Shown here: piece after piece, positions 1 through 64,000 of the stretch
How positions within the stretch are numbered: position 1 is the stretch's first letter
How the letters are laid out: each line of letters begins with the position of its first letter
NCBI GenBank assembly: GCA_003483855.1
Contig: DMXP01000006.1
Span: forward strand, 24,280-88,279
Reading direction: 5' to 3'
DNA: 64,000 nt
Source of the DNA: Candidatus Yonathbacteria bacterium
GTDB taxonomy: Bacteria > Patescibacteriota > Minisyncoccia > Phycocordibacterales > UBA1550
Notes under the pieces: model-generated
Told to the model about the DNA's origin: nothing
Database searches by the model: none
The model's input: only the letters and a program-made list of their open reading frames with translations
Made by a program: the position numbers and the translations under genes

Positions 1-552
1 CCTGTCCACGATAGCAATAAGGTTGTGAAGTTTTTCACGACCAGCAAGCATCGCTGCTTCCCAAATTTGCCCTTCGTTCAATTCTCCATCACCTAGAAAA
101 CAGTACACTGTTCTATTTGAATTCTGCCCGCGGTCAAGACGGTCTGCAAGCGCCATTCCAACAGCTTGCGAAAGACCCTGCCCGAGTGGGCCAGAACTCG
201 TTTCAAGCATCGGCAAATATTCACGATGTGGGTGCCCCTGCAGGCGCGTGCCAAACTTGCGAAGTGTTTTTAATTCTTCTACAGGGAAATATCCTGAATG
301 CGCCATCACTGCGTAAAGCACGGGGCAAATGTGTCCGTTTGAAAGCACCACGCGGTCGCGTTCATCCCATGTGGGATTCTTTGGGTCATGTTTCAAAATA
401 TGAAAATAAAACGCAGTAAAAATGTCTGTCATCCCGAGAGGCCCTGCTGTGTGCCCCGACTTTGCTTCCACAAGCGCCTCAATAATAGACTTGCGAACCT
501 CAAGAGCCTTCTCTTCTAGAAATTTTATTTTGTCGTCGTGGAGGTGAGTCAT
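1..552 (-). CDS. Transketolase, N-terminal (TPP-binding) subunit; partial, runs off window start
   Basis: Minus-strand translation from ATG at 552: MTHLHDDKIKFLEEKALEVRKSII...SGHTAGPLG...GHPH...GPLGQGLSQAVGMALA...FLGDGELNEGQIWEA. These are transketolase N-terminal hallmarks. Not in the ORF track because it is truncated at the window edge. Confidence 0.85.
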   Translation of the reverse strand, partial: MTHLHDDKIKFLEEKALEVRKSIIEALVEAKSGHTAGPLGMTDIFTAFYFHILKHDPKNPTWDERDRVVLSNGHICPVLYAVMAHSGYFPVEELKTLRKFGTRLQGHPHREYLPMLETSSGPLGQGLSQAVGMALADRLDRGQNSNRTVYCFLGDGELNEGQIWEAAMLAGREKLHNLIAIVDR

Positions 553-562
553 GGGGGTGCAG

Positions 563-611
563 GTGTTAGGTTTTAGGTTGTAGGTTGTAGGTTTTAGGTT
601 GTAGGTTGTAG
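563..611. repeat. Tandem heptamer repeat (GTKKTAG)x7, i.e. a 21-mer gttttaggttgtaggttgtag x2 plus one
   Basis: Direct reading: gtgttag gttttag gttgtag gttgtag gttttag gttgtag gttgtag. Lies between the transketolase start and the HepT remnant. Confidence 0.8.
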
Positions 612-683
612 TAAATTCACCGAGCATAACTTTTCTTTAATGGCATCGCAAACCTGTTGAATGTAGAGTGTGTCGCTTTTCAT
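594..683 (-). pseudogene. HepT (DUF86/HEPN toxin) remnant: 29 codons, then a stop inside the heptamer repeat
   Basis: ATG overlaps the MntA stop (ATGA). Translation MKSDTLYIQQVCDAIKEKLCSVNLLQPTT* resembles DUF86 N-termini (M..D.LYL.HIL.AI..I). The frame terminates within the repeat tract. Confidence 0.45.
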
Positions 684-967
684 AATTCGTAAATTGGACG
701 AAGGTCAGATGTAATATATGACTTGAGGTACGGACTCACGCTCGACTCGGTTACAACATCAACGTCTCTTCCTAGGGAGAGGGCGAGCGCATCGCGAAAT
801 TGTATATACTGCACTAGGTCCATCTTGGTACCAAGCTTTACAAGAATATCAATATCACTTTCTGGAGTACCTTCTCCGCGCGAGACCGAACCAAATACAG
901 ACGCGCGGGCAATACCATAACGCTTGAATACTGGGGTCGCCTTCATTTTTATTTCCTGCAATTCCAT
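680..967 (-). CDS. MntA-type minimal nucleotidyltransferase (type VII TA antitoxin-like)
   Basis: Motif GSVSRGEGTPESDIDILV (GS..RG...SDID[IL]) in a 95-aa protein. Confidence 0.7.
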   Translation of the reverse strand: MELQEIKMKATPVFKRYGIARASVFGSVSRGEGTPESDIDILVKLGTKMDLVQYIQFRDALALSLGRDVDVVTESSVSPYLKSYITSDLRPIYEL

Positions 968-983
968 ATATAGTATTACATAA

Positions 984-1262
984 TTACATCAATACACCAA
1001 TGATCTTTCCTATTAAAAATACCACGAAGAAGCCCGTGAACGCCCCATAATAACCATATGTTCTAAACTCTTTTTTAAGAGTAAGTGCTGGTCCAAAAAA
1101 TAAAATAGGCATAAGTATAAACAAAAAAATGAGGACTCCCCATATGATAGTCTCATATGAAAGGTCTTCACCTGGATTAGAGATACGGACTACCAAGGAT
1201 AGAGCCCCCAAAGCAACAATTGGACTAAAAAAACAGACTAAAAAGGCTTTTATCTTTGTCAT
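984..1262 (-). CDS. Small hydrophobic membrane protein, hypothetical
   Basis: 92 aa with predicted TM helices. Well-spaced ORF on the coding strand of the operon. Confidence 0.5.
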   Translation of the reverse strand: MTKIKAFLVCFFSPIVALGALSLVVRISNPGEDLSYETIIWGVLIFLFILMPILFFGPALTLKKEFRTYGYYGAFTGFFVVFLIGKIIGVLM

Positions 1263-1266
1263 ATAA

Positions 1267-1938
1267 TTATTGTACCAAATTCTCTAACTTCGCGATAGCG
1301 CCAACGAAGTCATCTGCGTCTAAAATCGCCGAACCAGACACAAGTCGCGTTGCTCCTGCCTCTACGAGCGAGAGCGCGGTGTCAAAGTTTACCGAGCCAT
1401 CAATACTAATATGCAATTCAGGATGTTTCGCGCGGAGCGCACGCACATTTTCAAGTACTCGCTCGTCAAACGCTTCCCCTTGGAAGCCAATGCGCGCTAT
1501 ACCCATGCACTGCACAAAATCAATCCTCTCTATGTATGGCTCAATCGCTGAAAGAGGTGTCGTTGTGTTTATGGCAAGCCCGAGTTCTATTAATCCAACA
1601 GGAACCGACGCGCGAATTTTTTCAAAATCAACCATTGATTCCACGTGCACAATAATCCTTCTCACGCCTGCGCTCACCCACCTTGGAACCGCAAGCTCGG
1701 GATTTTCTATCATCAAGTCTACTTCAAAATCAATTTCCTCCCAGCGAGGCATTCCCTCTTCTTCGGCGGCAATTGCGTCAAAGTGCGCATCACGCGGATA
1801 CGGCCATGTGCGTGCCGGCACAAACTTGCCGTCCATAATGTCCAACTGTACAAACGGCACAACGCCAACAAAAAAACTCATCTTTTCATCCAAGTCTTCG
1901 TAGTCTCTAGGCATTATCGCGGGAATAATTTCTACCAT
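1267..1938 (-). CDS. rpe: Ribulose-phosphate 3-epimerase
   Basis: IMPRDYEDLDE...LDIMDGKFVP...H.ES...GLAINT in a 223-aa protein. Confidence 0.85.
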   Translation of the reverse strand: MVEIIPAIMPRDYEDLDEKMSFFVGVVPFVQLDIMDGKFVPARTWPYPRDAHFDAIAAEEEGMPRWEEIDFEVDLMIENPELAVPRWVSAGVRRIIVHVESMVDFEKIRASVPVGLIELGLAINTTTPLSAIEPYIERIDFVQCMGIARIGFQGEAFDERVLENVRALRAKHPELHISIDGSVNFDTALSLVEAGATRLVSGSAILDADDFVGAIAKLENLVQ

Positions 1939-1941
1939 AGC

Positions 1942-2382
1942 TTATTTGTCCAACTTTTGAATTCTTCGCGAGTGCCTTTCATCTCCGCTAAATGGCGTTT
2001 CCAGCCACACACGCACAACCTCTCTTGCTTCGTCCTCATCCACAAACCGCGCGCCGAGAGAAAGAATGTTCGCGTCATTGTGCTCGCGCGAAAGCACGGC
2101 AACATCAAACGGCCCGCCGTAGTATACAGCGGCGCGCGCGCCCTTCACCCTGTTTGCGCACATCGCTTCTCCTTGTCCAGAACCACCGAGAATAATCCCG
2201 CGAGACTCTGGGTCTTTAGCCACTGCCTCCGCTACAAGACGAATAAAATCTGGATAGTCATCTAGCGCTTCAATCTTATGCGCGCCAAAATCCTCTATAT
2301 CGTGCCCATGCGCGCGCAAAAACGGAAGGAGATTTTCCTTTAGCTCAAAACCTGCGTGATCGGTACCGATGTAGATGCGCAT
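1942..2382 (-). CDS. rpiB: Ribose-5-phosphate isomerase B
   Basis: MRIYIGTDHAGFELKE...GGSGQGEAMCANRVKG; 146 aa, RpiB/LacAB family. Confidence 0.85.
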   Translation of the reverse strand: MRIYIGTDHAGFELKENLLPFLRAHGHDIEDFGAHKIEALDDYPDFIRLVAEAVAKDPESRGIILGGSGQGEAMCANRVKGARAAVYYGGPFDVAVLSREHNDANILSLGARFVDEDEAREVVRVWLETPFSGDERHSRRIQKLDK

Positions 2383-2409
2383 AATGTTAAATGATAAATT
2401 TTAAATTTT

Positions 2410-3444
2410 CTAAAGGTATTCTGCCACCTTAACAACATGCTGTACGAGTGTATTCGTGTATCCCATTTCGTTGTCATACCACGCCATTACTTTTACAAGG
2501 TTGCCGTCTACCACGCGCGTGAGGTCAAGGTCCGCGATAGAACCATAGAGCTCACCAACGATATCCGAGGACACAATCGGCTCCTCGCTTACTTTAAAAA
2601 TCCCAGCCCAGCGAGGATCACGCGCAGCGTCACGAAGAATTTGATTTACTTCCTCAACACTCGTATTCCTTTTTGCTATGAATGTTACATCGGCGATAGA
2701 ACCCGCAATCACCGGCACACGAATAGAGATACCGTCAAACTTTCCTTTCAAATCTTTTACAACTTCTGTGACAGAAATAGCCGCGCCAGTTGAAGCAGGT
2801 ACCATATTTGCGGCACCTGCGCGTCCACCGCGAAGGTCTTTGCCTCCTGGACCATCCACAATCTTCTGTGTGCCTGTGTACGCGTGCGTAGTGTTCAAAA
2901 TTGCTTTTTCAATACCAATCGTTTCGTTCAAAATACAAACCACAGGACTTGCCGCATTCGTGGTACACGAAGCATTTGAAGAAATTTTTGCATTTGCTAA
3001 TTCGCCATCGTTGATGCCCATTAGCGCGGTAACACAGGGAACTTCCGGGAGAGACTCGCCTTTCATTGGCGCAGTAATAACTACGCGCTTCGCACCTTGG
3101 TCTAAATGAACCTTTGCGCTTTCTGTGCTTGTATAAAATCCAGTAGACTCAACCACGATATCAATATTGTATTTTGCCCACGGGAGATTGGTTGGTTCTT
3201 TCTCTTGAACGAGCGCAACTTTTTCACCTCCCACAATAAATCCAGGCTCATCGCCACCAACAACCTCCACCTCAAAGTCTGCCTTGCCGTAAGCAGTGTC
3301 ATATTTCAAAAGGTACGCCATATTTGATGGGTCACCGAGGTCGTTCACCACCACAATCTCAAACTCTGGGCGTGTGCGCGCCAATTTATAAAATGCGCGT
3401 CCAATGCGCCCAAACCCGTTAATCGCTACTCGTACTTTTGCCAT
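2410..3444 (-). CDS. gap: Glyceraldehyde-3-phosphate dehydrogenase
   Basis: VAINGFGRIGR...ASCTTN active-site motif; 344 aa. Confidence 0.9.
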   Translation of the reverse strand: MAKVRVAINGFGRIGRAFYKLARTRPEFEIVVVNDLGDPSNMAYLLKYDTAYGKADFEVEVVGGDEPGFIVGGEKVALVQEKEPTNLPWAKYNIDIVVESTGFYTSTESAKVHLDQGAKRVVITAPMKGESLPEVPCVTALMGINDGELANAKISSNASCTTNAASPVVCILNETIGIEKAILNTTHAYTGTQKIVDGPGGKDLRGGRAGAANMVPASTGAAISVTEVVKDLKGKFDGISIRVPVIAGSIADVTFIAKRNTSVEEVNQILRDAARDPRWAGIFKVSEEPIVSSDIVGELYGSIADLDLTRVVDGNLVKVMAWYDNEMGYTNTLVQHVVKVAEYL

Positions 3445-3539
3445 GGTTGATTTTCTTTGAGCGAAGCGAAGTTGAAAATCACCACCCGGTTAAATGACTT
3501 TTTATTAAAAGTCCCTGCTTTGCAGGATTTAACTGGGTA
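3445..3539 (-). promoter_or_regulatory. Conserved structured 5' leader element, copy A, immediately upstream of the gap start
   Basis: About 90% identical to 7037-7134. It has nested inverted repeats (cccRgttaaat...atttaactggg enclosing gactttttaYtaaaagtc and cctgctttgcagg). A second stem (ggtTgattttc/gaaaatcacc) abuts the ATG. Confidence 0.5.
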
Positions 3540-3610
3540 GACGACCCAACTTCGTACCACTCGTTATTTTAATGATTAAAACTATACTGTTATTTTACCA
3601 TACAGAACTA

Positions 3611-3637
3611 AAAAGGCACACATTTGTGTGCTTTTTT
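3611..3637 (-). terminator. Rho-independent terminator downstream of gatB
   Basis: Hairpin gcacaca-ttt-gtgtgc flanked by an A-run and a T-run; the gatB stop lies within the run. Confidence 0.6.
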
Positions 3638-5051
3638 AGTTCAATGCCTCCTCAAACAGCGTTTTGAGCATTGCGGGGTTCCCGCTTCCTTTTGAAGCCT
3701 TCATACCCTGTCCGATGAAAAATTGTAGGAGCGCTGTTTTGCCTGATTTATAGTCGGCAACAACAGTTGGATTTGCTTCAATAATTTCTGCGACCATTTT
3801 TTTGAGCGCCTCAATATCATTTTTCTGAATGAGGCCGTGCTTCTTTGCAATTTCGTGTGGATGTCCACCTTCTGCATACAAAATCGCGAGTGTGTCTTTT
3901 GCTCCACGTGAAGATAGGTCCCCATCTTTAATCATTGTCACGAGGTCGGCAAGTGACTTACCTGTTACTCCACCAATTGACTCAGAACCTTTCATAAGTC
4001 CAACGAGGTCTGATGTAACATAGTTTTCAATAAGCGCAATTGAAGGGCGGTCAACACCGATTGCAGCAATCGCATCTTCAAAAAGCCCGCCAAGTGTTTT
4101 ATCTGCCGTAAACACTTCTGCGTTCTCTGGCTTCACGCCATACTCACGCACGAGGCGCGCGCGCTTCTCCCATGGGAGTTCGGGCATCATCGCCTGTAAA
4201 TTTTCGATTGAAAATTCTGAAATCTCTGAAATTTTTAATTTTGGCAAATCGGGATCAGGGAAATAGCGGTAATCGTGAGCGCTTTCTTTTTTGCGCTGTG
4301 AAAATGTCTTCTGCCCACCTTCATCCCATCCGCGGGTTTCCTGCACAATCTCCCCAGGCCCGCCATCCAAAATTTTTGTCATACGCTCCACCTCGTACGC
4401 AATCGCTCTCTCCACCGAGCGAAACGAGTTTAAATTTTTCACCTCAACTTTCGTGCCAAGCTTGTCTGTCTTTGATATTGAAATATTTGCCTCCACACGC
4501 ATCTCTCCCTTTTCCATATTCGCATCAGATACGCCGAGCGTGCGGAGAAGAAGCTGGAGCTCGCGCGCAAAAGCGCCAGCTTCTTCGGCAGTATGAATCA
4601 CTGGCTTCGTCACGAGCTCCATCAGAGGCACGCCTGCGCGATTGTAATCCACAAGACTTCCTTCACTCCCTTCGTGCGATGAGCTCGCTGTGTCTTCCTC
4701 CAAATGCACACGCTCAATAGCGATGCCATTTAGCATTCCATTTGAAACAAGCGGATATTTGTACTGACTAATTTGATAGCCCTTTGGAATGTCTGGGTAA
4801 AAATAGTTCTTGCGGTCAAACTCGGTAAAGTCTGCGAGGTCGCTCCCAAGCGCCGTGCCTACACGAAGCACGTGATGCACCGCCTGCTTGTTAATCACAG
4901 GCAAAGTCCCCGGGTGCGCCATGCACACAGGGCAAATATTCACATTCGGCTCCGCATTAAACGGGTCATTTGCCGAATTGCAGAACATCTTTGTCTTAGT
5001 TTTTAGCTCGGCGTGAACCTCCAAGCCGACCGTTAGTTTGTATTCACTCAT
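3636..5051 (-). CDS. gatB: Asp/Glu-tRNA(Asn/Gln) amidotransferase subunit B
   Basis: MSEYKLTVGLEVHAELKTKTKMFC...; 471 aa GatB architecture. Confidence 0.9.
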   Translation of the reverse strand: MSEYKLTVGLEVHAELKTKTKMFCNSANDPFNAEPNVNICPVCMAHPGTLPVINKQAVHHVLRVGTALGSDLADFTEFDRKNYFYPDIPKGYQISQYKYPLVSNGMLNGIAIERVHLEEDTASSSHEGSEGSLVDYNRAGVPLMELVTKPVIHTAEEAGAFARELQLLLRTLGVSDANMEKGEMRVEANISISKTDKLGTKVEVKNLNSFRSVERAIAYEVERMTKILDGGPGEIVQETRGWDEGGQKTFSQRKKESAHDYRYFPDPDLPKLKISEISEFSIENLQAMMPELPWEKRARLVREYGVKPENAEVFTADKTLGGLFEDAIAAIGVDRPSIALIENYVTSDLVGLMKGSESIGGVTGKSLADLVTMIKDGDLSSRGAKDTLAILYAEGGHPHEIAKKHGLIQKNDIEALKKMVAEIIEANPTVVADYKSGKTALLQFFIGQGMKASKGSGNPAMLKTLFEEALN

Positions 5052-5062
5052 ATTTTAATATT

Positions 5063-5293
5063 TTATTTCAACCAAAGATTTTGCGGAATACCAGATTGCG
5101 CAATAACTGATTTTAGTGTTCTGGGGTGAATCGATTTTTGCCCGTGATATTGAATATGCGTCTGTCTCACCTTTCCGCCATACGAACCAATGTAGTAAAA
5201 GTGGCTTCCGTGTGTATGAGAATGTTGAAATCCATACTCTTTTAAAAAATCGACTACGCCCTTAAATGTCCAGTTGTTGAGTCCGCGAGGCAT
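5063..5293 (-). CDS. hicA: HicA-like (YcfA) mRNA interferase toxin
   Basis: 76 aa; ...KGVVDFLKEYGF...GSHFYY...KVRQTH...HPRTLKSVIAQSGI fits the HicA/COG1724 pattern. Confidence 0.55.
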   Translation of the reverse strand: MPRGLNNWTFKGVVDFLKEYGFQHSHTHGSHFYYIGSYGGKVRQTHIQYHGQKSIHPRTLKSVIAQSGIPQNLWLK

Positions 5294-5299
5294 AGTTTC

Positions 5300-5701
5300 T
5301 TACGCAAATGCGAGATTAAATTTACCAGAACTTAGAACGTATGGGGATTTTGTCGAGCGTGTATTGCTTCTCTTGACATCACTTGCCTGCGCGCTCTCCC
5401 ACATTTTTTCATACTCAGAGTCAACCGTTTGATTGAGCACGTGGGGGCGCAATTTAGACTTACGCGCGGAGCCGAGGTAGCCAACGATAGCTTCATTTAG
5501 AAGGACGATGGCTTCAATCTGTGATGCACCCTCAACAACGACATTAAACTCAAGCGCCACCGCAAAAAAAGTATCTTTTTCCTTGAATACCACGTATCGC
5601 ACCGACCCTTTTTGTAGAGTATTTTTGAAAGATTTCATATGTTCATAATACCCTAGCGTGGGCACAAAGACAACTTCAATATCTTCGTACTGTACTGTCA
5701 C
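5300..5701 (-). CDS. hicB: HicB-like antitoxin (UPF0150 N-terminal domain), GTG start
   Basis: RYVVFKEKDTFFAVALEFNVVVEGASQIEAIVLLNEAIVGYL resembles the HicB N-domain. Lies directly upstream of hicA. Confidence 0.5.
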   Translation of the reverse strand: MTVQYEDIEVVFVPTLGYYEHMKSFKNTLQKGSVRYVVFKEKDTFFAVALEFNVVVEGASQIEAIVLLNEAIVGYLGSARKSKLRPHVLNQTVDSEYEKMWESAQASDVKRSNTRSTKSPYVLSSGKFNLAFA

Positions 5702-5757
5702 CTAACCCCAAATTTTTCAATACCTTCGTACTGCACTGTCAATAATATTCATCAACT

Positions 5758-6012
5758 TTACTTAAAATTTTTAGCTTTTTCATCCCACGCCTTTTTTTCT
5801 TTTTCCTGTTTCTCAGCGACTTCTTTGAGACGAATATCCTCATCAGTTTTTGGTACTTCACCTCCAAAAAAATACATGAACCCTCCAGCGATAATAACCC
5901 AAAGCCACCAAAGGAAAGGGAAAGTTACCACGAGCCCCCAGATTAAAACCCCACAGATTAGTAATACACCAATAGTACGCATATTATTTTTTAACACTTC
6001 CTTTATCATCAT
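5758..6012 (-). CDS. Small membrane protein, hypothetical
   Basis: 84 aa with a Trp-rich TM segment and a charged C-tail. Confidence 0.45.
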   Translation of the reverse strand: MMIKEVLKNNMRTIGVLLICGVLIWGLVVTFPFLWWLWVIIAGGFMYFFGGEVPKTDEDIRLKEVAEKQEKEKKAWDEKAKNFK

Positions 6013-6055
6013 TCATAGTTTCATTATAAACTACTTTACCCTAAAATCCACTAAA

Positions 6056-7036
6056 TCACACCACCTTCTTCAAAAGTTTCAAAAGTTCGTCTTGAAATAC
6101 TTTCATACATTTGTCGTCCAAAATCGTGATAGTAAACACTTCCGAATGTGGATAGGTTTTCTTCATTGCTACTTCCACTTCATTCACGTGCTCTGGAGTT
6201 ACCATATCTGTTTTGGTGAGAATAATTATCTCGTGCTTTGAAGCCAAGTCTTTATCAAATGCTTCAAGCTCTTTGCGTACAGTTTCGTACACTGCGAGTG
6301 GGTCTTCGTTTTCAAGCGACACCAAATGCGCGAGCATTTTGGTGCGCTTCACATGACGGAGGAATTTATGTCCAAGCCCTTTTCCTTCTGATGCGCCTTC
6401 AATGAGCCCTGGGATATCCGCAATGATAAATCCAAAACAATCGCCCAAGTTTGGCTCAAGTGTGGTGAACGCATAGTCAGCAGTCTTTGCGCTCGCGCGT
6501 GTGAGCGCGTTCAAAAGCGAAGATTTGCCCGCGTTTGGCAAACCCACGAGCCCTATGTCCGCAACAATCTGAAGCTCAACTTTGAAATCTGCTTCTTGCC
6601 CTTTCATTCCAGGCACGTGCTCTTTTGGTGTGCGATTGGTTGATGTCTTAAAATGCTCGTTGCCAAATCCTCCACGCCCTCCTTTTAATACCAAAATCTG
6701 CTGACCTTCATCTAGAAGCTGATACTCAGATCCAGTATCAAGATTCGTCACAATAGAACCAATAGGCAAATCCAAAATAAAATCATCGCCGTTTCTGCCG
6801 TGCAAACTGTCATTGCCACCGTCGCCTGCGCGCTCCGCGAAGAAATCTTTTTGATGGCGATACTTCACAAGGATATGCACGTCGCGAACAGCGCGGATAA
6901 TCATATCTCCGCCCTTTCCACCGTCACCGCCAGAAGGACCAGCAAATTCTTTGCCTTTCTCATGCTTAAGACGCATAACGCCGTTTCCGCCGTCGCCCGC
7001 CTTCATATGCATCGTCATTTCATCTATAAATGCCAT
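6056..7036 (-). CDS. obg: GTPase Obg/CgtA
   Basis: MAFIDEMTMHMKAGDGGNGVMRLKHEKGKEFAGPSGGDGGKGGD (Obg fold) plus G-domain motifs GLPNAGKSSL and DIPG. Confidence 0.9.
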   Translation of the reverse strand: MAFIDEMTMHMKAGDGGNGVMRLKHEKGKEFAGPSGGDGGKGGDMIIRAVRDVHILVKYRHQKDFFAERAGDGGNDSLHGRNGDDFILDLPIGSIVTNLDTGSEYQLLDEGQQILVLKGGRGGFGNEHFKTSTNRTPKEHVPGMKGQEADFKVELQIVADIGLVGLPNAGKSSLLNALTRASAKTADYAFTTLEPNLGDCFGFIIADIPGLIEGASEGKGLGHKFLRHVKRTKMLAHLVSLENEDPLAVYETVRKELEAFDKDLASKHEIIILTKTDMVTPEHVNEVEVAMKKTYPHSEVFTITILDDKCMKVFQDELLKLLKKVV

Positions 7037-7134
7037 GATTGATTTTCTTAATGAGCTTGCGAATTTAGAAAATCAATCACCCAGTTAAATGACTTTTTAC
7101 TAAAAGTCCCTGCTTTGCAGGATTTAACTGGGTA
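7037..7134 (-). promoter_or_regulatory. Conserved structured 5' leader element, copy B, immediately upstream of the obg start
   Basis: Same nested-palindrome element as 3445-3539. The perfect 11-bp stem gattgattttc/gaaaatcaatc abuts the ATG. Confidence 0.5.
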
Positions 7135-7194
7135 AGGTAACTGATTCAATGTCACTTCACTCACTATGTTACTTTGACTATATCACAAAAATTA

Positions 7195-8094
7195 CTAGGC
7201 GTCCACTGCGAGTTTTGCGAGCGCAAGCGCGCCGTCTTTTGATCCCGCTACAGCTATAAAAAGTTTATTGTGGCAAAAGAGAGCGTCTGGTACTCCGGAA
7301 ATTTCTGCAAGCTCATCACCTGTCTTCCCTGCCCACGCGCTCGGTAGATTTTTTCTATTTTTAAATGAATGCACGTCGCTTCGCACCGCTTCTATTTTCC
7401 ACTTGCCCATATTTCCGCGATCCGGCTTCACAACAAAAAGCGGTTCTGATTTTGTGCCGAGAGCTTCGTACCATGGATAATGGTCTTCTAAAATAATAAT
7501 GCGTTTGTCATCTGCTTTTTCGTATGCTTCCTCAGCGTATCGCTTTCCTTCCTCTTCGGTGCGAGCACGCACGATTTCGCGCTCAAGAATTTTCACCGCA
7601 AAAGGAACCGCCTCAGAAAATCCTTCGTCCTCTGTGCGAGCTTCATTCCACCCAGGGCGAAAAGCAGATATCACGTCTTGAAGAATGTACGGCGCGACTT
7701 CTCCACGCACACCAAAAGTTTCAAAACCATTGTCTCCAGCGTCTACTGGTTGCGCAACTCGCTCATCAATCACACGCGCGACGTACGCCGATCCAGATAT
7801 TTTTTCTCCAAACTCTTTCCATACCAAGCCAAAAGAAGAATACGGGATTCCATTTGGGCGCACTCCTGATCCACCCTCCTGGTGATGGTCAAAACGTCCG
7901 CGCGCGTGGTCGTACTCACCGCCAACATCCACCACATAGTCGCCCGTTGCCCAAATATCGGGTTCGCGACTGCGAATAACCTCAATATTTCCATCATTCA
8001 AAAGAGAAAGCACTGCGCAGGCAAAAACCTCATCCGTGTGAAAGTTTCCGCTATGCGTTATTATTTTCAAGTTTTTTTCGTTCGTGTCGTTCAT
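7195..8094 (-). CDS. MYG1/UPF0160 family metal-dependent hydrolase
   Basis: N-terminal IITHSGNFHTDEVFA is the UPF0160/MYG1 signature; 299 aa. Confidence 0.7.
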   Translation of the reverse strand: MNDTNEKNLKIITHSGNFHTDEVFACAVLSLLNDGNIEVIRSREPDIWATGDYVVDVGGEYDHARGRFDHHQEGGSGVRPNGIPYSSFGLVWKEFGEKISGSAYVARVIDERVAQPVDAGDNGFETFGVRGEVAPYILQDVISAFRPGWNEARTEDEGFSEAVPFAVKILEREIVRARTEEEGKRYAEEAYEKADDKRIIILEDHYPWYEALGTKSEPLFVVKPDRGNMGKWKIEAVRSDVHSFKNRKNLPSAWAGKTGDELAEISGVPDALFCHNKLFIAVAGSKDGALALAKLAVDA

Positions 8095-8668
8095 ACTGAT
8101 GCGTAATTAGTCTCTGAACCAAAATGAATGCTAGCATAAAAAGTAACGCCATCAAAGCAAACTCTCCAATCTTGCGCGTTGTGCTGATGGCCGCATACCC
8201 AAAAAAGTACCCGACCCCAAAGTACAAAAGAACCCAACCTATAGACGCAAGAAATTCCGCTTTAAAAAAAAGCTTGAATGGGATATGCAGGACTCCAGAC
8301 ATAATAACAGTCGCGCGATTTGCGCCGTAAATAAATTTTGAAAAGAAAATAGATTTAAACGGGTTTGCGCGAAACTCGGGTAAAAAGAATATCATTATCC
8401 TTTCTGCTCTTTTTAGTATTCTCCTTGTGAGTCTAGCATCCTTGAGTTTCGCGCCGAGGTTGTACCACATCACATTTCCCAAAACCACACCAACGAGCGA
8501 AACCAAGAGAACATCCTTTCCGTCAAAAGCTTCCAAGGATACTAGCATCCCAGCAACAATCAAAAATACTTCACCCTCAAGGACCATCGCGATAAATAAA
8601 ATCACGTATCCAAAAATACGGTGATCCTGCACAAGCTGAACAAATACATCAATAGACTGCTCTAACAT
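8051..8668 (-). CDS. DedA/VTT-domain family membrane protein
   Basis: ...YVILFIAMVLEGEVFLIVAG... plus multiple TM helices; 205 aa. Confidence 0.65.
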   Translation of the reverse strand: MLEQSIDVFVQLVQDHRIFGYVILFIAMVLEGEVFLIVAGMLVSLEAFDGKDVLLVSLVGVVLGNVMWYNLGAKLKDARLTRRILKRAERIMIFFLPEFRANPFKSIFFSKFIYGANRATVIMSGVLHIPFKLFFKAEFLASIGWVLLYFGVGYFFGYAAISTTRKIGEFALMALLFMLAFILVQRLITHQYERHERKKLENNNA

Positions 8669-8670
8669 AA

Positions 8671-9018
8671 CTATTTATCTGAAAACAACTTATCAACAAT
8701 AAACGCTGTCGCTGAAACAACGAGAGAGCCTAGAAGCGCTGGAACAAAACCAGCGACATAAAATCCCTTCACGAATGAACCGACCCACCAAAAAAGTCCC
8801 GCGTTTACAACAAAAGAAAAGAGTCCGAGCGTGATGAGTGTAATCGGAAACGCGATAAGCAAAATAATTGGTCGCACTACTGCGTTTAAAATACCGAAAA
8901 AAGCCGCCACGAGCATCGCTGTGCCAAACGCATCCGATGCTATTTCTATTCCCGGCACGAATGAAGGGAGAGCCAAAATCACCAACGCCACTACAACCAA
9001 CTTTGTGATGAATTTCAT
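8671..9018 (-). CDS. DUF360/YvlD-like (holin family IV-like) membrane protein
   Basis: 115 aa, 3-4 TM, ...GILNAVVRPIILL... pattern. Confidence 0.5.
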   Translation of the reverse strand: MKFITKLVVVALVILALPSFVPGIEIASDAFGTAMLVAAFFGILNAVVRPIILLIAFPITLITLGLFSFVVNAGLFWWVGSFVKGFYVAGFVPALLGSLVVSATAFIVDKLFSDK

Positions 9019-9027
9019 AACTATAGT

Positions 9028-10002
9028 TTATGCGACTGCGTTCGGAGCTGTGCGACCTTCTAGAACTTCAATAATATTTGTCGCTACCATCTCCGCCATT
9101 TTTGTGCGCGTTTCTTCTGTCGCGGAAGCAAGATGAGGGTTCACAACAACATTCGGCAATGTTAAAAGCTCTTGAGTAACTTTTGGTTCAAATTCAAACA
9201 CATCAAGTCCTGCTCCGCGGATGGTGCCAGCTTTGAGAGCCTGAGCAAGGGCAACCTCGTCCACCACCGGTCCGCGAGATGTATTGATGAGAATTGCGCT
9301 CTTTTTCATAAGCGCAAGACGCTCTGCGTTGATGAGGTGGTGTGTCGACGGAAGAAGTGGCACATGAATACTCACAACATCTGCCTCCTTTAGAACCTCC
9401 TCGTGCCTAGAAAAATAACCAGCGTTGCATGAAGATTTTAGCGCGTCATTTTCCTTCATATCACAATAAATAACCTTCATGCCGAAGCCCTTGTGCAAAA
9501 TATTTGCCACTTCAAAACCAATGCGTCCTGCACCGATGAGACCGAGAGTTTTCCCTTTGATATCTGTACCGAGAAGTAGCATCGGCTCCCAGCCCACAAA
9601 TTTCCCTTCGCGAATTAATCTATCCCCTTCAGCAATACGAGAAGCAACGGTTAGTAGCAAGGCAACAGTGTGTTCTGCAACTGTGTCAGTGAGCACCTCG
9701 GGAGTGTTGGTTACCGCAATACCGCACTCGTGAGCCTTTGCTACATCTATATTATTATACCCTACCGCGTAATTCGCAATTATTTTTACAGATTCTGGCA
9801 TTGCGGAAATCATATCTGTGTCGATAGCGTCGGTAAGGAGCGATGCGACAGCGTCATACTCTTTTCCAGCAAGTACCTCCTTCAATTCATCACGCGTGAG
9901 CACTCCGTCTTTTTCGCTCACAGTCACTTCGTATCCTTTCTCTCTAAGCATCTCCTCCGCGCGCGCCGGAATGCGACGCGTCATAAATATCTTTTTTGTC
10001 AT
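9028..10002 (-). CDS. D-isomer-specific 2-hydroxyacid dehydrogenase (glycerate/hydroxypyruvate reductase-like)
   Basis: NAD-binding GLIGAGRIG and catalytic-domain motifs. Start chosen at MTKKIF (ATG at 10002); the ORF could extend to 10032. Confidence 0.8.
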   Translation of the reverse strand: MTKKIFMTRRIPARAEEMLREKGYEVTVSEKDGVLTRDELKEVLAGKEYDAVASLLTDAIDTDMISAMPESVKIIANYAVGYNNIDVAKAHECGIAVTNTPEVLTDTVAEHTVALLLTVASRIAEGDRLIREGKFVGWEPMLLLGTDIKGKTLGLIGAGRIGFEVANILHKGFGMKVIYCDMKENDALKSSCNAGYFSRHEEVLKEADVVSIHVPLLPSTHHLINAERLALMKKSAILINTSRGPVVDEVALAQALKAGTIRGAGLDVFEFEPKVTQELLTLPNVVVNPHLASATEETRTKMAEMVATNIIEVLEGRTAPNAVA

Positions 10003-10192
10003 ATGTACTAGTATTGTATCACGCTGACACATTGATGCACACTCTTGCGGGTTTACGTAAAATTTGGTATGGTTTGAAAATCAACACCCAGCCCCTTCTC
10101 TTTTTTGTTAGTGTTAAATTATAACACGCGAGACCAATCTCACAGAGCAGTCCATAACAAATATAGAATGAAGAAGCTGGGTTTCTTAAATA

Positions 10193-11434
10193 ATGATTGA
10201 GGTATTTTTCGACAGTATTCTTTATGTTTTCCTTTTTCTCACGCTATACCTTGAGGTGTTTTTTCTCATCACTTTTTTTGAGGAGCGCTTGAAACTCGCC
10301 GTAAAAAGCACGACTGACAAACTTTCGTACTACCCTTCCGTTACTATCATTGTCCCATGCTGGAACGAGGAAAAAACAGTCTCAAAAACAGTGCATTCTA
10401 TTCTTAAACTTAAATATCCAAAAAACAGACTGGAAATTTTTGTCGTGGACGACGGTTCTACCGACAATACATGGAAGGCCGTTCAGGAATTCGCTAACAA
10501 TCCTCAGGTAAAACTTTTCAAAAAAGAAAACGGTGGCAAACACACGGCGGTTAACCTCGGTATTGAAAACTCCACGAGCGAACTCATCGGATGTTTAGAC
10601 GCGGACTCGTTTGTTGAAAAGGACGCCTTGCGCGAAATAGCGACCGCTTTCAACGAGGATACAAAAATGATGGCAGGCATTCCTACAATCATTATTCACG
10701 AACCAAAAACGATCCTCCAAAAAATGCAAAAAACCGAGTACCACAATATCGCGTTTTTTAAACGCATGCTATCGCCTTTAGACGCAATACACGTCACGCC
10801 AGGACCATTTTCTTTTTTCAGAAGAGAAGTTTTTGAAAAAATAGGTCTCTTTAAAAAAGCGCATAATACTGAGGATATGGAGCTCGCGCTTCGCATGCAG
10901 TCAAACCATATGCGTATTAGAAACGTTCATACTGCGCGAGTTTACACAACTGCGCCAGAAAGCCTCCACAAGCTCTACCGTCAGCGACTTCGTTGGGCAT
11001 ATGGCGGAATGAAAAACACATTGGACTATCGCTTTATGCTTTTTCGTCGCGAGTACGGCATTTTGGGAATGATTACGCTTCCGCTTTCCTTATTTGCAGT
11101 TGTAATCTTTTTATACAATTTCAGCTTTGTTGCCTTTCACGCGATTAAAGCAATTGCAGAAAAGGCGACAGAAATCGGCACTGTTGGTTTTCTTTTTGCT
11201 ATCCCAACCACAAACCTTTTTTTCTTTAACACAGAGTTCATGGCAATACTTTCATACATATTCCTCGGGCTGGGATTAGTAATTATGTGGAATGGGGTAA
11301 AGTTGGCTGAGGGGCGTTTTCGCCCAAGTATGGGAATTCTTTACTTCATCGCGCTTTATGGTATTGTAGCGCCAATCTGGTTCACACGCGCCGTTGTGAA
11401 TGTCATATTCTCACGCGCAACTTCATGGCGTTAA
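10193..11434 (+). CDS. Processive family-2 glycosyltransferase (PgaC/IcaA/NodC-like)
   Basis: IIVPCWNEE...VVDDGSTDNT...NGGKHTAVN...DAD...QRLRWAYGG (QxxRW) with flanking TM helices. Confidence 0.8.
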   Translation: MIEVFFDSILYVFLFLTLYLEVFFLITFFEERLKLAVKSTTDKLSYYPSVTIIVPCWNEEKTVSKTVHSILKLKYPKNRLEIFVVDDGSTDNTWKAVQEFANNPQVKLFKKENGGKHTAVNLGIENSTSELIGCLDADSFVEKDALREIATAFNEDTKMMAGIPTIIIHEPKTILQKMQKTEYHNIAFFKRMLSPLDAIHVTPGPFSFFRREVFEKIGLFKKAHNTEDMELALRMQSNHMRIRNVHTARVYTTAPESLHKLYRQRLRWAYGGMKNTLDYRFMLFRREYGILGMITLPLSLFAVVIFLYNFSFVAFHAIKAIAEKATEIGTVGFLFAIPTTNLFFFNTEFMAILSYIFLGLGLVIMWNGVKLAEGRFRPSMGILYFIALYGIVAPIWFTRAVVNVIFSRATSWR

Positions 11435-11440
11435 ACCATT

Positions 11441-12160
11441 ATGAAAAACATCCGCGCTCAAATAGAAACTAAAAAATATGTGTTTGCTTTTGTTATTACT
11501 GCAGTTGTGTTTTTCAGCGCGCTTTTAATAAGCAATATTTTTTCACAAAACCGCATCGCGGAAGTTAAATCCATTGAGGACAAAATAGCTATGGACATCC
11601 TTTCTTCAGAAACACAATTTGCCCTTCTGAAAGAGTCATCGTGCAAATCAATAGACCACGGCGGTACAGCGTTTTCTGAAGAACTCGGCATATTGGCGGC
11701 ACGGTTGTCATATATGGAGGAAAAGCATGGTGACAACGACGAGGAGGTTATAGGACTCAAAAAATACTACTCGCTCCTTCAAATCAAGGATTATCTATTA
11801 GTGGAGCAGGTCAGGCAAAAATGCGGAGTAAAACCTCTTACAATTATTTACTTCTATTCAAATCTTGGCGACTGCGAGGACTGCAAGCGTGAGGGGTATG
11901 TTTTGAACAAGCTTCGCGATGAATTCCCAGAGCTTCGCGTGTACTCTTTTGACTACAACCTAGACCTATCCGCGATAAAAACAATGAAGTCAATTCATGG
12001 CATAAAAAACACTCTCCCCGCACTCGTCATTTGGGATGAAAATTACTATGGGTTCAAGAGCGCGGAAGATATTGAAAATATAATCCCACAGCTCAAACGC
12101 ATTCGCGCGGAACGCGAAAAAGAAGAAGCGACAAAGTCTGCAACGAGTTCAAAGAAATAA
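11441..12160 (+). CDS. Membrane-anchored hypothetical protein, tightly coupled to the GT2
   Basis: N-terminal TM helix and a CEDC dicysteine. Start lies 7 nt after the GT2 stop. Confidence 0.5.
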   Translation: MKNIRAQIETKKYVFAFVITAVVFFSALLISNIFSQNRIAEVKSIEDKIAMDILSSETQFALLKESSCKSIDHGGTAFSEELGILAARLSYMEEKHGDNDEEVIGLKKYYSLLQIKDYLLVEQVRQKCGVKPLTIIYFYSNLGDCEDCKREGYVLNKLRDEFPELRVYSFDYNLDLSAIKTMKSIHGIKNTLPALVIWDENYYGFKSAEDIENIIPQLKRIRAEREKEEATKSATSSKK

Positions 12161-12162
12161 CC

Positions 12163-12196
12163 GCCAAGCACCATTACTGGTGCTCGACGGTTATTG
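12163..12196. terminator. Hairpin terminator between convergent genes
   Basis: agcacca-ttac-tggtgct hairpin with flanking complementarity, between the convergent 12160 and 12211 ends. Confidence 0.45.
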
Positions 12197-12210
12197 ATTA
12201 GAATGTGTCT

Positions 12211-12696
12211 CTATTCCTCTGGAGCAAAAATGTCGCGCAGTGGCACAGGAACCAAAGGGAGCAAATCTTCCAGCACAAACCACTCACTGCTTTTCGCAAG
12301 TGGTGTAAGGCCGATGCATTTCGGGCATTTAAGCAATGTTTCGCGATCCACAAGACGCCAACTGCCGAGAGTAGAATCCTCTTTACAGTACTCGCACTGG
12401 AGGACCCCACGCCTCACGACGTCTCCAATCTCCTGTCTGATCCTCACAACTTTTGTGTCGGACGCAAGAGTTTTGCAACAATGCATATCAGAATGATCCG
12501 CTGAAGCGTTTCTGTATGCGATTTCTTTATGAAGTTTAATTGCTAAACCATTTTTTTCATCGCAAATTAGGCCAACTACATCCATCAGTGAAAGTGGCAA
12601 ATTGCTTTTCATATCGTTCTCCTTTGTTCTTGAATGGGAAATTCCAATGGGGATACTACCACCGCGGAGCAAAAAAAGCAAAAGGTCCGAGAGCAC
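12211..12696 (-). CDS. Hypothetical zinc-ribbon protein (possible DUF177/YceD-like)
   Basis: CEYC...CPKC with a C-terminal DLLPLVPVPL, reminiscent of YceD. Start is uncertain (an internal Met at 12612 is possible). Confidence 0.35.
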   Translation of the reverse strand: MLSDLLLFLLRGGSIPIGISHSRTKENDMKSNLPLSLMDVVGLICDEKNGLAIKLHKEIAYRNASADHSDMHCCKTLASDTKVVRIRQEIGDVVRRGVLQCEYCKEDSTLGSWRLVDRETLLKCPKCIGLTPLAKSSEWFVLEDLLPLVPVPLRDIFAPEE

Positions 12697-12764
12697 AAGT
12701 CACTGGTGCTAGACGTATTCTTGTTCACAAATCCTCCATACTAAACTGTTCTAAGAACAGCAAA

Positions 12765-12818
12765 AATCACCTATAGCCGTATCTGATACTATAGTATCAG
12801 ATACGGCTATAGGTGATT
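12765..12818. repeat. Perfect 54-bp palindrome centred on TATA
   Basis: aatcacctatagccgtatctgatac-tata-gtatcagatacggctataggtgatt; 25-bp arms with no mismatch. Confidence 0.85.
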
Positions 12819-12827
12819 AAAATAAAA

Positions 12828-12868
12828 AATAAAAAGGTGCCGACACATTGTCGGCACCTTTTTATTTT
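12828..12868 (-). terminator. Bidirectional Rho-independent terminator
   Basis: ggtgccgaca-cat-tgtcggcacc stem with an A-run upstream and a T-run downstream. It is 28 bp past the stop of the 12896 gene. Confidence 0.7.
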
Positions 12869-12895
12869 AAATATTCCCCATTCCCCATTCTACCA

Positions 12896-13420
12896 CTACG
12901 CTCCCCTCTCAATGAGTTCCATAAACGCAAGAATTTCTCCTGTGTATGTTGGAACAACAGAGTTGTTGTAATGATGAAGAATCTCCGTTGTGGTAGCGCC
13001 CTTGTAGTATTGCTCCGTATTAGGATTCTTACCACCAAGGTTCATGCCAACAGTCTCAATTGCAGAATCATAATTCTTGAACTTAATCTTGCATGACCCC
13101 CAACCAAACGGATTGTTGTAACAATCAAACTTTCCACCCGTAGACTCCTTGATTGCAATTGCCGGGAGCAAACGCCAGTCAAGATTATTTTCCTCCGCTA
13201 CTTTCACAAACTTCGCGCCGTAGCCCTCAAGAGGCATTCCGCGCTTCGCAAAGTAGGCGTCAACCTTCTTTGCGCGGTCATCATTGGCTGATGCATAGAA
13301 CGACTGAGCGATGTTTTTTAGCGAAAAATTAGTATTGAATGTCGCTAACGGCGAGCCACTTGTTGCCAAAAATGGCATAAGCACCAAACCGCGCACAAAT
13401 TGTATTGTTTGTTTTTTCAT
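12896..13420 (-). CDS. Secreted lysozyme-like/glucosaminidase-domain protein (putative peptidoglycan hydrolase)
   Basis: N-terminal signal-like segment. ...LLPAIAIKESTGG...NNPFGWG resembles the glucosaminidase/SLT fold. Confidence 0.45.
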   Translation of the reverse strand: MKKQTIQFVRGLVLMPFLATSGSPLATFNTNFSLKNIAQSFYASANDDRAKKVDAYFAKRGMPLEGYGAKFVKVAEENNLDWRLLPAIAIKESTGGKFDCYNNPFGWGSCKIKFKNYDSAIETVGMNLGGKNPNTEQYYKGATTTEILHHYNNSVVPTYTGEILAFMELIERGA

Positions 13421-13791
13421 AAAGTGACGGTATGTGCTCCGTCAACACCGTATCTGCGACAGTCCTAACAAAAAAGCACCTAACTAAAGGTGCATTTGAG
13501 CCTGACTGAAGATAAATCAAGTGTAGCATATCAGACCGAAAAAGTCAAGGATTTTTGTTGGGTTTTGATGCATTTCTTGAAACAAAATTGCTAAAATAGC
13601 CTTATTTTTCAATGGTTTTTACACAATACGCTTTACGACCTGTCAAACCTGTTTTTTCGTTATTTTTCTGCTTGCCTGCGCAAATTAAGGAGTGCCTTGG
13701 CGCGACTATAATTTGCGCGTGCAAAACACAAGGAGCCCCTAGCGACTATGTGCTTGCCTTTTAAAAAGTAGGAAATTTTACAAGCCCATGG

Positions 13792-16254
13792 CTAGCTCCC
13801 GTGGCACTTTTTGTACTTCTTGCCACTTCCGCACGGACATGGGTCATTCCTGCCGATTTTGTCGGAATGAATTGGCTCTGCGGTTTTCTCAGCCTCTTCC
13901 CCACCGCCTATTTCAATTGCATGCTTCACCACTTCGCGCGCCTTTTCCTCCTCCTTTACGAATGCTCCGGCGCCGATAGCTGGCACAAGGCGGAGAATTT
14001 CATTCTGCACGGATTCTTTCATTTCTCGGAAAAGGCGAAGTCCTTCTTTTTTGTATTCTACAAGGGGGTCACGCTGTCCGTACGCGCGGAGGTTCACAGA
14101 CGATTTCAAATATTCCATCGCGTCTAGGTGTTCCATCCACATCATATCCACGACCTGCAAAATCAAACGCTTCACAGCGTTGTAAAATTCCGCCTCACCA
14201 AGTCCAGCAACTTTTTCCGCAATATTATTTTCAAGAGCAGTGTCTCCAGCGACAATCTCCTCAAGATATGTTTTCGCGGAGTCCGTCCCACCCATTAAAA
14301 TTTCGCGACGCATTCCGTACACATACGCGCGCTGTTTGGTCATCACGTCGTCATACGAAAGCACGTGCTTGCGAGAATCAAAATGAAATCCTTCAATTTT
14401 TTCCTGCGCGGTTTCAAGCGAACGAGAAATCATTTTGTTTTGTATTGCCTCGTCCTCGGGGATGCCAAGCTTGCCCATCATGTTTTTTACCACGTCTGAA
14501 GCGAAGACGCGCATCAAACTGTCCTCCATTGATACGAAAAATTGCGTCTCACCTGGATCGCCTTGGCGTCCCGCGCGACCGCGAAGCTGGTTGTCTATAC
14601 GGCGCGCTTCGTGTCGCTCGGTTCCAAGCACAAAAAGTCCGCCGAGGGATTTTATTTCCTCGTAAAGCTCGGGAGTGCTTGGGTTTCCACCGAGTTTGAT
14701 ATCCACACCGCGACCTGCCATGTTTGTAGCGATGACCACGCTTCCTTTACGACCTGCCTGCGCGATAATTTCGCCCTCGCGTTCGTGGTTTTTTGCGTTC
14801 AAAACCTCGTGTGGCACGCCCTCATTCTTCAAATATTCCGAAAGAAGCTCGTTTTTTTCAATAGACACCGTACCGATGAGCACCGGCTGACCTTTTTCGT
14901 TGAGCTCCTTTACCTTGCGCGCGATTGCCTTGAACTTTCCGTTTTCGGTCTGGAAAATATGGTCCGTGCGGTCTATTCGGGAAACTTTGCGATTTGTAGG
15001 TATTGGAGTTACTTCAAGACCGTACACTTTGTAGAACTCCTCGCTTGATGTTTCGGCGGTTCCGGTCATTCCTGCAAGCTTGCCGTACAGACGAAAGTAA
15101 TTTTGGAATGTTATGGACGCGAAAGTGCGAGATTCTTGCTGGATTTTCACGCCTTCCTTTGCCTCCACCGCTTGATGAAGCCCCTCTGACCAGCGACGCC
15201 CGGGTTGCATGCGTCCTGTAAACTCGTCCACGATAATCACCTCGCCTTCTCGCACCACGTATTCCTTGTCGCGAATAAAAAGCGCCTGCGCGCGAACTGC
15301 GGTTTCCAAATGATGCACGTATTTCACTCCACGCTCTGTGTAAATATTATCAATACCCAAAATTTCTTCAGCTCTGTTGATTCCCTCGTCTGTAAGCTGA
15401 ATAGCTTTTAGTTTTTCATCCACAGTATAGTGCTCTGGAGATTTCAATTTTCCCGCAATGCCAGCAAAAACGGCGTACAAATTTTCCGCATCGCCAGACG
15501 GCGCGGAAATAATGAGCGGTGTACGCGCCTCATCTATTAAAATAGAGTCAATCTCGTCCACGATTGCAAAGTGGTAATCGCGTTGAGCGAGATCGGCGGT
15601 GTTGTACGCGACATTGTCACGAAGATAATCAAAACCGTACTCGTTGTTTGTGCCGTATGTGATGTCCGCGCGATATGCTTCTTGCTTTCCGCATGGACGC
15701 ATAAACTCATGAATGACTTTGAATGACCCAACTTCATCACGCTCCTCATCCTTGTCTTTGTGATTCGGATCGTAGAGATACGACGCGCTATGGTTGAGCA
15801 CCCCCACAGAAAGTCCAAGGAATGAATATATCTGCCCCATCCATGTCGCGTCGCGACGGGAGAGGTAGTCGTTGACCGTGACAACATGCACCCCTTTTCC
15901 TGGGAGCGCGTTTAGATACGCAGGAAGTGTCGCGACAAGAGTTTTTCCTTCGCCAGTCATCATCTCGGCAATTTTCCCCTGATGAAGGGCGATACCTCCC
16001 AAAAGTTGCACATCATAGTGTCGCTGACCAAGTGTTCGGCGAGACGCCTCGCGCACCACGGCAAAAGCCTCTGGGAGGATATCGTCCAAAAGCACGCCTG
16101 ACGCCAAGCGCGAGCGAAATTCCTCTGTTTTTGCGCAGAGCTCCTGGTCGGAGATCGCTTGGAGCGCTGGCTCAAAATCGTTGATTTTCTTCACAAGTGG
16201 CGCGTTTTTACCCGCTGGCCCGCTTCCGGCAAAGATATTTTTCAGAAATGACAT
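13792..16254 (-). CDS. secA: Preprotein translocase ATPase SecA
   Basis: 820 aa with DEAD-motor motifs and the C-terminal zinc-binding [14 protein letters not shown]. Confidence 0.92.
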
Positions 16255-16361
16255 TTAGACACTTTAGCATAAAATCCCCTCCATCTAAAGGGGCGGCTGG
16301 TCGTGGCACTTGGAGGTTGAACCTCCAAGTTGTTTTGGGCAAGATCACCTGCCCCAAAATC

Positions 16362-16398
16362 AAAAATCCCCCCAATTAAAATAATCGGGGGGATTTTT
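16362..16398 (-). terminator. Rho-independent terminator (C6/G6 stem)
   Basis: aaaaatcccccc-aattaaaataatc-gggggg-atttttgg, downstream of the small Lys-rich ORF. Confidence 0.55.
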
Positions 16399-16410
16399 GG
16401 GAAGCGCAAT

Positions 16411-16497
16411 TTACTTACGCTTTGCAGTCTTCTTTTTTGCTGCCTTTTTTGCTGTCTTCTTCTTTGCTACTTTCTTAGCCTTTTTCTTTGCTGCCAT
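16411..16497 (-). CDS. Putative small lysine-rich basic protein (28 aa, MAAKKKAKKVAKKKTAKKAAKKKTAKRK)
   Basis: Short ORF below the track cutoff. It has its own downstream terminator and lies between murB and secA on the coding strand. Function unknown (histone-like or ribosome-associated style). Confidence 0.35.
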   Translation of the reverse strand: MAAKKKAKKVAKKKTAKKAAKKKTAKRK

Positions 16498-16776
16498 TTT
16501 TTTATGTAATGTTTTGAGAAACACGAATGCGTCTCATAACAATGTATGCAAATTATTATCTTCAACAATGTTCGACCTGATGCAAAAATATTTTTCGCAT
16601 CACGTACAATTGTTGGATCATCGTCGTGTGAAATTTCTTTCACACACTGTACAGTGATCTACTAATATTATCTCGCATACAAAATTCATTCGCAATGCAT
16701 TTTGAAATTAAACTGTGGATAACTTTTTTTCTTTTTGTTGAGCTAAAAATTTTCTAAAACATATTTTAGAAAATTT

Positions 16777-17781
16777 TTACATCATCACAACTTCCTCCTC
16801 AAGCATCACTCCTGTTTTTTTCTTGATGTCATTTTTTATTTCGCGCGCTAGCGATAGCATCTCTTCTGCGCTCGCGTTTCCATAGTTCACCAAGATAAGC
16901 GCTTGCTTCTCGTGCACTCCTGCGTCTCCACGACGCGTGCCACGCCATTTGCCTACGTGGTCAATGAGCCATGCGGCGGAAAGCTTATATGTATTATCGC
17001 CCTGATCATATGCCTTTATTTCAGGAAACTCGTTTTTAAGAGAATTGTATTTTTGCGCGCTTACAACTGGATTTTTGAAAAATGAACCTGCGGTGCCTAC
17101 TGGTGGCGCTGGCATTTTTTTCGTTCGTATAGCAACAATCGCTTCGCGTATTTGGCTTAGCGTAGGCTCGCTGATTTCATTATCTTCAAAATATTTTTTT
17201 ACATCCTCGTAGTCCGTGTGTGGTGTGCTGTGTTGCGCGAGCTCAAAAGTAGCGCTCAGAACAATTAAATTTTTATTTTTTTTAAATATGCTTTCGCGGT
17301 AGCCAAACTCGCATTCATCGCGATGAAAAATTTTAATTTCGTTTTTTTTAATATCAAACGCTTCCACGGAAAAAATTGTCTCTTTTGCTTCAACTCCGTA
17401 TGCGCCGATATTTTGAACTACGGCTCCTCCAACCGTGCCTGGAATAATAGAAAGATTTTCAATCCCCCGCAAGTTGCGCGACACAGCATCACGCACAACG
17501 TCGTCCCACATCTCCCCCGCACTCGCGGTAACACGATTATCTTTGTATGCAATTCCCTTGATCTCAATTTTAATTACAAGTCCGGAAAATCCATCGCCCG
17601 AAACGAGAGTGTTTGAACCGCCTCCTAGAATAAATATTTGGAGCGATTTTTCGCGAGCAAAAATTATCGCTTCATTCAAATCATCAACGTCATTGACGCG
17701 CGCAAAAAAACGCGCATTGCCTCCAACACGCATTGTTGTGAATGGCGCAAGTTTTATATTCTCCTCAATATGAATATTCAT
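16777..17781 (-). CDS. murB: UDP-N-acetylenolpyruvoylglucosamine reductase
   Basis: FAD-binding N-terminus ...LAPFTTMRVGGNARFF...ILGGGSN...; 334 aa. Confidence 0.88.
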   Translation of the reverse strand: MNIHIEENIKLAPFTTMRVGGNARFFARVNDVDDLNEAIIFAREKSLQIFILGGGSNTLVSGDGFSGLVIKIEIKGIAYKDNRVTASAGEMWDDVVRDAVSRNLRGIENLSIIPGTVGGAVVQNIGAYGVEAKETIFSVEAFDIKKNEIKIFHRDECEFGYRESIFKKNKNLIVLSATFELAQHSTPHTDYEDVKKYFEDNEISEPTLSQIREAIVAIRTKKMPAPPVGTAGSFFKNPVVSAQKYNSLKNEFPEIKAYDQGDNTYKLSAAWLIDHVGKWRGTRRGDAGVHEKQALILVNYGNASAEEMLSLAREIKNDIKKKTGVMLEEEVVMM

Positions 17782-17810
17782 AAGTTTTGATAACTATAAC
17801 ACAAGCAAAC

Positions 17811-17842
17811 CTAGGGCGAGTCGTTTACGACTCGCCCTAGGT
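17811..17842. terminator. Perfect 14-bp-stem hairpin (terminator-like) upstream of murB
   Basis: cctagggcgagtcg-ttta-cgactcgccctagg, followed by T-rich sequence on both strands. Confidence 0.45.
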
Positions 17843-18078
17843 TTTCTCCTGTACTCTTTTGGCTAGCGAGTGCGAACTCCAACAAATGTCTAATATGTGA
17901 GTGCTTCGCTAGCCAAAGGAAAACAGGAGTTACTTGTATATTGTATTGTACGAAATCTTAGACAAAAATACCACCCGCCAAAATTCGGAATTAGCAAATT
18001 CTGAATCACCAGATTCACGGCTCGGCCGCAGAATCTTGGACATAAACTTTTATTCAGAAAATTTAATCGGGCAAGCAC

Positions 18079-18107
18079 AAAAAGCCCCGCTTTCGCGGGG
18101 TTTTTTG
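18079..18107 (-). terminator. Rho-independent terminator after the AbiEii-like gene
   Basis: aaaaagccccgc-tttc-gcgggg-tttttt. Confidence 0.65.
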
Positions 18108-18196
18108 TAGACTTTCGTTGGATGAATCACAGAGGAAGTTTCCTTCCCAGCACTCACATGACACAAGTGTAGCAGAAAACGAATTAAAAGTCAAAT

Positions 18197-18841
18197 TTAG
18201 ACACCTGATGTCAATTTTACCTGCCTTGTAACTTCCTCAACAACGCTTTTAATGACACCCGTGACATTCTTATTTTTAAAATTATCAGCTATTTCCAGCG
18301 GTATCTTTTGGACTGAATCTACTGCGGACAATGCAACTACCCAGCTCATAATGTCTTGCTCTGGATAAACTTCTTGCCACCACGATATCCATGAACGAAC
18401 ATCTGCCTCTTTTGCAAGGCAAGCAAGGTCAAAGTAGTCTTTATACTCCTCTCTTCCACATACAGCAACAAGTTTCATTACGGTTATATCTTTGATGCCT
18501 GCAAAACGAAAGGAATCCGCTGGTTGTGGCGTTTCCAAAAGCGTGTCAAACCGAGATATGAATGATACTTTCACACCGTCAATCACGCACCACAACGTAT
18601 CCTTTGTTTCAAAAAGAATTTCCACGGTGGTTTTTGAAAAAATTTCAGCTAGCTTGTTTTTTAAAGCAAACGTTTCAATTGGTTTCGCTATAAAATAATC
18701 TAAGTCTACACTTTTGCGATGACCAAGCTGAAGCGCAAGCGCTGTTCCTCCTGCAAGGTAATACTCTGGATCAAGATTTTCAAATACAACACGCGAAACA
18801 GAACGCATTGCCTCAGTAATTGTTTCTTGATGAATGTTCAT
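18197..18841 (-). CDS. AbiEii/AbiGii-family nucleotidyltransferase toxin (DUF1814)
   Basis: N-terminal LAGGTALALQLGHRKSVDLDYF matches the GG[ST]AL...R.S.D[IL]D motifs of type IV TA AbiEii toxins. Confidence 0.6.
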   Translation of the reverse strand: MNIHQETITEAMRSVSRVVFENLDPEYYLAGGTALALQLGHRKSVDLDYFIAKPIETFALKNKLAEIFSKTTVEILFETKDTLWCVIDGVKVSFISRFDTLLETPQPADSFRFAGIKDITVMKLVAVCGREEYKDYFDLACLAKEADVRSWISWWQEVYPEQDIMSWVVALSAVDSVQKIPLEIADNFKNKNVTGVIKSVVEEVTRQVKLTSGV

Positions 18842-19077
18842 GACAAGAGAAAATTCTTGAAATAATAATATTTACGCTCTGGAATACTTGTTGGCTTCAT
18901 TGCTTCAAACACCTGCTTCACCCTAGTGACACCGTATTCTCGCATAGCATTCGCCAAAAGGCTGAGCCCGCCGTATGAGAGAATTCTCTGTATTACAAAA
19001 TCCGTCGGAAGCGAGTCGATGCTCGCATCGTTGATATCCCACAAGACTTTTTGAAGATCCTGCTTATTCATGTACAT
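18838..19077 (-). CDS. Small protein upstream of and overlapping AbiEii; putative cognate antitoxin, unclassified
   Basis: 79 aa with a 4-nt overlap onto the toxin gene. No recognisable domain by eye. Confidence 0.35.
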   Translation of the reverse strand: MYMNKQDLQKVLWDINDASIDSLPTDFVIQRILSYGGLSLLANAMREYGVTRVKQVFEAMKPTSIPERKYYYFKNFLLS

Positions 19078-19128
19078 TAATTATACCATAATTTGGTACT
19101 AATTTCCACACACGTTAGTAACCCCTCA

Positions 19129-19176
19129 CACCAATCCTACAATAAACAGCTATAGCTGTTTATTGTAGGATTGGTG
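19129..19176. repeat. Perfect 48-bp palindrome centred on TATA
   Basis: caccaatcctacaataaacagc-tata-gctgtttattgtaggattggtg. Confidence 0.85.
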
Positions 19177-19204
19177 AAAAGTAATCCTCATTCACTCCAG
19201 CCCA

Positions 19205-19324
19205 ATTCGTAACAATAGAACGCTATCTCCAAGTGAGCGAGCGAAGTGCAAACACGACGTTTGCGACTTCCGAGCGAACGCAGGAGATATTGTACCCAGT
19301 TATATAGCGTTCTATTGTTACGAA
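19205..19324. repeat. MITE-like / long-hairpin element with perfect 22-bp terminal inverted repeats
   Basis: attcgtaacaatagaacgctat ... atagcgttctattgttacgaat flank a 76-bp core. The core contains a further hairpin (gcaaac-acgac-gtttgc). Confidence 0.6.
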
Positions 19325-19463
19325 TGAGAAAAAAAAGAAAAACAAGGAATTTGCCTTAGTAAACGTCATTGCGAGGTACGAAGCAATCCAATAAACACGG
19401 CTCAAATACCGGATTGCTTCGAGTACTCGCAAGAACAGAGAGCGTGAGGGTTAGAATATATTC

Positions 19464-21419
19464 CTATAGAACCGCATCTTTTATTGGATATTCTTTTAGA
19501 ATCTTTTCCGCTTCTTTGCGTTTGCCGTTTGTCAGCAAAATCTGTAAGTAATACTTTTCCGCAGTCTCAAATTCTGGCGCAAGCTCAAACGCGCGTTTAA
19601 ATATCTCCTCAGATTTTGCTGTATCTTTCTTGCTGTAATACGCGCTAGCAAGCTCAAAAAGAATTGTTTGTTTCGTAGGTGAAAGTTCCACAGCTTTATT
19701 TAGGTACTCTATTCCTTTATCAATCTCGCCTGTCTTTACAAGATACGACCCTGCAAAAAGCTGGTATCTTGCGTCAGTTGGAAGACTCTCTGCTTGTTTT
19801 TCAAGCTCGCTTTTCGCCAAATCAATAAATTGTTTTTGCATCTCTGAAATGCCTTTTGAGGAATCAAAGGCTCCGGTTGAAAATGATGCGAGTTGTTCAC
19901 GAGCTTCCGCGGTTCCAAACGAATTATACGCAATAGTTCTTTTCATTAATTCCAAATTGTACACAGCGCCTCTTTCTGAACGCTCGGACAATGCTCGAAT
20001 GAGCGTTGTGTTTTGCATATAACCATTGTAGTTTACCGCGTAAACAAGAACGAGAGCGAGGACAACTACCCCGCCGGAAACGAATGTCGTCAGGTCTTCC
20101 TCCCCAACTTTAAATTTACTTTCAACTTTCAACGTTCCACTTTCTACTTGCGTGTGACACATACCCTCCACATACGCGAGGATTGTTCCAAAATAAATGA
20201 GCGAGGTAAGATTATCAAACACAAAAAGATTTTGGAAAAAATATCCGCCAAGGAGACCAGTGAGTACGCTTTTTTCTACAACCGACAGTTCGTCCGCACG
20301 ACGCCAGATGCAATATACAGCGCAAGCAAAAAGCGATATATACCCCAAAAGCCCGAGGATACCGCCTGCTATCAGCCAGTCAAAGAAAACATTGTGCGCG
20401 CGGTCAAACCACTGCTCCTGCCCCCACATATTTGGGTCATAATATTCATTGAATACATAATTAAAGTTCTCCATTCCCCACCCGAGAATTGGACGTTCTT
20501 TAAACCCTTCGTACGCCATCCCCCACACCATCACGCGCGCATTTTTAGAAAAATTGCTAATTGATATTTCTGAAAATCGTGCTAGGAGTGGCGTCTCTTT
20601 TACAAATGTTGTTTCTCGCGCTACGATAAATCCTCCGATAATTATCGCAATTGTGATCAGGGCTCCAATCGCCCACTTGCGTAGTGTTTTTCTCTGAGAC
20701 TCTAGCACAGCTATAAGTAGCGTTGCGAGACCAACACCAACCATAAGACCCAAAACTGCACCGCGAGTTCCTGTGTGATACAGAACGACTGCTTGCAAAA
20801 TGGCAATCGCGCTATAAATAAAAATTTTTGCACGTTGTCCAGCGTTAGTGAAACTCTCACGCATCATTAAAAATACAGCAATAAATATATTAAAGTATGC
20901 GTAAATACCAAGATATGAAGAATTGCCAAGAGAAGCGCTCACGCGGAAACCAACTGGGGAGCCGGGCAATTGCAGTAATGCGTAAATTGCCATAATGACA
21001 CCAACTCCCAGATGAAAGTTTAAATATTGACGCCATAGGTCACGCACCTTAAGCACGGTGGATGCAACTATGAAATATGCAAAGAGGTGAAAATAAGTGA
21101 CCACACCCTCCATGCGCTCAAAGTTTGACCAAAAGCTCTTTGTTGGATTCTCACCAAAAATTGCAGAGAGAGTAATAATTGCGAGAAATGCGCCTAGTGC
21201 TCCCAGAAGCCAGCTTCTGTTTGGACGATATGCTGGATCTATAAACGCGAGGACAATCCACGCGGAAAACATTATTTCAACAACAATACGGAACGCGAAG
21301 TTTTTTCCTACGATAAATGGGAAAAAGGTCGATTGACCCAAAACGATAAACGGGATAAAAGGCACCAAAATAAACCCCGTTAAAACCACCGCATTTGCTA
21401 AAATCTTGTGTAAATTCAT
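19464..21419 (-). CDS. O-antigen ligase/polymerase-like polytopic membrane protein with C-terminal TPR repeats
   Basis: About 12 TM helices with a Wzy_C-like loop region, then TPR-like repeats (…YLNKAVELSPTKQ…AFELAPEFETAEKYY…). 651 aa. Confidence 0.6.
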   Translation of the reverse strand: MNLHKILANAVVLTGFILVPFIPFIVLGQSTFFPFIVGKNFAFRIVVEIMFSAWIVLAFIDPAYRPNRSWLLGALGAFLAIITLSAIFGENPTKSFWSNFERMEGVVTYFHLFAYFIVASTVLKVRDLWRQYLNFHLGVGVIMAIYALLQLPGSPVGFRVSASLGNSSYLGIYAYFNIFIAVFLMMRESFTNAGQRAKIFIYSAIAILQAVVLYHTGTRGAVLGLMVGVGLATLLIAVLESQRKTLRKWAIGALITIAIIIGGFIVARETTFVKETPLLARFSEISISNFSKNARVMVWGMAYEGFKERPILGWGMENFNYVFNEYYDPNMWGQEQWFDRAHNVFFDWLIAGGILGLLGYISLFACAVYCIWRRADELSVVEKSVLTGLLGGYFFQNLFVFDNLTSLIYFGTILAYVEGMCHTQVESGTLKVESKFKVGEEDLTTFVSGGVVVLALVLVYAVNYNGYMQNTTLIRALSERSERGAVYNLELMKRTIAYNSFGTAEAREQLASFSTGAFDSSKGISEMQKQFIDLAKSELEKQAESLPTDARYQLFAGSYLVKTGEIDKGIEYLNKAVELSPTKQTILFELASAYYSKKDTAKSEEIFKRAFELAPEFETAEKYYLQILLTNGKRKEAEKILKEYPIKDAVL

Positions 21420-21425
21420 AGTGTC
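21382..21425. repeat. 44-bp direct repeat, copy 1 (includes the authentic start of the 19464-21419 gene)
   Basis: aaaaccaccgcatttgctaaaatcttgtgtaaattcataRtgtc is repeated at 22054-22097 with 1 mismatch. Confidence 0.85.
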
Positions 21426-21433
21426 TCAGTTGT

Positions 21434-21766
21434 CTAATTGCTGATTATTTCAACAATTTTTCTAATAATTTCTTTTGTTTTCCTTTCCTTCACATTTCCA
21501 ACCTTATACAAAATTAGACCTTTATCAGCAGTAAAAATTCTGTTTGGCCTTATGTTGCTATCCACCAAAAGATTGCCTTTTGCAAAATCAGTTCTCAGTA
21601 ATGAAATTGAGTATTTATCTTTTACAGTTTTACTGGTTATCTGACAAAGAATAACATCATCACCCTTGAGTCTGCTGACAACAAAAGCTGGCCTCTTTTT
21701 TATACTAGACAAATCAGAAAAAGGAAACGGGATAACCACAATGTCCCCTTTTATAAATTCTTCCAT
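21434..21766 (-). CDS. MazF/PemK-family endoribonuclease toxin
   Basis: GDIVVIPFPFSDLSSIKKRPAFVVS matches the MazF/PemK N-terminal signature; 110 aa. Confidence 0.7.
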   Translation of the reverse strand: MEEFIKGDIVVIPFPFSDLSSIKKRPAFVVSRLKGDDVILCQITSKTVKDKYSISLLRTDFAKGNLLVDSNIRPNRIFTADKGLILYKVGNVKERKTKEIIRKIVEIISN

Positions 21767-21987
21767 GTTTTTTCTTCCACTAGTTTAAGCCAGTCCTTAG
21801 CCAAACTGGACTCGCTGATAGTGGTTGAAAAAGCTAAATTTGTTTTTGGGGTATTTTTTTTTGTGTTTTTAGAATTTAACTTTTCTAAATTTTTTGTGAT
21901 TTTTTCATAAATACCTAAAGGCAAAAGCATCATCGGCTTGCCACCAATAATTATTCTGGAGCTTGATTTTAGAGCTAAATGATTCAT
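21751..21987 (-). CDS. Putative antitoxin of the MazF-like toxin (AbrB/MazE-like?)
   Basis: Overlaps the toxin start by 16 nt. LKSSSRIIIGGKPMMLLPLGIYEKI suggests a swapped-hairpin fold. Start set at the internal Met; the ORF could extend to 22050. Confidence 0.4.
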   Translation of the reverse strand: MNHLALKSSSRIIIGGKPMMLLPLGIYEKITKNLEKLNSKNTKKNTPKTNLAFSTTISESSLAKDWLKLVEEKTWKNL

Positions 21988-22053
21988 TTCTACATTATAG
22001 TGTAGTCTTATGGATAAGTAAACAAGGGCTCGGTTGTTGATATTTGCCACATC

Positions 22054-22097
22054 AAAACCACCGCATTTGCTAAAATCTTGTGTAAATTCATAATGTC
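22054..22097. repeat. 44-bp direct repeat, copy 2 (orphan duplicate of the membrane-gene 5' end, upstream of the TA cassette)
   Basis: Identical to 21382-21425 apart from 1 mismatch. It creates the spurious ORF 22008-22238, which begins MNLHKILANAVVL like the real gene. Confidence 0.85.
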
Positions 22098-22210
22098 ACT
22101 ATATAACTTGGTACAATATATTCTACACTCGCTCGGAAATACAAATCGCATGTTTGTATTTCTCTCACTCGTTTGAATATCGTACCATAAATTAATTGGA
22201 ATGATGAATT

Positions 22211-22879
22211 CTACTCGCGATATTCTTTCAATAGCCAAGAACTCGACTGTACTTTCCCCCCACCGACATTAAAGACCATTTCTACGCCAAGCTCTTTACA
22301 TATTTTTGCCTCTGGAATATCCGCTTCCGCTTTTCGATCACCACCATTTGCAAACACTTGTGGACGAATCTTTTCAATTGCCTCTCCCACATCATTGCGG
22401 TCACTTTCTAAAATGAAAACATCGTCAACACAACTAAATCCTCGTATAATCCCAGCACGTTCTTCTTGATTCATAAAATTCTTTCCTTTCTTGCGAATTA
22501 ACCACTTGTCACAATTAAGCACAACGACCAATTTGTCGCCAAGATTCTTTGCTTCCTCAAACATTTGAAGATGACCAATATGAACAGGGTCAAAGCCTCC
22601 ACTCACCATCACTACACGCTTTGCTGTCTCGCGACCGTAGTCGTCTTCGTAGCGAATAATGTCGTTCTCTTGTGGTTTACCATAAACAAACTCTAGGTAA
22701 GCGCCAGGCAGTAGTCGATGTTTTTGCATCGGTTCTACTTTATAAAAACCAAAATGCCATTCTGTGCGCTGGCTGTGCGACTGAAGGCTAGTGCGTCCGC
22801 GGACAAGGATAAACTTGAGCCATGTATGTTTAGTGTTGAAAAGCTTCCACATCGCCCCCCATGGTCTTACTATTTTCAT
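22211..22879 (-). CDS. Cupin domain fused to a cytidylyl/adenylyltransferase domain (RfaE domain II / TagD-like)
   Basis: N-terminal RPWG..W......KF..V..G..SLQSHSQRTE (cupin). C-terminal VMVSGGFDPVHIGHLQMFEEAK (HxGH nucleotidyltransferase). Confidence 0.6.
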   Translation of the reverse strand: MKIVRPWGAMWKLFNTKHTWLKFILVRGRTSLQSHSQRTEWHFGFYKVEPMQKHRLLPGAYLEFVYGKPQENDIIRYEDDYGRETAKRVVMVSGGFDPVHIGHLQMFEEAKNLGDKLVVVLNCDKWLIRKKGKNFMNQEERAGIIRGFSCVDDVFILESDRNDVGEAIEKIRPQVFANGGDRKAEADIPEAKICKELGVEMVFNVGGGKVQSSSWLLKEYRE

Positions 22880-22940
22880 AAAAAATACTATACCACAAAG
22901 ACTATTGCCTAACTACTCAACAAAACCGAAATAATGTAAT

Positions 22941-24035
22941 ATGCTTATACATATGAAAAAAGCGCTTATAACAGGCATCACTGGGCAAGACGGTTCGTAC
23001 CTTGCCGAGCTCCTCCTTGAAAAAGGATACGAGGTACACGGGATAATTCGTCGCGCAAGCAGTTTTAACACGGGAAGAATCGATCACATTTATCAAGACC
23101 CGCACGAATCTGGCAAACGCCTTTTTTTGCACTATGGAGACCTCACAGATTCCACCAATCTCATCCGCATCATCAAAGAGGTTCAGCCCGACGAGATTTA
23201 CAACCTTGCGGCACAAAGCCACGTAAAAGTATCTTTCGAGGTCCCTGAATATACAGGGAACTCCGATGCGCTCGGCACGCTTCGCATCCTTGAGGCTATC
23301 CGCCTTCTTGGGCTTGAGAAAAAGACAAAATTCTACCAAGCTTCAACCTCAGAAATGTTTGGAGCAACTCCACCACCGCAAAGCGAGGACACTCCATTTT
23401 ACCCTCGTAGCCCCTATGGCGCGGCGAAAGTGTACGCATACTGGATAACAAAGAACTACCGCGAGGCTTATGGCATTTTTGCAGTATCGGGAATTCTTTT
23501 CAATCACGAATCCCCTCGCCGCGGAGAGACATTCGTAACAAGGAAAATTACGCGCGCGGCCACAAGAATCTCACTCGGATTACAGGAAAAATTATTCCTT
23601 GGGAACCTTAATGCAAAAAGAGACTGGGGACATGCAAAGGACTATGTGAATGCAATGTACCTTATGTTACAGCATCCTGAACCTGAGGATTTTGTTATTG
23701 CGACTGGTGAACAATATTCCGTACGCGCATTTTGTAATGCTGTTTTCAAAGAACTAGGAATTGAGCTCAAATGGAAAGGAGAAGGGGCTAGCGAAATTGG
23801 AACTGACAATGCTACAGGAAAGACAATTATAGAAATTGACCCACGTTATTTCCGACCCACAGAAGTTGAATCGCTCCTTGGTGACCCTTCAAAGGCACAG
23901 GAAAAACTTGGATGGAAAGCGGAGGTTGGTTTCGAGGGACTCGTAAAAGAGATGGTTGCGACAGACCTTGAGGAAGCAAAGAAGGATGTCCATCTCGCGA
24001 AAGGTGGGTTCAAAATCCAGAAGCACTACGAATAA
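22941..24035 (+). CDS. gmd: GDP-mannose 4,6-dehydratase
   Basis: [44 protein letters not shown]...; 364 aa. Confidence 0.9.
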
Positions 24036-24055
24036 AAGACGAGGTCTCTTCCCTT

Positions 24056-24511
24056 ATGAATCATATCCCCGCCGAGCTTTACCAAAAAATACACGCGGTA
24101 CTCCCTATTGTTTGTGCCGATATTGTGTTGGTAAAAAATAATTCTTTTCTGCTTGCAAAACGAAACAACAAACCCGCGCAAGGACAATGGTTTTTCCCAG
24201 GTGGAAGAATATTGAAAGGCGAGAGACTCGAGGATGCAATAAGGAGAAAGATCCACGAAGAGCTGGGAATAGTGGCAAATGTTGAAAAAATCCTTGGTGT
24301 AGATGACACAATTTTCCCCGATGGGCCATTTGATAGCCCTACCCACACCGTAAATATTGTTTTTCTTGTAAGTCTCGAAAACCAAAATGATGTTATTTCA
24401 CTCGACACCCAAAACGAAGAATATCAGTGGTATACTCACATAGACGATGTATGGCATCCATACGTGAAAAAGTTTCTCGCGCTTGCAGGATTTGAGAAGC
24501 AATATAATTAA
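24056..24511 (+). CDS. gmm: NUDIX hydrolase, GDP-mannose mannosyl hydrolase-like
   Basis: Nudix box GGRILKGERLEDAIRRKIHEELG, positioned between gmd and fcl. Confidence 0.7.
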   Translation: MNHIPAELYQKIHAVLPIVCADIVLVKNNSFLLAKRNNKPAQGQWFFPGGRILKGERLEDAIRRKIHEELGIVANVEKILGVDDTIFPDGPFDSPTHTVNIVFLVSLENQNDVISLDTQNEEYQWYTHIDDVWHPYVKKFLALAGFEKQYN

Positions 24512-24522
24512 CGACAGCGACT

Positions 24523-25455
24523 ATGAAAAAAGATTCTAAAATATTTGTTGCAGGACATCGTGGACTCGTCGGGTCTGCTATTGCGCGAGCGCTTCAAAAC
24601 GACGGCTTTACAAATCTTGTCCTTAAAACACACCAGGAACTTGACCTCACGAATCAACAAGCGGTTGCTGATTTTTTTACAAAAGAAAAACCAGAGTTTG
24701 TTTTCCTTTCTGCGGCAAAAGTTGGCGGTATTATGGCAAACAAGACTTTCCCAGCAGATTTTATTTACAATAATCTCGCGATACAAGCAAACATTATCCA
24801 CAGCGCATACGTAAATAATGTAAAAAAATTACTATTTCTCGGAAGCTCATGCATCTATCCAAAGCTCTGTCCACAGCCCATAAAGGAGGAGTATCTGCTA
24901 TCTGGACCGCTTGAGGAATCAAATAAAGCCTACGCGGTAGCAAAAATCGCGGGAATCATTATGTGTCAATCATACAACGAGCAGTACGGCACCAATTTCA
25001 TCTCTCTAATGCCAACTAATCTATACGGACAAAATGACAATTTTGATCTTGAAAATTCTCATGTGCTTCCTGCAATGATTCGGAAATTCCATGAAGCAAA
25101 GGTTTCTCTAGCGCCAAGTGTTACTCTATGGGGCACTGGAAGCGCAATGCGCGAATTTCTGCACGTTGACGATCTTGCAGATGCAAGCCTCTTCTTGATG
25201 AAAAATTATAATGAGTCATCCATTGTAAACGTTGGTACAGGAGAAGACGTCACAATTAAGGAGCTTGCGGAAATGATTAGGAATATAGTGGGCTATTCAG
25301 GCGAGATTGTTTGGGACACAACCAAACCAGACGGAACCCCAAGGAAACTCCTAGATGTTAGCAAAATGAATTCTCTTGGATGGAAGCATAGAGTACCTCT
25401 CGACGAGGGCATAACATCTACATACAACTGGTTTAAGGAAAATTACAAACTCTAA
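24523..25455 (+). CDS. fcl: GDP-L-fucose synthase (GDP-4-keto-6-deoxymannose 3,5-epimerase/4-reductase)
   Basis: KIFVAGHRGLVGSAI...LFLGSSCIYPK...; 310 aa. Confidence 0.88.
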   Translation: MKKDSKIFVAGHRGLVGSAIARALQNDGFTNLVLKTHQELDLTNQQAVADFFTKEKPEFVFLSAAKVGGIMANKTFPADFIYNNLAIQANIIHSAYVNNVKKLLFLGSSCIYPKLCPQPIKEEYLLSGPLEESNKAYAVAKIAGIIMCQSYNEQYGTNFISLMPTNLYGQNDNFDLENSHVLPAMIRKFHEAKVSLAPSVTLWGTGSAMREFLHVDDLADASLFLMKNYNESSIVNVGTGEDVTIKELAEMIRNIVGYSGEIVWDTTKPDGTPRKLLDVSKMNSLGWKHRVPLDEGITSTYNWFKENYKL

Positions 25456-26312
25456 ATCCTTATCCACGTTTCAGGAACAATATTTGGATGAGGATCTGGT
25501 TCTTTTTTCACCCACTTCCTTGGCGCAATTACTATTTTTTTTGGATTTTTGTTAAGATAAGCGCCCCACCACGAAAAGGAAGAGTTTGCGATAATATGGT
25601 TAGAGCACGAGGACATGAGAAACAACTCTTCGTATTCTTTTAATCTTGAATTTGAAACATACTTAAAATCAGTGCGTTCGCCGAATTCTTTTTTAACCCA
25701 TAGAATATCATCAGAAAAAAAGTAAAATATTGGTAATTCAATTTTTGATTGCATCAGGTTAATGGCTTTTTCGTAATATTCTTTTGAACAAACCCCATGC
25801 GCGCTATTGGTTTTAGGATCATTCACATAGTCCCCTCTCCTAATATGCACGGAAACGCTCTTTGTTTTATCAATCTTGTTTTTCTCTGCCAAAAAAACCT
25901 CAGATTCTTTTTTTAAAGTAAACTCTTTTAGTGCCTTATCTTTTACCTCTATAAAATTTTTTTCAGATTGAAAATACCCTTCAATATACTTGTGGTTTTT
26001 CTTAAAAAAACTCGCATCATAATCTACATAATGCTTCTTCAAAACTCTCTGACTAAATGCTCTCAATAATTTTGAAAAAATACCAAACGGATTTCTTGCC
26101 TTTTCAACCTCGCTTATCGTCGCTATAGTCGCCGAAAGATTAAATGGGAACATTCTGTATTGTCTGGGCGTATTTGCGTTCACATAGCGCGGGTCATCAT
26201 ATCCTGTAATATCAAGTTTAAGTGCCTCCTTTTTTTGAGAAGCAACCGAAAATCCCGTTGCATACTGAAACATCTGATTTCCCAGCCCGCCTTTTAATTT
26301 AACAATAATCAT
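25452..26312 (-). CDS. GT11-family alpha-1,2-fucosyltransferase
   Basis: N-terminal ...KLKGGLGNQMFQYA... is the GT11 signature; 286 aa. Confidence 0.75.
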   Translation of the reverse strand: MIIVKLKGGLGNQMFQYATGFSVASQKKEALKLDITGYDDPRYVNANTPRQYRMFPFNLSATIATISEVEKARNPFGIFSKLLRAFSQRVLKKHYVDYDASFFKKNHKYIEGYFQSEKNFIEVKDKALKEFTLKKESEVFLAEKNKIDKTKSVSVHIRRGDYVNDPKTNSAHGVCSKEYYEKAINLMQSKIELPIFYFFSDDILWVKKEFGERTDFKYVSNSRLKEYEELFLMSSCSNHIIANSSFSWWGAYLNKNPKKIVIAPRKWVKKEPDPHPNIVPETWIRI

Positions 26313-26317
26313 GGCTA

Positions 26318-27136
26318 CTATTTTTTAACAAATAAAGAGTCGCTCTTTATTCTTTCTAACACTACAATATTAAAGTCGGAAAGAAAATTCGCAATTTCAT
26401 CTTGGTTTTCTGTCTCAATCATAAGATGTGCTCCAGAAGAGAGCAATGAAAGCGTTGTTGTTGCTCCGAGAAGGACATCTTTTTCGTATCCTTCGGTGTC
26501 AATTTTAATAAAATCAATAGTCTGTGCAATTTCAGGAGTGATGCAACTATCGAGCGTTTTAACCTGGATTGTGGTGTGAGATTTTGTGCTACCTGCTATG
26601 GATGTATCTTGAATAGCCGCACCGCCAAGGTGTGCTGTATCGACATAAATTTCTGCGGACTCCTCACGAGCGCCAAGCGCAAATGACATTATTGAAACCT
26701 GCTTATCCAGTTCGTTGAGTGAAATATTTTTTATAAGTACATCAATCGTTTGAGGGAAGGGTTCAAATGCATATGCATGAGAATAGTTATAACTCAGAAG
26801 CCCAAGTATGGTGTATCTGCCACGATTAGCACCAATATCAATCAAAGTTCGCTTCTTTGGTGGTTTATCAAGCCAGTGCATAAGATGCGACTCAAAATAC
26901 TCAGAACAAATTGTCAGCGTGTCATCATGTGTACGAGGAATCATGAAAGTACCAACGGAATTCTTAATAATAAAATAAGACTTTTCACTCATAGTATCTA
27001 TCATGGTGCTATGAAAAACCCTTCGAAAAAACGTCCATAGTTTTACTCGCCAGTAAAAGAAGAAGAAGTCAATTCTAGAACCAGACACAACAGAAGTGTG
27101 TATGTAGTCTTTCAAGAGTATAAATATTTTCCTCAT
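26318..27136 (-). CDS. FkbM-family methyltransferase
   Basis: ...LIDIGANRGRYT...AFEPFPQT... Start moved to MRKIF, abutting the upstream gene; the ORF could extend to 27169. Confidence 0.65.
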   Translation of the reverse strand: MRKIFILLKDYIHTSVVSGSRIDFFFFYWRVKLWTFFRRVFHSTMIDTMSEKSYFIIKNSVGTFMIPRTHDDTLTICSEYFESHLMHWLDKPPKKRTLIDIGANRGRYTILGLLSYNYSHAYAFEPFPQTIDVLIKNISLNELDKQVSIMSFALGAREESAEIYVDTAHLGGAAIQDTSIAGSTKSHTTIQVKTLDSCITPEIAQTIDFIKIDTEGYEKDVLLGATTTLSLLSSGAHLMIETENQDEIANFLSDFNIVVLERIKSDSLFVKK

Positions 27137-27864
27137 ATATTTTCTTTTACAAATACAAAACAACCACATGCATACTTCTCATTCTCCAAAAGCTTCACGT
27201 CAGCGTCGCGTATAATTGCGCCTGAATGTTCGGGAATGAGTGTAAATTCTTTGAGTGTAAGATTGGGGAATAATTTTTTCACTGCCTCGTAGCTGTAAAT
27301 TCTGTGCGCATTGTATTCAATCATTGCCTCCTTGCCAATTGGAACCACAAAAAGAAGCAAGCCACTTTTTGCAAGTACTCGCGATAGTTCTTTCGCGGCT
27401 TTTATATCGCCATCAGGGTCAATAGGGTCGCCATATCGTCCAAGTCCGATATGCTCAACAACATGCATGCAGGAAAGAGAGTTGATAGAGCCGTCCTCAA
27501 AAGGAAGCCGCATTAAATCTGCCTGCTTGCTCTCTAAATTCGAAAGCACAATATCAGCAGGACGATAATCATAAAAATCCACAGGAACAAAAGCAGAGAC
27601 AATCCCAGCAAAATACAGTGACGAAGAAATATCAACATGTTTTTCTGGCTTAGTTTCTGCAAGAACCCTTGCTGCCCAGGATGTATGATAAACGTAGTGT
27701 CTATCAAATCCTGTCTTTATTGTCTTGTCTTTTACTTGTGGATAAAAGTCTGATATCGACAAACTAAATCGTGGATTTTTGTCTTGTTTATGAAACCTCA
27801 AAAAATCCACGAGTACAAATGGTATGAGCACAATACGTATTATTTTTTTTATAAGTGCTTTCAT
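27133..27864 (-). CDS. DUF268-family putative SAM-dependent methyltransferase (paralogue A)
   Basis: About 60% identical to the 34665-35435 product. Shared motifs include DFYDYRPA...LMRLPF...SCMHVVEHIGLGRYGD...NAHRIYSYE. Confidence 0.55.
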   Translation of the reverse strand: MKALIKKIIRIVLIPFVLVDFLRFHKQDKNPRFSLSISDFYPQVKDKTIKTGFDRHYVYHTSWAARVLAETKPEKHVDISSSLYFAGIVSAFVPVDFYDYRPADIVLSNLESKQADLMRLPFEDGSINSLSCMHVVEHIGLGRYGDPIDPDGDIKAAKELSRVLAKSGLLLFVVPIGKEAMIEYNAHRIYSYEAVKKLFPNLTLKEFTLIPEHSGAIIRDADVKLLENEKYACGCFVFVKENI

Positions 27865-27907
27865 TTGCAGTGTTTTAACAGAGAGTATATATAAAATTCA
27901 AAAAAAT

Positions 27908-28648
27908 TTACTTTCTTTTAATAACTGACACCCCTTTGTGTTGCACTGCAATAGATGCGCATTCATTTGCGAAAATTATAGCTTCCTCAATATCCTCTGT
28001 TTCAGCATACTTCACCAAAAGAGCTGCAAAAAAACTATCCCCTGCTCCTGAAACATCATTGACCTCAACTTTTTCTCTTACCGGGTAAATTTTGCCATTA
28101 AAGCACGCTCCGGACTCCCCTTTCGTATAAATAATTTTACCATCGAGGGCTTTAGGTATAAAATCTTTCGACCGCTCATACTCAAAATTATTAATTTTCA
28201 CAAACTTTACCTTGTTGGCCCAGTCGCCTAGTATCTTTTTTGTATCGATAAATACATTGTCGTGATTCTCACAAAGATACTTGATGTCCTCCTCGGTTAA
28301 AAAGCCCTTGTTGTAGTCCGAAATCGCAATAATGTCGTAATCAAGTGGAACCCTTTTAATATCAATTCGTGGAATAACATGGTCGGTGTCTACGCGAATA
28401 AACATATGGTTGCTTTCGAGATGCATATATCTTGTCTTGGTTACATTTTCCCATCCTTCATTTGTCACAATGTCACAGTTGTCAAAAATACTGCGAACGT
28501 TTCGCTCAACGTTCATTGCCATTCCTGGGTTTTCAGTTTGGTTAACGATGCTTAGGGCTGGAACTGGGATATCTGGGCACAGCCTATTCGCCTTGCAGTA
28601 CACAAAGACATCACGACAGCTCTCTCCTACGATAAGTATTTTTTTCAT
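27908..28648 (-). CDS. PfkB-family sugar kinase (RfaE domain I-like)
   Basis: C-terminal DVSGAGDSFFAAL PfkB signature; 246 aa. Confidence 0.65.
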   Translation of the reverse strand: MKKILIVGESCRDVFVYCKANRLCPDIPVPALSIVNQTENPGMAMNVERNVRSIFDNCDIVTNEGWENVTKTRYMHLESNHMFIRVDTDHVIPRIDIKRVPLDYDIIAISDYNKGFLTEEDIKYLCENHDNVFIDTKKILGDWANKVKFVKINNFEYERSKDFIPKALDGKIIYTKGESGACFNGKIYPVREKVEVNDVSGAGDSFFAALLVKYAETEDIEEAIIFANECASIAVQHKGVSVIKRK

Positions 28649-29685
28649 TTGATTATCAGGCCAGGTGAAAGGTGTAGTTCCTCAAAACTCAATTGTTTTT
28701 TAATCAAAGGTTTCCCTAGGAGACCAAGAATTGCATTAGCAATATCCACTTTTGTTGGGTAGTAAAACTCAGTAAGTGCTGTTGATGTAGGACATGGTAC
28801 ATTCGGACACGAAAGAGAGGAGGGCGTATCCTTAAATTTGACTGAGCTGTTTTGAGCTACCTTCGCAATAATCTCCGACCCAATATTAAACGCTCCGTTC
28901 GTAGTATCGACACAAAGGAGCCGTCCAGTCTTTGCCACCGATGACGCAACCGTTGCGTGGTCAACTGGATTAATACTGACGAGATCAATAAGCTCAACAC
29001 CAACATCATCTCCAATAAGCTCCAGCGCCTCAAGAGTAGCTACGAGCCCATCTCCATAGGTAACAACGGTTACATTACTGCCTCCTTTGACCACCTGCGC
29101 CATGTCAAGTGGTTCAGCATATATTCCCTCGGGAACGTCCTGTTTCGTGCCATAAAGCCATCGTGGTTCAAGGATAACGACAGGGTTTTTATCGCGAAGC
29201 GCCGACACCAAAAGTCCCTTTGCCATTTTAGGTGTTGATGGGATAACCACCTTGAGCCCCAACGCATTACCAAAGAGCGCATAGAGAGCCTGTGTGTGCT
29301 GAGGGCCATTACCCCACTGTCTTCCCACCGCAATACGGAAAACTATTGGTACAGGATTGCCACCTCCAAACATGTAGTTCCACTTCGCAGCTTGAGTAAA
29401 AATTTGATCAGCTGCAAAAAGTGAAAATTCAACACGACCGTGATGCACAATGGGGTGCATACCGTTAATCGCCACGCCAACAGCCATACCCGTGAATGCC
29501 GCCTCTGACACCGGCACATCAAAAACACGCTCTTCATACTTTGCCTTGAGCCCGCTGGTTGTTCCGTCCGCGCCATTTTTATATGAAACACCGAGCCCGA
29601 TTACTACAATGTTTGGGTCTTTCTCCATCATCTGGTCGGTCGCTTCTTTAAGCGCCTCTGTGTATTTAATAATTCGTTCAGGCAT
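28645..29685 (-). CDS. TPP-dependent 2-oxoacid dehydrogenase E1 component, beta subunit-like (transketolase C-terminal-like)
   Basis: ...EALKEATDQMMEKDPNIVVIGLGV... E1-beta architecture. Start moved to MPERI (ATG at 29685). Confidence 0.75.
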   Translation of the reverse strand: MPERIIKYTEALKEATDQMMEKDPNIVVIGLGVSYKNGADGTTSGLKAKYEERVFDVPVSEAAFTGMAVGVAINGMHPIVHHGRVEFSLFAADQIFTQAAKWNYMFGGGNPVPIVFRIAVGRQWGNGPQHTQALYALFGNALGLKVVIPSTPKMAKGLLVSALRDKNPVVILEPRWLYGTKQDVPEGIYAEPLDMAQVVKGGSNVTVVTYGDGLVATLEALELIGDDVGVELIDLVSINPVDHATVASSVAKTGRLLCVDTTNGAFNIGSEIIAKVAQNSSVKFKDTPSSLSCPNVPCPTSTALTEFYYPTKVDIANAILGLLGKPLIKKQLSFEELHLSPGLIIK

Positions 29686-30631
29686 AGAGATTAGTATATA
29701 AATTTTCCTTTGGTGGATACTTCGCATCAACAGCAAATTGAATGCTCTCTAGTACCGTTGCGCGTGCTTCTTTTTCAATATTATTTAAGTCTTCATCTGA
29801 AACACCACTTTTGACAAGAGATTCTTTCAACTTTTTCAAAGAATCTTTTTCCTGTCGCTTCTCTAGCACGTCCTCCTCACGATACCCTTCGTCAAAGATA
29901 GGCGCGCTGTGTGCCATGTGGCGATAGGTGATGCATTCAAGCACTGCAGGGCCCTTTCCTGCCCTCATACCATCGACAAGAGATTTTGCCTTTTCAAAAA
30001 CATCCTGATAGTCATTGCCGTCAACCTTGAGATATTTTACTCCGAGTCCAGTCACAATCTTTTCAACATTATGACTCTCACCACGACGCTCATGGAGCCT
30101 CGTATTAACCGAATGTAAATTATTTTCAATAACGAGTAAAAACGGAAGTTTAAAAAGTGCTGCGAGGTTCAATGTCTCACTCACAACCCCCTCCTCAGAT
30201 GCGCCATCCCCAATGAACCCTACCGACACACTGCCCCTTTTATTATATTTCTGCTCAAAGGCTGCGCCTGCGGCAATTGGCGTGATACTACCTAGGACTG
30301 GCGTCGAGCCGATAAAGCCAGCTGACTTATCAATCATGTGCATCGAGCCACCCATACCCTTCGCGCAACCGTACTCTTTGCCGAGAATCTCACACACCAT
30401 CCTCTTTAAATCACCTCCCTTCGCCAAGTAGTGACCGTGCGAGCGATGGTTGCCCAGCACGCGATCGTCTTTCTCAAGGGCATCACAAACACCAACAGCC
30501 ACGGCCTCTTGTCCCACATAAAAATGCACGAAGCTCATAATTTTGTTCTTCATATAAAAATCAGCAAGCTCCTGCTCCGCCATGCGGATGAGAACCATCT
30601 TTTTATATGCTTCTAGTAATTGGGTTTTCAT
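29678..30631 (-). CDS. TPP-dependent 2-oxoacid dehydrogenase E1 component, alpha subunit-like
   Basis: TPP motif GDGASEEG...NN plus ...YRHMAHS...; 317 aa. Confidence 0.75.
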   Translation of the reverse strand: MKTQLLEAYKKMVLIRMAEQELADFYMKNKIMSFVHFYVGQEAVAVGVCDALEKDDRVLGNHRSHGHYLAKGGDLKRMVCEILGKEYGCAKGMGGSMHMIDKSAGFIGSTPVLGSITPIAAGAAFEQKYNKRGSVSVGFIGDGASEEGVVSETLNLAALFKLPFLLVIENNLHSVNTRLHERRGESHNVEKIVTGLGVKYLKVDGNDYQDVFEKAKSLVDGMRAGKGPAVLECITYRHMAHSAPIFDEGYREEDVLEKRQEKDSLKKLKESLVKSGVSDEDLNNIEKEARATVLESIQFAVDAKYPPKENLYTNLYA

Positions 30632-30635
30632 ATGA

Positions 30636-31670
30636 CTACATTTCTATAAGTATTCTCCCCGCCTGTCCGCTTCGAACCAAGTCAATTGCTTCATTAATTT
30701 GGTCCAGTTTCATACGGTGTGTGATGATATCGTCAATCTTGAGTATCCCTGATTTGTGCAATTTTACATACCTTGGTATGTCCTTGCTCGGAGAAAACTT
30801 TCCACCTTGGGTTGCCTTTATCATTTTTCCCTCACCTCCAAAAAGGTGATGCGCGTTTTTTAATTCAATGTTTTCGCCTGGCTTTGGTTGGCCAACTAGG
30901 ATGTAACGGCCCTTTCCCGAGAGAAGTGGTATCGTATCCTCTAGGCTTTGCTTGTTGCCAGAGGTATCAATAATCACATCAACATCTTTAATACCGAACT
31001 TTTCAAAAAGCTTGTCCTTGATACTATCTGTTTTACAATTAATAAAGAAGTGTGCCCCCAAAGATTCGGCTGATTCCTTTTTGTTGTCATAGATATCTAC
31101 AGAAACGATTGGATACGCGCTCGCGAGTGTTGCTGCCCGTACAAGATTTAGCCCAAGTCCACCAGCGCCAACAACCATAACACTCTCTCCAAATTTAACC
31201 TCGGCTTCGTCATTAATTGTGCCAAGCGCAGTTGAGAGGCCACATCCTAGCAACGCGCACAATTCATTCGGCGTGTCATGAGGGACTGCAGTAATTCTAT
31301 TTTCAGACACAATCGAATATTCACTAAGTGTCGTAACCTTACCACTCTTAATGGTCTTGTCTTGATAAGTGTAGCTCGGGAAATCAGCCTCTATTCCATC
31401 TCCTTGTCGCCAATGCATAACCACTTTGTCCCCTGCTTTTACTTTGGTCACGCCGGGTCCTATTTTTTCAACGATTCCTGCTCCTTCGTGCCCGAGTAGG
31501 TGGGGCACGTACGCCGCGTTGTTTTTGTTACCTGCAATCTCCTGAAGTTGAGCTCCGCAGATGCCACTCGCAAGAACCTTCACCAAAACCTGCCCAAATA
31601 CCAAATCAGTCAAACCGACCTCTCCAATTACCAATGGCCCGTTTATTGTCTCCAGAATAGCTACTTTCAT
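30636..31670 (-). CDS. Zinc-containing medium-chain alcohol/polyol dehydrogenase (MDR family)
   Basis: ...GICGAQLQEI...GHEGAGIVE... and Rossmann GAGGLG; 344 aa. Confidence 0.75.
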   Translation of the reverse strand: MKVAILETINGPLVIGEVGLTDLVFGQVLVKVLASGICGAQLQEIAGNKNNAAYVPHLLGHEGAGIVEKIGPGVTKVKAGDKVVMHWRQGDGIEADFPSYTYQDKTIKSGKVTTLSEYSIVSENRITAVPHDTPNELCALLGCGLSTALGTINDEAEVKFGESVMVVGAGGLGLNLVRAATLASAYPIVSVDIYDNKKESAESLGAHFFINCKTDSIKDKLFEKFGIKDVDVIIDTSGNKQSLEDTIPLLSGKGRYILVGQPKPGENIELKNAHHLFGGEGKMIKATQGGKFSPSKDIPRYVKLHKSGILKIDDIITHRMKLDQINEAIDLVRSGQAGRILIEM

Positions 31671-31769
31671 CCGGCCATTTTAGCATAAAAAGTAATAAAT
31701 GCTATACTTTCACCATTAAACACCATGCGTGTTAGCGACACTATAGATAGCTAGGAAAATCTGAAAACA

Positions 31770-32984
31770 ATGTCCAGTATACTACTCTATCATCACCTTG
31801 GCCTCGGCGACCACATCATGTGCCACGGTATTGTTCGTGAATACTGCAAAAAATACGAAAAAGTTGCGATTTTTTGCTTGCCACATAATTACCCTTCAGT
31901 GTCATTCATGTACCGAGACTTAACTAACCTAACCATAATTAAAGGTGGCGACTCAGACGCTCGCAAATTCATAAAGCAAAATGCTTCTGAACCAGAGGAA
32001 TTGAAATACGATGAAATAAAAATTATAGGATTTCAATATCTAAATAAGGGTAGCAATGTCCCGTTAGAGATGCAGTTTTACCGACTCGCAGACATTCCCT
32101 TTAATAAAAAATGGGATAGTTTTTTTATTAAAAGAGATTCCCAAAAAGAACAAGCGCTCTTTGAAAAAGTTGCCCCACAAGGTGATTATGCTTTCATCCA
32201 CGAAGATATCCCTCGAGGGTTCATAATTAACAGAGATCATATTAATAAAGATTACGAAGTTATTGTCGCAAATCAGAGTCACACAAACAATATTATTGAC
32301 TACTGTACTATTATAGAAAGAGCAAAGGAAATTCATGTAATTGATTCTTGTTTTATGTTTTTAATTGACTTCTTGTCATACAATAACCCAGACCAAAAAC
32401 TTTTCGTTCATCGATATTCCAGAGAAAACCACGAGTGGTTGCTTCCCTTTCTCAAAAAAGACTGGCACATCATTATAGACAGGCATGACAAAAAAGAACC
32501 TATTAAGGAAATACTTAGAACACTTTTGGGTGATAGAAATACTATTCTAAGAAAAATTATCCGGCGAATATTCAAGAGAATGAGGTGGGATATGGTTAGG
32601 CCGAGTTCCCCTGATTTAAACGCGCTCATCAAACGATATGTTTATAGAAAATCATTTCTCGCTATCTCTACCAATGATAATAGTGATGATTATATATCTG
32701 TTGCGCAGGACGCTGGTGCAATGAGAGCGAATTCAAGCATGCTAGAAGTAGCAGTACCGGCAGATACTGTATTCTATTCTGGTACATTTCCCAAAAACGG
32801 TGATCTGGGGGCTTTACTAAAAAAGTTACGCCTGCTAACAAAAAATATTATAATATTTCATACAAAAAATTGTGCACCAGAATATCTTGAATCAATGCTT
32901 GTACAAGCTGGATTTGAAACTCGCGAGAAACACGTGTTCCCTTATGAAGTATGTTTCGTCTGCCGAACGGTAACTAAAAAATAA
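31770..32984 (+). CDS. Hypothetical; N-terminal half GT9 (heptosyltransferase)-like, C-terminal domain unknown
   Basis: HHLGLGDHIMCHGIVREY and ...EIHVIDSCFMFLIDFL resemble GT9 motifs. Only plus-strand gene inside the minus-strand operons. Confidence 0.35.
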   Translation: MSSILLYHHLGLGDHIMCHGIVREYCKKYEKVAIFCLPHNYPSVSFMYRDLTNLTIIKGGDSDARKFIKQNASEPEELKYDEIKIIGFQYLNKGSNVPLEMQFYRLADIPFNKKWDSFFIKRDSQKEQALFEKVAPQGDYAFIHEDIPRGFIINRDHINKDYEVIVANQSHTNNIIDYCTIIERAKEIHVIDSCFMFLIDFLSYNNPDQKLFVHRYSRENHEWLLPFLKKDWHIIIDRHDKKEPIKEILRTLLGDRNTILRKIIRRIFKRMRWDMVRPSSPDLNALIKRYVYRKSFLAISTNDNSDDYISVAQDAGAMRANSSMLEVAVPADTVFYSGTFPKNGDLGALLKKLRLLTKNIIIFHTKNCAPEYLESMLVQAGFETREKHVFPYEVCFVCRTVTKK

Positions 32985-32990
32985 CTGGTG

Positions 32991-33761
32991 TTAAATTTCA
33001 CGTAGGTAAAGCGCGTCCTGTATTGTTTTGCTCCTGAGCGTTTTACGCATAAGCAGATCAATTTGGAATTTAGTAAGAAAAAGTATGAACTTAAAGAACC
33101 AGTTTGGTATTTTCTTTTCTGTAAACAAATGAAGGTTTGCTCCATCACTATATAAATTTAGCTTATACTTTTTCGCAATGTATAAAAGTGTCTTAAATGA
33201 ATAAAATGAGATATGCTGTCCATGTTTCAACCCGTAATATTCCCAATCATCTCTTGGGACTTCTTCTGGTAAGAGGAGTGTTGAGAAAAATATATTTTTT
33301 GAAATTTTTAACATCTTTTCTATTTCATTGATTGGAAGATCAAAGTGCTCAAAACATTCAAAGCAAGTAAGTGCTTCTATGTGTTGATTTTTATATTCAA
33401 GTCCTTTCATAAATAAATTTGGCGTGTGCAAATCATAAGTATAAAAATCCAGCCCGTAGTCACGCATCAATCGCGCAAGCATACCGTACCCCCCAGCATA
33501 ATCGAGGAAACTTGCTCGTATATTAAAAAGAAACATGAAGAGAACTAATGTTTTTCGAGATAAGTATACATTGCGAAGCACATATCCTGTATCAGTATCT
33601 GCTATTGGCTCCTGATACGCCTCAGCAAGCCACACAGGATTCCCAACAAACATAAATCCGCACCCACGACATAGATAATATTCGGCATCATAAACCCCCC
33701 TTATTTTCAAGGTTTTCATTAGTAATGCTTGAGACTGACAGATTTTGCATTCCATAATCAA
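32991..33761 (-). CDS. Class I SAM-dependent methyltransferase with N-terminal zinc ribbon
   Basis: CKICQS...CRGCG followed by ...LDYAGGYGMLARL... (SAM-binding motif I). Confidence 0.6.
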   Translation of the reverse strand: MIMECKICQSQALLMKTLKIRGVYDAEYYLCRGCGFMFVGNPVWLAEAYQEPIADTDTGYVLRNVYLSRKTLVLFMFLFNIRASFLDYAGGYGMLARLMRDYGLDFYTYDLHTPNLFMKGLEYKNQHIEALTCFECFEHFDLPINEIEKMLKISKNIFFSTLLLPEEVPRDDWEYYGLKHGQHISFYSFKTLLYIAKKYKLNLYSDGANLHLFTEKKIPNWFFKFILFLTKFQIDLLMRKTLRSKTIQDALYLREI

Positions 33762-33765
33762 TACC

Positions 33766-34662
33766 TCAGCCTAGCAGAGATTTTAATTTTCTAAAAATCC
33801 TAACGAAAATATTTTTAACCAGAAAAGAGCTATAGTTTTTGTCAGCTTCTTTGTTTACCATAATTGAATCTGGGTGAATTATTTTTGAAATTGTGCCAGT
33901 TGGCATTTTACTAAAAATATCATCTGTTTTTGTGTGAGTGGCATTTCCACCAAAACCAATATTCGAAACGAGGTTCACATTCGGGAGAATAGTTATTCCA
34001 TTATTGTCATATATTGAGTATACCAATTGTCCATCCCATGTATCAATTTTGTTCGCGTAAAGCTTGTCAAAAAGATTAAGCCAGTATTTTTGCATTTTCT
34101 TGTCCTTGAATATTTGCGCAATGCGATTGTTTTTTTTGAAATCAGGGTAGCTTTTCATTTCGATGTCGTATTCTTGCCAAGCACGACGCCATGTTGCCCA
34201 TCCCCAAATATGCGGAAAATTTGAAAAATAATAGCTTACATCTCCGTACATTTTTCCAAACTGAAAATTGTCTCCTGAAATCATTTTTACCTTTTCTGTA
34301 TTTCTATATTTACTTAATAATTCCTCACAAAAAGAAAAGAAGGATGGGTCTGGCAAGCAGTCATCTTCCAAAATAACCCCCTCTTCAACATTATCAAAAA
34401 ACCATGTGATTGCGCTGGAAACACCTTTTTTGCAACCTAGATTTTGATCTGAATATTTTCTATATACTTCACACGGCCAATCAATATTTTCTGTTACTTT
34501 TCTTGTCTCTTCACAAAGCTTCGCCTCGCCCTCTCTGTGCACACGTGGTCCATCGGCAGCAATATATAATTTTGCGGGCTTGATAGCTCGAATAGCTTCA
34601 AAAACCTGCTTTGCTACATCAGGACGATTGAAAACAATAAAAAGAACTGGTGTTTGATACAT
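33766..34662 (-). CDS. GT-A fold glycosyltransferase, family uncertain
   Basis: LFIVFNRPDV...KLYIAADGPR...ILEDDCLP...WGWATWRRAW. Confidence 0.45.
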   Translation of the reverse strand: MYQTPVLFIVFNRPDVAKQVFEAIRAIKPAKLYIAADGPRVHREGEAKLCEETRKVTENIDWPCEVYRKYSDQNLGCKKGVSSAITWFFDNVEEGVILEDDCLPDPSFFSFCEELLSKYRNTEKVKMISGDNFQFGKMYGDVSYYFSNFPHIWGWATWRRAWQEYDIEMKSYPDFKKNNRIAQIFKDKKMQKYWLNLFDKLYANKIDTWDGQLVYSIYDNNGITILPNVNLVSNIGFGGNATHTKTDDIFSKMPTGTISKIIHPDSIMVNKEADKNYSSFLVKNIFVRIFRKLKSLLG

Positions 34663-34664
34663 TT

Positions 34665-35435
34665 TTATTTTTTAATAAACCAGAAACATCCACACCCCCA
34701 ATTTTGTTCTTTAACCATATTTTTGTCAGCATTTGATATAAGTCCATATTTTTTGTAATCATCAGGAACTAAAGAAAATTCTTTGATGTCCATATCTGGG
34801 AACATGCTCACAACTTGCTCATACGAATAAATTCGGTGAGCGTTAAATTCTATCTTTGGTTTTCCAACGGGGACTACGAACACAAGCGAACCACCACTTT
34901 TTACCACCCTGGAGAGCTCCTTTGATGCCTTGATGTCCCCCGTAGAATCGAGACGATCTCCATACCTTCCAAGTCCGATATGCTCGACTGTGTGCATACA
35001 CGAAATTGATTCAATACTATTATCAATAAACGGCAATCTCATTAAGTCCCCCCTCTTGCACTCCAGATTATCAAACCTTATTTCAGCAGGCCGATAATCG
35101 TAAAAATCTACAGGAATAAATGCTGACATCATTGTAGAAAAAGTAACCGTGGAGGATATGTCTATGTGTTTGGTGGGATTTATTTTTTTTACTACCCGAC
35201 AAGCCCACGCGGGATGATAAACATAGTGGGGTTCAAATCCAGTTGTGGCGGTGTTGTCTAAAAGGCATGGAAATAAATCCGTAATATTTGTAGTGAATCT
35301 TTTGTCATCCTCTAGAAGTTTTTTGAAAATAAAATACTCATTAAAAAAGGACGGGTATCTAATCATTTTTTTAACTAAATGATAAATTGCTACTGCAATA
35401 GAATACTGAGCAAGAGTTTTTCTTATTTTTTCCAT
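34665..35435 (-). CDS. DUF268-family putative SAM-dependent methyltransferase (paralogue B)
   Basis: See paralogue A. Confidence 0.55.
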   Translation of the reverse strand: MEKIRKTLAQYSIAVAIYHLVKKMIRYPSFFNEYFIFKKLLEDDKRFTTNITDLFPCLLDNTATTGFEPHYVYHPAWACRVVKKINPTKHIDISSTVTFSTMMSAFIPVDFYDYRPAEIRFDNLECKRGDLMRLPFIDNSIESISCMHTVEHIGLGRYGDRLDSTGDIKASKELSRVVKSGGSLVFVVPVGKPKIEFNAHRIYSYEQVVSMFPDMDIKEFSLVPDDYKKYGLISNADKNMVKEQNWGCGCFWFIKK

Positions 35436-36580
35436 AATTTTTGAATAAATTGTACTATTTTAAAAGCAGTCAGGTTTCTAGTGTACCATTTATTAAGTAT
35501 TTTTGACTCTGTTGCTAACCCATTCAATATTTCCATTACGTGTTTTTCAATTAAATTTGATTCTGAACCAGACAGACCGACACTAGATCTTAATAATGAA
35601 AAATAAACAATTTTGGAATCTATTTTATTTTCGAGTAGTCTTTTACATACATCTAATGCCTCACTGTATTTTTTCTGCCTATAATTTACTATAAAATTAT
35701 CATATAACTCAGAAGGACGGTCGCTCGCCGTAACTTTTAAATCCTGCGCGACAAGTAAATTCTTTTCTGAATATAAGTCCTGTAGCAGAATTGAAAGATT
35801 TTCCTTCAAACTGGAATTTTTAAAGACATCATACGCAAGAATTTCTTTTTTTGCGTATGAGGAAAGTAGCCCCCAAATATCCTCAATTGCAAGGTAATAA
35901 TTAACTGAAAAATTCCCTTTATTAAATTCTCTTTCAAAATAGGATGGCTCACTACTATTTTGTCTGTGGTAGAAAAAAGTATCTGGGCAAACAAGAACAA
36001 GGTTCCCCGCCGAAAGATACCTCATTTCGAAACTCTGAGTGTCAAAACCGTGGTGTTCCGGATATTGAGATGTCTTCAAAAATGATTCCTTAGTGAAAAG
36101 AAAATTATCTAAAAGAATTCCGCTTCTATCAAAAATATTATCAATAATAATGGGCTTACCTAAAATGGTATTAAAATGGGGGGTAAACATTTTCTTACTC
36201 TTGGAATGGAAAAAACGCCTCTCGTAAAAAACTACTCCATCCGCCTTTTTCTCTAATAAAAAATGTACCATTTCTCTCAGAGAATTTGGATCAAGTATAT
36301 TATCGCTATCTAAGCAAAAAATGAGTTCCCCCTTTGAATTTTTTATACCAGTATTCCTTGCTGCTCCGCCACCTTTATTTTTATCATGGTAAAAAAGTTT
36401 TATTTCTGAATGTCTATCAGCAAGCTCCTGCATCACTTCCCTAGTCGCATCAGTTGACCCATCATCTACCATTACTATTTCAAAATTATCCAATCCTCCA
36501 GCAAAACAAGACCCTACCGCCTCTTCGAGGGTGTCTTGGCAATTATAGCAAGGCATTATGATTGAAAGAGTTGGTTTCAT
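35423..36580 (-). CDS. Family-2 glycosyltransferase
   Basis: LSIIMPCYNCQDTLEEAV...VMVDDGSTD...KNKGGGAARNTG. Confidence 0.8.
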   Translation of the reverse strand: MKPTLSIIMPCYNCQDTLEEAVGSCFAGGLDNFEIVMVDDGSTDATREVMQELADRHSEIKLFYHDKNKGGGAARNTGIKNSKGELIFCLDSDNILDPNSLREMVHFLLEKKADGVVFYERRFFHSKSKKMFTPHFNTILGKPIIIDNIFDRSGILLDNFLFTKESFLKTSQYPEHHGFDTQSFEMRYLSAGNLVLVCPDTFFYHRQNSSEPSYFEREFNKGNFSVNYYLAIEDIWGLLSSYAKKEILAYDVFKNSSLKENLSILLQDLYSEKNLLVAQDLKVTASDRPSELYDNFIVNYRQKKYSEALDVCKRLLENKIDSKIVYFSLLRSSVGLSGSESNLIEKHVMEILNGLATESKILNKWYTRNLTAFKIVQFIQKLWKK

Positions 36581-36587
36581 TCAGTGT

Positions 36588-37481
36588 TTAATCTTTTATG
36601 TTCCTAATCTTATCAGTCCAGTAATCCATATACAACGGTTCATAATTTGAGTTCTTTTTGATACTTTCAAATTTATCCGCCAAATCCTTTTCACTTAGAT
36701 TGTCTAGCTCGTGCCAATCTCTAACTGACCACAAAGGAATCCCAATTTTTTCAAAATAATCTATAGTTATAGAACTTTTAACTATTGGCACAGAACCTAT
36801 ATACAAAGCATCCCATGTTCTGTGTCCCTCTACACATGACCCAGGTGGTGAAGCTATAAATTTATATGTGGCAAGGAAGGGTAAATATTGAAAAAAATTC
36901 ATCCACCTTTTGTAAGTATCGGCTAATGGATTCACCTTAAGGACATCCATGGCTTGCTGTCTTTCTCCTAAATTGTTAACTACAGTAAACCCATAAAAAA
37001 TACGGTCCATCTTAGCAATATTTTTCATTATAACTCTATTAAAAATAGATGGTATTCCTAAAACATAGTAATGTTTATTTTCTATCCCAAGAGGTATCGG
37101 GACTACTTTTGAATTAGCTATTAGAACATTTATTCCGTACCATTTTATAATCTTGTCATCGGCCATACTAAATATTTCTTGGTCTATGACCGCATCACCA
37201 TTGTGAGTTACTAAAACATAAGGTGATTCTATCTTGGGATGAACCTCAGTAAGGAATTTTTTAATGTTACTATCTCCAACAAAAATAACATCTTTGTCTC
37301 TGACGCTACCTACATCAAAATCCTTCCGCAAATCATCATAAATATGATCTGCAAAATTGCGAAAACCATCTCCCGTTATATACGGATAACTTGATGGCCT
37401 AGGGTTAGATGAGTATCTTATAAGAATACGTCCTGCGATGCGATATATGCGAAATATTAGGTCAAATAATTTTTGCTTCAT
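36588..37481 (-). CDS. Exostosin/GT47-like glycosyltransferase
   Basis: C-terminal YKFIASPPGSCVEGHRTWDALYIGSVPIV matches the GT47 motif s.FCL.P.G....S.R..EA...GCvPVi. Confidence 0.45.
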   Translation of the reverse strand: MKQKLFDLIFRIYRIAGRILIRYSSNPRPSSYPYITGDGFRNFADHIYDDLRKDFDVGSVRDKDVIFVGDSNIKKFLTEVHPKIESPYVLVTHNGDAVIDQEIFSMADDKIIKWYGINVLIANSKVVPIPLGIENKHYYVLGIPSIFNRVIMKNIAKMDRIFYGFTVVNNLGERQQAMDVLKVNPLADTYKRWMNFFQYLPFLATYKFIASPPGSCVEGHRTWDALYIGSVPIVKSSITIDYFEKIGIPLWSVRDWHELDNLSEKDLADKFESIKKNSNYEPLYMDYWTDKIRNIKD

Positions 37482-38365
37482 AATCCTTTTAGCATTAAAT
37501 TTATGTGGTGCGACAACTTATTGTAAAAAATTACAATCATAATTAATTTTTTATAAATAAACTTAGGAATATATTCTCTTATCTTTGTTCTGAAAAAAAA
37601 CTTCAAATATGGGACCTCAGCTAGTGGAGCTACGGGCCTAAGTGCTCTTTTAGGATACAGCCCTCTTGATTGGAGTGAATAACCTTCACCACCGTCATCA
37701 ATTGAAGCAAAGAGTTCATATTTAGGGATTGCATAATGAATAGGGAGCCAGCTCGTATCTCCTCCCCCTTTTTCGAAATCAAAAGGACAATATTTTGAAT
37801 ATCCCCTTAATATCGGTGGTCCAATTTTAATTATTTTATTAAATAACGATATCAAAAAAATGCCGGCCATACTAATAATGTATGTCTTTTCTATATCTGT
37901 TTCTTTTAGCGATTCTTTATCAAGCAAGAATGTGGAAATATTTTTATACTCTCTTTTTTGTAGAGCGCTATATGGTTCTATCAATTTTCCAGAATTCCAC
38001 CATGAGTAGCACAGATATTCTGAGCAAGCATCCTTCATTTCTTTTAGGATTTCTTCGTATTTTTTTGTATCTACTAAATTTAGATGGTCCTCAATCCAAA
38101 AGAAAACAAAGTCGGTATTGATATCACCTAACATCAAACGAGTATCGCTGAACCACCCCTTCTCGCTCTCTAACATATATGGGATCAACTTATCACCTAA
38201 ATTATCATGTAAAAAGAATAACGTATCAAATTTATATTTTCCCCTTACGTTAATTACCCACTTTTCTGCTTCAATATCCTTGAATGACAAAAAGGAATCC
38301 TTCATCCTCAAGAATCTCTCTTCGTCATTTATATAAAAATTAGCGAATATAGTTAGGGTTGCCAT
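37478..38365 (-). CDS. Hypothetical protein (glycan-cluster member), AT-rich
   Basis: 295 aa, no recognisable motif. Translationally coupled to both neighbours. Confidence 0.45.
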   Translation of the reverse strand: MATLTIFANFYINDEERFLRMKDSFLSFKDIEAEKWVINVRGKYKFDTLFFLHDNLGDKLIPYMLESEKGWFSDTRLMLGDINTDFVFFWIEDHLNLVDTKKYEEILKEMKDACSEYLCYSWWNSGKLIEPYSALQKREYKNISTFLLDKESLKETDIEKTYIISMAGIFLISLFNKIIKIGPPILRGYSKYCPFDFEKGGGDTSWLPIHYAIPKYELFASIDDGGEGYSLQSRGLYPKRALRPVAPLAEVPYLKFFFRTKIREYIPKFIYKKLIMIVIFYNKLSHHINLMLKGL

Positions 38366-38368
38366 AAT

Positions 38369-39514
38369 TTACCAAAAAGTTGCCTGCGGATTTATATTCT
38401 CAAGGATATCTTTTTTTATTTCTTCATCATAACCTCCCGCCTTCAAAATCACAGTTACTGGACCCTTGTTTTTGAGCACCTTAGGCGATTCTATCACAAA
38501 ACTAGTACCGTACAATCTTTTACCATGTTTAATTGGGCTATTATCTAAAATAGCGATTATTTTATCAGTTTTGAGGCCGAATTGGATTAATGTCTGTGAA
38601 AATATATGTGCCCCAAATAAATATACTGGGTGATCACTTTTTTCTATTAAACTGTTCAGGACGGCAATCATTTCGAGGTGGTAGTTTATATAACCCATAA
38701 ACACCTTCTTGTACTCATTGTACTTGTTCTCTATTGAAACTAGATCAGACGAAACATCAGCTTTTTCTGTAGCATAAAAGATACTATGAGGGTCACCGTA
38801 ATATTGCTTTTCCAAAACAATAAAACCATTTTTTTCTAGTAGGTATTCAGTAAAGTATTCAGTTAGAAAAACCGTATGCTCAAAATTTAGGCAATTTGTC
38901 CAATTCAGTTTGAGCATTGGAAGAAGATTAGGGAAGGTGAAGATATGCCTATCTCCTTTTTTCATGAACTTTGAGATGTGCTCAATGAAAACTATCGGAT
39001 TATATGTGTGCTCAAATACATGCGAATGAATAATTGTGTCAAAATGTTCATCAATAACAAATTTATCATCAAACCAAGCTTTGATTACTCTTATTTGCGG
39101 ATCATCTATGTGCTCAGGATTCGGTTCAACTATTGTCCATTTTATATTTGAATCAAGAGTACGATAATTTTTTGCAATTTGGTCGTGGGCTCCACCTATC
39201 TCTAAAATATTTTTTGACTTATATTTATACAGAAATTGCGCGAAAGCAGTATAATGCTCTTTCCATATTTTCCCAGTGCCATCATTGTGTTGGTTCCTAT
39301 ATAAAATTTCCAGCGGGATTAATTTTCGTAGCTGAATCAATCCAGTGTCCTTACAAATATCCCAAACCATATCAGCTACAATATCTTCATCCTGCGGGGC
39401 ATCAACACACCCCATAAACACCGGAAAATTCTCAAACGTGTGTAAGTGCTCAAGATTCTCCTTGCCCGTAATCAGGCTTTTTGTTCTTTCATTAAACGTA
39501 TCAAGTTTTTTCAT
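38369..39514 (-). CDS. NDP-hexose C-methyltransferase-like (TylCIII/TcaB9-type SAM MTase with C-terminal domain)
   Basis: ...ILEIGGAHDQI... SAM motif plus a C-terminal ...YLFGAHIFSQT...ILDNSPIKHGK domain typical of sugar C-methyltransferases. Confidence 0.5.
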   Translation of the reverse strand: MKKLDTFNERTKSLITGKENLEHLHTFENFPVFMGCVDAPQDEDIVADMVWDICKDTGLIQLRKLIPLEILYRNQHNDGTGKIWKEHYTAFAQFLYKYKSKNILEIGGAHDQIAKNYRTLDSNIKWTIVEPNPEHIDDPQIRVIKAWFDDKFVIDEHFDTIIHSHVFEHTYNPIVFIEHISKFMKKGDRHIFTFPNLLPMLKLNWTNCLNFEHTVFLTEYFTEYLLEKNGFIVLEKQYYGDPHSIFYATEKADVSSDLVSIENKYNEYKKVFMGYINYHLEMIAVLNSLIEKSDHPVYLFGAHIFSQTLIQFGLKTDKIIAILDNSPIKHGKRLYGTSFVIESPKVLKNKGPVTVILKAGGYDEEIKKDILENINPQATFW

Positions 39515-39524
39515 ACACCGTTAC

Positions 39525-39917
39525 CTACTTTTGATTGTGTTCGCTTTCAATCTTTCCATCAGGTCTTTGTGTGTCATCCTCAATACGAACAACATCATCA
39601 ACTTCTGGTGTGGAAACCTCCTGTAGAATAATGTCAGTTATCGCAATAACTCGATGCTTTTTTGGTGGGGGTACATTAAAAAAATCTCCTGCTTTCATTT
39701 GAAATTTCTCCACGATACCTTCATCATTTTCTAGCCAAACTTCTGCTTCACCCTCTATAATATAGTTGGTTTCTCTTTTTTTACTATGGTACTGGAAGCT
39801 CGTTCTTGTGCCTGCATTTATATAAATGCGCTTATAGCAATAGGAATCGTTTAGCTCAAGCCAAACTTCTTTACCCCACGGTTTTGAGACCTCTTTGAAC
39901 GGATTATTCTTGTACAT
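39525..39917 (-). CDS. Cupin-domain protein (phosphomannose-isomerase-type cupin)
   Basis: PWGKEVWL...Y.KRIYINAGTRTSFQYHSKKRE; 130 aa. Confidence 0.55.
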   Translation of the reverse strand: MYKNNPFKEVSKPWGKEVWLELNDSYCYKRIYINAGTRTSFQYHSKKRETNYIIEGEAEVWLENDEGIVEKFQMKAGDFFNVPPPKKHRVIAITDIILQEVSTPEVDDVVRIEDDTQRPDGKIESEHNQK

Positions 39918-40923
39918 AGTGATTAATTACATCTGATATGATACTTATAATTGACTCTTTTATGTCCTCACGCTTCGCCAGTTCTTCAATAAGTAGAGCG
40001 TATTCTGGTGAGGCAAAATGATAATGCCCAGCAATAATAGAGCATAACATTTTATTGTCAGGAGTATTTTTATTCATCCATTTTTTCCACTTGCCACCTT
40101 GATAAACTTTTTCCAGGAAATCATCTAGTGGGATTCCATAAACAAGACATTTTGCTATCACAATTTGTGTTTGAATAACACCAAGCTGTGGAGCTATATT
40201 TACAGCATCGACAATTCCACCCCTCAGCTTAATTTCGTCCTTAGTAAGATAGTCTGCGTTATGCTCCTTTAGTTTAAGTCCTTTGCTCTTAAGCATTCTT
40301 GATACACTCTCAACAAATGGCTTATTAAATGACCCAGCCTGATTAATTTCCTTTATTACAGTACCTGTCTGGACTACATAAAATTCTGGGTCACAGAAAC
40401 TCTTAAAAAAATCAATCTCCCTCTCCCACTCTGCGATATTTGGAAGACTATAATTTGTCCCAGTATTCTCGTCTGTTCCTATTTCAATTTGTATGGTTGG
40501 CTTTAAATCCATGCAGTGCAAAATTGCTTTTTTAGTTGCCTCTAACCTCTCGCCATTTGTTCCTTTAAAATGGCAAAAATCTATATGAATTAAATCAAAA
40601 CCATTCTTAATATCATCCTCAATTGTCGAGTATGTATCTGTAATATCGTAGTTACCATTAAACCCCGGGCCACAGTGGTCTCGACAGATTTTAACCTCAG
40701 CATTTGGATTTTGATTCTTCATCTCACCTACAAATTCCATATATTCTTTAGTCGTCCAATTGTTTACATACCCACCAGAATAATCAACCTGATTTTTAGA
40801 AGCGATAAGCATCAACGGTTTGCGATTGAAATGGGAATACCTAAATACAGCCTCTATGATCTCTGGGCTCATTGGCCCAAGCGCTAAGGAAACTAGATTT
40901 TTATTGTTTTTAACAGGTATCAT
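39904..40923 (-). CDS. GatZ/KbaZ-family protein (tagatose-bisphosphate aldolase accessory / ketose-6-phosphate epimerase-like)
   Basis: ...LMLIASKNQVDYSGGYV...CRDHCGP... aligns with GatZ ...[21 protein letters not shown]...GGDHLGP. Confidence 0.5.
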   Translation of the reverse strand: MIPVKNNKNLVSLALGPMSPEIIEAVFRYSHFNRKPLMLIASKNQVDYSGGYVNNWTTKEYMEFVGEMKNQNPNAEVKICRDHCGPGFNGNYDITDTYSTIEDDIKNGFDLIHIDFCHFKGTNGERLEATKKAILHCMDLKPTIQIEIGTDENTGTNYSLPNIAEWEREIDFFKSFCDPEFYVVQTGTVIKEINQAGSFNKPFVESVSRMLKSKGLKLKEHNADYLTKDEIKLRGGIVDAVNIAPQLGVIQTQIVIAKCLVYGIPLDDFLEKVYQGGKWKKWMNKNTPDNKMLCSIIAGHYHFASPEYALLIEELAKREDIKESIISIISDVINHYVQE

Positions 40924-40941
40924 TATTGTGACATTTTATCA

Positions 40942-42537
40942 TTATTTAAGGGATTTATTAAGCATATTCCTTCCTAGGCTATGTAGTAACGTATCAAACG
41001 GCGCATTATGAAGTGGCGCCATATTAAGAAAGATCAAGGATGTGAGGATATTCACTTTTTTAACATCAAATTTATTGTCACGCAAAAACTTTTCGTAGTG
41101 TTCCTTTACCTCTAACAAGTCACTTTTTACGAAGAAATTGTAACAGGCATTATCATCACAAATACTTGAAGAGAACATGCCATCCTTAATTAGGGGGTAA
41201 GACAAGATCATGCCACCATATAGTTTTGCAAGGTCATAATACAAATCACCAAAATCAGTGAGTCCACCGAATTCATGCCGCCAATCAATAAGCAAGAACT
41301 TATCCTTGTCTGAGTGTGGGTCTTTGGGGATGAGGACATTATCAAATTGTAAATCTCCATGAAAATTAGAGGGTATGCCATTTGTTATATAATCCCAATC
41401 AATTTTGCTTAGTAGCTCATCTGTTGTTGGTATTTCTATCCCATTAATAAACCTACTTTCCTCGGTTGAGCCAATTTTATTATAAAACATTTGCAATCGC
41501 TTTTTTGTCTTAGTGCAGTAGAAGTCATAGCAAGCTTTAGTAAACTTATCTCTATCATTGTCTGATAAGTTAATCTCTTTCCATAGGTATTTTTTTGCCC
41601 AGACAAGAAAATCTGTAGCTATTTTAGGATCTAGGACACTATAGACAGTTTGACCGTCAACGAGAAGATAAGAGTAAAAATTATTTCTATACCCTTCAAT
41701 TGCTGGCGTCAAGCCGAGTAACGCATTGTTCGCGCGATAATTTCTTTTTTCAGCTACAGTTTTATCAGAAAAAAACTTAATCACACGATTGTTCACAAAA
41801 TATAAAAATTCATCTTCCTTGCTAAAATTAAATTTTTTCTCCTCACCGGAAAAATTTTTATTGGTTTCATTGTATTTAGAATCGGAACCAGTGTCGAACC
41901 ATGTAAAACCAACAGGTACAAGCCTCTTCTCAAGAAGCCCCTTCAAGCCGTCTGTCATTTGCAACTCATTGTCTCTAAGTTCTCTGTTTTGCTCAAGTGC
42001 TGAAAAAAACTCTTTGTGATCATGGATGCCAGCGAGACCAATAAAGGCAAACTTGTTGTCTGTTTTAATCTTTGTATCAAGTTGATATATAAGATTATTT
42101 TTCATTTTTATTGTGCAGTAAGCCTCTGTTTCGCGTACAGGAGCAACACCGATCCAGTTCTCATCTGGCAGTGGAACGTCTTCAAGCACAATGGTGTCTG
42201 CGGTAGAAAAAATAAACGGGCAATCCAAATATTTTTTGCATGCGAGAAGCGAGTACCCAGGCCCCGTCCCTGGACCTGTATATTTATCGACTTCAACAAA
42301 ATTAAAGATTCTATCTGGATAGGCTAGTTCTAGATAATCAATAACGGTATCTTTCTTGTGACCAACTGCAATCACTATCTCTGTATCAACTGGAAATTTC
42401 TCAATAATATACGAAATAACTGCTTTACTATTTATTGGCAAAATGCCCTTGTTGATAGACTCGGAAAAATGCCCCATCCTAGACCCTACTCCAGCAGTTA
42501 AAATACAAACCTTGTATTTTTCTTCTTTATTTTTCAT
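40942..42537 (-). CDS. Bifunctional sugar-1-phosphate nucleotidyltransferase (N) / APH-choline-kinase-fold sugar kinase (C)
   Basis: N-terminal KVCILTAGVGSRMG (NTP-transferase G-loop). C-terminal HGDLQFDNVLI...LIDWRHEFGGL...DLYYDLAKL (protein-kinase-like fold). Confidence 0.65.
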   Translation of the reverse strand: MKNKEEKYKVCILTAGVGSRMGHFSESINKGILPINSKAVISYIIEKFPVDTEIVIAVGHKKDTVIDYLELAYPDRIFNFVEVDKYTGPGTGPGYSLLACKKYLDCPFIFSTADTIVLEDVPLPDENWIGVAPVRETEAYCTIKMKNNLIYQLDTKIKTDNKFAFIGLAGIHDHKEFFSALEQNRELRDNELQMTDGLKGLLEKRLVPVGFTWFDTGSDSKYNETNKNFSGEEKKFNFSKEDEFLYFVNNRVIKFFSDKTVAEKRNYRANNALLGLTPAIEGYRNNFYSYLLVDGQTVYSVLDPKIATDFLVWAKKYLWKEINLSDNDRDKFTKACYDFYCTKTKKRLQMFYNKIGSTEESRFINGIEIPTTDELLSKIDWDYITNGIPSNFHGDLQFDNVLIPKDPHSDKDKFLLIDWRHEFGGLTDFGDLYYDLAKLYGGMILSYPLIKDGMFSSSICDDNACYNFFVKSDLLEVKEHYEKFLRDNKFDVKKVNILTSLIFLNMAPLHNAPFDTLLHSLGRNMLNKSLK

Positions 42538-43376
42538 AATTCTTTAAGAATATCTTTTACATACTTTGTCATCATTCTAAGTGGAGCTTTTATTCCTGTG
42601 TAAAGCGTAAACTGCGCAGCTGCTTGATATGTGGCCATTTCATATCCTGAAATTGTAATTTTCCCTGCTTTTTTTGCTGTTTTTATAAGCTTGGTATGCA
42701 TTGGTGAAACTACCACGTCCATTATAGCATGGTAGTTTTTAAGTTCGTCCTTATCAACGATCATGTCCTGATCTTTCGGGGTCATACCTACTGGCGTCGC
42801 ATTTATAAGTATATCAGCTTTAATTTCCTTACGAACGTTACTTGGACAATATTTTATGCTAAATTTTTTTGAAATCATGCGGGCTTTTTTCTCATCTCTA
42901 TTTGATAACGTTATTTCTTTACATAGGCCTCTTTTGAGAGCAACTATTATTGCTCTCGATGCACCGCCTGCTCCAATTATGTGGGCAGTTTTACCTTTTA
43001 TGGGGTAATATTTCTCAAGAGCCATTTCAACACCAACAACATCAGTGTTATATCCGGTAAGAATACCGTTTGTATTTACGATGGTATTTATAGCTCCAAT
43101 TTCTTTCGCGACAGGGTCTACAGCGTCTACATATTTATGTACAATTGTTTTATGTGGCATTGAGACACCGCAACCACGAATATCCAGTGCGCGCACCCCC
43201 AAAATTGCCTTATTTAAATTATCAGGAGTGGCACGAAAAGGCTTATAAATAAAATCTAGAGACAGAGCCTTGAATGTTCTATTGAATATGAGGCTTCCAA
43301 AATTTCCAGGAGCAGACGCAATTGAAATGCAGAATTTCGTATTTTTTGTAATCTTAATATTTTTCATAACAATCAA
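42534..43376 (-). CDS. Shikimate/quinate dehydrogenase family oxidoreductase (AroE-like) inside the glycan cluster
   Basis: ...SMPHK...GAINT...GYNTDVVG...GAGGASRA...; 280 aa. Confidence 0.65.
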   Translation of the reverse strand: MIVMKNIKITKNTKFCISIASAPGNFGSLIFNRTFKALSLDFIYKPFRATPDNLNKAILGVRALDIRGCGVSMPHKTIVHKYVDAVDPVAKEIGAINTIVNTNGILTGYNTDVVGVEMALEKYYPIKGKTAHIIGAGGASRAIIVALKRGLCKEITLSNRDEKKARMISKKFSIKYCPSNVRKEIKADILINATPVGMTPKDQDMIVDKDELKNYHAIMDVVVSPMHTKLIKTAKKAGKITISGYEMATYQAAAQFTLYTGIKAPLRMMTKYVKDILKEL

Positions 43377-43919
43377 TTACTGGAGAATATTTTTAAGATT
43401 ATGAGGTACTTCTAAGAACTTTTCCATTAAATGCAGGCACGCCTCCGCAACCGCTCCCTCTCCAGATTTTGCACTAGTTACAAAATCTGCTTTATTGCGT
43501 GCTAAATAAAAAGCATTTGCAGGCGCAATACTGTATGCTACATGCTCAAAAATCATCGCGTCATAAATACCATCTCCAACATATGCAGATTCACTAAGAT
43601 CAAAATTTTCTTCAAGCCACGAGAGCCTCGTTGCCTCACTTACGAGATTAAGCTTTAGCCCCATATCAATAGCAACTCTTTTTTCGGTTATTTTAAATCC
43701 TCTTTTATCTGCAGATATTGCGCAAACATTTATTAATTTACTAATCAGTTTGATGCCATCATTGTCATGTGGCCCAAAGATTTTTGCCAGTTTACCGTCT
43801 TTCGTGTATAGAAATTGGCCTGTTGTTAACACTCCATCAACATCAAGAATTAGGTTCTTGATAGTTTTTTCTTTGGCCTTCATAACCGCGATTATAGACC
43901 ATGGGGCTATATTTTGCAA
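43377..43919 (-). CDS. HAD-IIIA phosphatase, KdsC/YrbI family (sugar-acid phosphate phosphatase)
   Basis: LILDVDGVLTTG... and ...VAYVGDGIYD; 180 aa. Confidence 0.7.
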   Translation of the reverse strand: MQNIAPWSIIAVMKAKEKTIKNLILDVDGVLTTGQFLYTKDGKLAKIFGPHDNDGIKLISKLINVCAISADKRGFKITEKRVAIDMGLKLNLVSEATRLSWLEENFDLSESAYVGDGIYDAMIFEHVAYSIAPANAFYLARNKADFVTSAKSGEGAVAEACLHLMEKFLEVPHNLKNILQ

Positions 43920-44021
43920 TTTAAGTTGATGGCCACCACCATTTCGTCAAAGTAAGCATTAAATGAGAATTTAATAATTAGCCGATAAATACTTGTCCTA
44001 ACATATTTAATGTTGACAATT

Positions 44022-45572
44022 TTACTTTTCGCGCGCGATTGGAATTAATTTAACCCTTTTAAATAAAAGTTCCATGAATCGTTCTATATCTGCCCAATCC
44101 TGGGGCTCAAAAAAACCAAATAATTTATACAATGCTATATAAGTCAGTGCAGAAGTACCCCCCGCAATAAGCAGTGTTGTTAAACTAACAATGAAGTTAG
44201 CTATAAATAAGTTGAGGATTAACATTACAAAAGCAACGATAATATTATTCGTGATTATTTTTTTATAATAGCTTCTTCGGTTAGACAGGTTTAAATAACG
44301 AGTTTCAACATAAAAAAACAAATATGCTACTGGTAACACTGATATGAAATACGCCCAAGCGGCTCCCACTATTCCGTAAAGAGGCAACAGCGTAAAAAGT
44401 GCTATAGCATTAAGAATAGCCATGCACACAGAAGCAATAGATAAAAATTTTAATTTGCCGAGACCTAAAAGAAAGTTTGACAATGGCCCAAAAAGAGCGA
44501 GAATAAAATTAGTTAAAGCCAAAATAATAAGAACGCCTGATGCCCTGTCTGCAAAATCTGAACTAAGCCAATATTTCAAGATCTCATAAGAAAATGATAT
44601 CGACGTTATCGTTAGAGCTCCAGCAATTATTATCATCAGTCTAAAAGTTCTTATGTACATTGTTTTCATTCTAGATATTTCGTCTCCTCCGCTTAATTGT
44701 GACGTAGTTGGGAGCATGCTTACGGTCAAGGTATTAGTGATGCCGGGGATTTTTGCGGTTACGTTTCCAGGCATACTATAGTACGTAAGATTACTAGGGC
44801 CAACAAAAAACGGAATTACAATTTTATCAAGAGACGAGAGGGCCGTAGTTGCTATATTATTTACATATGCAATTAGTCCAAATCGGTAACAATTTATTAT
44901 TTCTTTTTTGTTCCATCCGAACTTAAAGGTTGCAATCGGTAAAAGTTTTCTCGCCTGCTGGAAAATAATTATTGAAAATACTGCTGCTACTATTAATTGC
45001 ACAATAAATATCTCGCGTATAGACCCGCCCATCTTAACCACAAACAGCATACCTAGACTAGAAAGCGTGATTGAAGTCATTCCTATCTTGTTGCTTATAT
45101 CAAAACGCTGAATGGCCGATAATATTAAGCTATATGTTGCGGTTATTATGTTAAAAAATAATATTCCACCAGCAAGTATAAACAATTTAAAATATTTCTC
45201 GTAGGCTAAAAAAGATGCCGGCAAGAAAGACGGGCCAAACAAGCCAATCATTACAGAAATAATTAAACTAAGTAGCCCAAGAATAAGGAACAGTGAGTTA
45301 GCAGAATGTGTTAGCCGCTTTATTGCTTCCTCATCTTTTTTGCCATAATAGTATGACATATACTTAAGGACTGCGACCCCAAGGCCAAGCTCAAAAAGTC
45401 CGAACAACCCTGCCGATGTGTTTATAAATAAATAAATACCATATTCTTTTACACCGAGGGTAAGGACAATTATTGGCGTTATAAAGAGAGTAAAAACGAT
45501 AGGCCAAAGATACCCCATTATGTTGTACGAACTATTTTTGAATGCTTTATATGTAAGTGAATCTTTTTCCAT
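44022..45572 (-). CDS. wzx: Wzx-type oligosaccharide flippase (MOP superfamily)
   Basis: 516 aa, about 12-14 TM helices, in polysaccharide-cluster context. Confidence 0.6.
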   Translation of the reverse strand: MEKDSLTYKAFKNSSYNIMGYLWPIVFTLFITPIIVLTLGVKEYGIYLFINTSAGLFGLFELGLGVAVLKYMSYYYGKKDEEAIKRLTHSANSLFLILGLLSLIISVMIGLFGPSFLPASFLAYEKYFKLFILAGGILFFNIITATYSLILSAIQRFDISNKIGMTSITLSSLGMLFVVKMGGSIREIFIVQLIVAAVFSIIIFQQARKLLPIATFKFGWNKKEIINCYRFGLIAYVNNIATTALSSLDKIVIPFFVGPSNLTYYSMPGNVTAKIPGITNTLTVSMLPTTSQLSGGDEISRMKTMYIRTFRLMIIIAGALTITSISFSYEILKYWLSSDFADRASGVLIILALTNFILALFGPLSNFLLGLGKLKFLSIASVCMAILNAIALFTLLPLYGIVGAAWAYFISVLPVAYLFFYVETRYLNLSNRRSYYKKIITNNIIVAFVMLILNLFIANFIVSLTTLLIAGGTSALTYIALYKLFGFFEPQDWADIERFMELLFKRVKLIPIAREK

Positions 45573-45662
45573 TTTTGAAAGTATACCATGTCATTAAACT
45601 TGAGGCATCGGCTTGAACAGGCTCCATGAAACCAAAAGAAATGCTAGAATACGGAGAACATC

Positions 45663-46430
45663 ATGAAATTTAGCATAATTACCCCAACATACAAACGACG
45701 GGACTTAATAGACCGAACCATTCAGTCAGTACTACACCAATCCTACATTGACTGGGAAATGATTATCGTAAATGATTCCCCAGATGATTCTTCGTACCAG
45801 ACGCTTCCATCTTCTCTTACTGATCCCAGAATTCACTACTATGTGAATGATGTAAACTGTGGCGTGAACTATTCGCGAAACCGTGCACTCGGTAACATTG
45901 CGAAAGATTCAGACTGGGTTATTTTTTTGGATGATGATGATTATCTCGCGCCTGATGCACTCGCAACCTTACACGAGCTCGCTATCGCGCACCCTGATTG
46001 CAAGTGGTTTGTCACCAATCGCGCATACGCAAATGAAGTGCCTGTCACAAGATATCCTGAACCGGAAACATGGTATTCGTACATAAAAGACGTTCTCATT
46101 TTAAAGCGGTGCAGAGGTGATGTAACACACTGTATAAAAACGAGCCTTCTCACCAATATTCGATATTCAAAATACATCAAGCAAGCCGAGGAATGGTTAT
46201 TTTACTATCAAATTGCTCTTCGTGAAAAAATGTTTTATCACAACCATAACAGCACACTCACCGATGGATATGATGAGGTCTCTGGGCTTAACTTCCGCAA
46301 ACGCACACATGCCGAGCAAATCGAAACACTTCGTGCGTTTATTCGCGAAGGCCACGAGCTATGCCTACTTCACCACCCAACATTTCTTATTTATTTGGGA
46401 ATGAGGATACTCCGAATTATTTTGAAATAA
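45663..46430 (+). CDS. Family-2 glycosyltransferase
   Basis: FSIITPTYKRRDLIDRTIQSVLHQSY...IIVNDSPDD...; 255 aa. Confidence 0.75.
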   Translation: MKFSIITPTYKRRDLIDRTIQSVLHQSYIDWEMIIVNDSPDDSSYQTLPSSLTDPRIHYYVNDVNCGVNYSRNRALGNIAKDSDWVIFLDDDDYLAPDALATLHELAIAHPDCKWFVTNRAYANEVPVTRYPEPETWYSYIKDVLILKRCRGDVTHCIKTSLLTNIRYSKYIKQAEEWLFYYQIALREKMFYHNHNSTLTDGYDEVSGLNFRKRTHAEQIETLRAFIREGHELCLLHHPTFLIYLGMRILRIILK

Positions 46431-46475
46431 AAAAACCCGACAAAAAATCTGTCGGGTTTTTATTAAGACTTAGAA

Positions 46476-47420
46476 CTACCGGTAGGTCTCGGATTCAATG
46501 CACTCTATGAGCCCTTGGTCGAGGGTGAAATTAGGACGCCACCCTAATTCCCTTAACCTAGAGTCATCGATAGACTGATCCTTACTTTCTTGGAAAAAAC
46601 CAAGTTTTTCAACTATTTCAATACCTCCATCGTAACCCATTAATGAACAAATTTTTTCTACCAGGCTATTTATGGAAATAGCTCCAGAGCCACCGATACA
46701 AAAAATCTCGCCGTTCTTAGCTTTTTCCTCAATGAGCAAAATGGCATCAATTAGGTCATCCACATAAACAAATTCCCTTATAGCATCTTTAACGCTGGAA
46801 TACACCTGTGGCCTTTCACCGTTGTTAACAGACCTAATCGTTGTTGGTATAACTCTGCTAATATTTGAATCATTCGGGCCATACAAATTGGGACATCGAA
46901 TAATATTTATTGGCAGATTGTAACTTGAAAAATAATTCTGAGCAACGATATCCTGACAAGCCTTAGTGCACTCGTATGTATACTTAGGTTTAAGAAGGGT
47001 CTCCTCAGTGTATGGTGATGGAGTATCTCCATACACTTTGGAAGACGTTGATACAATGATTTTTCTAACAGTCTCCATCCCCACTGTTCGAACCGCCTCC
47101 AAAAGATTAACAGTGCCCATCACATTGTTCATGTAAGCACGCACAGGCTCATCAAAACATTCCTTAAGGATGGAGTTGGATGCGAAATGATAAATAGTAT
47201 TAATCTCATGTACACTTATAATTTCACACAGAGAATCATAATCATTCAAATCCCCCTTTATTGCAACAACATTATCTGCTCCGTAGGAACGTATCGGCTT
47301 GTTGTGATGATACAACAAAACAATTTTGCCATCCTTAGTATCATCAAGCTTCAGCAATCGAGAGGTTAAACTTAACCCCATAAATCCGGCTGCGCCAGTT
47401 ATTAATATGTTGTTTTTCAT
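46476..47420 (-). CDS. NAD-dependent epimerase/dehydratase (extended SDR)
   Basis: ILITGAAGFMG Rossmann motif and ...YGPN...; 314 aa. Confidence 0.75.
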   Translation of the reverse strand: MKNNILITGAAGFMGLSLTSRLLKLDDTKDGKIVLLYHHNKPIRSYGADNVVAIKGDLNDYDSLCEIISVHEINTIYHFASNSILKECFDEPVRAYMNNVMGTVNLLEAVRTVGMETVRKIIVSTSSKVYGDTPSPYTEETLLKPKYTYECTKACQDIVAQNYFSSYNLPINIIRCPNLYGPNDSNISRVIPTTIRSVNNGERPQVYSSVKDAIREFVYVDDLIDAILLIEEKAKNGEIFCIGGSGAISINSLVEKICSLMGYDGGIEIVEKLGFFQESKDQSIDDSRLRELGWRPNFTLDQGLIECIESETYR

Positions 47421-47568
47421 TTTGTTTAACCCCTTTCAATTAAATAGCCTCGGTAAAATGTAGTCAGATTGGCAAAATTCAGCCCCATTACACATATGTG
47501 AGAAATTGCTCATATTCTCAATTCCTGCCTTAATATACATTATTTTTGAATAATAGTAAGATGTACAG

Positions 47569-48294
47569 ATGAAAGGAATTATTTTAGCAGGAGGGGCAGG
47601 AAAAAGACTGAGCCCCCTTACTCGGGTAACATCAAAACAGCTTTTACCTATCTACAACCGGCCGATGATCTATTACCCGCTTAATACACTCATTAAGGCT
47701 GGTATTAAAGAAATTTTAATTATTATCGCGCCCGAAAAGGCGGGTGAATTTTTGAATCTCCTTGGATCAGGAAAGGACTTTGGTGTAAAATTCACGTATG
47801 AAATTCAGGACAAGCCGAGGGGGCTCCCTGAGGCATTTATTATTGGGGAAAATTTTTTAGACAACGATGACGTGGTTATGATTTTAGGAGACAACATCTT
47901 TGAAAAAGATTTATCAGAAGATATTCGTTCATTCAAAAGCGGAGGTCGCGTTTTTGCGGTTGAGGTTGAAGACCCGGAACGCTCAGGAGTTGTTGAGTTT
48001 GATAAAAATATGAAGGTTCTTTCAATAGAGGAGAAACCTGAACATCCAAAAAGCAATTTTATTATTCCAGGGCTTTTTATTTACGATTCACGCGTTATTC
48101 AGTTCGCAAAAGAACTTGAACCGAGCAGGCGTGGGGAGCTTGAAATAACTGATATTCATAAAAAATATCTAGAACTAGGAGAACTTGACGTTAAAAAATT
48201 CTCGGGTGAATGGATTGACGCGGGAACGTTTGACTCACTCCTAAGGGCTAATCAGTTAGCTCAGGAGAAGTTGCACAAGAATTTGGTTATATAA
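47569..48294 (+). CDS. Glucose-1-phosphate nucleotidyltransferase (RmlA/RfbF-like, short form)
   Basis: MKGIILAGGAGKRLSPLT...QLLPIYNRPMIYYPL; 241 aa. Confidence 0.75.
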   Translation: MKGIILAGGAGKRLSPLTRVTSKQLLPIYNRPMIYYPLNTLIKAGIKEILIIIAPEKAGEFLNLLGSGKDFGVKFTYEIQDKPRGLPEAFIIGENFLDNDDVVMILGDNIFEKDLSEDIRSFKSGGRVFAVEVEDPERSGVVEFDKNMKVLSIEEKPEHPKSNFIIPGLFIYDSRVIQFAKELEPSRRGELEITDIHKKYLELGELDVKKFSGEWIDAGTFDSLLRANQLAQEKLHKNLVI

Positions 48295-48305
48295 AATCAA
48301 AACCA

Positions 48306-49181
48306 CTAAACAGCGGGAACAAATTCTCTAATATGGTCAACAATCTTTTTCTCCGCCTTCCATCCTAATTCACTTTTTGCCCGAGTCACGTCCACTGAGG
48401 AGCCCATTCGGTTCCCTTTGCGTTCAGGGAGCATTCTTATTTCTCCACCAAAGGCTTTTGCAATATCTATAATACTGTATCCATCCTCAGCACCGAGACC
48501 GAAGTCGTCACCTTCGCCATTTTCTCCAACTAAAATAAGCCCACTCACGATATCGTCGACGTGAGTAAAATTGCGCACCTGTGTGCCTGGTGCTACAACT
48601 GTGAGTGGTTCACCTTTTTTAAACTTCTCTTTAAAGAGCGCAATTAGTGTTGCGTATTGTCCTGTAGAAATTTCTCTCGGCCCATATACATTATAAAAAT
48701 AAGTTATGGCGTACGGTAATCCAAACCATACTCCATAATTTTGAACCAGGTCGGTGTTATTTGCTTTGGTCCATGCATAAGGGCTCTGATCTCTGCCGAG
48801 CCCTCCGTCGCCAAACTTGGTACTTGAGCCAGCGTAAACAATTTTTATTTTGTGCTTTCTACAAAACTCAAGTACAGTGAATGTTCCTGCTACGTTGGAT
48901 TCCCAAACTATAGGCAGATCAGCAAAACTTTGCTCTACGCGAGAATATTCACCGAGGTGATACACAAGATCAGGAATAAAATTGATTAGTTTCGCAATGT
49001 CCTTTGTGTGTCCCTCGATATACGTCGCACCAGGAATATGATTTTCTTTTGTGCCAGTGAAATAATTGTCTAGAGAATGCACATCATATCGCCCTTCTTG
49101 CACCAAGCGCTCAATAAGGTTGGACCCTATGAACCCAGCGCCACCGGTTACTAAGACTTTCTTTTTAGCTGTTTCTGCCAT
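48306..49181 (-). CDS. NAD-dependent epimerase/dehydratase, UDP-glucuronate decarboxylase (UXS)-like
   Basis: VLVTGGAGFIGSNL...LDNYFTG...; 291 aa. Confidence 0.7.
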   Translation of the reverse strand: MAETAKKKVLVTGGAGFIGSNLIERLVQEGRYDVHSLDNYFTGTKENHIPGATYIEGHTKDIAKLINFIPDLVYHLGEYSRVEQSFADLPIVWESNVAGTFTVLEFCRKHKIKIVYAGSSTKFGDGGLGRDQSPYAWTKANNTDLVQNYGVWFGLPYAITYFYNVYGPREISTGQYATLIALFKEKFKKGEPLTVVAPGTQVRNFTHVDDIVSGLILVGENGEGDDFGLGAEDGYSIIDIAKAFGGEIRMLPERKGNRMGSSVDVTRAKSELGWKAEKKIVDHIREFVPAV

Positions 49182-49483
49182 AATTTTAATAGTATAGCAC
49201 TACAAGTCCATAAAAAGACAGGCGACGAAGTCCGCGAAGGACAATTTTTTCATACAAAATCAGCAATGACACAATGCGAGGAGAATGTTGAATGTTGAAT
49301 GGGTGAGGAAGGGTGTTATTGCATACTACGGCATCTTTAATTTTGGGTATTCAAAACCACAAATTCTGTCAAATTTACGGTTTTGGAAACCATAAATTCC
49401 GCTAATTCCCCTAAATAGGTAGATTTACGGGAGTACCGCTCCCCGAAATTGACAAAATGTGGGGAGTTTGCTATCATAAAACT

Positions 49484-50617
49484 ATGAAGATCCCAAGAAT
49501 ATACAACAATATAGAAAAATATCTTCACCCGAACAAGGTTCTGGTTATTTTTGGCCCGCGACGAGTGGGCAAAACAACTCTCATTACTGATTTCCTTTCA
49601 ACATATAAAGGAAAATATCGCTTAGAGTCTGGGGATGACATTCGAGCGCGGGAGATCCTTGGTTCAGAAGACCTTTCTTTGCTAAAAGAATACGCAACGG
49701 GATACGACCTCATTGTCATCGACGAAGCGCAACGCATACCCAAGATCGGCTGGGGGCTAAAGTTGCTTGTTGACCATGTTCCGGGGATTCGTATCATCGC
49801 AACAGGATCATCATCGTTTGAACTTGCTGGACAAGTTGGAGAACCGCTTACCGGACGCAAACACACAATGACACTCTTCCCTCTTTCAGAAATTGAGCTA
49901 CTCGCCTATTATAACAACAATTCGTATGACCTTTCTTCAAAGCTTGCCGAGCGACTTGTGTTCGGTGGCTATCCAGAAGTTATTTCTGCAAAAAATACAC
50001 TTGAGCGAAAAGATGCTCTCGGTGAAATCGTCGGGTCGTATCTTCTCAAAGATATCATGGAGTTGGACCGTGTTCGCAATACAAAGATATTGAGTAACCT
50101 TGTTCGTCTCATTGCTTTTCAAATTGGAAACGAGGTTTCGTTGACCGAAATCGCGACAACCCTTGGCATAGACAGAAAAACGGTTGCTCGGTATATTGAC
50201 TTGCTTGAAAAATCCTTCATCCTCTACAATCTTCGTGGCTTTAGCCGTAACCTAAGAAAGGAAGTGACCAAAAAAAGCAAATATTACTTTTACGACATTG
50301 GTGTCCGTAATGCCATTATTTCAAACTTCAACAATCTTTCTGAGCGTGATGATGTGGGAGCGTTATGGGAAAATTTTTTAGTTATTGAGCGACTTAAAAC
50401 ACGCGTTTACAAAAACATCTCCGCGAATGACTACTTTTGGCGCACATGGGACCAAAACGAGGTTGACTTCGTTGAGGAACGCGAAGGAAAACTTTTTGGC
50501 TATGAATTTAAGTGGAAAAAGGCAAAAGCAAAAGAGCCAAAAAATTGGCGCGGAACATACCCGGAAGCAACTTACGGGGTGATCACTCCAGAAAATTATC
50601 TCCAAATATTAGAGTAG
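49484..50617 (+). CDS. AAA+ ATPase with DUF4143 (COG1373 family)
   Basis: Walker A FGPRRVGKTT and Walker B LIVIDEAQ, with a C-terminal DUF4143-like region. Start moved to MKIPRIY; the ORF could start at 49457. Confidence 0.65.
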   Translation: MKIPRIYNNIEKYLHPNKVLVIFGPRRVGKTTLITDFLSTYKGKYRLESGDDIRAREILGSEDLSLLKEYATGYDLIVIDEAQRIPKIGWGLKLLVDHVPGIRIIATGSSSFELAGQVGEPLTGRKHTMTLFPLSEIELLAYYNNNSYDLSSKLAERLVFGGYPEVISAKNTLERKDALGEIVGSYLLKDIMELDRVRNTKILSNLVRLIAFQIGNEVSLTEIATTLGIDRKTVARYIDLLEKSFILYNLRGFSRNLRKEVTKKSKYYFYDIGVRNAIISNFNNLSERDDVGALWENFLVIERLKTRVYKNISANDYFWRTWDQNEVDFVEEREGKLFGYEFKWKKAKAKEPKNWRGTYPEATYGVITPENYLQILE

Positions 50618-50733
50618 ATTGGAACAAAAACCCAACCATAATTGGAATGATTACGAGTGCCCATCTCAAATATGTTACATTACGCACGCCTATTGAAACA
50701 ACAAAAACGCTGGTATATGTATGGCAAACGTCT

Positions 50734-50801
50734 CCTTAAACCCTAAAGTCAAAAAGGCCGTTGAATACTTTTCCTTTCATTGCTTTGGCGATGAGAGACC
50801 A
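50734..50801. repeat. 68-bp direct repeat, copy 1 (orphan duplicate of the GT4 gene 3' end)
   Basis: ccttaaaccctaaagtcaaaaaggccgttgaatacttttcctttcattgctttggcgatgagMgacca is repeated at 51807-51874 with 1 mismatch. Confidence 0.85.
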
Positions 50802-50868
50802 GTTTATAAACTTTATAAACTATTGATTTTTTGACTAAGTTTATTAACTTTGATAAAATACGCTCATA

Positions 50869-51795
50869 ATGACAGTCCAGGAAAAATTAAAGATAATACA
50901 GAGAAATACTGGCTTGAGCCAAACAGAACTTAGCAAAAAACTCGGTGTGTCTCACGTTTCCTTTAGCAAGTGGTGGAATGGGCATACTTTGCCAAGGGGA
51001 AAATCCATTCTCTTGATAGACTCTCTTTATTTGGAAGTTACTGGTCAAAAAATTATTCCAAAGGATTACTTAACTGCTAAAAAGCAGGATCTTCTCAATT
51101 ATTCAAAAAAACATGGTGATATTATTAAAGAAATTATTTCTACCCCTGATATTAGAGATCAGTTTATGTTGAAACTCACCTATCATTCAAACAGCATAGA
51201 GGGTAGTACTCTTACAGAAAATGATACTGCAGCGATTCTTTTTGATAACGTGGCTCTGCCAAACAAGACACTTGTAGAGCAACTTGAAGCCAAGAACCAC
51301 CAAACAACGCTTTTGTATCTTTTTAATCATCTCGCTAAAAAGGGTGCTATTGATGAAGGTTTGATATTAAAACTGCACAGCATATTGATGAACGGTATTT
51401 ATGATGATGCTGGATTTTACCGTAGGCACGGTGTCCGTATTGTAGGAGCGAACATGCCAACAGCAAATTACTTGAAAGTTCCGGAGTTAATGAAGGATTT
51501 AGCGCGAAATATCAAAAAAGAAAAGGCGGATGCCGTGGCTCACGCATCTATAATTCACAGTATTTTTGAGAAAATTCATCCTTTTCCAGACGGTAACGGG
51601 CGAATTGGCAGATTGCTTATGATTGCAATGCTTTTGAAAGTCAATTTTGCCCCAGCTGTAATACACCAAGAAAATAAACGACTTTATTATACATACTTGA
51701 ATAGAGCGCAGACCAAAAATGACACTAGTCAATTGGAAGATTTTGTGTGTGACGCCATACTAGACGGATTTGAAATTTTAGAGAGAAAAATTTGA
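50869..51795 (+). CDS. Fic/Doc-family protein with N-terminal XRE-type HTH
   Basis: N-terminal ...LSQTELSKKLGVSHVSFSKW... (HTH). Fic motif HPFPDGNGRIGRLL. Confidence 0.8.
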   Translation: MTVQEKLKIIQRNTGLSQTELSKKLGVSHVSFSKWWNGHTLPRGKSILLIDSLYLEVTGQKIIPKDYLTAKKQDLLNYSKKHGDIIKEIISTPDIRDQFMLKLTYHSNSIEGSTLTENDTAAILFDNVALPNKTLVEQLEAKNHQTTLLYLFNHLAKKGAIDEGLILKLHSILMNGIYDDAGFYRRHGVRIVGANMPTANYLKVPELMKDLARNIKKEKADAVAHASIIHSIFEKIHPFPDGNGRIGRLLMIAMLLKVNFAPAVIHQENKRLYYTYLNRAQTKNDTSQLEDFVCDAILDGFEILERKI

Positions 51796-51806
51796 GGGAA
51801 CTAGAG

Positions 51807-51874
51807 CCTTAAACCCTAAAGTCAAAAAGGCCGTTGAATACTTTTCCTTTCATTGCTTTGGCGATGAGCGACCA
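51807..51874. repeat. 68-bp direct repeat, copy 2 (the authentic 3' end and stop of the GT4 gene)
   Basis: See copy 1. On the minus strand it encodes ...WSLIAKAMKGKVFNGLFDFRV*. Confidence 0.85.
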
Positions 51875-53064
51875 ATCGTATTTTTCGGCGACCAAGGTGC
51901 GTCCGTTTATGAATAGGCGGTTGCGGAGCGCTGGGTCGTCTATGAGGCGCTTTATTTGACGCGCGATGCTTTCTGGACTGTTTATATCCGCAAAAAGGCC
52001 AGTTGGCTCGTGATCTGGATTTTTGTCAGGATCAAAAAGGAAATCTGGGATACCTCCAACAGGTGTCGCAATAACGGGAATACCAGCCGCCATTGCCTCC
52101 AAAAATGAATTCCCATGTCCCTCCGAGCGCGAAGGTCTAATAAAAATATCAGACACCTTGAGATATTTTGGCATATCCTCGTGATGCACCTGACCGAGAA
52201 ATTGAACGCAATAATCATCAACGCCTTTTTCGCGAGCAAGGTTGCGAAGCATTTCCTCGTCGGGTCCTATGCCAAGAATTAAAAATTTAACATTGTGCGG
52301 AAGAAACACGAGCGCGCGAATTACCTCATCAACCGCATTTTTTGCAACCATACGCGACGTAGTAATTAGAAATATGTCGCCTGGATTCTTTCCAAGACTG
52401 TATTTCAATATTGAAAGCTCGTTCTCATAATATTCCTTTGCAAAGTGCTCCACGTTCACCGCATTTGGCACGACCTCGAGCGGTCCCACATATCCCATAT
52501 TGCGAGCGAACCCTGCAAGGTAGTTCGAAATAGTTTGAATGAAGTCCGCTCGCGCAAAAACTCGCTGTAGAAGCGGAAACGCAAACTGCAAGCGGTGTTT
52601 GATATATTCTATAGGGTCCCCCTCTTGAAGCGTAAGCAAAAAACGAACGTTTGGATTTCGCATTTTGAAAAAGAGCGCCGAGAAACCCGCATAATTTGCC
52701 ATCATTGCCCAAATGCCGTCATAGGCGTTTTTTTGTGAAGCGACTGCGCTTTTAGAAAACCCCAAATAGGAAAAAAATATTTATTGACTGAAAGTGGAAA
52801 ACGCGACAGGTCTGCAATATTTGGGTCCTTTGTTGCAAACCCTACGCGATGAACGTTCACGTTTCCTATTCGCTCAAACTTTGGGAGCGTTGAATCAAAA
52901 CGGAGCGTTACCATATCAAACACATAATCATCTCCCGAGGTTCGGTCAGTAATCTCTTTTATCGCCACCTCGGCTCCCGCAACTACATCAGGATAATACG
53001 CAAGGGAAAATATGAGTATTCGTTTCACTGATATAAGTTTATATAGAAATACCGCAAAAAACAA
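51809..53064 (-). pseudogene. GT4-family glycosyltransferase interrupted by a frameshift in an A7 (plus-strand T7) homopolymer at 52728-52734
   Basis: The N-terminal GT4 domain ORF (52702-53064, ...ILIFSLAYYPDVVAGAEVAIKEI...) and the C-terminal ORF (51809-52765, ...EGHGNSFLEAMAAGIPVIATPVGG...) overlap in different frames. One extra A (A8) would fuse them as ...SLHKKNAYDGIW.... Confidence 0.6.
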
Positions 53065-53070
53065 GCCGAG

Positions 53071-53340
53071 TTATTCAAAAAGGTCAGAGCGTGTTCCTGT
53101 GCGCACAAGGATGATATCATCGTCATCGTATTTCCAAATCAAGAGCAAGTCAAATTCTATATGACATTCCCAGCACCCTTCGTATTCCCCATGTAACTTG
53201 TGAAGTTTTGATGCTAAAGGAACATTTTTACCGAGACGAAGGCATTCGATCATCTCATAAAGCACCGCCACATCACGATTGTGGCGCACAATGCGTTTTA
53301 GATCACGATTAAATATTCCCGAAGGAAAAATCTTTCTCAT
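53071..53340 (-). CDS. yafQ: YafQ-family (RelE/ParE superfamily) toxin
   Basis: ...HKLHGEYEGCWECHIEFDLLLIWKYDDDDIILVRTGTRSDLF aligns with E. coli YafQ ...HPLQGSWKGYRDAHVEPDWILIYK...RTGTHAALF. The ATG overlaps the dinJ stop (ATGA). Confidence 0.65.
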   Translation of the reverse strand: MRKIFPSGIFNRDLKRIVRHNRDVAVLYEMIECLRLGKNVPLASKLHKLHGEYEGCWECHIEFDLLLIWKYDDDDIILVRTGTRSDLFE

Positions 53341-53621
53341 ACATGTGCGCGCCAATTCTTACCGAGTATATCAGTAAACATTGCTTCAGCTGAAGAATAT
53401 GATTTGAGATTTTCCCCAGACTTAGCATTTGCAATCGCTTTGCGCGTTTCGGCGTTTGGAATATTAAGAGAAAAAGGGATTCCTTTGTCGGTGGCAATAC
53501 GGCGATAAAATACATTGATAGCTTCAGACGGAGATATTCCTATTTTATGCAATACTGTTTCAGCCTTTTTTTTAACCGAAGGTTCTATACGAGCTCTCAC
53601 AAAAGATGTTTTTGTAGTCAT
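53337..53621 (-). CDS. dinJ: DinJ/RelB-family antitoxin
   Basis: MTTKTSFVRARIEPSVKKKAETVLHKIGISPSEAINVFYRRIATDKGIPFSL matches DinJ ...FVRARIDEDLK...ALPFDL. Start moved to the internal Met. Confidence 0.65.
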   Translation of the reverse strand: MTTKTSFVRARIEPSVKKKAETVLHKIGISPSEAINVFYRRIATDKGIPFSLNIPNAETRKAIANAKSGENLKSYSSAEAMFTDILGKNWRAHV

Positions 53622-53674
53622 ATGAGTATTGTAGCACATTTGTGCCACAATGCAAGAATTGAAATACGTGCGAA

Positions 53675-55051
53675 TTAGTGCGGTTCATTATCGTCAGTTT
53701 CCTCAATTATTTCAAAATCGTCTGCGTTTATGGTTGTCTTTTGTTCGATATTTTTAGTAAGGCGGATACCCGCTAGCGCAAGTGCTCCCAGAAACGCGGA
53801 GCCTACATACCATGGCCACAAACCTCTCTCCTGTCGTGGAGTAACTGAAGTGGCTGGCGCTTCAGAAATTGCATTCAGAGCGGACGCTTCCTGAAGTGAT
53901 GGCGCTTGCGGTGCCACACGAGTTTCCGCGCTTGCTACAACCTTCGTTTTTTCGGCAGTTTTCAAAACAGGAGCAGGGGCTTGCGAAGAAACTGCTTCAA
54001 CCTTTATTGGAACGCTTGTTCCATTTGGAAAACGAAGTTCGGGAATAATGCCAACAGGTGTGGCGAGCCCTGTTACCTCGCTGGCGAATGTTACGCTTCT
54101 GCGCGCTCCGAGAATTGTATTTTTTGGAAATGTAAAAATTTTTTCACCGCTTGCAACCTGCCAACTGGAAATATCAAGCTCGTCAGCGCCATTATTTTGA
54201 ATCGTAAAAAATGAACGCGTATTGTCACCCCCACTACTCAAAGAAAGATTCGGCAAAACAACGCGCACGAGCATCTTGTCAGTTGCAGTTAAACTTCCTG
54301 AGACAACATCGAGCACTGCGGTGTATTCACCGGGATAATAATATGTGTGCGAAACACTTTCGCCCACAGCCGACGCTCCATCGCCAAACGACCACGTTGT
54401 TTGCACGGCTCTACCAAAATTATTTTCCAGCCCAGCGATTTTCCCTTCAAAAATTATTGGCGCGCCTGCTAGCACCACACGAGTTTGCGGACCTGCCTGA
54501 GCTGTCACTTGTGGTGCTGTCTGTGTTGATGCTGTGTTTGTAGTTGTAGTTGTGTTTGTGGTTGTATTTGTTGCAACCGACTCATTTGCGCTTTGCGAAA
54601 CTGAATTCGCGACACCTGGTGTTGGTAACGCGTTCACCCATTCACCTGCCGTTATTCTTTGATAGCTCTCGCCTGCGTCAATACTTCCCCACCCGATTTG
54701 ATCAACATCTTTACCTTTTGAATCTCTAACGCGTATGGTGTTGGATTCAGTGAGCGTTATGTCTGTAACGATGTCAGAATTACTATATGAATTGCGAGAA
54801 ATTAAAAAATAACTATTTGCCTTGATTATTTTTCCATTTAGCTGGGTGCTTGATACCAATGAACCAAAACTGCTACCAGTAGCTGTTTTTCTTTGAATAT
54901 ACCAACCAGTCAAATCAACATCGGAACTACCAGAGTTATAAAGTTCTATAAATCTTTCATTTATCGGAGAAATTTGAACTTCATTAACAAACACTGTCGC
55001 AGAGACCGTCTGCGCGGAAAATAACATTAAAATAAAAATAATTTTTTTCAT
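53675..55051 (-). CDS. Secreted/membrane-anchored lamin-tail-domain (LTD) protein with Thr-rich linker and C-terminal TM anchor
   Basis: Signal-like MKKIIFILMLFSAQTVSA, then LTD motif VFVNEVQISPINERFIELYNSGSSDVDLTGWYI, a TNTTTNTTTTTNT linker and a C-terminal hydrophobic helix. Start moved to the internal Met (ATG at 55051). Confidence 0.6.
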   Translation of the reverse strand: MKKIIFILMLFSAQTVSATVFVNEVQISPINERFIELYNSGSSDVDLTGWYIQRKTATGSSFGSLVSSTQLNGKIIKANSYFLISRNSYSNSDIVTDITLTESNTIRVRDSKGKDVDQIGWGSIDAGESYQRITAGEWVNALPTPGVANSVSQSANESVATNTTTNTTTTTNTASTQTAPQVTAQAGPQTRVVLAGAPIIFEGKIAGLENNFGRAVQTTWSFGDGASAVGESVSHTYYYPGEYTAVLDVVSGSLTATDKMLVRVVLPNLSLSSGGDNTRSFFTIQNNGADELDISSWQVASGEKIFTFPKNTILGARRSVTFASEVTGLATPVGIIPELRFPNGTSVPIKVEAVSSQAPAPVLKTAEKTKVVASAETRVAPQAPSLQEASALNAISEAPATSVTPRQERGLWPWYVGSAFLGALALAGIRLTKNIEQKTTINADDFEIIEETDDNEPH

Positions 55052-55223
55052 ACTAAGTCTATGTAGCTCCTCAAACGCCTCGAGTACAAGGCGAAAACGT
55101 ATTGTTTTTTTGAGCCGTACGTCGCGCTTCAATGGACACTGCGCGACACGATTTTGCAAAATCGACGGTGAAAGAAAACCATACGTTTTCAACGAAGTAG
55201 ACGAGGATGTTTTAGGGGCGACA

Positions 55224-57173
55224 CTAATCGTCTCCGCGAAGGATTGCCGTCAGCACATCCTCGGGGACTTCGCGAGGTTTTGGAGGTTGTTCTTCACGTC
55301 TCGAATCAGCTGATTCTGAACCAGCAGGCTTCACGCCTTGGGCGAAGACTCTTGGACGTAGACTTGATTGCTCTTGGGCTACTGGAGGTGCCTTTGGCGT
55401 CGCGGTTGGTTTCTCAATTTCGCTGTCTAAAATCCCCGCTAAAGCAGCCTTGAGACCGCCTAAACTCTCTTTGGATGGGCCTTTGCTCCTTACTGGTGGA
55501 ATAGCGCCTTTTTGAGAATGACGGCTCTGTGTAAGAGTAGAAAGGCTCATTCTCTCTTCCTTGGGCTTGGGCTCCTGTGGCGCTGGTTTTTGGAAATCTT
55601 TAAATGCTTGAGCGAATGGCTTTTCAAATTTCTCAGGAGGTTTTGAATTTTCTTTTCGCGCAGGTCGCTCAAACATAGCACTGCTATCCCTTTGCACCAC
55701 AGGAGCTCGTTGGGTACTCTCCGCACGCGGTGCAGGGCGCTCGCGCGCTGGTTCTGGAGCCGGCGCTTCCATTCCTGTTCCATACCATTCGGTAATACTT
55801 TTCTCCACTTCCGCGCGTGTGTGTCCGTACAATTCTCGCGAGAACTTAATCACTTCTTCGCGAAGCGATTTTTTTGGTGGGGCAATCGGACCTAATGTTA
55901 CAGATGAAAATGGATGCGAAGCAACACCGTCAATCATGAGCTTGAGATACATTTGATATTTTCCAAGACTCACCATATCCTCTGCGGTAAAAACAGGGGC
56001 GTATTCTTTTTCCAAAACTTCTGCGTCTGGAGCGCCAACGCGAAACATAATCTGCGTACCGACATTTCCAAAAACTGCATCAGCGACTTTTTCATCCATC
56101 TGCTTGATATATTGGTGAGCAATAGTGAGCGCGAGTTTGTACTTGCGAGCTTCGGACAAAATATCGGCAAATGATTCGTTTGCGAACGATTGAAACTCGT
56201 CCACGTACATATAAAAGTTGGGAAGCCTTTTGAGTTCACCTTCGGTCAAGTCCGCGCGCGACATTGCGGCGAGGTAAATTTTTGTAATAATCATTCCACC
56301 CAAAAGAGCGGCGTTTCCTTCACCGAGTTGCCCTTTGGAAAGGTTCACAATGAGAATTTTCCGCTCGTCCATCATTTTTCGCAAATCAAAACTTGATTTC
56401 GGTTGCCCGATAATATTTCGAATGAGCGGGTTTGATGTGAATTGTCCGAGTTTGTTTTGAATTCCCGGTACTGCTTCTTTTGCATAGTTCTCGCTGTACT
56501 TTGCAAATTCATCAACCCAATACGCTTTTACCGATGGGTCCTTCACATTGTCGACGATTTTTTTCCTATACGCCTTGTCAGTAAGCATTCTGCTAACGCC
56601 GAGAAGCGTTGATTCAGGATATTCAAGGAGTGCGAGGAGCGCGTTCATCATAATATACTCCATACGCGAAGAAAAAGTTTCTGGTCCCCAAATCTTTTTA
56701 AATGCAGACATGAGTCCGTTTGCAATGAGGTGTCGCTTGTCTGGCCCTACGTCCTCCATCACATTGAAGGAAATCGGATTGTCTGTATCAAACGGCGCAA
56801 AGTAGACGACGTCTTTTAATCTCTCCGGTGGAATGTAGTCGAGAAGGAGCGCAGCTGATTTCCCGTGTGGATCTATAAATGCGATACCCTCGCCGTTTTT
56901 AATGTCCTGCACCACCATGTTTTCAATACACGTAGACTTGCCCATGCCCGTCTTGCCTATGATGTACATATGACGCGTGCGGTCTTCGGCTTTTATCCCA
57001 AATGGAACACGCTTGTTCCTGCGGTCTGTCTCCGCAAAGTACGTGATGCGATTTTTATCGTAGAGATACATAGTGTAGTTGGTAGTCACTAGTTTGTAGT
57101 GAATAGTGAGCACATAAAGTATATCACCAAACATAAACAAAAGAGAAACACGGGGGCGATGGGCAAAGCCCAT
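55224..57173 (-). CDS. TraD/VirD4/TrwB-like type IV coupling-protein family ATPase (DNA-translocating P-loop NTPase) with disordered Pro/Lys-rich C-terminus
   Basis: Walker A IIGKTGMGKST...FIDPHG, Walker B MYVDEFQSF, ...IAHQY.... Possible N-terminal TM (LLFMFGDILYVLTIHY). An alternative start lies at 57071. Confidence 0.5.
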   Translation of the reverse strand: MGFAHRPRVSLLFMFGDILYVLTIHYKLVTTNYTMYLYDKNRITYFAETDRRNKRVPFGIKAEDRTRHMYIIGKTGMGKSTCIENMVVQDIKNGEGIAFIDPHGKSAALLLDYIPPERLKDVVYFAPFDTDNPISFNVMEDVGPDKRHLIANGLMSAFKKIWGPETFSSRMEYIMMNALLALLEYPESTLLGVSRMLTDKAYRKKIVDNVKDPSVKAYWVDEFAKYSENYAKEAVPGIQNKLGQFTSNPLIRNIIGQPKSSFDLRKMMDERKILIVNLSKGQLGEGNAALLGGMIITKIYLAAMSRADLTEGELKRLPNFYMYVDEFQSFANESFADILSEARKYKLALTIAHQYIKQMDEKVADAVFGNVGTQIMFRVGAPDAEVLEKEYAPVFTAEDMVSLGKYQMYLKLMIDGVASHPFSSVTLGPIAPPKKSLREEVIKFSRELYGHTRAEVEKSITEWYGTGMEAPAPEPARERPAPRAESTQRAPVVQRDSSAMFERPARKENSKPPEKFEKPFAQAFKDFQKPAPQEPKPKEERMSLSTLTQSRHSQKGAIPPVRSKGPSKESLGGLKAALAGILDSEIEKPTATPKAPPVAQEQSSLRPRVFAQGVKPAGSESADSRREEQPPKPREVPEDVLTAILRGDD

Positions 57174-57186
57174 CGCCCCCGTGTTT

Positions 57187-58185
57187 TTATTTCACCTTCT
57201 TCTTATTAAGCATCATGAGAATAAGCCCAACCATTTTGTCTTTGTGCGTGGGGTCGCTCTCAGCAACTAGAAGTGTGATTGCCGTGAGTGCTGGCGGTGT
57301 GATACGCGTCGTATCAAGAACTTTTGCTTTTGCGAGGAACCACACGAAAGCATACGCGCCACTCCGTTTGTTGCCATCAATGAACGGATGATTTTTGATA
57401 ACGAAGTATAAGAAATGCGCCGCCTTCTCCTCGACGGTTGGGTACATATCTTTACCACCAAATGCTTGCGCGACATTACCAATGATCCCCGCGAGGCTTC
57501 CTCGCTCGCGCTCAGTCGCAAAAAGGTCAGTAGCTTCGCCTTTCGCAATGAGTGATTCTTTCAAAGTATCAAGCGCACCACCAAACATATCTGCGGTAAT
57601 TTTGACAGATTTTTTTGTCGCGCCTTTCGTCATCAGAGCATCTTTGTCGTACGCATCAAGTGAGAGCCATGTGTCAGAGAAAAGCGTGATGAGCTCAAGA
57701 ATACTCTCGGTGTCCATAGCTGTTCCAGCAGAAAGTAGCGCCTTCACATCAGCGACAGCTTTCAAAAAACCATCATAGTTTTTAGCAATGCGTGACTTGT
57801 TTATGGTGTAGCCATCAACAATATGCGCGCGGAGTGTTTTGGTTGCCCACTGGCGAAACTGAGTGGCAGTCTTTGAGTTGACTCTGTAGCCAACAGAGAG
57901 GATTGCGTCTAGGTTATAGTACTCGATAATACGTTCTACTTTACGTTTTCCTTCAGTTTGAACTGTTGCATTTTTTGCAACAGTTGACCTCGTGTCAAGT
58001 TCACCCTCTTGGTAGATATTTTTAAGATGGCGTGAGACAACAGACTTATCACGTCCAAAAACCTCAGCGATTTGATCGAGCGTCGCCCACACCGTCTCCC
58101 TACCAAAATCCCCACGAAGCTCAATAGCTCCCGACTTTGCCTGGTAGATAACGACTTCCTTTTTTATTTTTTGCAGTTTCATCAT
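57187..58185 (-). CDS. RhuM-family N-domain fused to a Fic/Doc domain
   Basis: ...IEYYNLDAILSVGYRVNSKTATQFRQWATKTL (RhuM) and HPFIDGNKRSGAYAF (Fic/Doc motif). Confidence 0.7.
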   Translation of the reverse strand: MMKLQKIKKEVVIYQAKSGAIELRGDFGRETVWATLDQIAEVFGRDKSVVSRHLKNIYQEGELDTRSTVAKNATVQTEGKRKVERIIEYYNLDAILSVGYRVNSKTATQFRQWATKTLRAHIVDGYTINKSRIAKNYDGFLKAVADVKALLSAGTAMDTESILELITLFSDTWLSLDAYDKDALMTKGATKKSVKITADMFGGALDTLKESLIAKGEATDLFATERERGSLAGIIGNVAQAFGGKDMYPTVEEKAAHFLYFVIKNHPFIDGNKRSGAYAFVWFLAKAKVLDTTRITPPALTAITLLVAESDPTHKDKMVGLILMMLNKKKVK

Positions 58186-58305
58186 TTCTAATTATATCAC
58201 AGAGGCACCAATTATTTCTGTACCTGTATGTGCCATTGTCATCTACACAAATTCGCAATATGCGTTTTTTGCATATTCTATATTAGAAATTCTATATTCT
58301 ATATT

Positions 58306-59541
58306 CTATTCTTTCAAGAGCGCCTCCACTGTATACAAATTCTTTGGGTCCCAGAGGAACCATGAGTTGAGCCCAGAGTCATAGGTTGCTTGTATTTGAG
58401 CGCGGACTTCTGTTGCGCCATAGGTGCCACCATAATTAAAATCCTGAAGCCACGGACGGAGTTTGTTCTTGTCGTATGCTTCTTTTGTATAAAGCGCGGG
58501 CGTGGATGTGCCGATGCGCTGTGCTCCAAGGTGGAGCACAGGTGTCGTCGTTGCAACTGCGCGCTCCACAGCGCGACTCATTGAGAAGTGGATCACATCA
58601 TACACGTGTTCATTTGGATTCTTCCATCCATTAAAATTTGGCGGGTAGTGAGACGGATACACCATGGGAGAGATGTAATCAAAATAAGGAAGCGCGCGCT
58701 CTAGCACCTGCCCTATGTTTAGGTCGTCGTTGTTTGTCGCAGTCATTCCAAAGAGATCCGCGGAAAGTTTTGCGCCAGTTGGGCTAAGCGCGCCGTGAAG
58801 GTGTGCGAAAAAATGCTCGAGTGCCTCGTCTTTGCTAATACCATGACCCCACGAATAATCAACATCTTTCATCGGGCCATCTGAAGGAAAACGAATGTAA
58901 TCAAAGTTGAGCTCATCAAAGCCCATCGCGTATGCCTCTTTTCCAAGGGCAACAATGTAATCCCAATATGGTTTCGCAGAGACGTCTATAAAAGAAAGCC
59001 CCTTGAAGTCCTTCCACACTGTGCCGTCGCTTTTTTTGAGCACTGCAAGCTCTGGATGAAGCTTTGTGTAGTACGGGTCTTGGAACACTGTGATGCGCGC
59101 GATCGTATAGATTCCTTTTTCGTGAAGTCGCGCGAGAAATTTTTTAAGATCTTTGGTGCGACATCCTCCACCATTATTACCTTTGAGAATCGGGTCCACG
59201 GCATCAAAAGCAATAGTTCCGCTATAATCCTTGATATCAATAATGATGCTGTTCACCTCGGTAGTGTCCGCAATATGCACAAGTTTTTCACGAAACAATG
59301 ATGTGCTTGCGGCGCAGGCAGTCATATATATTGCCTTCACGGCCTTTGGAGTTTCTATATGAGTAACTATAATTTCTGACTCCCCCTTTACAGTGACTGT
59401 AGTGGTAGCTGTAGTGCTTGTTGCTGACACTGTGTCTACTCTATACTCGACTGAAGAAATTGCTGGTATAAAAAAATAAAAGACGGAGAAAGCTCCGACC
59501 ATGGCTACACCTAAAGCAAGAATGTTTCTATTTCGTGTCAC
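58306..59541 (-). CDS. Membrane-anchored putative glycoside hydrolase (DUF4015/GHL TIM-barrel family)
   Basis: N-terminal TM, then ...AVKAIYMT...NSIIIDIKDYSGTIAFD... typical of COG1306/DUF4015. Confidence 0.5.
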   Translation of the reverse strand: MTRNRNILALGVAMVGAFSVFYFFIPAISSVEYRVDTVSATSTTATTTVTVKGESEIIVTHIETPKAVKAIYMTACAASTSLFREKLVHIADTTEVNSIIIDIKDYSGTIAFDAVDPILKGNNGGGCRTKDLKKFLARLHEKGIYTIARITVFQDPYYTKLHPELAVLKKSDGTVWKDFKGLSFIDVSAKPYWDYIVALGKEAYAMGFDELNFDYIRFPSDGPMKDVDYSWGHGISKDEALEHFFAHLHGALSPTGAKLSADLFGMTATNNDDLNIGQVLERALPYFDYISPMVYPSHYPPNFNGWKNPNEHVYDVIHFSMSRAVERAVATTTPVLHLGAQRIGTSTPALYTKEAYDKNKLRPWLQDFNYGGTYGATEVRAQIQATYDSGLNSWFLWDPKNLYTVEALLKE

Positions 59542-59834
59542 TGTATCTTTTGAGTGTTTACTATTTTTTCTTCGGGGGCAGATGGAAAAGCTTGTTCGGC
59601 ATCATCAATAAGTTTTTTACAATTACTGCAATAAACGACAGATGAAAGATAGGAAAGTACTGAAATCGCAACCCCGACTACTACAAGAAGTGGTGTGCGC
59701 ACCCACGACGGAAACCCGCCGATTGCCACGACAACGACCGCGACTCCTAATATTGTCAGTGCTGTGTGTTTGGTCATAGGGATAGTATACACGAAAAAAC
59801 AGAATGTGGAATATCGAATGTGGAATGGACTCAA
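59538..59834 (-). CDS. Small membrane protein, hypothetical
   Basis: 2 TM helices. Start uncertain; an internal Met at 59777 is possible. Confidence 0.35.
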   Translation of the reverse strand: MSPFHIRYSTFCFFVYTIPMTKHTALTILGVAVVVVAIGGFPSWVRTPLLVVVGVAISVLSYLSSVVYCSNCKKLIDDAEQAFPSAPEEKIVNTQKIQ

Positions 59835-59837
59835 TTA

Positions 59838-59873
59838 CACAAAACCCGAAATTCGCCTTTGGCGAATTTCGGG
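59838..59873 (-). terminator. Rho-independent terminator of rsmI (13-bp stem)
   Basis: cccgaaattcgcc-ttt-ggcgaatttcggg followed by ttttgtg on the minus strand. It is nested inside 20-bp inverted repeats at 59803-59822 and 59888-59907. Confidence 0.65.
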
Positions 59874-59907
59874 AGCTCTGTATTATTCAACATTCGATAT
59901 TCCACAT

Positions 59908-60609
59908 TCAATATTCATTCCCCAAGACTATTACCACAAACTCTCCACGAAGTCGGTCTGGGTTTTTTGCAAAATGAGCTTTTACCTCAGGTACCGTCCC
60001 GCGAGCAAATTCCTCATATATTTTGGTAAGTTCACGCGCAATTATGATATTGCGCTCCGCTCCGCAAAACTTTTCTAGAGACTCAAGGGCTTTTTCAATT
60101 CTGTGCGGAGATTCATAAAAGGCCATGACGCGTGTAGACTCGGCAATCTCTTTAAACAAAGTTTCCCTCCCTTTCTTGTGCGGAAGGAACCCTAGGAATG
60201 TGAACTCGGCGACAGAAACGCCCGCAGTAGAAAGCGCTGTAATAAGCGCTGATGGTCCAGGGATTGGTACCACGCTTACATTTGACAATTGACCTTTGAC
60301 TTTTGACTCAAGAATCTGAGAGACTAAGAGCACTCCTGGGTCCGAGATGCACGGAGTCCCCGCGTCCGATACAAGCGCGAGATTTTTCCCATCTTCAAGC
60401 AAGCTCAAGATTTTATCAACCTTCGCGAGTTTTGACTGCGCGTGGTAGCTCATTGTCGGAGTACCTATCTCGTACTTTGAAAGCAGACGCTTGGTCACGC
60501 GCGTATCCTCACACAAAATCAAATCAACTTCCTTGAGCACGCGCAAAGCGCGCAAGGTTATGTCCTCCAGGTTCCCTATTGGTGTGCCTACTACAAATAG
60601 TGTTGCCAT
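59908..60609 (-). CDS. rsmI: 16S rRNA (cytidine1402-2'-O)-methyltransferase
   Basis: LFVVGTPIGNLEDITLRALRVLKEVDLILCEDTR; 233 aa. Confidence 0.88.
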   Translation of the reverse strand: MATLFVVGTPIGNLEDITLRALRVLKEVDLILCEDTRVTKRLLSKYEIGTPTMSYHAQSKLAKVDKILSLLEDGKNLALVSDAGTPCISDPGVLLVSQILESKVKGQLSNVSVVPIPGPSALITALSTAGVSVAEFTFLGFLPHKKGRETLFKEIAESTRVMAFYESPHRIEKALESLEKFCGAERNIIIARELTKIYEEFARGTVPEVKAHFAKNPDRLRGEFVVIVLGNEY

Positions 60610-60667
60610 ATGGACACACTAGCAAAATTAGAGAAAAAAGAAAGCCGAGCGCGAAGCGCTCGGCAAG

Positions 60668-61114
60668 TTAATTAAAAAATATTGCGAGGTATCCGTTTTT
60701 GTGACCAGTCCAAACACAATCACAACCAGCTTCCTTGATAATAACTGGCGGGCCATACCCAAGAAGCTTAAACTCACTGCATTCTGAAATCTCGCTTTCC
60801 GCCGTTGCGCCATTTCGTTGCGTTCCGTTTTTAAGCCTCACTACAAGCAAACTATCTTTCCCAGAGTTCTCTTGATAAATTGTGTCAATGACTCCGACAA
60901 AAATATTTGAACCTATGTGGATTTCAGCATCCGCAAGATAACATTTGTTAAAAAGTTTCCTGCCCCACCTTGGCGTAATGTCGTCTCCAAGGTGTTCAAG
61001 CTTTCGCCCGTATGCTTTCATCAACTCGCCAGTTTTTCGTACAATCCTTTTTGCGTGACGCGTTACCCAGATTAACACCAGTCCATAAAACATTCTTAAT
61101 TTTCTCATTTCCAA
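60668..61114 (-). CDS. Hypothetical protein
   Basis: 148-aa ORF on the coding strand between murC and rsmI. No recognisable motif. Confidence 0.4.
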   Translation of the reverse strand: MEMRKLRMFYGLVLIWVTRHAKRIVRKTGELMKAYGRKLEHLGDDITPRWGRKLFNKCYLADAEIHIGSNIFVGVIDTIYQENSGKDSLLVVRLKNGTQRNGATAESEISECSEFKLLGYGPPVIIKEAGCDCVWTGHKNGYLAIFFN

Positions 61115-61121
61115 CTCCTTT

Positions 61122-61146
61122 CATTTTGTACAAAAAAATCACCATC
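61122..61146 (-). terminator. Weak hairpin plus T7 terminator after murC
   Basis: tcacca-tcaa-tggtga with A7 on plus (T7 on minus). Confidence 0.4.
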
Positions 61147-61194
61147 AATGGTGACAGAGACTTCTAAAAACAAAGTATAACATGCGCTGTGGAA

Positions 61195-62490
61195 TTATCC
61201 TAACAGACTCTCTCCCACCTTATAAATATCTCCTGCGCCCATTGTAATAATAACGTCGTTTGGCGTAATTGTATCCCTCAAGTAATTTTCAATTTCAGAA
61301 AAATTAGCGCCCACACGAACATTTAGGTTGTGTACGCGAATTGCCTCTGCGAGAATCTCTGAGCTAATTTCTGGGTCTGGAGTCTCGCGAGCGGCGTAAA
61401 TTGGCGCTACAATTACCTCGTCTGCATCGCCAAAACTTTGCGCAAAATCCTTCAGCAAGGTTTTGGTGCGCGAATACAGGTGTGGCTGATAAACCACAAC
61501 CAGACGCCATTTGAAATATTTAGCGCGAAAGCCCTGAAGCGTCGCTTTTATTTCCGTTGGATGATGAGCGTAGTCGTCGTACACAAGAGCGCCGTTTTTT
61601 ATCTCGCCTTTAAGCTCCATGCGTCGCCAAGTGCCACCAAAGAGCGCAAGCAGGCGTGTCGCCTCTATAACATCGACTCCCAAAATTTTTGTAACGGCGA
61701 TGGCAATTTTTGCATTTTTTTTATTGTGCTCGCCAGCGATTTGAAGCGGTACTATTATATTCTCATTAGTGTAATCAACAATGCGCGCTGTCGCGTTTAC
61801 GAGCACTGGCGCCACAAAAGGGTCGTTTGGGTCGCAGACAATAGCTCCGCTGGCAGGCACTTTTTCCGCAAACTCCGCGAATGCTTTTTGCACTCCTCCA
61901 ATAGTTCCATAATAATCCAAGTGATCGTTGTCAATATTTGTGATAGCCAAAATCTCCGGTGACAAATTTATAAATGAACGCTGATACTCACACGCTTCCA
62001 CAACAAAAAGATTGCTCGTTCCTAAAATAAAATTCGTGCCAGTTTTTTTAAGAAGACTTCCAACGACAACAGTCGGCGACAATTTCGCTCCAACTAGAAT
62101 TTCTGAAATCATAGCAGTCGTTGTTGTTTTTCCGTGGGTTCCTGACACAGCGATAGTTCTCATTCCTTCGGAAACAATCCCCAAGACACGCGGGTACGAG
62201 AAAACTTTTGCTCCACGCCCTGAAGCAACAACAAGTTCTGGATTATCCATTGATATGGCTGGTGAATACACAACTAAATCACAATTTTCTGGGACATTTG
62301 TCGCATTATGACCTATAAAGATTTTTGCGCCGTCCTCTTCAAGTTTTTCGATAATAATCGAACGCTCGCGATCAGAACCAGTAACAGAGGCTCCTTTTGA
62401 AAGCATCAGTCGCGCCAATGCCGATACACCGATGCCACCGATGCCGACAAGATGTACGGCGTGAATATTTTTTAAAAATTCTTCATTCAT
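61195..62490 (-). CDS. murC: UDP-N-acetylmuramate--L-alanine ligase
   Basis: ...HLVGIGGIGVSALA...GTHGKTTTT...; 431 aa. Confidence 0.9.
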   Translation of the reverse strand: MNEEFLKNIHAVHLVGIGGIGVSALARLMLSKGASVTGSDRERSIIIEKLEEDGAKIFIGHNATNVPENCDLVVYSPAISMDNPELVVASGRGAKVFSYPRVLGIVSEGMRTIAVSGTHGKTTTTAMISEILVGAKLSPTVVVGSLLKKTGTNFILGTSNLFVVEACEYQRSFINLSPEILAITNIDNDHLDYYGTIGGVQKAFAEFAEKVPASGAIVCDPNDPFVAPVLVNATARIVDYTNENIIVPLQIAGEHNKKNAKIAIAVTKILGVDVIEATRLLALFGGTWRRMELKGEIKNGALVYDDYAHHPTEIKATLQGFRAKYFKWRLVVVYQPHLYSRTKTLLKDFAQSFGDADEVIVAPIYAARETPDPEISSEILAEAIRVHNLNVRVGANFSEIENYLRDTITPNDVIITMGAGDIYKVGESLLG

Positions 62491-62502
62491 TATAACTTAG
62501 TA

Positions 62503-63198
62503 TTAATTTGCTCTTGGCAATCCCTCCAAAATTTCCTCTGCGCGTTCAATATCATGTGAGTAAGCAATAGGTACCCAGAAATCACTCTCTACAACCTGCA
62601 TAGGATTATGGCGAATGTACTCCTCAATCATGTCGGTTAAATAGTACTCGCCGTTTTTTGTATGGAGCGCTTCGTATTCAAAAATTTTTGGAGAAAGCAC
62701 GTACACTCCCGTGACGGCAAGATTTGATTTCGGATGCTCTGGTTTTTCTTCAATATTTTTTATTGTGCCGTCTTCGTTTGTCACCACTACGCCAAATCGA
62801 CGCGGATCATCCACAAATGAAACAAGGAGCGCAAAATCCTCCTCGACACACCGCGCTACGCCATCTTTACCATGTAGATCATCCGCGTACATCAATAGAA
62901 ACTTTTTTTCGTTTTCAAGATGTGGTTTACAAATGCGGAGCGCGTGCGCGGTGCCAAGCGGTTCATCCTGCTCCACATACGTTACCCTCTTCCCCATAAA
63001 TTCGTCCCCTAGAAAATCGCGTATCATCTCGCGCTTGTAGCCAACTACGATTACAACCTCATCCACAGCTTCTGGAAGAACCTCCCAAATATGTTGTATG
63101 AGTGGCTTGCCAAGCACCTCCACGAGCGGTTTCGGTCTCTCAAGTGTTAGCGGGTGCATTCGCTTCCCTTCTCCAGCTGCAAAAATAACTGCTTTCAT
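62503..63198 (-). CDS. Sugar-phosphate nucleotidyltransferase (MurU/ManC-like short form)
   Basis: MKAVIFAAGEGKRMHPLTLERPKPLV; 231 aa. Confidence 0.7.
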   Translation of the reverse strand: MKAVIFAAGEGKRMHPLTLERPKPLVEVLGKPLIQHIWEVLPEAVDEVVIVVGYKREMIRDFLGDEFMGKRVTYVEQDEPLGTAHALRICKPHLENEKKFLLMYADDLHGKDGVARCVEEDFALLVSFVDDPRRFGVVVTNEDGTIKNIEEKPEHPKSNLAVTGVYVLSPKIFEYEALHTKNGEYYLTDMIEEYIRHNPMQVVESDFWVPIAYSHDIERAEEILEGLPRAN

Positions 63199-63234
63199 GT
63201 TGATTGCAATAATAACAGAAAATAAAGTTCTCGG

Positions 63235-64000
63235 CTATTTAAGTTTCTTCACCAATTTCACAAACTGATCCCCTCTATCAAATTCGTTTTTAAATACACC
63301 AAAACTTGCTGCACCAGGAGACAGCAGTATGGTGTCTCCTTTTTTCGCAAAGTCACTCGCTGTTTCGACTGCGTCCTTCATATTGTCTACAATACAAACA
63401 GGGTATGAGGTATTTTTCGGGATAAGCGACAAAAGTTTTTCTGTCGCGGCGCCTTCAATGAGGACGAGTGCTTTCACTGTCTTATGTACAAGCTTCGCCA
63501 TATCAGAATAATCCAAATTTTTATCTGCTCCACCAGCAATTAGCACAATGTTCTTCTTACTCTTCGTGCCAAGCGCCTCAAGTGCCACCCTGTTCCCGTC
63601 TGGAGTTGTTGCCGTCGTGTCATTGTAATACTTCACTCCACCAACCGTACGTACAAGTTCAAGTCGTCCGGGAACTCCAGTAAAACTCTCAACTCCTTTT
63701 TTTATTGCATCTTTTGGGACATCAAGCTCCTGACAAGAGAGTATTGCACACGCAATGTTCGCGCGGTTATGCTCACCAGGAATTTTAATTTTCCACGTCT
63801 TTGGCACAATACTTTTCTTCGCAACTAATATCTCGCTATTTATCCTGCCTTTAAAGCGAGCCTTAATTTCTTTTACAGCCTGATCTCCAAGAACGAGAAC
63901 TTCGTCTTCTTTTTGATATTTAAAAATATTCGCTTTGTCATCAAAATATTTACTCATATCTCCTTTGTAGTAATTCAAATGGTCTGGCAAAAAATTCGTA
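63235..64000 (-). CDS. murD: UDP-N-acetylmuramoylalanine--D-glutamate ligase, C-terminal part (N-terminus beyond window end)
   Basis: ...IPGEHNRANIACAI...FTGVPGRLE...YYNDTTATTPD... Mur ligase central and C-terminal motifs. Confidence 0.8.
   Translation of the reverse strand, partial: TNFLPDHLNYYKGDMSKYFDDKANIFKYQKEDEVLVLGDQAVKEIKARFKGRINSEILVAKKSIVPKTWKIKIPGEHNRANIACAILSCQELDVPKDAIKKGVESFTGVPGRLELVRTVGGVKYYNDTTATTPDGNRVALEALGTKSKKNIVLIAGGADKNLDYSDMAKLVHKTVKALVLIEGAATEKLLSLIPKNTSYPVCIVDNMKDAVETASDFAKKGDTILLSPGAASFGVFKNEFDRGDQFVKLVKKLK

Follow-up and report, generated by a model that had tools for sequence, protein, structure and literature searches.

The gap and obg genes of the analysed window (the whole stretch of DNA, 64 kb in length) are each preceded by a small nested-palindrome element, which is apparently a member of an undescribed family in Paceibacteria-type Patescibacteria (CPR; ultra-small groundwater bacteria). 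The reading that we tentatively favour, with a probability of roughly 0.45, is that of an insertion-type nested palindrome which has been retained in leaders, where its RNA may gate the start of translation.

The initial annotation had placed two copies directly upstream of these genes, and both are indeed found there (Table 1). Their near-identity, described as extending over ~95 bp, holds for a 57-nt core (96%), but in the remainder of the ~100 nt identity drops to about 70%. Exactly two occurrences of a 32-nt core were counted in the 64 kb, compared with 0 expected from shuffles. The minus strand is the gene-sense strand for both copies. Folding of this RNA, as proposed in the annotation, revealed that both copies fold strongly (-33.4 and -39.3 kcal/mol; z = -6.3 and -8.0). 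Each consists of a 55-nt three-way junction (3WJ), followed by a hairpin with a 3' arm that reaches as far as the A of the ATG. The outer inverted repeat noted earlier, which forms the basal helix, is perfect in the obg copy but contains one mismatch in the gap copy (3534/3488; A.C on the sense strand, G.T on the plus strand). On the sense strand, inner hairpin 1 is CCUGC-AAA-GCAGG (5 bp) and inner hairpin 2 is GACUUUU-ARUA-AAAAGUC (7 bp, 4-nt loop). They adjoin without linker nucleotides, as had been observed, but the arms of the second were originally drawn one base off.

Table 1. Features of the gap and obg leaders (window coordinates)
Feature	Position	Strand	Basis or remarks
gap gene	2410-3444	minus	
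gap leader copy	3444-3563	minus	
gap start-occluding hairpin	3444-3484	minus	fold; model R2 100.3 bits
gap start hairpin, 5' arm	3474-3484	minus	
gap start hairpin, loop	3456-3473	minus	with CUUCGCUUCGCUCA
gap start hairpin, 3' arm	3444-3455	minus	
gap three-way junction	3484-3538	minus	fold; covariance model R1 83.4 bits, E = 2e-21
gap basal helix	3527-3538 with 3484-3495	minus	
gap hairpin 1	3514-3526	minus	
gap hairpin 2	3496-3513	minus	
gap upstream segment (anti-sequestor)	3539-3563	minus	CGAGUGGUACGAAGUUGGGUCGUCU; RNAduplex -22.4 kcal/mol, z = -3.8
gap extended -10 box TGgTAAAAT	3592-3600	minus	read from sequence; outside element
bidirectional terminator hairpin after gatB	3606-3641	.	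terminator scan; outside element
obg gene	6056-7036	minus	
obg leader copy	7036-7166	minus	
obg start-occluding hairpin	7036-7079	minus	fold; model R2 114.8 bits
obg start hairpin, 5' arm	7068-7079	minus	
obg start hairpin, loop	7048-7067	minus	with UUCGCAAGCUCA
obg start hairpin, 3' arm	7036-7047	minus	
obg three-way junction (perfect)	7079-7133	minus	fold; covariation; covariance model R1 84.6 bits, E = 8e-22
obg basal helix	7122-7133 with 7079-7090	minus	
obg hairpin 1	7109-7121	minus	
obg hairpin 2	7091-7108	minus	
obg upstream leader segment	7134-7166	minus	UAGUGAGUGAAGUGACAUUGAAUCAGUUACCUU; RNAduplex -19.6 kcal/mol, z = -3.6 vs shuffles
obg extended -10 box TGaTATAGT	7177-7185	minus	promoter scan, TG + TATAGT; outside element

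The position of the second stem is precise, the last base of its 3' arm being the A of the ATG in both obg (7036) and gap (3444). The earlier claim that this stem is maintained was corroborated: in obg it is perfect (UGAUUGAUUUUC/GAAAAUCAAUCA), in gap it contains one bulged A (UGGUGAUUUUC/GAAAAUCAACCA), and the two copies differ by one compensatory exchange of A-U to G-C. Its loop, which had been regarded as variable and “free”, in fact carries a motif (YUCGY..RCUC) conserved across the family; that of gap is also complementary to the upstream segment 3539-3563. The same register was observed in all 12 co-oriented copies found with sequence patterns, in which 45-51 nt separate the junction from the ATG and the 3' arm of the hairpin ends on its A. 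These precede genes of seven families (obg, gap, ndk, atpD, recA, SET and pilin). In the co-oriented copies, the 75 nt that follow the junction have predicted folding energies between about -7 and -16 kcal/mol.

The family core is a perfect three-way junction of 55-65 nt. Its basal helix (ACCCAGUUAAAU/AUUUAAC(N)GGGU, with one unpaired A) is invariant, and the sequence and even the length of the inner hairpins can change while pairing is kept. The covariation in relatives that the initial annotation had called for was found: in the family alignment, which was fitted to the model, 20/34 pairs show compensatory changes (4/5 in hairpin 1, 5/7 in hairpin 2 and 11/12 in the start hairpin), and none of the 10 pairs of the basal helix covaries. 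Paired cells amount to 94%, as against 41-57% with the partners slid. Two copies, those of L043 (gap) and L050 (obg), were detected via the Obg protein, independently of any DNA pattern. The inner hairpins of the former are completely different (12 bp and 7 bp) and the latter contains three compensated pairs; in both, the basal helix and the loop motif are identical. The element is also kept in the orthologous obg and gap leaders of other species. At such loci identity reaches 79-96% in the hairpin segment and 72-91% in the junction, compared with 45-63% at third codon positions and 33-74% in the upstream leader. Together with the compensatory changes, this supports the earlier view that selection acts on pairing and that the copies do not stem from a recent duplication. 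Folding was better as antisense RNA in 15/17 units; counts of G.U versus A.C weakly favour the sense strand.

The recommended search for further copies (public genome and metagenome scans, and Obg orthologue look-ups) brought the total to 21 distinct copies, all in Paceibacteria-type Patescibacteria; all but two of these were retrieved with DNA patterns fixing 7 bp of the basal helix. Rfam 15 yielded no matches in the 64-kb window at gathering thresholds, and at E <= 10 the region 3380-3660 gave only chance terminator-like and microRNA matches, none above 22 bits. No rRNA or tRNA was found in the window. The source genome contains only 2 copies in about 76 kb, and single pattern matches were obtained in contigs of 84-784 kb; as the patterns miss variants with other inner hairpins, the true number may be higher. 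Such a low copy number is more in keeping with a limited set of targets than with a repeat that proliferates. The genes behind the element share no clear metabolic theme. Among close relatives the element may be missing at obg, at gap, or at both. Its presence at obg differs within four close pairs, namely the window and L043 (92% Obg identity), L001 and L048 (94%), L003 and L005 (90%), and L050 and L004 (88%), and judging from these pairs the element is dispensable. Three units are antisense to both neighbours (nusB/rnc, nrdA/nrdB and nusA), and two ORFs contain the junction by itself; the fold has thus been kept in places where gating of a start codon is impossible.

In obg and gap the element lies between a conserved extended -10 box and the ATG. 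The obg box is conserved in the element-free relatives L004, L005 and L046, and the TGnTAAAAT box of gap, with the following “atagttttaat”, in the element-free L004, L007, L046 and L048; behind the equivalent boxes, element-free relatives have leaders of 20-35 nt. The promoters occur in relatives which lack the element and hence are not part of it, which contradicts the suggestion of a “portable promoter”. The terminator hairpin after gatB, at which Rfam gave only weak terminator-like sRNA matches (3606-3641), is located upstream of the gap promoter and marks the 5' limit of the gap transcription unit. No Shine-Dalgarno signal was detected in the genome: a loose SD-like 4-mer precedes 9/60 genes, approximately the estimated chance level. 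With the element placed between -10 box and ATG, and no Shine-Dalgarno sites, the earlier idea of a transcribed 5' UTR that occludes the start fits. A terminator scan flagged hairpin 1; its “U tract”, however, is the paired 5' arm of hairpin 2, and no U tract follows the start hairpin, which does not correspond to an intrinsic terminator or attenuator.

A segment upstream of the junction offers an alternative, “open” fold. In gap the segment is the complement of the start hairpin's 5' arm plus loop, and the minimum-energy structure predicted for the entire leader contains this pairing, with the start left unpaired; in obg the upstream segment can pair with the same parts, and forced opening of the start region costs about 3.6 kcal/mol. 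The predicted probability of an open -12..+3 region ranges from 0.003 (obg) to 0.78 (gap), and the alternative folds are separated by 0-6 kcal/mol. The upstream pairing is significant in 5/15 units (window gap, L003 gap, window obg, and the L002 and L026 copies) and absent in others; about half of the copies show no significant pairing of this kind, and it is poorly conserved among obg orthologues.

These data can be combined into a model of start-codon gating. The core would have entered the genomes as an insertion module; the window copies are old ones, kept at equivalent loci in other species. Each would be transcribed from the gene's own extended -10 promoter, within a 5' UTR of 120-130 nt. 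The second hairpin, directly after the junction and with a 3' arm that comprises the final 11-12 leader nucleotides and the A of the AUG, should limit access of the 30S subunit to the start codon, because the genome does not use Shine-Dalgarno sequences and its leaders are otherwise short, A/U-rich and unstructured. Pairing of the upstream segment with the 5' arm and loop of the hairpin (in gap and, more weakly, in obg) would instead free the start, giving a leader with two states of similar energy. The balance between them might be set by a putative trans-acting factor, more probably a protein than a metabolite, which is likely to make contact through the constant basal helix, including its unpaired A, and through the YUCGY..RCUC motif of the loop. 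The structure with its covariation, the distribution, the position relative to promoter and ATG and the insertion behaviour are observed; transcription of the sense strand, its 5' end, the effect on translation and the existence of such a factor are inferred.

Another aspect of the element, overlooked in the initial annotation, is that its junction module behaves as a small insertion element. On its own it constitutes a clean, in-frame insertion of 63 nt within a Staskawiczbacteria permease gene, between the codons for YKKI and GGK (aaaaaat(c/t) and ggtgg at the nucleotide level), which is absent from about 120 homologues and from an orthologous empty site. A second in-frame copy is found in an unrelated membrane protein of L038. 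The terminal inverted repeat (ACCCAGTTAAAT/ATTTAACNGGGT) is 11-12 bp long and invariant in sequence, the element has no coding capacity, and it occurs in both orientations. Filled and empty sites can be compared at the permease gene and, in close relatives, at obg and gap. Identical junction variants in unrelated contexts (L036 nrd and L050 obg; L019 recA and L024 ndk) suggest copying or gene conversion.

All of this, together with the patchy presence among close relatives, might indicate that the element is a selfish or neutral palindromic insertion (of the RPE, MITE or REP type), whose nested hairpins and fixed terminal repeat are kept for a transposase or recombinase recognising the folded single strand, the leader copies being tolerated passengers without a regulatory role. 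We regard this explanation as rather unlikely. The patterned search did not reveal the many near-identical copies per genome typical of MITEs and RPEs (2 in about 76 kb, and a single pattern match in a contig of 784 kb). Comparison of filled and empty sites, at the permease gene and in the leaders, shows no target-site duplication, and viral contigs contain no true copy. Moreover, the copies at obg and gap are old paralogues whose locus-specific flanks recur in their orthologues, and they are far more conserved than synonymous sites. The exact register of hairpin and ATG in seven gene families would also not be expected from random insertion.

An improbable alternative is a role in RNA processing or stability, with a long duplex serving as an RNase III substrate or a protective 5' structure which sets mRNA half-life and not initiation. 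The nearly continuous duplex of 20-35 bp (upstream segment, basal helix and stacked inner hairpin) would work in either orientation. Most full leaders have this extended, rod-like fold as their minimum-energy structure, and folding on both strands would explain the reversed copies, one of which lies directly upstream of rnc (encoding RNase III) and another upstream of nusA; the E. coli rnc and nusA leaders are RNase III targets. On the other hand, the invariance of the basal helix and loop motif is not accounted for, since RNase III needs no fixed helix sequence; about half of the copies have at best a weak extended duplex, and precise pairing of the ATG would be unnecessary. More improbable still is a metabolite riboswitch, in which the junction would be an aptamer for a nucleotide- or energy-related ligand, and the start hairpin and anti-sequestor the expression platform. 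The fold in the 5' UTRs is supported by covariation, two alternative folds have similar energy, and the downstream genes mostly encode nucleotide and energy enzymes (obg, ndk, atpD, gap, recA and nrdB). Nevertheless, the junction contains zero unpaired nucleotides and thus no obvious ligand pocket, the hairpin loops (3-5 nt) vary in sequence, complete replacement of both inner hairpins is tolerated (L043), and copies occur inside ORFs and reversed. Except for a single unpaired A and the start-hairpin loop, the conserved positions sit in a Watson-Crick helix. Hardly any credence can be given to a duplex-DNA or recombination site (a dimeric-repressor operator, or an attC-like or dif-like site). 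The attC consensus words are GTTRRRY and RYYYAAC, and the conserved GTTAAAT and ATTTAAC fit them; the variable but structured interior also recalls the variable terminal structure of attC. The half-sites, however, are between 31 and 48 bp apart, depending on the length of the inner hairpins, and this is incompatible with fixed B-DNA phasing and with the “protein operator” on duplex DNA considered earlier. Compensatory changes in the hairpins require intrastrand pairing. In addition, the words stand in the reverse of the attC order, with the 3' end of GTTAAAT and the 5' end of ATTTAAC connected by the loop, and the sites are found on the 5' side of housekeeping genes, behind their promoters, and not at the 3' ends of cassettes.

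Among the closest known counterparts of the element are protein-binding translational operators of bacterial leaders, such as the thrS operator and ribosomal-protein leaders like the three-way-junction mimic of S15. These likewise place a structured 5' UTR at or overlapping the initiation region, have a fixed-sequence helix with an unpaired nucleotide as the likely recognition feature, vary in their peripheral hairpins, and occlude the start as their output. The element differs in that it precedes many unrelated genes and not that of the binding protein, has no known cognate protein or mimicked rRNA or tRNA site, and possesses a fully paired junction which is also found reversed and within ORFs. 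Riboswitches and orphan riboswitch candidates whose expression platforms are translational share with it a covariation-supported fold in the 5' UTRs of several genes and a start-sequestering hairpin, for which competing upstream pairing is predicted in some copies of the element; the element lacks their conserved unpaired pocket, a ligand and a coherent pathway theme, and its inner hairpins are freely replaceable. Its weak, A/U-rich and bulged hairpin on the initiation region (about -8 to -16 kcal/mol) is also typical of RNA thermometers (fourU, ROSE), but there is no SD to mask, the genes are not those of heat shock or virulence, and the additional conserved junction and loop motif would be superfluous for a thermometer. 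With integron attC sites it has in common the 7-nt words and an interior conserved in structure, not sequence; it reads GTTAAAT ... ATTTAAC on both strands (as opposed to RYYYAAC ... GTTRRRY at a cassette 3' end near intI), has no L boxes, extrahelical-base pattern or integrase context, and is situated 5' of core genes. Finally, Rickettsia palindromic elements (RPE) and other small palindromic repeats of bacteria (MITEs, Correia, ERIC, BOX and REP/REPIN) are likewise nested palindromes that are short and non-coding and carry terminal inverted repeats; they are co-transcribed with adjacent genes, lie in either orientation and are patchy among relatives, and RPE also insert in frame into ORFs. 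Compared with these, the element is very low in copy number, shows no target duplication and lacks the GTAG/CGTC head of REPs; it is retained long-term at orthologous loci under purifying selection, and its accessory hairpin stands in a fixed register with the start codon.

The two copies of the repeat in the window lie directly 5' of the ATGs of gap and obg, on the sense strand. The window contains exactly two occurrences of a 32-nt core (0 expected by chance), and a 57-nt core is 96% identical between the gap and obg copies. On the sense strand, 5' to 3', each copy consists of an upstream segment, a perfect three-way junction and a second hairpin (the start hairpin). The basal helix of the junction, ACCCAGUUAAAU/AUUUAAC(Y)GGGU, encloses without linkers the hairpins CCUGC-AAA-GCAGG and GACUUUU-ARUA-AAAAGUC. 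The start hairpin abuts the junction with no spacer, and the last base of its 3' arm (GAAAAUCAAUCA or GAAAAUCAACCA) is the A of AUG. The initial annotation described this architecture correctly overall, apart from one hairpin arm that was off by one and the loop of the start hairpin, which was taken to be free; this loop carries the motif YUCGY-N3-5-RCUC in 17 of 17 units (junction plus start hairpin), reversed ones included. Both sense RNAs, whose folding had been proposed as a check, are predicted to form stable structures (-33.4 and -39.3 kcal/mol; z = -6.3 and -8.0). Neither the covariance model of the junction (R1, filters off) nor a relaxed pattern disclosed further copies in the window, and an additional ~12 kb of the same contig held none. 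Rfam gave nothing relevant, at gathering thresholds on the window or at permissive E-values at the locus, and no tRNA or tmRNA was found in the window.

An extended -10 box lies upstream of each copy. Relatives without the element keep both boxes together with the adjoining sequence; there, the box is followed by just 20-35 nt of A/U-rich leader. Because the same boxes are conserved in these relatives, the promoter is not part of the repeat, and the suggestion of a portable promoter is not supported. Judged from the sequence, the repeat probably occupies the 5' UTR of gap and obg. A loose Shine-Dalgarno-like 4-mer precedes 9 of the 60 genes of the window, which is about the estimated chance level. 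A bidirectional terminator hairpin, flanked on each side by A and U runs, was also noted; hairpin 1 of the junction, flagged as a terminator by the scan, is an artefact of the nested structure.

Positions of the features discussed, in the window and in the compared genome and metagenome loci (handles L001 to L055)
Feature	Locus	Position	Strand	Remark
gap	window	2410-3444	minus	
obg	window	6056-7036	minus	
Extended -10 box TGgTAAAAT	window	3592-3600		upstream of gap copy
Extended -10 box TGaTATAGT	window	7177-7185		upstream of obg copy
Start hairpin arms	window	7068-7079, 7036-7047	minus	obg copy
Conserved unpaired A	window	7129	minus	obg copy
Terminator hairpin	window	3606-3641		between gatB and gap promoter
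Toxin-antitoxin spacer site	window	5063-5701		
Toxin-antitoxin spacer sites	L004	11015-11904, 13595-14129		
Toxin-antitoxin spacer site	L005	12860-13510		
68-nt direct repeat	window	50734-50801, 51807-51874		
ORF between repeats	window	50869-51795	plus	
GT4 glycosyltransferase gene	window	51809-52705	minus	
Low-G+C region	window	32000-48000		
Coupling protein and Fic/RhuM protein	window	55224-58185		
Second, partial gap 5' coding end	L031	536-601		
Element-free gap leader	L004	14178-14207		
Element-free gap leader	L046	12490-12515		
Variant gap leader	L043	13990-14102		
In-frame junction	L013 (L021, L025)	6193-6255		membrane-protein ORF
In-frame junction	L038	3141-3205		membrane-protein ORF
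Weak model match	L004	1296		rejected
Weak model match	L005	74		rejected
Weak model match	L020	6983		rejected
Weak model match	L055	13503		rejected

The two genes belong to a syntenic block, MYG1-obg-(toxin/antitoxin)-gatB-gap-rpiB-rpe, typical of Yonathbacteria/Nomurabacteria-like Paceibacteria. Toxin-antitoxin cassettes concentrate in its obg-gatB and gatB-gap spacers and differ between relatives (HicA and a partner in the window, RelB/YafQ or UPF0150/HicA in relatives). Elsewhere in the window, a 68-nt direct repeat (99% identical, 1073 nt apart) brackets an ORF, its second copy overlapping the 3' end of a GT4 glycosyltransferase gene; a region with a G+C content of 0.35-0.38 (vs 0.43-0.46 in the rest) possibly represents an acquired island or a cluster of cell-surface genes; and a TrwB/TraG-like coupling protein adjoins a Fic/RhuM protein.

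Scanned with a sequence pattern, 185,579 species genomes yielded four copies in three Paceibacterota MAGs: one at obg (L001), two at obg and gap (L003), and one upstream of a T4SS-pilin-like gene (L002). Relatives possess T4SS-pilin genes, and the L002 element is itself followed by one. The more degenerate pattern used for metagenomes (basal helix fixed, hairpins free) matched 28 loci, 21 of them real (13 distinct) and seven coding-sequence false positives. Five of these seven represent one phage coding sequence, which was also the sole match in viral contigs, where no true copy was found. Look-ups of Obg orthologues added L050 (at obg) and L043 (at gap), neither of them owed to a DNA pattern. 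In 12 distinct co-oriented copies, drawn from seven gene families (obg, gap, ndk, atpD, recA, a SET-domain protein and the pilin), the distance from the junction to the ATG is 45-51 nt and the 3' arm of the hairpin ends at the ATG. Three units are antisense to both neighbours (nusB-NUDIX/rnc, nrdA/nrdB and beside nusA). Copy number is low: two in 64 kb here, and single pattern matches in contigs of up to 784 kb. The weak model matches at four loci were ordinary terminators or coding sequence. The element represents a family of structured nucleic acids that has good support and is confined to one CPR lineage.

The initial annotation had proposed a covariance model and a search for covariation in relatives, and such covariation was found. 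Across 19 junctions 94% of cells pair, compared with 34-54% when the partners are slid, and six of the seven pairs of hairpin 2 show compensatory changes. Among the 17 full units, in an alignment re-made against the covariance model and hence fitted to it, compensatory changes occur at 20 of 34 pairs, among them 11 of the 12 pairs of the start hairpin, with all 500 shuffles below the observed values; RNAalifold on a plain MAFFT alignment had missed the start hairpin because of indels, a problem solved by this re-alignment. The basal helix shows no covariation (0/10 pairs). The search pattern had fixed seven of its base pairs; the flanking CCC/GGG pairs are conserved though they were left unfixed, and the basal helix of the protein-found L043 and L050 is identical to that of other copies. 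In the gap leader of L043, the closest relative and the most informative case, both inner hairpins are swapped for unrelated ones of 12 bp and 7 bp, and despite this the basal helix, loop motif and ATG register are unchanged; the same genome has a different 170-nt spacer, and no element, at obg. It follows from this variant that some members of the family escaped the search patterns. The A of CCCAG never varies and mostly remains unpaired, facing C in nine, G in seven and U in three of the 19 junctions. The structure of the element is therefore under selection.

Obg-specific flanks are common to the obg copies of the window, L001, L003 and L050, and gap-specific flanks to the gap copies of the window, L003, L031 and L043; therefore the two paralogues predate these species. 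Among obg orthologues the start hairpin segment is 79-96% identical, against 45-63% for third codon positions, so that the repeat was rightly held not to be a recent duplication. Identity in the junction is 72-91%, the differences being loops and compensated pairs, and in the upstream leader 33-74%. The gap coding DNA of L031 is 75-81% identical to that of other gap loci; this locus also carries a second, partial gap 5' coding end ~560 nt upstream of the true gap start.

The presence of the element at obg is patchy across the Obg identity matrix. The nearest relatives without it have Obg proteins 92% (L043, for the window), 94% (L048, for L001), 90% (L005, for L003) and 88% (L004, for L050) identical to those of the carriers. 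The short element-free gap leaders of L004 and L046 keep ATTTAACC right after the conserved atagttttaatca, and the segment that they lack lies, in the window, between direct repeats TCATT; the retained ATTTAACC resembles a deletion remnant, which suggests loss rather than independent gain. The junction alone also occurs in frame inside two unrelated membrane-protein ORFs, where both copies encode ..PVKS...LFN.. from the conserved helix arms. A Staskawiczbacteria aromatic-amino-acid permease contains a clean 63-nt, 21-codon junction insertion (YPVKSSEAGASVKQKLFNYWV) between YKKI and GGK, missing from ~120 homologues. At the orthologous empty site aaaaaatc directly precedes ggtgg, vs aaaaaatt[63 nt]ggtgg at the filled site, and no target duplication is visible. 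Within the permease ORF a G-C pair of the junction has become A-U via one non-synonymous and one synonymous change. Identical junction variants, loops included, are shared by L036 (nrdA/nrdB) and L050 (obg), and by L019 (recA) and L024 (ndk), which suggests copying or gene conversion beyond in-place compensatory evolution alone. The family arose and spread in the manner of a small palindromic insertion element. The leader copies might be merely tolerated passengers and no regulators, as their patchy occurrence would allow; given the constant register of the start hairpin with the ATG, we consider this somewhat less likely than a regulatory role.

The initial annotation's proposal of a cis-regulatory RNA occluding the start region fares better. 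When the whole leader is folded, two states would compete. In the closed state, the junction and start hairpin would pair positions -12 to +1; in the open state, the upstream segment would pair with the 5' arm and loop of the start hairpin, and the basal helix would be lengthened into a rod, freeing the start. Folding predicts that -12..+3 is open with a probability of 0.003 in the obg leader of the window and 0.78 in its gap leader, and the values over all copies run from <0.001 to 0.80. Upstream pairing is significant for gap (z = -3.8) and obg (-3.6) of the window, gap of L003 (-5.3), L002 and L026, and about half of the copies lack it at a significant level; it is stronger in sense than in antisense in 11 of 15 units. 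For the junction and hairpin alone, the antisense RNA is more stable in 15 of 17 units, largely because the conserved unpaired A faces C, and strand assignment rests on gene context, not on fold energies. Start accessibility across the window genes was left out, as the 90-nt frame truncates the element and the result was not robust. An operator on duplex DNA, also suggested initially, is unlikely because the conserved half-sites are 31-48 bp apart, varying with hairpin length. The most likely reading, to which we give a probability of about 0.45, is that the leader copies act in cis as RNA, limiting or gating initiation in a system without Shine-Dalgarno pairing. A putative factor would recognise them by a surface made up of the invariant helix, the unpaired A and the loop motif. 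It is conceivable, if rather improbable, that the family is a mobile translation gate, i.e. an insertion-competent RNA-structure cassette that brings core genes of Shine-Dalgarno-less CPR bacteria (obg, gap, ndk, atpD, recA and others) under start-codon occlusion and is read by a dedicated factor via the invariant basal helix and loop motif.

We found almost nothing in the literature on gene regulation in Patescibacteria (CPR), with no described riboswitch or leader motif, and a literature text search gave no prior description of the element. The genes on whose start codons it lies are essential housekeeping genes, and their genome does not use Shine-Dalgarno pairing. If it gates initiation, it would offer a handle on how CPR bacteria control translation and on which factor reads it, as well as a natural cassette for engineered control in these bacteria. 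A mobile translation gate, if true, would be a mobile-element-derived, genome-wide post-transcriptional regulon in a group for which almost no regulatory mechanisms were found described. The long retention of a small palindromic insertion element in leaders bears on the origin of cis-regulatory RNAs, and the element is suitable for submission to Rfam.

Among known systems, attC sites were rejected, as the conserved words stand in reversed order, and so were T-box or tRNA-like elements, the hammerhead and other ribozymes (no junction nucleotides, Rfam matches or matching gene set). By its defining features the element falls outside any Rfam family, attC sites, intrinsic terminators and riboswitches with a classical pocket, and it agrees in part only with the definition of a MITE. 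In operation it is like protein-binding translational operators and sequestering expression platforms, and in population behaviour like palindromic elements of the RPE/MITE type.

Follow-up and report, generated by a model that had tools for sequence, protein, structure and literature searches.

Insertion with long target duplication has been described for restriction-modification units (Nobusato et al. 2000, Gene 259:99; Furuta, Abe and Kobayashi 2010, NAR 38:2428, PMC2853133). In the published cases the repeats are longer than 30 bp, vary in length, often overlap the 3' ends of genes and are not accompanied by mobility genes; those of the H. influenzae restriction-modification case measure 46 bp (PMC2853133). 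Release of such repeat-flanked units to invade other cells was proposed without experimental evidence (PMC2853133), and a later paper extended the wording to restriction-modification systems plus other DNAs (PMC3457768). Insertions of this kind are documented so far almost only for restriction-modification systems, and one explanation proposed for those cases is the DNA cutting of the systems themselves. Integrative elements flanked by att sites typically have direct repeats that reconstitute the end of a gene; SXT is an integrative element at the 5' end of prfC, and CIMEs are non-autonomous and att-flanked. The cassettes of chromosomal integrons are compact, widespread units of one or two genes with sharp borders, often a toxin-antitoxin pair with its own promoter. 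For the locus analyzed here, insertion with long target duplication appears, by our comparison, to be the closest known phenomenon. The window (the whole stretch of DNA that was analyzed, 64 kb long) contains the following features.

19464-21419, minus strand: wzy, the target gene, encoding a 651-aa membrane protein with Wzy_C (O-antigen ligase/polymerase-like; Pfam, 2.1e-20) and TPR families
21382-21425, minus strand: downstream (functional) repeat copy, 6 nt plus the first 38 nt of intact wzy
21434-21766, minus strand: MazF/PemK-family toxin, 110 aa (Pfam PF02452, 1.7e-10, residues 6-107 of 110)
21751-21987, minus strand: candidate antitoxin, 78 aa (ORF listing; JGI gene calls also give 78 aa)
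21994-22022, minus strand: predicted promoter of the cassette itself (TTTACT, 17 nt, TATAAT)
22054-22097, minus strand: upstream (orphan) repeat copy, 6 nt of leader plus the first 38 nt of wzy
22098-22210, minus strand: predicted native wzy promoter region, with the motif TATGGTACGAT at 22179-22189
22211-22879, minus strand: cytidylyltransferase-like gene, the left anchor of the ancestral site (Pfam CTP_transf_like, 1.8e-14)
50734-51874, plus strand: HTH-Fic unit with its repeats (cassette 50802-51806, gene 50869-51795)

The direct repeats at 21382-21425 and 22054-22097 were identical at 43 of 44 positions, with a single G/A difference, and were the only two copies of the 44-mer in the window. 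Weak similarity extended beyond the 44-mer, reaching 51 nt (21375/22047). A set of 100 dinucleotide-preserving shuffles of the window yielded no match. The downstream copy starts 14 nt past the toxin stop codon and includes the wzy ATG (21419-21417, minus strand). The upstream copy, still joined to the native wzy promoter, opens a dead-end ORF of 27 codons; this ORF stops at 22008 and lies within the listed ORF 22008-22238. The original prediction of two direct repeats of about 44 bp, one forming the real start of the gene and the other an orphan at the head of a spurious ORF, was thus borne out, the ATG and first 38 nt of the Wzy_C and TPR gene lying in the downstream copy.

The same arrangement, with 100% identity over both repeat copies, recurred in contigs of at least five separate assemblies, for which different assemblers had been used; those spanning both copies include MEGAHIT k127 and k141, the scaffolded ANAN16 assembly and the JGI assembly. 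Strain variants with and without the cassette might have been stitched together via the shared 44-mer, as short contigs of three assemblies stop at the same position (∼21268), which shows strain heterogeneity near the locus, and the Fic cassette forms a 1071-bp unitig in the k=31 assembly. We consider such an artefact extremely improbable, given that five assemblies cross both copies identically, that the 44-nt repeat is shorter than k127 and k141 and so cannot mislead those graphs, and that the gene order recurs, with diverged repeats, in sister and cousin lineages sampled at other sites. Because the five assemblies agree and the repeats of the sister lineage have diverged, a collapsed bubble is excluded and the arrangement is genuine, as far as this can be judged from assemblies and diverged relatives rather than from reads.

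The stretch between the repeats is 628 nt long. The antitoxin gene lies upstream of the toxin gene and overlaps it by 16 nt, and both are on the strand of wzy; Pfam and the ORF listing therefore agree with the earlier claim of a mazF-like toxin and an antitoxin between the repeats, oriented like the downstream gene. The antitoxin ORF comprises 78 aa if translation starts at the ATG at 21987 and 99 aa if it starts at a GTG at 22050. No family was matched in a Pfam search with the 78-aa product, and its C-terminal SESSL.KDWL motif also occurs in the RHH-type antitoxin of L165. Homologues of the toxin (64-95% identity) are widespread in Patescibacteria and beyond, thousands of toxin homologues carry a PemK/MazF annotation, and the toxin-antitoxin pair is conserved in L008, L014, L158, L162 and L165. 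The dN/dS of the toxin was 0.045 against L008 and 0.11 against L014, values that indicate purifying selection and maintenance of toxin function; that of the antitoxin was 0.36-0.57. The dS of the toxin fell within the same range as that of wzy.

The predicted cassette promoter scored 10 of 12 matches in a promoter scan, its TATAAT ending 6 nt before the antitoxin ATG, and in alignments this block forms the conserved left border of homologous cassettes in unrelated contexts. Homologues located in ribosomal-protein operons and elsewhere have kept the borders as a whole, with the -35 element at one end and the stop codon at the other. The 628-nt unit is thus likely to be a self-contained type II toxin-antitoxin cassette that runs from its own promoter to the toxin stop codon. 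Flanking repeats were sought around the homologous MazEF cassettes in L158, L162 and L165, and none were found. The surroundings of the L162 cassette showed paralogous pilin-like gene blocks only.

Orthologues of wzy occur throughout Parcubacteria. Exceptional nucleotide conservation of the wzy 5' end was considered as a source of the repeat and rejected, the excess being mild: codon identity among orthologues was 0.60-0.66 for the first 20 codons and roughly 0.37-0.61 in later 10-codon windows. In the region upstream of the orphan copy, a second -10-like element, TATATA (22100-22105), lies 8 nt before the orphan ATG, with a hairpin between it and the TATGGTACGAT motif. A TATG[GT]TA[CT]GAT motif is found 19-20 nt before the wzy ATG in L019, L021, L025, L027, L029 and L032. 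Judged by spacing only, this region is predicted to function as the native wzy promoter and to give leaderless transcription. When the window was aligned with L021 and L019, the match continued unbroken through the promoter region into the orphan copy.

An empty site is present in L019, in which the stop codon of the CTP_transf gene is followed by 84 nt containing TATGGTACGATAGTGGCACT and then by the wzy ATG. Virtual recombination of the two repeats of the window gave a product collinear with L019 and L021, and the target sequence is single-copy in both. In L019 the promoter is joined directly to wzy, as had been anticipated for a related genome without the cassette; this empty site and the alignments agree with the earlier placement of the cassette between a promoter and its gene. 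The original prediction also held that the integration duplicated the 5' end of the gene and regenerated its start. L019 supports the duplication; regeneration by a copy carried on the element did not stand, because homologous cassettes elsewhere are without any wzy-like sequence, which identifies the repeat as duplicated target.

Two groups carry the toxin-antitoxin pair at the junction where it lies in the window: L008-L013 plus L018 (Wzy identity 92-93%, toxin 96%, antitoxin 90%), and L014 plus L024 (Wzy 79%, toxin 84%, antitoxin 56%). The antitoxin is kept beside the toxin in L008 and L014, and these two have the right-end sequence AATAATTAATAATTAA(A)CTTTA in common. From these comparisons the insertion is old and predates the split from the lineages with 93% and 79% Wzy identity. 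In L008, the sister lineage, the repeats match at 37 of 43 positions (86%) and the orphan ATG is replaced by ACG, so that the orphan peptide is not conserved; no repeat was detectable at the wzy junction of L014. In the window, both the codons TTAGCAAAT and the leader GACACT of the gene copy are of orphan type. L008, L014, L016, L019 and L032 have TTGGCGAAT in their gene copies, and the wzy ATG is preceded by AACGAG in L008 and by AACGGG in L014. The 43/44 identity in the window is probably a secondary homogenization, best explained by gene conversion, with re-acquisition of the cassette as a possible alternative at this locus. The dS against L008 was uneven (0.10 for the antitoxin, 0.50 for the toxin), and inter-lineage recombination has therefore also shaped the locus. 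In the island upstream of wzy, L014 carries the remnant of a gene found in L016.

A Campbell-type homologous recombination could likewise be considered, in which the cassette reached this lineage on a circle excised from another strain (cassette plus one repeat) that crossed over at the 45-nt homology, so that the repeat would be young here and the cassette family old at the site. This would accommodate the close match of the repeats here relative to the sister lineage, as well as the greater closeness of the antitoxin and orphan part than of the toxin to that lineage, and amplification via flanking repeats is known experimentally for restriction-modification units (PMC2853133). We nevertheless regard it as unlikely: a single crossover can give two orphan-type copies throughout only in a recipient that had this sequence beforehand, a homology of 45 nt is short for a RecA-dependent crossover, and both the first insertion and the Fic cassette at a new target would be left unexplained. 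Very unlikely, in our view, is retention of the upstream copy for a function rather than as a passive scar, be it as a leader peptide or as a module for translation initiation that links the activity of the wzy promoter to expression of the cassette. The raised codon identity at the start of wzy would be consistent with such a role, as would the 86-98% identity of the orphan to the gene copy despite divergence at which neutral sites should differ far more; however, the sister lineage has lost the orphan start codon, the copy is unrecognizable in L014, and the cassette has a strong predicted promoter of its own that is conserved in all contexts.

The same anatomy was found around the HTH-Fic cassette at 50.7-51.9 kb. 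The cassette is flanked by 68-nt repeats (67 of 68 positions identical): an orphan copy at 50734-50801, and a copy at 51807-51874 that forms the true 3' end of the glycosyltransferase gene 51809-52765 (minus strand). The 1005-nt insert contains only the Fic gene, the product of which has Fic (Pfam, 1.1e-19) and HTH domains. L124 provides a clean empty site, with the target single-copy and the virtual excision product collinear, and the resemblance between the two cassettes that had been pointed out earlier is thereby confirmed. In L175 the same Fic cassette, with borders conserved relative to the window, is flanked by unrelated 92-nt repeats derived from the 3' end of a 46-aa ORF. L103 is without Fic at the glycosyltransferase site and has there instead an AAA_14 insertion with its own duplication. 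No flanking repeats were found around the Fic homologues L171 and L176. Within the window, flanking repeats surround only two of the seven toxin-antitoxin or defence-like cassettes; none above shuffled controls flanked HicAB, AbiE, YafQ-RelB, RhuM-Fic or AAA_14. The 1071-bp Fic contig in Logan was considered as a circle and rejected, because a k=31 unitig bounded by collapsed repeats is expected to have this length.

The wzy 5' end and the glycosyltransferase 3' end have each been struck several times in different lineages. At wzy the duplicated stretches differ in offset (0 to +45, about -40 to +6, and about -15 to +50). At the glycosyltransferase 3' end the duplications associated with Fic (window) and AAA_14 (L103) are independent and have both borders within ∼5 nt of each other. 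GTCTC adjoins the border in both Fic events (window and L175), and a motif search at duplication borders returned only GTCTC/GAGAC near some of them, at genome-average frequency. The closely shared borders and GTCTC hint at some site preference, unexpected for a purely random break. The shared insertion mechanism suggested in the original prediction is supported in part: the anatomy is shared and the same two sites recur, but no common sequence signal was found.

These features raise the question of whether the repeats are the attL and attR of a non-autonomous integrative element (CIME- or IME-like), mobilized by a tyrosine or serine recombinase from another part of the genome and carrying an attP with a copy of the wzy 5' end. 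The rebuilding of a gene terminus by the repeats, the repeated use of both termini across lineages, the near-coincident borders of the two glycosyltransferase-site events and the GTCTC adjoining both Fic insertions would all suit such an element. We judge it quite improbable, since a single Fic cassette has unrelated repeats of unequal length (68 and 92 nt) at two targets, the wzy-site duplications lie at three differing offsets, and the toxin-antitoxin and Fic homologues end exactly at promoter and stop codon with no common att-like arm and, as noted, no wzy-like sequence. Nor was an integrase, resolvase or transposase domain detected in the window ORFs scanned with Pfam, supplemented by precomputed Pfam hits for called genes, some ORFs having no Pfam match. 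In the 64-kb window no tRNA gene was found and no Rfam family reached the gathering score. The Rfam search produced palindrome-driven microRNA noise at 19126-19181. No terminal inverted repeats were present at the cassette ends, and no attC-like palindrome was seen after the stop codon, at which conservation among the cassette copies stops (as judged from alignments, with no dedicated attC model).

Insertion with long target duplication, rather than site-specific recombination or classical transposition, is probably the best explanation of these observations. An ancestor shared by at least three Yonathbacteria-like lineages would have received the cassette in the first ∼45 nt of a wzy-like gene, with duplication of the target. 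The upstream copy remained on the native promoter, as the head of a dead-end mini-ORF; this promoter is located ∼10 nt from the ATG and appears to be leaderless, as does the antitoxin gene. The downstream copy keeps wzy intact, with translation predicted to start 14 nt after the toxin stop codon and transcription now presumably provided by read-through from the native and cassette promoters. The cassette appears to have been inherited vertically since then, with a predicted functional toxin. The repeats would look young in this genome because they were re-homogenized by gene conversion, with the orphan copy as donor and the gene copy as recipient. Our best guess for the joining step is a host-mediated process in which incoming cassette DNA would be joined into a break whose ends are staggered by 45-90 nt, with subsequent fill-in; selection may then retain only those events whose duplicated stretch spans a gene terminus.

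The anatomy known from restriction-modification systems is found here with cargo that does not cut DNA (a predicted RNase toxin pair and a Fic enzyme) and in a CPR host, which points to a host-side or general process rather than a restriction-driven one. The events are nested and recurrent at two sites, and relatives have clean empty sites. Tiny, gene-dense genomes can thus accept addiction cassettes within genes without losing those genes; in this uncultured groundwater bacterium, a cell-surface sugar gene was kept intact despite the insertion. Caution is needed in dating, as near-identical flanking repeats need not signify a recent insertion and are no proof of youth, because repeat copies can be re-homogenized. 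A more speculative and rather doubtful idea is that Patescibacteria possess a dedicated insertion system for addiction or defence cassettes that extend from promoter to stop codon (MazEF, HTH-Fic, AAA_14/DUF4143 and MerR-type). Such a system would rely on an enzyme acting in trans that nicks the DNA twice, at a spacing of 45-260 nt, possibly with guidance from short motifs such as GTCTC and with a preference for the termini of surface-glycan genes; the long duplications would keep the target alive. If true, this would constitute a new class of mobile gene cassette and a mechanistic handle on the long-target-duplication insertions first described in 2000.

Compared with known systems, the locus differs from IS elements, transposons and MITEs in the lack of terminal inverted repeats and in its duplications, which at 44-92 nt are variable instead of short and fixed. 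With CIMEs and SXT-like elements it shares direct repeats, one of which restores the target terminus, and a unit with no recombinase inside; it differs in that no recombinase was found among the scanned ORFs of the window, there is no common att core, and the repeat is wholly target-derived. Integron cassettes are similarly compact and widely spread toxin-antitoxin units with their own promoter and sharp borders, but here no attC-like palindrome, IntI/attI or cassette array was found, and the insertion lies within a coding region with target duplication. As in chromosomal MazEF/PemIK, there is a PemK/MazF toxin domain, a small overlapping upstream antitoxin gene, an adjoining promoter and a modular antitoxin with a conserved C-terminal and a variable N-terminal part; in contrast to them, the candidate antitoxin belongs to no Pfam family and the pair is known from sequence alone. 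The resemblance to insertion with long target duplication extends to a small unit without a mobility gene, present in one genome and absent from a relative; to repeats longer than 30 bp of a single-copy target (44-45, 68 and 92 nt here) that vary in length and sequence by event and overlap the end of a neighbouring gene; to addiction-type cargo; and to inserts shorter than 20 kb (628 and 1005 nt). The published screen required a restriction-modification pair, whereas the cargo here is of MazEF type or HTH-Fic, with AAA_14 ATPase as a parallel, and the host genome belongs to the Patescibacteria (CPR). A further difference is that the duplicated stretch is the 5' end of a predicted leaderless-type gene, which was displaced from its promoter, and that the same two sites have been struck repeatedly.

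The toxin-antitoxin (MazEF) cassette lies upstream of a gene with Wzy_C and TPR domains (wzy), and every gene in this region is encoded on the minus strand:

22211–22879, minus, cytidylyltransferase-like gene
22054–22097, minus, upstream (orphan) repeat copy, whose ATG (22091–22089) starts a 27-codon ORF
21751–21987, minus, 78-aa ORF (candidate antitoxin)
21434–21766, minus, PemK/MazF toxin (Pfam, 1.7e-10)
21382–21425, minus, downstream (gene) repeat copy, beginning 14 nt past the toxin stop codon
19464–21419, minus, Wzy_C+TPR gene, 651 aa (Wzy_C, 2.1e-20), with its start codon within the downstream repeat copy

The 44-mer occurred exactly twice in the window, with a single G/A difference, and had no match in any of 100 dinucleotide-preserving shuffles; local alignment of the cassette flanks scored 41.5 compared to a shuffled maximum of 12.5. 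The 44-bp direct repeats proposed to surround a MazEF-like pair are thus present, and they extend to 51 nt if weak similarity is counted. At the other end of wzy, the 3′ spacer (19078–19463) measures 386 nt, whereas that of the sister lineage measures 92 nt; within the spacer of the window are a perfect 48-nt palindrome (19129–19176), a 22-nt inverted repeat (19205–19226 and 19304–19325), and an inverted copy (19268–19307, 85%) of a 40-mer found just upstream of the orphan repeat (22099–22138). Both 40-mer copies are preceded by a hairpin, the stems of which differ by compensatory changes.

The region was recovered at 100% identity in contigs of at least five groundwater metagenome assemblies produced with a range of assemblers (MEGAHIT at k127 or k141, one scaffolded assembly, JGI). 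Both repeat copies were spanned by several of the short contigs, the repeat is shorter than the k values of those assemblies (k127, k141), and gene order was the same in related but diverged genomes. The wzy cassette arrangement does not appear to be an assembly artefact. Best protein matches and locus titles placed the window in Candidatus Yonathbacteria (Parcubacteria/Patescibacteria).

A Wzy protein scan of species-representative genomes yielded 80 loci (designated L plus a number), among which the toxin-antitoxin pair was limited to the window, L008–L013 and L018 (Wzy, 92–93%), L014, L015, and L024 (Wzy, 79%). In L019 (Wzy, 73%), 84 nt separate the cytidylyltransferase gene from the wzy ATG, ahead of which is TATGGTACGATAGTGGCACT; this motif lies 19 to 20 nt ahead of the wzy ATG in five other relatives. 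The -10-like hexamer of the wzy promoter ends ∼9 nt ahead of the ATG, so the transcript is presumably leaderless or nearly so. A homologous promoter context still precedes the upstream repeat copy of the window (…GTTATATAGTGACATT/ATG, with the slash before the start codon), in agreement with the original prediction of a cassette inserted, in the same orientation, between a promoter and its gene. Virtual recombination of the two repeats gave a product that aligned collinearly with L019 and L021; the cassette-free comparison that had been called for exists in L019, where the promoter is joined directly to wzy. Because the promoter context is retained and the virtual product is collinear with these relatives, the upstream copy holds the ancestral place, from which the insert has displaced the gene copy.

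The toxin family is widespread, with 64 to 95% identity across Patescibacteria and beyond, and homologous pairs occupy unrelated places in L165, L162, and L158. Those at L165:2741–3333, between rplB and rpsS, and at L162:2780–3333, within another ribosomal-protein cluster, encode toxins that are 75 to 77% identical and are co-oriented with the host operons of other Patescibacteria. The L165 antitoxin has a differing RHH-type N-terminus and the same C-terminal motif. Alignments of homologous cassettes place the left limit of conservation at the -35 element (TTTACT, 17 nt, TATAAT, 6 nt, ATG; 10 of 12 matches in a promoter scan) and the right limit at the toxin stop codon. Neither wzy-like sequence nor flanking repeats were found at the L165, L162, and L158 cassettes.

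The near-identity of the repeats gives the insertion a young appearance. The cassette occupies the same place in L008 and L018, where identity between the 43-nt repeats is only 86% and ACG replaces the orphan ATG; L014 carries a cassette with the same right-end sequence and no detectable flanking repeat. The more diverged the host, the lower the identities of toxin and antitoxin (96% and 90%, then 84% and 56%); dN/dS values are 0.045 and 0.11 for the toxin, whose dS is of a similar order to that of wzy, and 0.57 and 0.36 for the antitoxin. The shared site, decayed repeats, falling identities, and low toxin dN/dS indicate that the insertion predates the splits from the L008/L018 and L014 lineages and that the toxin has been kept functional since. 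Compared to L008, dS is uneven (antitoxin 0.10, toxin 0.50), and recombination between lineages has taken place as well. The gene copy of the window carries TTAGCAAAT together with a GACACT leader and so matches the orphan copies, both its own and that of L008, with TTGGCGAAT present in the gene copies of L008, L014, L016, L019, and L032 and pre-ATG sequences of AACGAG in L008 and AACGGG in L014. The most economical reading is gene conversion from orphan to gene copy, in which a tract of at least -6 to +24 would have homogenised the repeats of the window; its polarity is not certain because the L020 gene copy also carries TTAGCAAAT. The first reading of this locus was essentially right, with corrections to the age of the insertion, which is old, and to the origin of the repeat, which is a duplicated target and not a copy carried in by the cassette.

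A resemblance to the HTH-Fic cassette at 50.7–51.9 kb had also been noted, and it holds. Repeats of 68 nt (50734–50801 and 51807–51874; 67 of 68 positions match) enclose the HTH-Fic gene (Pfam Fic, 1.1e-19), and the second copy is the true 3′ end of a group-1 glycosyltransferase gene. An empty site, …GGGTTTAAGGAGACGTT…, occurs in L124, whose glycosyltransferase is 96% identical, and to this site the virtual excision product aligned without gaps over the junction. The cassette is present in L102 (97%) and absent from L103 and L104 (94%). The adjoining glycosyltransferase is split into two overlapping ORFs in the window (52702–53064 and 51809–52765, within 51809–53064) and is a single 413-aa ORF in L103, so the copy in the window may have suffered a frameshift or lost its function. 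Fic homologues of 80 to 89% identity occur in other glycan clusters, including one in L176 that precedes a Wzy_C-TPR gene by 9 nt. In L175 the cassette lies between 92-nt repeats (85% identity), which are copies of the 3′ end of a 46-aa ORF and show no sequence relationship to the Fic repeat of the window. Both cassette borders are conserved, with an operator/promoter block on one side and the stop codon on the other. A fixed attachment site is disfavoured, because one cassette has two targets and its repeats differ in both sequence and length.

Both target sites were used repeatedly. At the wzy 5′ end, L032 has a MerR-type gene and a 91-aa gene between two diverged promoter-plus-ATG copies, L016 and L017 have a ∼2.9-kb island with an orphan wzy 5′ copy at its boundary, and two distant relatives (L020:25–143 and L036, ∼120 nt ahead of position 3588) have a ∼120-nt element exactly between the wzy promoter and ATG, with inverted ends CCCGTTAGAGAC…GTCTCTAACGGG and flanks ATGAAT/ATGAAC. 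The left part of this element also occurs in L032 (2724–2800), and its right end resembles the cassette right ends of L014 (…AACGGG/ATG) and L008 (…AACGAG/ATG). At the glycosyltransferase 3′ end, L103 (and L104) has an AAA_14/DUF4143 gene between the two copies of a perfect 259-nt repeat (L103:4833–5091 and 6506–6764). The start of this repeat is only 5 nt away from the Fic duplication border, and its parts are the final ∼47 nt of the glycosyltransferase coding sequence, a ∼200-nt element (16-nt inverted ends, CCTATCTCCAATCTCG), and GGGTTTAGGGAGACG. The Fic-cassette site has thus undergone a second long target duplication, nested, in L103; identity to the window is 96.5% for the AAA_14 segment, compared to about 90% for neighbouring genes. 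On the Fic coding strand, the duplicated-target border directly follows GTCTC in both independent insertions, CGTCTC/CTTAAACCC in the window and GGTCTC/TTGTTAGTG in L175 (3337–3342), and the remaining border in the window is GAGACCA/ (window positions concerned, 50729–50734 and 50795–50800). The border hexamers occur at expected frequency in the window, and GTCTC may reflect chance or a weak target motif. In tiny, gene-dense genomes, selection would keep only insertions whose duplication spans a gene end, which may account for much of the clustering. Some preference for particular sites may also play a part, given the near-coincident borders and the GTCTC beside one border in each Fic event.

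The window contains no tRNA gene and no Rfam family at gathering score, its scanned ORFs have no integrase, resolvase, or transposase domains, and the cassette ends have neither inverted repeats nor a conserved attC-like sequence past the stop codon. The surface-glycan cluster is dotted with addiction/defence-type units (HicA/HicB-like, DUF6922/AbiEii, YafQ/RelB, RhuM-Fic, and AAA_14/DUF4143) and a TrwB/TraG-like coupling-protein ATPase (5063–5701, 18197–19077, ∼53070–53640, 57187–58185, 49457–50617, and 55224–57173); flanking repeats were detected only at MazEF and HTH-Fic. Elsewhere in the window, a 57-nt repeat (96% identical; 3483–3539 and 7078–7134) precedes gap and obg, respectively, and folds into a Y shape with an outer stem around two hairpins (z-scores of -5 to -7); it matched no Rfam family and did not recur in the other loci retrieved.

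A non-exhaustive literature search turned up no account of type II toxin-antitoxin or Fic cassettes inserted in this way. The same anatomy is seen in insertion with long target duplication, known from restriction-modification units, in which an insert of <20 kb, lacking mobility genes and missing from a related genome, is flanked by repeats of >30 bp and variable length that match a single-copy target; in a Haemophilus influenzae example, paired 46-bp repeats overlap gene 3′ ends (PMC2853133). The wording of a subsequent paper is "RM systems and other DNAs" (PMC3457768). What the present cases add is cargo that cannot cut DNA and events that recur. We infer the mechanism and assign both cassettes of the window to this known but poorly understood kind of insertion.

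What the first reader, a model, noticed from the sequence alone, without database searches (positions are those of the whole stretch)
22211..49181. ~27-kb surface-glycan island with an unusual enzyme repertoire suggesting a branched, methylated, possibly higher-carbon sugar
Beyond an ordinary GDP-fucose branch (gmd, gmm, fcl, GT11 fucosyltransferase), the cluster has several atypical components. It has a stand-alone TPP-dependent E1 alpha/beta pair with an MDR dehydrogenase and a PfkB kinase. It has two sugar C-methyltransferase-like enzymes (one with an N-terminal Zn ribbon), two DUF268 paralogues and an FkbM methyltransferase. It has a GatZ/KbaZ-like protein and a fused nucleotidyltransferase-kinase. 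It has a shikimate-dehydrogenase-family oxidoreductase and a KdsC-like phosphatase. It also has a cupin-cytidylyltransferase and a GT9-like gene. E1 alpha/beta-like pairs without E2/E3 have been implicated in attaching two-carbon branches to deoxysugars in some antibiotic pathways. GatZ-family proteins include ketose-6-phosphate 4-epimerases. Taken together this looks like a pathway to an uncommon nucleotide-activated sugar rather than a standard O-antigen set. Genes are packed with 4-nt overlaps into very long operons.
Basis: partly seen in the sequence, partly recalled or inferred. Interest (0 to 1): 0.65.

Follow-up and report, generated by a model that had tools for sequence, protein, structure and literature searches.

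The report
Mosaic glycan locus with two uncharacterised sugar cassettes
A tiny-celled candidate-phyla-radiation (CPR, Patescibacteria) bacterium carries a surface-sugar gene island built from two ordinary and two uncharacterised sugar-activation modules, and one of the uncharacterised modules recurs in many CPR bacteria, small DPANN archaea and other phyla, so it probably makes an unidentified rare sugar.

Summary
The gene calls are real. The window comes from a Patescibacteria contig whose closest relative is a Yonathbacteria genome bin.

The island is not one pathway. It is a mosaic of four modules:
1. A bona fide GDP-L-fucose set (gmd and fcl pass equivalog cut-offs, plus GT11).
2. An RmlA-like transferase with two SDRs.
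3. Cassette A: a KdsC-like HAD phosphatase, an AroE-like reductase, a fused nucleotidyltransferase/APH-like kinase ('NTK'), a GatZ-like protein and a PMI-like cupin, often with a C-methyltransferase.
4. Cassette B: a cupin-cytidylyltransferase, a short PfkB kinase, E1 alpha/beta, an MDR dehydrogenase and an orphan 404-aa protein.

Cassette A recurs in 80 loci across CPR, DPANN and many other phyla. The AroE-like gene and an SDR are mutually exclusive there, and cupin-NTK and NTK-GatZ fusions exist. Its logic matches the phage UDP-arabinose route (isomerase, bifunctional kinase/pyrophosphorylase AfhE, HAD phosphatase AfhF). I infer a phosphomutase-independent route from a ketose phosphate to a rare NDP-sugar.

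Cassette B has no E2/E3. It is linked to HldE-like, GmhA-like and 4,6-dehydratase genes, which fits a branched sugar. The products of both cassettes remain unknown.

The parts
19464..21419 (-). Wzy_C (O-antigen ligase/polymerase-like) membrane protein fused to TPR repeats. It lies outside the stated coordinates but is probably part of the same glycan locus.
   Evidence: Pfam PF04932 2.1e-20 plus TPR families
22211..22879 (-). Cassette B: a truncated PMI-type cupin (aa 1-80) fused to a cytidylyl/adenylyltransferase related to RfaE/HldE domain II.
   Evidence: PF01467 1.8e-14; TIGR02199 rfaE_dom_II 81.5 bits (cut-off 181.5). The cupin motif RPWG..SLQSHSQRTEWH aligns with cassette cupins. Separate CTase and cupin genes sit beside MDR-E1ab-PfkB in L106/L114/L115/L117/L118.
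22941..24035 (+). GDP-mannose 4,6-dehydratase (gmd)
   Evidence: TIGR01472 598.9 bits > cut-off 415; PF16363 5e-157
24056..24511 (+). NUDIX hydrolase, GDP-mannose mannosyl hydrolase-like (weak)
   Evidence: PF00293 3.7e-19; NF011963 71 bits < cut-off 146
24523..25455 (+). GDP-L-fucose synthase (fcl)
   Evidence: NF047922 503.8 bits > cut-off 500
25452..26312 (-). GT11 family (alpha-1,2-fucosyltransferase-type) glycosyltransferase
   Evidence: PF01531 4.6e-35
26318..27169 (-). FkbM-family methyltransferase
   Evidence: PF05050 1.5e-16; TIGR01444 88.6 bits > 37.7
27133..27864 (-). DUF268-type methyltransferase (paralogue 1)
   Evidence: PF03269 1.9e-15
27908..28648 (-). Cassette B: short (246 aa) PfkB-family kinase, closest to HldE/RfaE domain I. 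It lacks about the first 90 residues of the family.
   Evidence: PF00294 2.2e-17; TIGR02198 97.7 bits (cut-off 345), profile positions 92-306 only. Follows E1 beta in 15-21 related loci.
28645..29736 (-). Cassette B: ThDP-dependent E1 beta subunit. The likely true start is 29685, giving 346 aa as called on the source contig.
   Evidence: PF02779 + PF02780; NF006667 248.6 bits < cut-off 321
29678..30631 (-). Cassette B: ThDP-dependent E1 alpha subunit without E2/E3 partners
   Evidence: PF00676 7e-68; TIGR03182 300.8 bits < cut-off 393.85. 65-91% identical homologues occur throughout Patescibacteria.
30636..31670 (-). Cassette B: Zn-type medium-chain dehydrogenase/reductase
   Evidence: PF08240 + PF00107. 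Directly upstream of E1 alpha in 26 of 80 related loci.
31770..32984 (+). Cassette B companion: orphan two-domain protein. The conserved N-domain (~237 aa) has unknown fold assignment. The C-domain is weakly methyltransferase-like.
   Evidence: No Pfam/NCBIfam hit. 310 homologues, those with a source name all Patescibacteria; the N-domain occurs alone or fused to GT2 or HAD. Model pLDDT 87, Foldseek TM <= 0.26 to class I methyltransferases. Next to MDR-E1ab in 14-15 loci.
32991..33761 (-). Methyltransferase with an N-terminal CxxC...CxxC zinc ribbon
   Evidence: PF13489 1.4e-13; sequence
33766..34662 (-). Unannotated 298-aa protein
   Evidence: No family hit at E<=1
34665..35435 (-). DUF268-type methyltransferase (paralogue 2)
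   Evidence: PF03269 5.1e-15
35423..36580 (-). GT2 glycosyltransferase
   Evidence: PF00535 7.2e-35
36588..37481 (-). Unannotated 297-aa protein (weak RXYLT1_C-like, possible glycosyltransferase)
   Evidence: PF24785 3.1e-4, below cut-off. 72-73% identical copies follow the cassette in L006 and L010.
37478..38365 (-). Unannotated 295-aa protein, a recurrent neighbour of cassette A
   Evidence: No family hit. Found beside the cassette in 8-9 of 80 loci.
38369..39514 (-). Sugar C-methyltransferase-like enzyme (TylC3/KijD1 type, without the zinc ribbon)
   Evidence: PF13489 + PF08484 5.4e-7. Neighbour of cassette A in 24 of 80 loci.
39525..39917 (-). Cassette A: PMI-type cupin, inferred metal-dependent aldose-ketose isomerase
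   Evidence: PF07883, PF01050 5.3e-9. Invariant S40, H44, E49, H88, D108, R111 in 25 family members. Present in 74 of 80 loci. Cupin-NTK fusions P0369, P0376, P0378, P0408, P0445.
39904..40923 (-). Cassette A: GatZ/KbaZ-like class II aldolase-fold protein, inferred ketose-phosphate C4 epimerase (or aldolase)
   Evidence: PF08013 29.2 > 26.7. Family profile against E. coli GatZ 2fiq 2.4e-10, aligning RDHcGP, EIGTDE and KEHNADY to the GatZ Asp87/His88, Glu171 and His257 regions. In 73 of 80 loci. NTK-GatZl fusion P0362.
40942..42537 (-). Cassette A: 'NTK', an N-terminal sugar-1-phosphate nucleotidyltransferase fused to a C-terminal APH/choline-kinase-fold kinase
   Evidence: PF12804; LicC 1jyk 1.5e-5. 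Model pLDDT 84; Foldseek gives RmlA/GalU/MurU at E~1e-11. Kinase motif; PF01636 above cut-off in the L072 homologue. hhalign to RB69 gp53/gp52 gives 4e-5 and 1.7e-4. 820 50%-identity clusters at E<=1e-30.
42534..43376 (-). Cassette A: shikimate-dehydrogenase-family oxidoreductase of the SdhL (HI0607) type
   Evidence: TIGR00507 213.8 > 200.2. Best PDB match 1npy at 1.5e-48. Catalytic K (SMPHK) and D (NTD) are kept, but the AroE HSxSP motif reads GNFGS. In 45-46 of 80 loci and never together with the alternative SDR.
43377..43919 (-). Cassette A: cap-less HAD phosphatase of the KdsC (YrbI) type
   Evidence: TIGR01670 78.1 bits (cut-off 107). In 66 of 80 loci. Invariant DxDG motif.
44022..45572 (-). 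MOP/MATE-superfamily flippase (Wzx-like)
   Evidence: PF01554 1.5e-10; NF007773 MOP flippase 2.2e-4
45663..46430 (+). GT2 glycosyltransferase
   Evidence: PF00535 1.2e-23
46476..47420 (-). Extended SDR, NDP-hexose 4,6-dehydratase-like
   Evidence: PF16363 4.2e-50; TIGR01181 167.5 bits < cut-off 365
47569..48294 (+). RmlA-like glucose-1-phosphate nucleotidyltransferase (short form)
   Evidence: PF00483 1.9e-62; TIGR01207 304 bits < cut-off 361
48306..49181 (-). Extended SDR (epimerase/reductase type)
   Evidence: PF01370 2.1e-43
51809..52765 (-). GT4 glycosyltransferase. It lies outside the stated coordinates, separated from the island by an ATPase gene and a Fic gene.
   Evidence: PF00534 4e-32

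Best explanation
The region is the variable cell-surface glycan locus of a Patescibacteria (CPR) bacterium. It is assembled from four separable nucleotide-sugar modules plus methyltransferases, glycosyltransferases and a flippase.

Two modules are ordinary: GDP-L-fucose (gmd/gmm/fcl with a GT11 transferase), and an RmlA-like transferase with two SDRs. Two are uncharacterised cassettes.

Cassette A (43919 to 39525, with the C-methyltransferase at 39514-38369) is a self-contained module that has been widely exchanged between lineages. I infer that it turns a ketose phosphate from central metabolism, most simply fructose-6-phosphate, into a rare NDP-aldose without a phosphomutase. The proposed steps are:
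1. The GatZ-like metal enzyme inverts C4, or builds the ketose by aldol chemistry.
2. The PMI-like cupin isomerises the ketose phosphate to an aldose phosphate.
3. The kinase half of the fused protein (NTK) phosphorylates C1.
4. The KdsC-like HAD removes the distal phosphate.
5. The nucleotidyltransferase half of NTK makes the NDP-sugar.
6. An obligatory NAD(P)-dependent step, done by an AroE-like enzyme or in other genomes by an SDR, changes one carbonyl or hydroxyl. Its position in the pathway is unknown.
7. The C-methyltransferase then methylates, and the neighbouring glycosyltransferases and the flippase use the product.

Cassette B (cupin-cytidylyltransferase, short PfkB kinase, E1 alpha/beta, MDR, orphan 404-aa protein) combines an HldE-like kinase/nucleotidyltransferase pair with an E2-less ThDP enzyme and an adjacent reductase. 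I infer that the E1 pair adds a pyruvate-derived two-carbon unit to a keto-sugar nucleotide and that the MDR reduces it to a hydroxyethyl branch.

What is shown: the gene families, cassette conservation, the mutual exclusion of the two reductases, the fusions, and the absence of E2/E3. What is inferred: the substrates, the order of steps and the products.
For: Host: the source contig is JGI Ga0103682_10000103. The closest locus is a Yonathbacteria genome bin, with 84-94% identity across SDR, RmlA-like, HAD, AroE-like, NTK, GatZ-like, cupin and C-MT genes. Named E1 homologues are Patescibacteria.

Cassette A conservation. Among 80 genome loci found through NTK:
- cupin in 74, the GatZ-like gene in 73, HAD in 66 and the AroE-like gene in 46;
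- there are two stable gene orders;
- AroE-like (45 loci) and an adh_short SDR (22 loci) never co-occur.

Fusions: NTK-GatZl, cupin-NTK (five proteins) and NTK-GT2.

Family size: about 820 clusters at 50% identity with E<=1e-30, with the full-length architecture in most of the 150 listed.

Catalytic plausibility:
- The GatZ-like family keeps D81-H82, the EIGTDE motif and H220. These align with the GatZ Asp87/His88, Glu171 and His257 regions. GatZ is an F6P-to-T6P C4 epimerase (PMC11907403).
- The cupin keeps the Q/H-x-H...E...H ligand pattern and matches the PMI C-terminal domain.
- The NTK N-domain folds like the sugar-1-P nucleotidyltransferases RmlA, GalU and MurU.
- The SDH family includes a sugar keto-reductase, 7cok.

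Precedent for the logic: the phage UDP-arabinose route uses an isomerase, the bifunctional AfhE (N-terminal pyrophosphorylase, C-terminal kinase; A5P to Ara-1,5-P2, then Ara-1-P to UDP-Ara) and the HAD phosphatase AfhF (PMC13326640). RB69 gp53/gp52 align weakly to NTK, including the motif D-x-R-x-x-F-G...Y-D-x-A-K.

Cassette B:
- MDR-E1a-E1b-PfkB recurs in CPR loci (MDR in 26, PfkB in 15-21, the orphan protein in 14-15).
- Distant versions read SDR, 4,6-dehydratase-like SDR, SIS (GmhA-like), E1a, E1b, a fused CTase+PfkB, and MDR.
- There is no E2/E3.
- E2-less E1 pairs attach a two-carbon branch from pyruvate at C4 of NDP-4-keto sugars (Plm8/Plm9, AviB1/B2; PMC4802897). ThDP branching is followed by NAD(P)H reduction in the YerE/YerF system (PMC9306805).
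- gmd in the same island supplies a 4-keto-6-deoxy sugar nucleotide.
Against: - No enzyme was assayed and no glycan structure is known for any carrier.
- The reductase has no assigned step in the AfhE-type scheme.
- The cassette HAD is KdsC-type and shows no specific similarity to phage AfhF-type HADs.
- The hhalign matches to RB69 gp52/53 are weak (probability 50-70%).
- The window's GatZ-like protein matches Pfam only over 100 residues. Which acidic residue replaces GatZ Glu171 is ambiguous.
- GatZ chemistry could equally be an aldolase reaction.
- The NTK N-domain's best sequence hit is LicC, a phosphocholine cytidylyltransferase, so a non-sugar alcohol is not excluded.
- For cassette B, the PfkB lacks its N-terminal ~90 residues. 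The CTase scores far below the HldE cut-offs, and its C-terminus (FNVGGGKVQSSS) only loosely fits the (F/L)XXGXSTT motif.
- No GmhA or GmhB is present in the window.
- Similarity to Plm8/AviB1 could not be tested.
- Taxon labels of many genome bins are unreliable.
Confidence: 0.55

Rival explanations
1. Cassette A makes a CDP-activated polyol or other alcohol phosphate, a teichoic-acid-like or phospho-alditol decoration, rather than an NDP-aldose. In this reading the GatZ-like enzyme and the reductase turn F6P into a hexitol phosphate (galactitol or altritol). The HAD frees the polyol, the APH/choline-kinase-like domain re-phosphorylates it, and the LicC-like domain makes the CDP-alcohol.
For: The best sequence match of the NTK N-domain is LicC, the CTP:phosphocholine cytidylyltransferase. 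Some sources name homologues 'choline kinase'. Choline_kinase Pfam hits are weak but present. This reading gives the obligatory reductase (AroE-like or SDR) a natural role. It also explains why both a phosphatase and a kinase are present.
Against: The PMI-like cupin, present in 74 of 80 loci and fused to NTK in five proteins, has no role. The N-domain fold and profile match the sugar-binding half of RmlA/GalU/MurU. The closest functional precedent for the same domain order, AfhE, acts on a sugar phosphate.
Confidence: 0.17
2. Cassette A builds a deoxy or rare sugar bottom-up, as the reverse of fucose/rhamnose-type catabolism followed by salvage-type activation. The reductase makes an aldehyde acceptor. 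The GatZ-like protein acts as a true aldolase joining it to DHAP. A phosphatase removes the 1-phosphate of the ketose. The cupin isomerises the free ketose to an aldose. NTK then acts like the bifunctional fucokinase/pyrophosphorylase Fkp (anomeric kinase followed by NTase).
For: Every conserved enzyme class gets exactly one step, including the reductase and both the phosphatase and the kinase. The GatZ-like family keeps the class II aldolase Asp-His and E-x-G-T motifs. An FBPase/IMPase-like phosphatase is an extra neighbour in 10 loci, 8 of them with the SDR version. Cupin isomerases of free sugars exist (D-lyxose isomerase 2y0o and L-ribose isomerase appear among the profile hits). That APH-fold kinases are often anomeric kinases of free sugars is established knowledge of NahK, AmgK and MTR kinase.
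Against: GatZ and KbaZ themselves are epimerases that lack aldolase activity under the tested conditions (PMC11907403). The family's ligand pattern (His/Glu/His) is the GatZ pattern, not the three-His aldolase pattern. No precedent exists for an AroE-like enzyme making a small aldehyde.
Confidence: 0.13
3. Cassette A makes a nucleotide-activated cyclitol. Aldolase-fold and dehydrogenase enzymes form and reduce a carbocycle. A phosphatase, a kinase and an inositol-phosphate-cytidylyltransferase-like domain then activate it.
For: AroE-family enzymes normally act on cyclitol carboxylates. The NTK N-domain also resembles inositol-1-phosphate cytidylyltransferases (2xme at E 0.005; 4jd0 by Foldseek at 3.5e-9). 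IMPase-like genes and an IMPase-NTase fusion lie beside some cassettes. That APH-fold kinases phosphorylate aminocyclitols is established knowledge.
Against: The AroE-like gene is replaceable by a FabG-like SDR. IMPase-like genes accompany the SDR version, not the AroE version. No cyclase homologue is present. The PMI-like cupin and the GatZ-type epimerase point to open-chain ketose chemistry.
Confidence: 0.06
4. In cassette B the E1 pair acts like a decarboxylating transketolase. It would build a longer ketose phosphate (for example a heptulose or a 1-deoxy-ketose) from a 2-oxo acid and an aldose phosphate. The cupin/SIS isomerase, the PfkB kinase and the cytidylyltransferase would then activate that product as in the NDP-heptose pathway. 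The MDR would adjust one centre.
For: The partners are those of the NDP-heptose pathway: an HldE-domain-I-like kinase, an HldE-domain-II-like transferase, a GmhA-like SIS gene in distant loci and a PMI-like cupin in CPR loci. E1 alpha gives weak DXP-synthase/transketolase Pfam hits. The isomerase-kinase-phosphatase-NTase logic is that of the heptose biosynthetic enzymes (PMC11461863).
Against: E1-type enzymes of this architecture are not known to make sugar phosphates. A 4,6-dehydratase-like SDR is the most frequent extra neighbour (23 loci), which fits a keto-sugar-nucleotide acceptor better. No GmhB-type phosphatase is present in the window.
Confidence: 0.15
5. The E1 alpha/beta pair and the MDR are ordinary acetoin/pyruvate catabolic enzymes (AcoA/AcoB plus butanediol dehydrogenase) that merely sit inside the glycan island.
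For: The best family hits are PDH E1 subunits. Some sources name homologues 'acetoin:DCPIP oxidoreductase'. MDR butanediol dehydrogenases accompany aco operons (established knowledge).
Against: There is no E2, E3 or lipoyl protein in 64 kb or among conserved neighbours in 80 loci. Scores fall below the equivalog cut-offs. The pair is always embedded among sugar-nucleotide genes (PfkB, CTase, cupin/SIS, SDR dehydratases, aminotransferases, glycosyltransferases).
Confidence: 0.05

Closest known systems
Phage UDP-arabinose pathway for arabinosylated 5-hydroxycytosine DNA (arabinose-5-P isomerase, bifunctional AfhE / RB69 gp52:53 / DLP3 gp82, HAD phosphatase AfhF)
   Same: The logic and the domain order match. 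There is a sugar-phosphate isomerase, one polypeptide with an N-terminal MurU/LicC-like NDP-sugar pyrophosphorylase and a C-terminal APH/choline-kinase-fold kinase, and an adjacent HAD phosphatase. No phosphomutase is involved. Weak direct similarity to RB69 gp53/gp52 exists. HAD-NTK adjacency is also seen in Enterococcus phage 9183.
   Different: The isomerase is a cupin, not a SIS protein. The HAD is KdsC-type with no specific similarity to the phage HADs. The cassette adds a GatZ-like enzyme and an obligatory reductase. It sits in cellular glycan loci with flippases and glycosyltransferases. The sugar is unknown and probably not arabinose.
NDP-heptose pathways (GmhA, HldE or HddA/HddC, GmhB)
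   Same: Both cassettes follow the isomerase-kinase-phosphatase-nucleotidyltransferase scheme. The kinase and transferase of cassette B are nearest to HldE domains I and II. Distant versions have a fused CTase+PfkB and a GmhA-like SIS gene.
   Different: Scores are far below the HldE cut-offs and the PfkB is N-terminally truncated. A cupin replaces GmhA in CPR versions. There is no GmhB. E1ab and an MDR are added. No GT9 heptosyltransferase was detected.
GatZ/KbaZ fructose-6-phosphate/tagatose-6-phosphate C4 epimerases
   Same: Pfam membership is marginal. The profile matches E. coli GatZ, and the Asp-His, acidic and His ligand positions are conserved.
   Different: The proteins are about 340 aa instead of 420. 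The window protein is alignable with a known GatZ only over about 100 aa, and the family profile over about 210 positions. The role is anabolic, in a nucleotide-sugar cassette, not galactitol or GalNAc catabolism. The substrate is untested.
E2-less E1 alpha/beta pairs of branched-sugar antibiotic pathways (Plm8/Plm9, AviB1/AviB2) and the YerE/YerF branching-reduction pair
   Same: A stand-alone E1ab sits in a sugar cluster with a 4,6-dehydratase available and a reductase directly adjacent.
   Different: The setting is a cell-surface locus of CPR bacteria, not an actinomycete antibiotic cluster. The partner reductase is an MDR. The pair is linked to HldE-like activation genes. Sequence relatedness to Plm8/AviB1 was not tested.
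Bifunctional type II phosphomannose isomerase / GDP-mannose pyrophosphorylase (ManC/AlgA/XanB type)
   Same: A nucleotidyltransferase is combined with a PMI-type cupin, and is physically fused in some homologues (cupin-NTK, and cupin-CTase in the window).
   Different: The domain order is reversed. A kinase and a phosphatase take the place of the phosphomannomutase step, and extra epimerase and reductase enzymes are present.
SdhL class of shikimate dehydrogenase homologues (H. influenzae HI0607) and 5-ketofructose reductase
   Same: The best solved relative is HI0607 (1.5e-48). The catalytic Lys/Asp pair is kept. 7cok shows that the family can reduce keto-sugars.
   Different: The N-terminal substrate motif differs from AroE (GNFGS against HSxSP). 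No shikimate-pathway genes lie nearby. The gene is interchangeable with an SDR.

Membership tests
GDP-L-fucose biosynthesis (Gmd, Fcl) with GT11 transferase | Gmd and Fcl reach the curated equivalog scores | tested here: met
   TIGR01472 598.9 > 415; NF047922 503.8 > 500
GDP-L-fucose biosynthesis (Gmd, Fcl) with GT11 transferase | A family-11 glycosyltransferase adjacent | tested here: met
   PF01531 4.6e-35 at 25452-26312, overlapping the fcl stop by 4 nt
GatZ/KbaZ ketose-6-phosphate C4 epimerases | Pfam PF08013 at or above the gathering score | tested here: met
   29.2 against 26.7, but only profile positions 23-126 of 420. The L072 homologue scores 42.1 bits over positions 25-293.
GatZ/KbaZ ketose-6-phosphate C4 epimerases | Asp-His catalytic/ligand pair, an acidic ligand and a second His ligand (GatZ Asp87, His88, Glu171, His257) | tested here: met
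   D81, H82, E146 and H220 are invariant and E151 nearly invariant in 35 sequences. The profile alignment to 2fiq places D81-H82 and H220 on the corresponding GatZ motifs. The acidic ligand is E146, D150 or E151; the register is ambiguous.
GatZ/KbaZ ketose-6-phosphate C4 epimerases | F6P to T6P epimerase activity | not testable with these tools
   Needs an enzyme assay
AfhE-type bifunctional sugar-phosphate 1-kinase / NDP-sugar pyrophosphorylase | One polypeptide with an N-terminal NDP-sugar pyrophosphorylase and a C-terminal APH/choline-kinase-fold kinase | tested here: met
   The architecture is kept in most of the 150 best representatives.
AfhE-type bifunctional sugar-phosphate 1-kinase / NDP-sugar pyrophosphorylase | Detectable sequence homology to a phage member (RB69 gp52:53) | tested here: inconclusive
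   hhalign E 4.2e-5 (prob. 70%, NTase) and 1.7e-4 (prob. 50%, kinase; 70 columns, 34% identity). tblastn at 1e-5 did not retrieve RB69.
AfhE-type bifunctional sugar-phosphate 1-kinase / NDP-sugar pyrophosphorylase | Adjacent HAD phosphatase and sugar-phosphate isomerase | tested here: met
   HAD in 66 of 80 loci and cupin in 74 of 80. Both are of different subfamilies from the phage proteins.
Shikimate dehydrogenase AroE | Curated AroE domain score | tested here: met
   TIGR00507 213.8 > 200.2. The full-length equivalog NF001319 scores 242.2 < 252.
Shikimate dehydrogenase AroE | N-terminal substrate-binding Ser-x-Ser motif (HSxSP) | tested here: not met
   The motif reads GNFGS and aligns to HSFSP of 1nvt. 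It resembles SNFGT of the SdhL protein HI0607.
Shikimate dehydrogenase AroE | Context of aromatic amino-acid biosynthesis | tested here: not met
   No shikimate-pathway gene in the window or among cassette neighbours. The gene is interchangeable with an SDR.
Pyruvate/acetoin dehydrogenase complex E1 | E1 alpha and beta reach the curated equivalog scores | tested here: not met
   300.8 < 393.85 and 248.6 < 321
Pyruvate/acetoin dehydrogenase complex E1 | E2 (lipoyl acyltransferase) and E3 encoded nearby | tested here: not met
   None in the 64-kb window and none among the 16 commonest neighbour families in 80 loci
Two-carbon branching E1 pairs (Plm8/9, AviB1/2) | E2-less E1ab inside a sugar cluster with a 4,6-dehydratase and a following reductase | tested here: met
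   gmd and an SDR dehydratase-like gene in the island. MDR is adjacent in 26 loci and SDR family f3 is present in 23 loci.
Two-carbon branching E1 pairs (Plm8/9, AviB1/2) | Closer sequence relationship to Plm8/AviB1 than to metabolic E1s | not tested
HldE / NDP-heptose biosynthetic enzymes | Kinase and nucleotidyltransferase reach the RfaE domain I/II scores | tested here: not met
   97.7 against 345 and 81.5 against 181.5. These are nevertheless the best-scoring families.
HldE / NDP-heptose biosynthetic enzymes | (F/L)XXGXSTT motif in the transferase | tested here: not met
   The C-terminus reads FNVGGGKVQSSS
HldE / NDP-heptose biosynthetic enzymes | GmhA isomerase and GmhB phosphatase partners | tested here: inconclusive
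   Both are absent from the window. A SIS_2 gene precedes E1ab in 6 loci, and a PMI-type cupin takes that place in CPR loci. One homologue of the orphan protein is fused to a HAD domain.
GT9 heptosyltransferase | Sequence or fold similarity of any ORF to GT9 | tested here: not met
   No PF01075 hit at E<=1 for the four unannotated ORFs or for 36 homologues of the 404-aa protein. The family profile against the PDB gave nothing. Foldseek found only weak methyltransferase hits.

The most novel reading that the evidence does not exclude
Cassette A defines a previously unrecognised, phosphomutase-independent de novo pathway to a rare, possibly C-methylated NDP-hexose of the tagatose-derived series or another C3/C4-epimeric series. 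It recruits a GatZ-type epimerase and a shikimate-dehydrogenase-type (or SDR) reductase into nucleotide-sugar synthesis. It has been exchanged between CPR bacteria, DPANN archaea, some viruses and many other phyla, so that unrelated ultra-small episymbionts display the same unusual surface sugar. Cassette B would in addition be the first E1-type two-carbon branching system in a cell-surface glycan rather than an antibiotic.
Probability: 0.35. Interest if true: 0.78.

Novelty: new variant of a known kind. Interest (0 to 1): 0.6.

Why it matters
CPR bacteria and DPANN archaea live attached to other cells, and almost nothing is known about their surface chemistry. A five-gene cassette is shared at about 55-60% protein identity between the two domains and is present in roughly 800 sequence clusters. 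That makes it a concrete, testable handle on a surface sugar that may matter for host attachment or phage evasion.

Biochemically, the cassette would show that the 'isomerase, 1-kinase, distal phosphatase, pyrophosphorylase' route is a general cellular strategy. So far this route is known for heptoses and recently for phage arabinose. It would also give GatZ-like and SdhL-type proteins, both long without clear physiological roles, an anabolic function. Cassette B would extend ThDP-dependent sugar branching from antibiotic pathways to surface glycans.

If the products turn out to be common sugars, the island is simply a diverse but ordinary glycan locus.

Tried and rejected
I used a profile-to-PDB alignment instead.
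- GT9 similarity was looked for in four ways and not found.
- The cassette HAD was compared with the phage HADs next to AfhE-like genes. Nothing matched beyond the DxD motif.
- Literature searches for the cassette in CPR/DPANN, or for GatZ combined with a nucleotidyltransferase, found no description.
- The plasmid collection gave only N-domain hits in Haloferax.
- No tRNA gene flanks the island, so there is no evidence of site-specific integration.
- I considered that 2.3-kb NTK matches in some archaeal loci meant an intein. They are a tandem stand-alone NTase paralogue followed by NTK.
- I considered that cassette A simply supplies GDP-mannose for the fucose branch. gmd and fcl accompany it in only 12-17 of 80 loci, and that idea leaves the GatZ-like enzyme and the reductase without a role.

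Full report
**Observation.** The region 22211-49181 contains 29 closely packed ORFs. About 98% of it is coding. Junctions range from a 37-nt overlap to a 148-nt gap, and four are 4-nt overlaps. A 13-gene minus-strand run spans 32991-45572.

- gmd (TIGR01472, 598.9 bits against a cut-off of 415) and fcl (NF047922, 503.8 against 500);
- a NUDIX protein, GT11, FkbM and two DUF268 proteins;
- E1 alpha and E1 beta, an MDR dehydrogenase and a short PfkB kinase;
- a GatZ_KbaZ-like protein;
- a 531-aa nucleotidyltransferase whose C-terminus carries the HGDLQFDN...IDW kinase signature;
- a shikimate-dehydrogenase-family protein (TIGR00507, 213.8 against 200.2);
- a KdsC-like HAD;
- a protein whose first 80 residues are a truncated PMI-type cupin fused to a cytidylyltransferase.

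Two corrections are needed. The C-methyltransferase C-terminal domain occurs only in the 381-aa protein, whereas the zinc ribbon is on the other, generic methyltransferase. No ORF shows any GT9 similarity.

**Origin.** The E1 alpha protein occurs on JGI metagenome contig Ga0103682_10000103 (86.9 kb), with the same gene order as the window. The nearest genome locus is a Candidatus Yonathbacteria genome bin. There the SDR, RmlA-like, HAD, AroE-like, NTK, GatZ-like, cupin and C-methyltransferase genes are 76-94% identical, while the flippase is only 40% identical. This is the usual pattern of a diversifying glycan locus.

The flanks carry SecA, MurB, GAPDH, GatB, Obg and a Mur ligase, so the region is chromosomal. 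The host is a CPR bacterium, and 'O-antigen' is therefore the wrong frame. G+C falls to 0.34-0.37 between 32 and 46 kb, against 0.42-0.46 in the flanks. The E1 block sits at about 0.44.

**The island is a mosaic.** Using the 531-aa fusion protein ('NTK') as a probe, 80 genome loci were recovered. tblastn with all 29 island proteins gave these counts:
- cupin in 74 loci, the GatZ-like gene in 73, HAD in 66 and the AroE-like gene in 46;
- E1 alpha, E1 beta and MDR in none.

Conversely, 80 metagenome loci recovered with E1 alpha carried E1 beta in 61, MDR in 26, PfkB in 15 and the 404-aa orphan protein in 14. None had NTK or the GatZ-like gene.

**Cassette A: HAD, AroE-like, NTK, GatZ-like, cupin, then a C-methyltransferase.** It occurs in two stable arrangements:
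- [AroE][HAD]-NTK-GatZl-cupin, in CPR and DPANN archaea, at 55-94% NTK identity;
- HAD-GatZl-(GT2-like)-cupin-NTK-AroE-[C-MT], at about 40% identity. This form is found in bins labelled Planctomycetota, Elusimicrobia, Verrucomicrobia, Bdellovibrionota, Legionella, SAR86, Pelagibacteraceae and Thaumarchaeota. Many such labels come from automated binning and should be treated with caution.

Clustering all neighbours showed that the AroE-like gene (45 loci) and an adh_short SDR (22 loci) never co-occur. The SDR usually lies between the GatZ-like gene and the cupin. Most of the 13 loci with neither are truncated. This is a classic non-orthologous displacement and marks a redox step as integral to the cassette.

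Gene fusions link the remaining parts: NTK-GatZl (P0362), cupin-NTK (P0369, P0376, P0378, P0408, P0445) and NTK-GT2 (P0379). An exhaustive profile search found about 820 clusters at 50% identity with E<=1e-30, and most of the 150 listed keep the full ~525-aa architecture.

**What the cassette A parts look like.**
- *GatZ-like protein.* A 35-sequence family alignment has invariant R80-D81-H82-G84, H112, D114, E146, K218, H220 and D223. Its profile aligns to E. coli GatZ (2fiq, 2.4e-10), placing RDHcGP on GGDHLGP, EIGTDE on IGTE and KEHNADY on EAHSTDY. These are the positions proposed for the catalytic Asp87 and the zinc ligands His88, Glu171 and His257 of GatZ. GatZ has been shown to epimerise fructose-6-P to tagatose-6-P (PMC11907403).
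- *Cupin.* It matches the C-terminal PMI domain of type II PMI/GMP enzymes. It keeps S40, H44, E49, H88, D108 and R111 in both cassettes.
- *NTK N-domain.* It folds like RmlA, GalU and MurU (model pLDDT 84; Foldseek E about 1e-11).
- *NTK C-domain.* It belongs to the APH/choline-kinase fold.
- *AroE-like protein.* It is nearest to the H. influenzae SdhL protein HI0607 (1.5e-48). It keeps the catalytic Lys and Asp, but its N-terminal substrate motif reads GNFGS rather than HSxSP. A solved family member is a 5-ketofructose reductase.
- *HAD.* It is of the cap-less KdsC type.

**Mechanism proposed for cassette A.** The closest known logic is the phage route to UDP-arabinose for arabinosylated 5-hydroxycytosine DNA. 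In that route an arabinose-5-P isomerase acts first. The bifunctional AfhE (N-terminal pyrophosphorylase, C-terminal kinase) phosphorylates C1. The HAD phosphatase AfhF removes the 5-phosphate. AfhE then forms the UDP-sugar (PMC13326640).

RB69 gp53 and gp52 align weakly to NTK (E 4e-5 and 1.7e-4). The kinase match extends beyond the generic Brenner motif into D-x-R-x-x-F-G...Y-D-x-A-K. NTK also has 24-34% identical full-length relatives in Enterococcus phages, next to a HAD gene and nucleotide-metabolism genes, and in a marine viral contig that carries cupin-NTK-GatZl.

I therefore infer this sequence: ketose phosphate, then (cupin) aldose phosphate, then (kinase) 1,n-bisphosphate, then (HAD) aldose-1-phosphate, then (NTase) NDP-sugar. 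The GatZ-like enzyme would set the C4 configuration upstream. F6P to T6P is the simplest case. The C-methyltransferase, glycosyltransferases and flippase act downstream.

The steps are inferred, and the reductase has no assigned position. Three alternatives give it a role: a CDP-polyol product, a bottom-up aldolase route, or a cyclitol product. They are listed as rivals.

**Cassette B.** In CPR loci the order is [orphan 404-aa][CTase][cupin]-MDR-E1a-E1b-PfkB. The window has the cupin remnant fused to the CTase. In more distant loci (about 42% E1a identity) the order is SDR, 4,6-dehydratase-like SDR, SIS (GmhA-like), E1a, E1b, a 509-aa CTase+PfkB fusion, and MDR.

The kinase and the transferase score best against HldE domains I and II, though far below the cut-offs. 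This fits the isomerase-kinase-(phosphatase)-nucleotidyltransferase scheme of NDP-heptose synthesis (PMC11461863).

No E2 or E3 is present in the window or among conserved neighbours. The E1 scores are below the PDH equivalog cut-offs.

E2-less E1 pairs add a pyruvate-derived two-carbon branch at C4 of NDP-4-keto sugars in paulomycin and avilamycin biosynthesis (PMC4802897). ThDP branching is followed by NAD(P)H reduction of the side chain in the YerE/YerF paradigm (PMC9306805). The constant MDR-E1a adjacency, the frequent dehydratase neighbours and the island's own Gmd make a hydroxyethyl-branched sugar the best guess. A transketolase-like chain-extension role is the main alternative.

The 404-aa companion is an orphan. 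It has 310 homologues, and every one that a source names is from Patescibacteria. Its N-domain is sometimes fused to GT2 or HAD, and it has no detectable family or fold match.

**Comparison and novelty.** Nothing here is a new kind of system; these are nucleotide-sugar cassettes in a glycan locus. The enzyme combinations, however, are not described in the literature I could search.

Cassette A recruits GatZ-type and SdhL-type proteins into an AfhE-like activation scheme, and it is shared across domains of life. I rate it a new variant of a known kind. The products are unknown, and all mechanistic steps beyond family assignment and co-occurrence are inference.

**Verdict.** Interest is 0.6.

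Noticed in passing
window 32000-46000 against the flanks: G+C drops to 0.34-0.37 across the cassette A operon, against 0.42-0.46 on both sides and about 0.44 over the E1 block. This suggests that the modules were acquired separately.
   Followed up: partly
window 18197-18841, 21434-22050, 49457-51795, 57187-58185: The island is bracketed by toxin/defence-type genes. These are an AbiEii nucleotidyltransferase toxin, a PemK toxin with a small overlapping upstream ORF, a DUF4143 AAA ATPase, an HTH-Fic protein and a RhuM-Fic protein.
   Followed up: no
window 53675-57173: A lamin-tail-domain + PKD surface protein lies next to a TrwB/TraG-like coupling ATPase. This pairing may belong to a surface or DNA-transfer apparatus.
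   Followed up: no
L166 (Enterococcus phage 9183, MT939241.1 28004-34535): A HAD hydrolase and a 544-aa NTK-like protein (24% identical over 94% of NTK) sit between thymidylate kinase, a thymidylate-synthase homologue and dUTPase on one side and a 'nucleotide sugar synthetase-like' gene and thymidine kinase on the other. The layout resembles phage DNA sugar-hypermodification clusters. The same protein occurs in phages TJE4 and Planchet.
   Followed up: partly
L168 (Marine virus AG-345-E15, MH319741.1) 11679-14411 and 17355-19196: An unannotated 'viral' single-cell contig carries cupin-NTK-GatZl (34% NTK identity) together with GT11, a second cupin and gmd/SDR-like genes. Either a virus carries cassette A or the contig is cellular.
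   Followed up: partly
P0477 (724 aa); L003 13035-13301 and L004 10341-10628: Homing-endonuclease-like sequences are associated with the cassette. By eye, the roughly 190-residue N-terminal extension of one NTK homologue (P0477) looks GIY-YIG-like; it was not scanned. Separate small GIY-YIG ORFs lie directly after the cupin in two Yanofskybacteria loci.
   Followed up: no
L010 and 17 other loci (family f8, e.g. L007 13034-13765): A stand-alone ~240-aa paralogue of the NTK nucleotidyltransferase domain accompanies the cassette in 18 of 80 loci. In the closest relative (L010) it sits between the AroE-like gene and NTK. It is absent from the window.
   Followed up: partly
L016, L020, L027, L030, L031, L035, L047, L058, L077; L019 8348-9874: An inositol-monophosphatase/FBPase-family gene (in L019 fused to a nucleotidyltransferase) is a neighbour of cassette A in 10 loci. 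Eight of these have the SDR version and one has the AroE version.
   Followed up: partly
window 9028-10032: A glyoxylate/hydroxypyruvate reductase-like 2-hydroxyacid dehydrogenase (NF009714, 340 bits, below its cut-off) lies 12 kb upstream of the island. It could in principle supply hydroxypyruvate to a ThDP enzyme, but it is not linked to cassette B in other loci.
   Followed up: no
L121, L123, L131, L135, L137, L144, L150, L162, L165: A third context for related E1 alpha/beta pairs (37-46% identity) was seen. They lie next to a DegT-type aminotransferase, a Bac_transf initiating transferase, a PglF-like Polysacc_synt_2 dehydratase and a methyltransferase. This places them in bacillosamine-like amino-sugar clusters.
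   Followed up: partly
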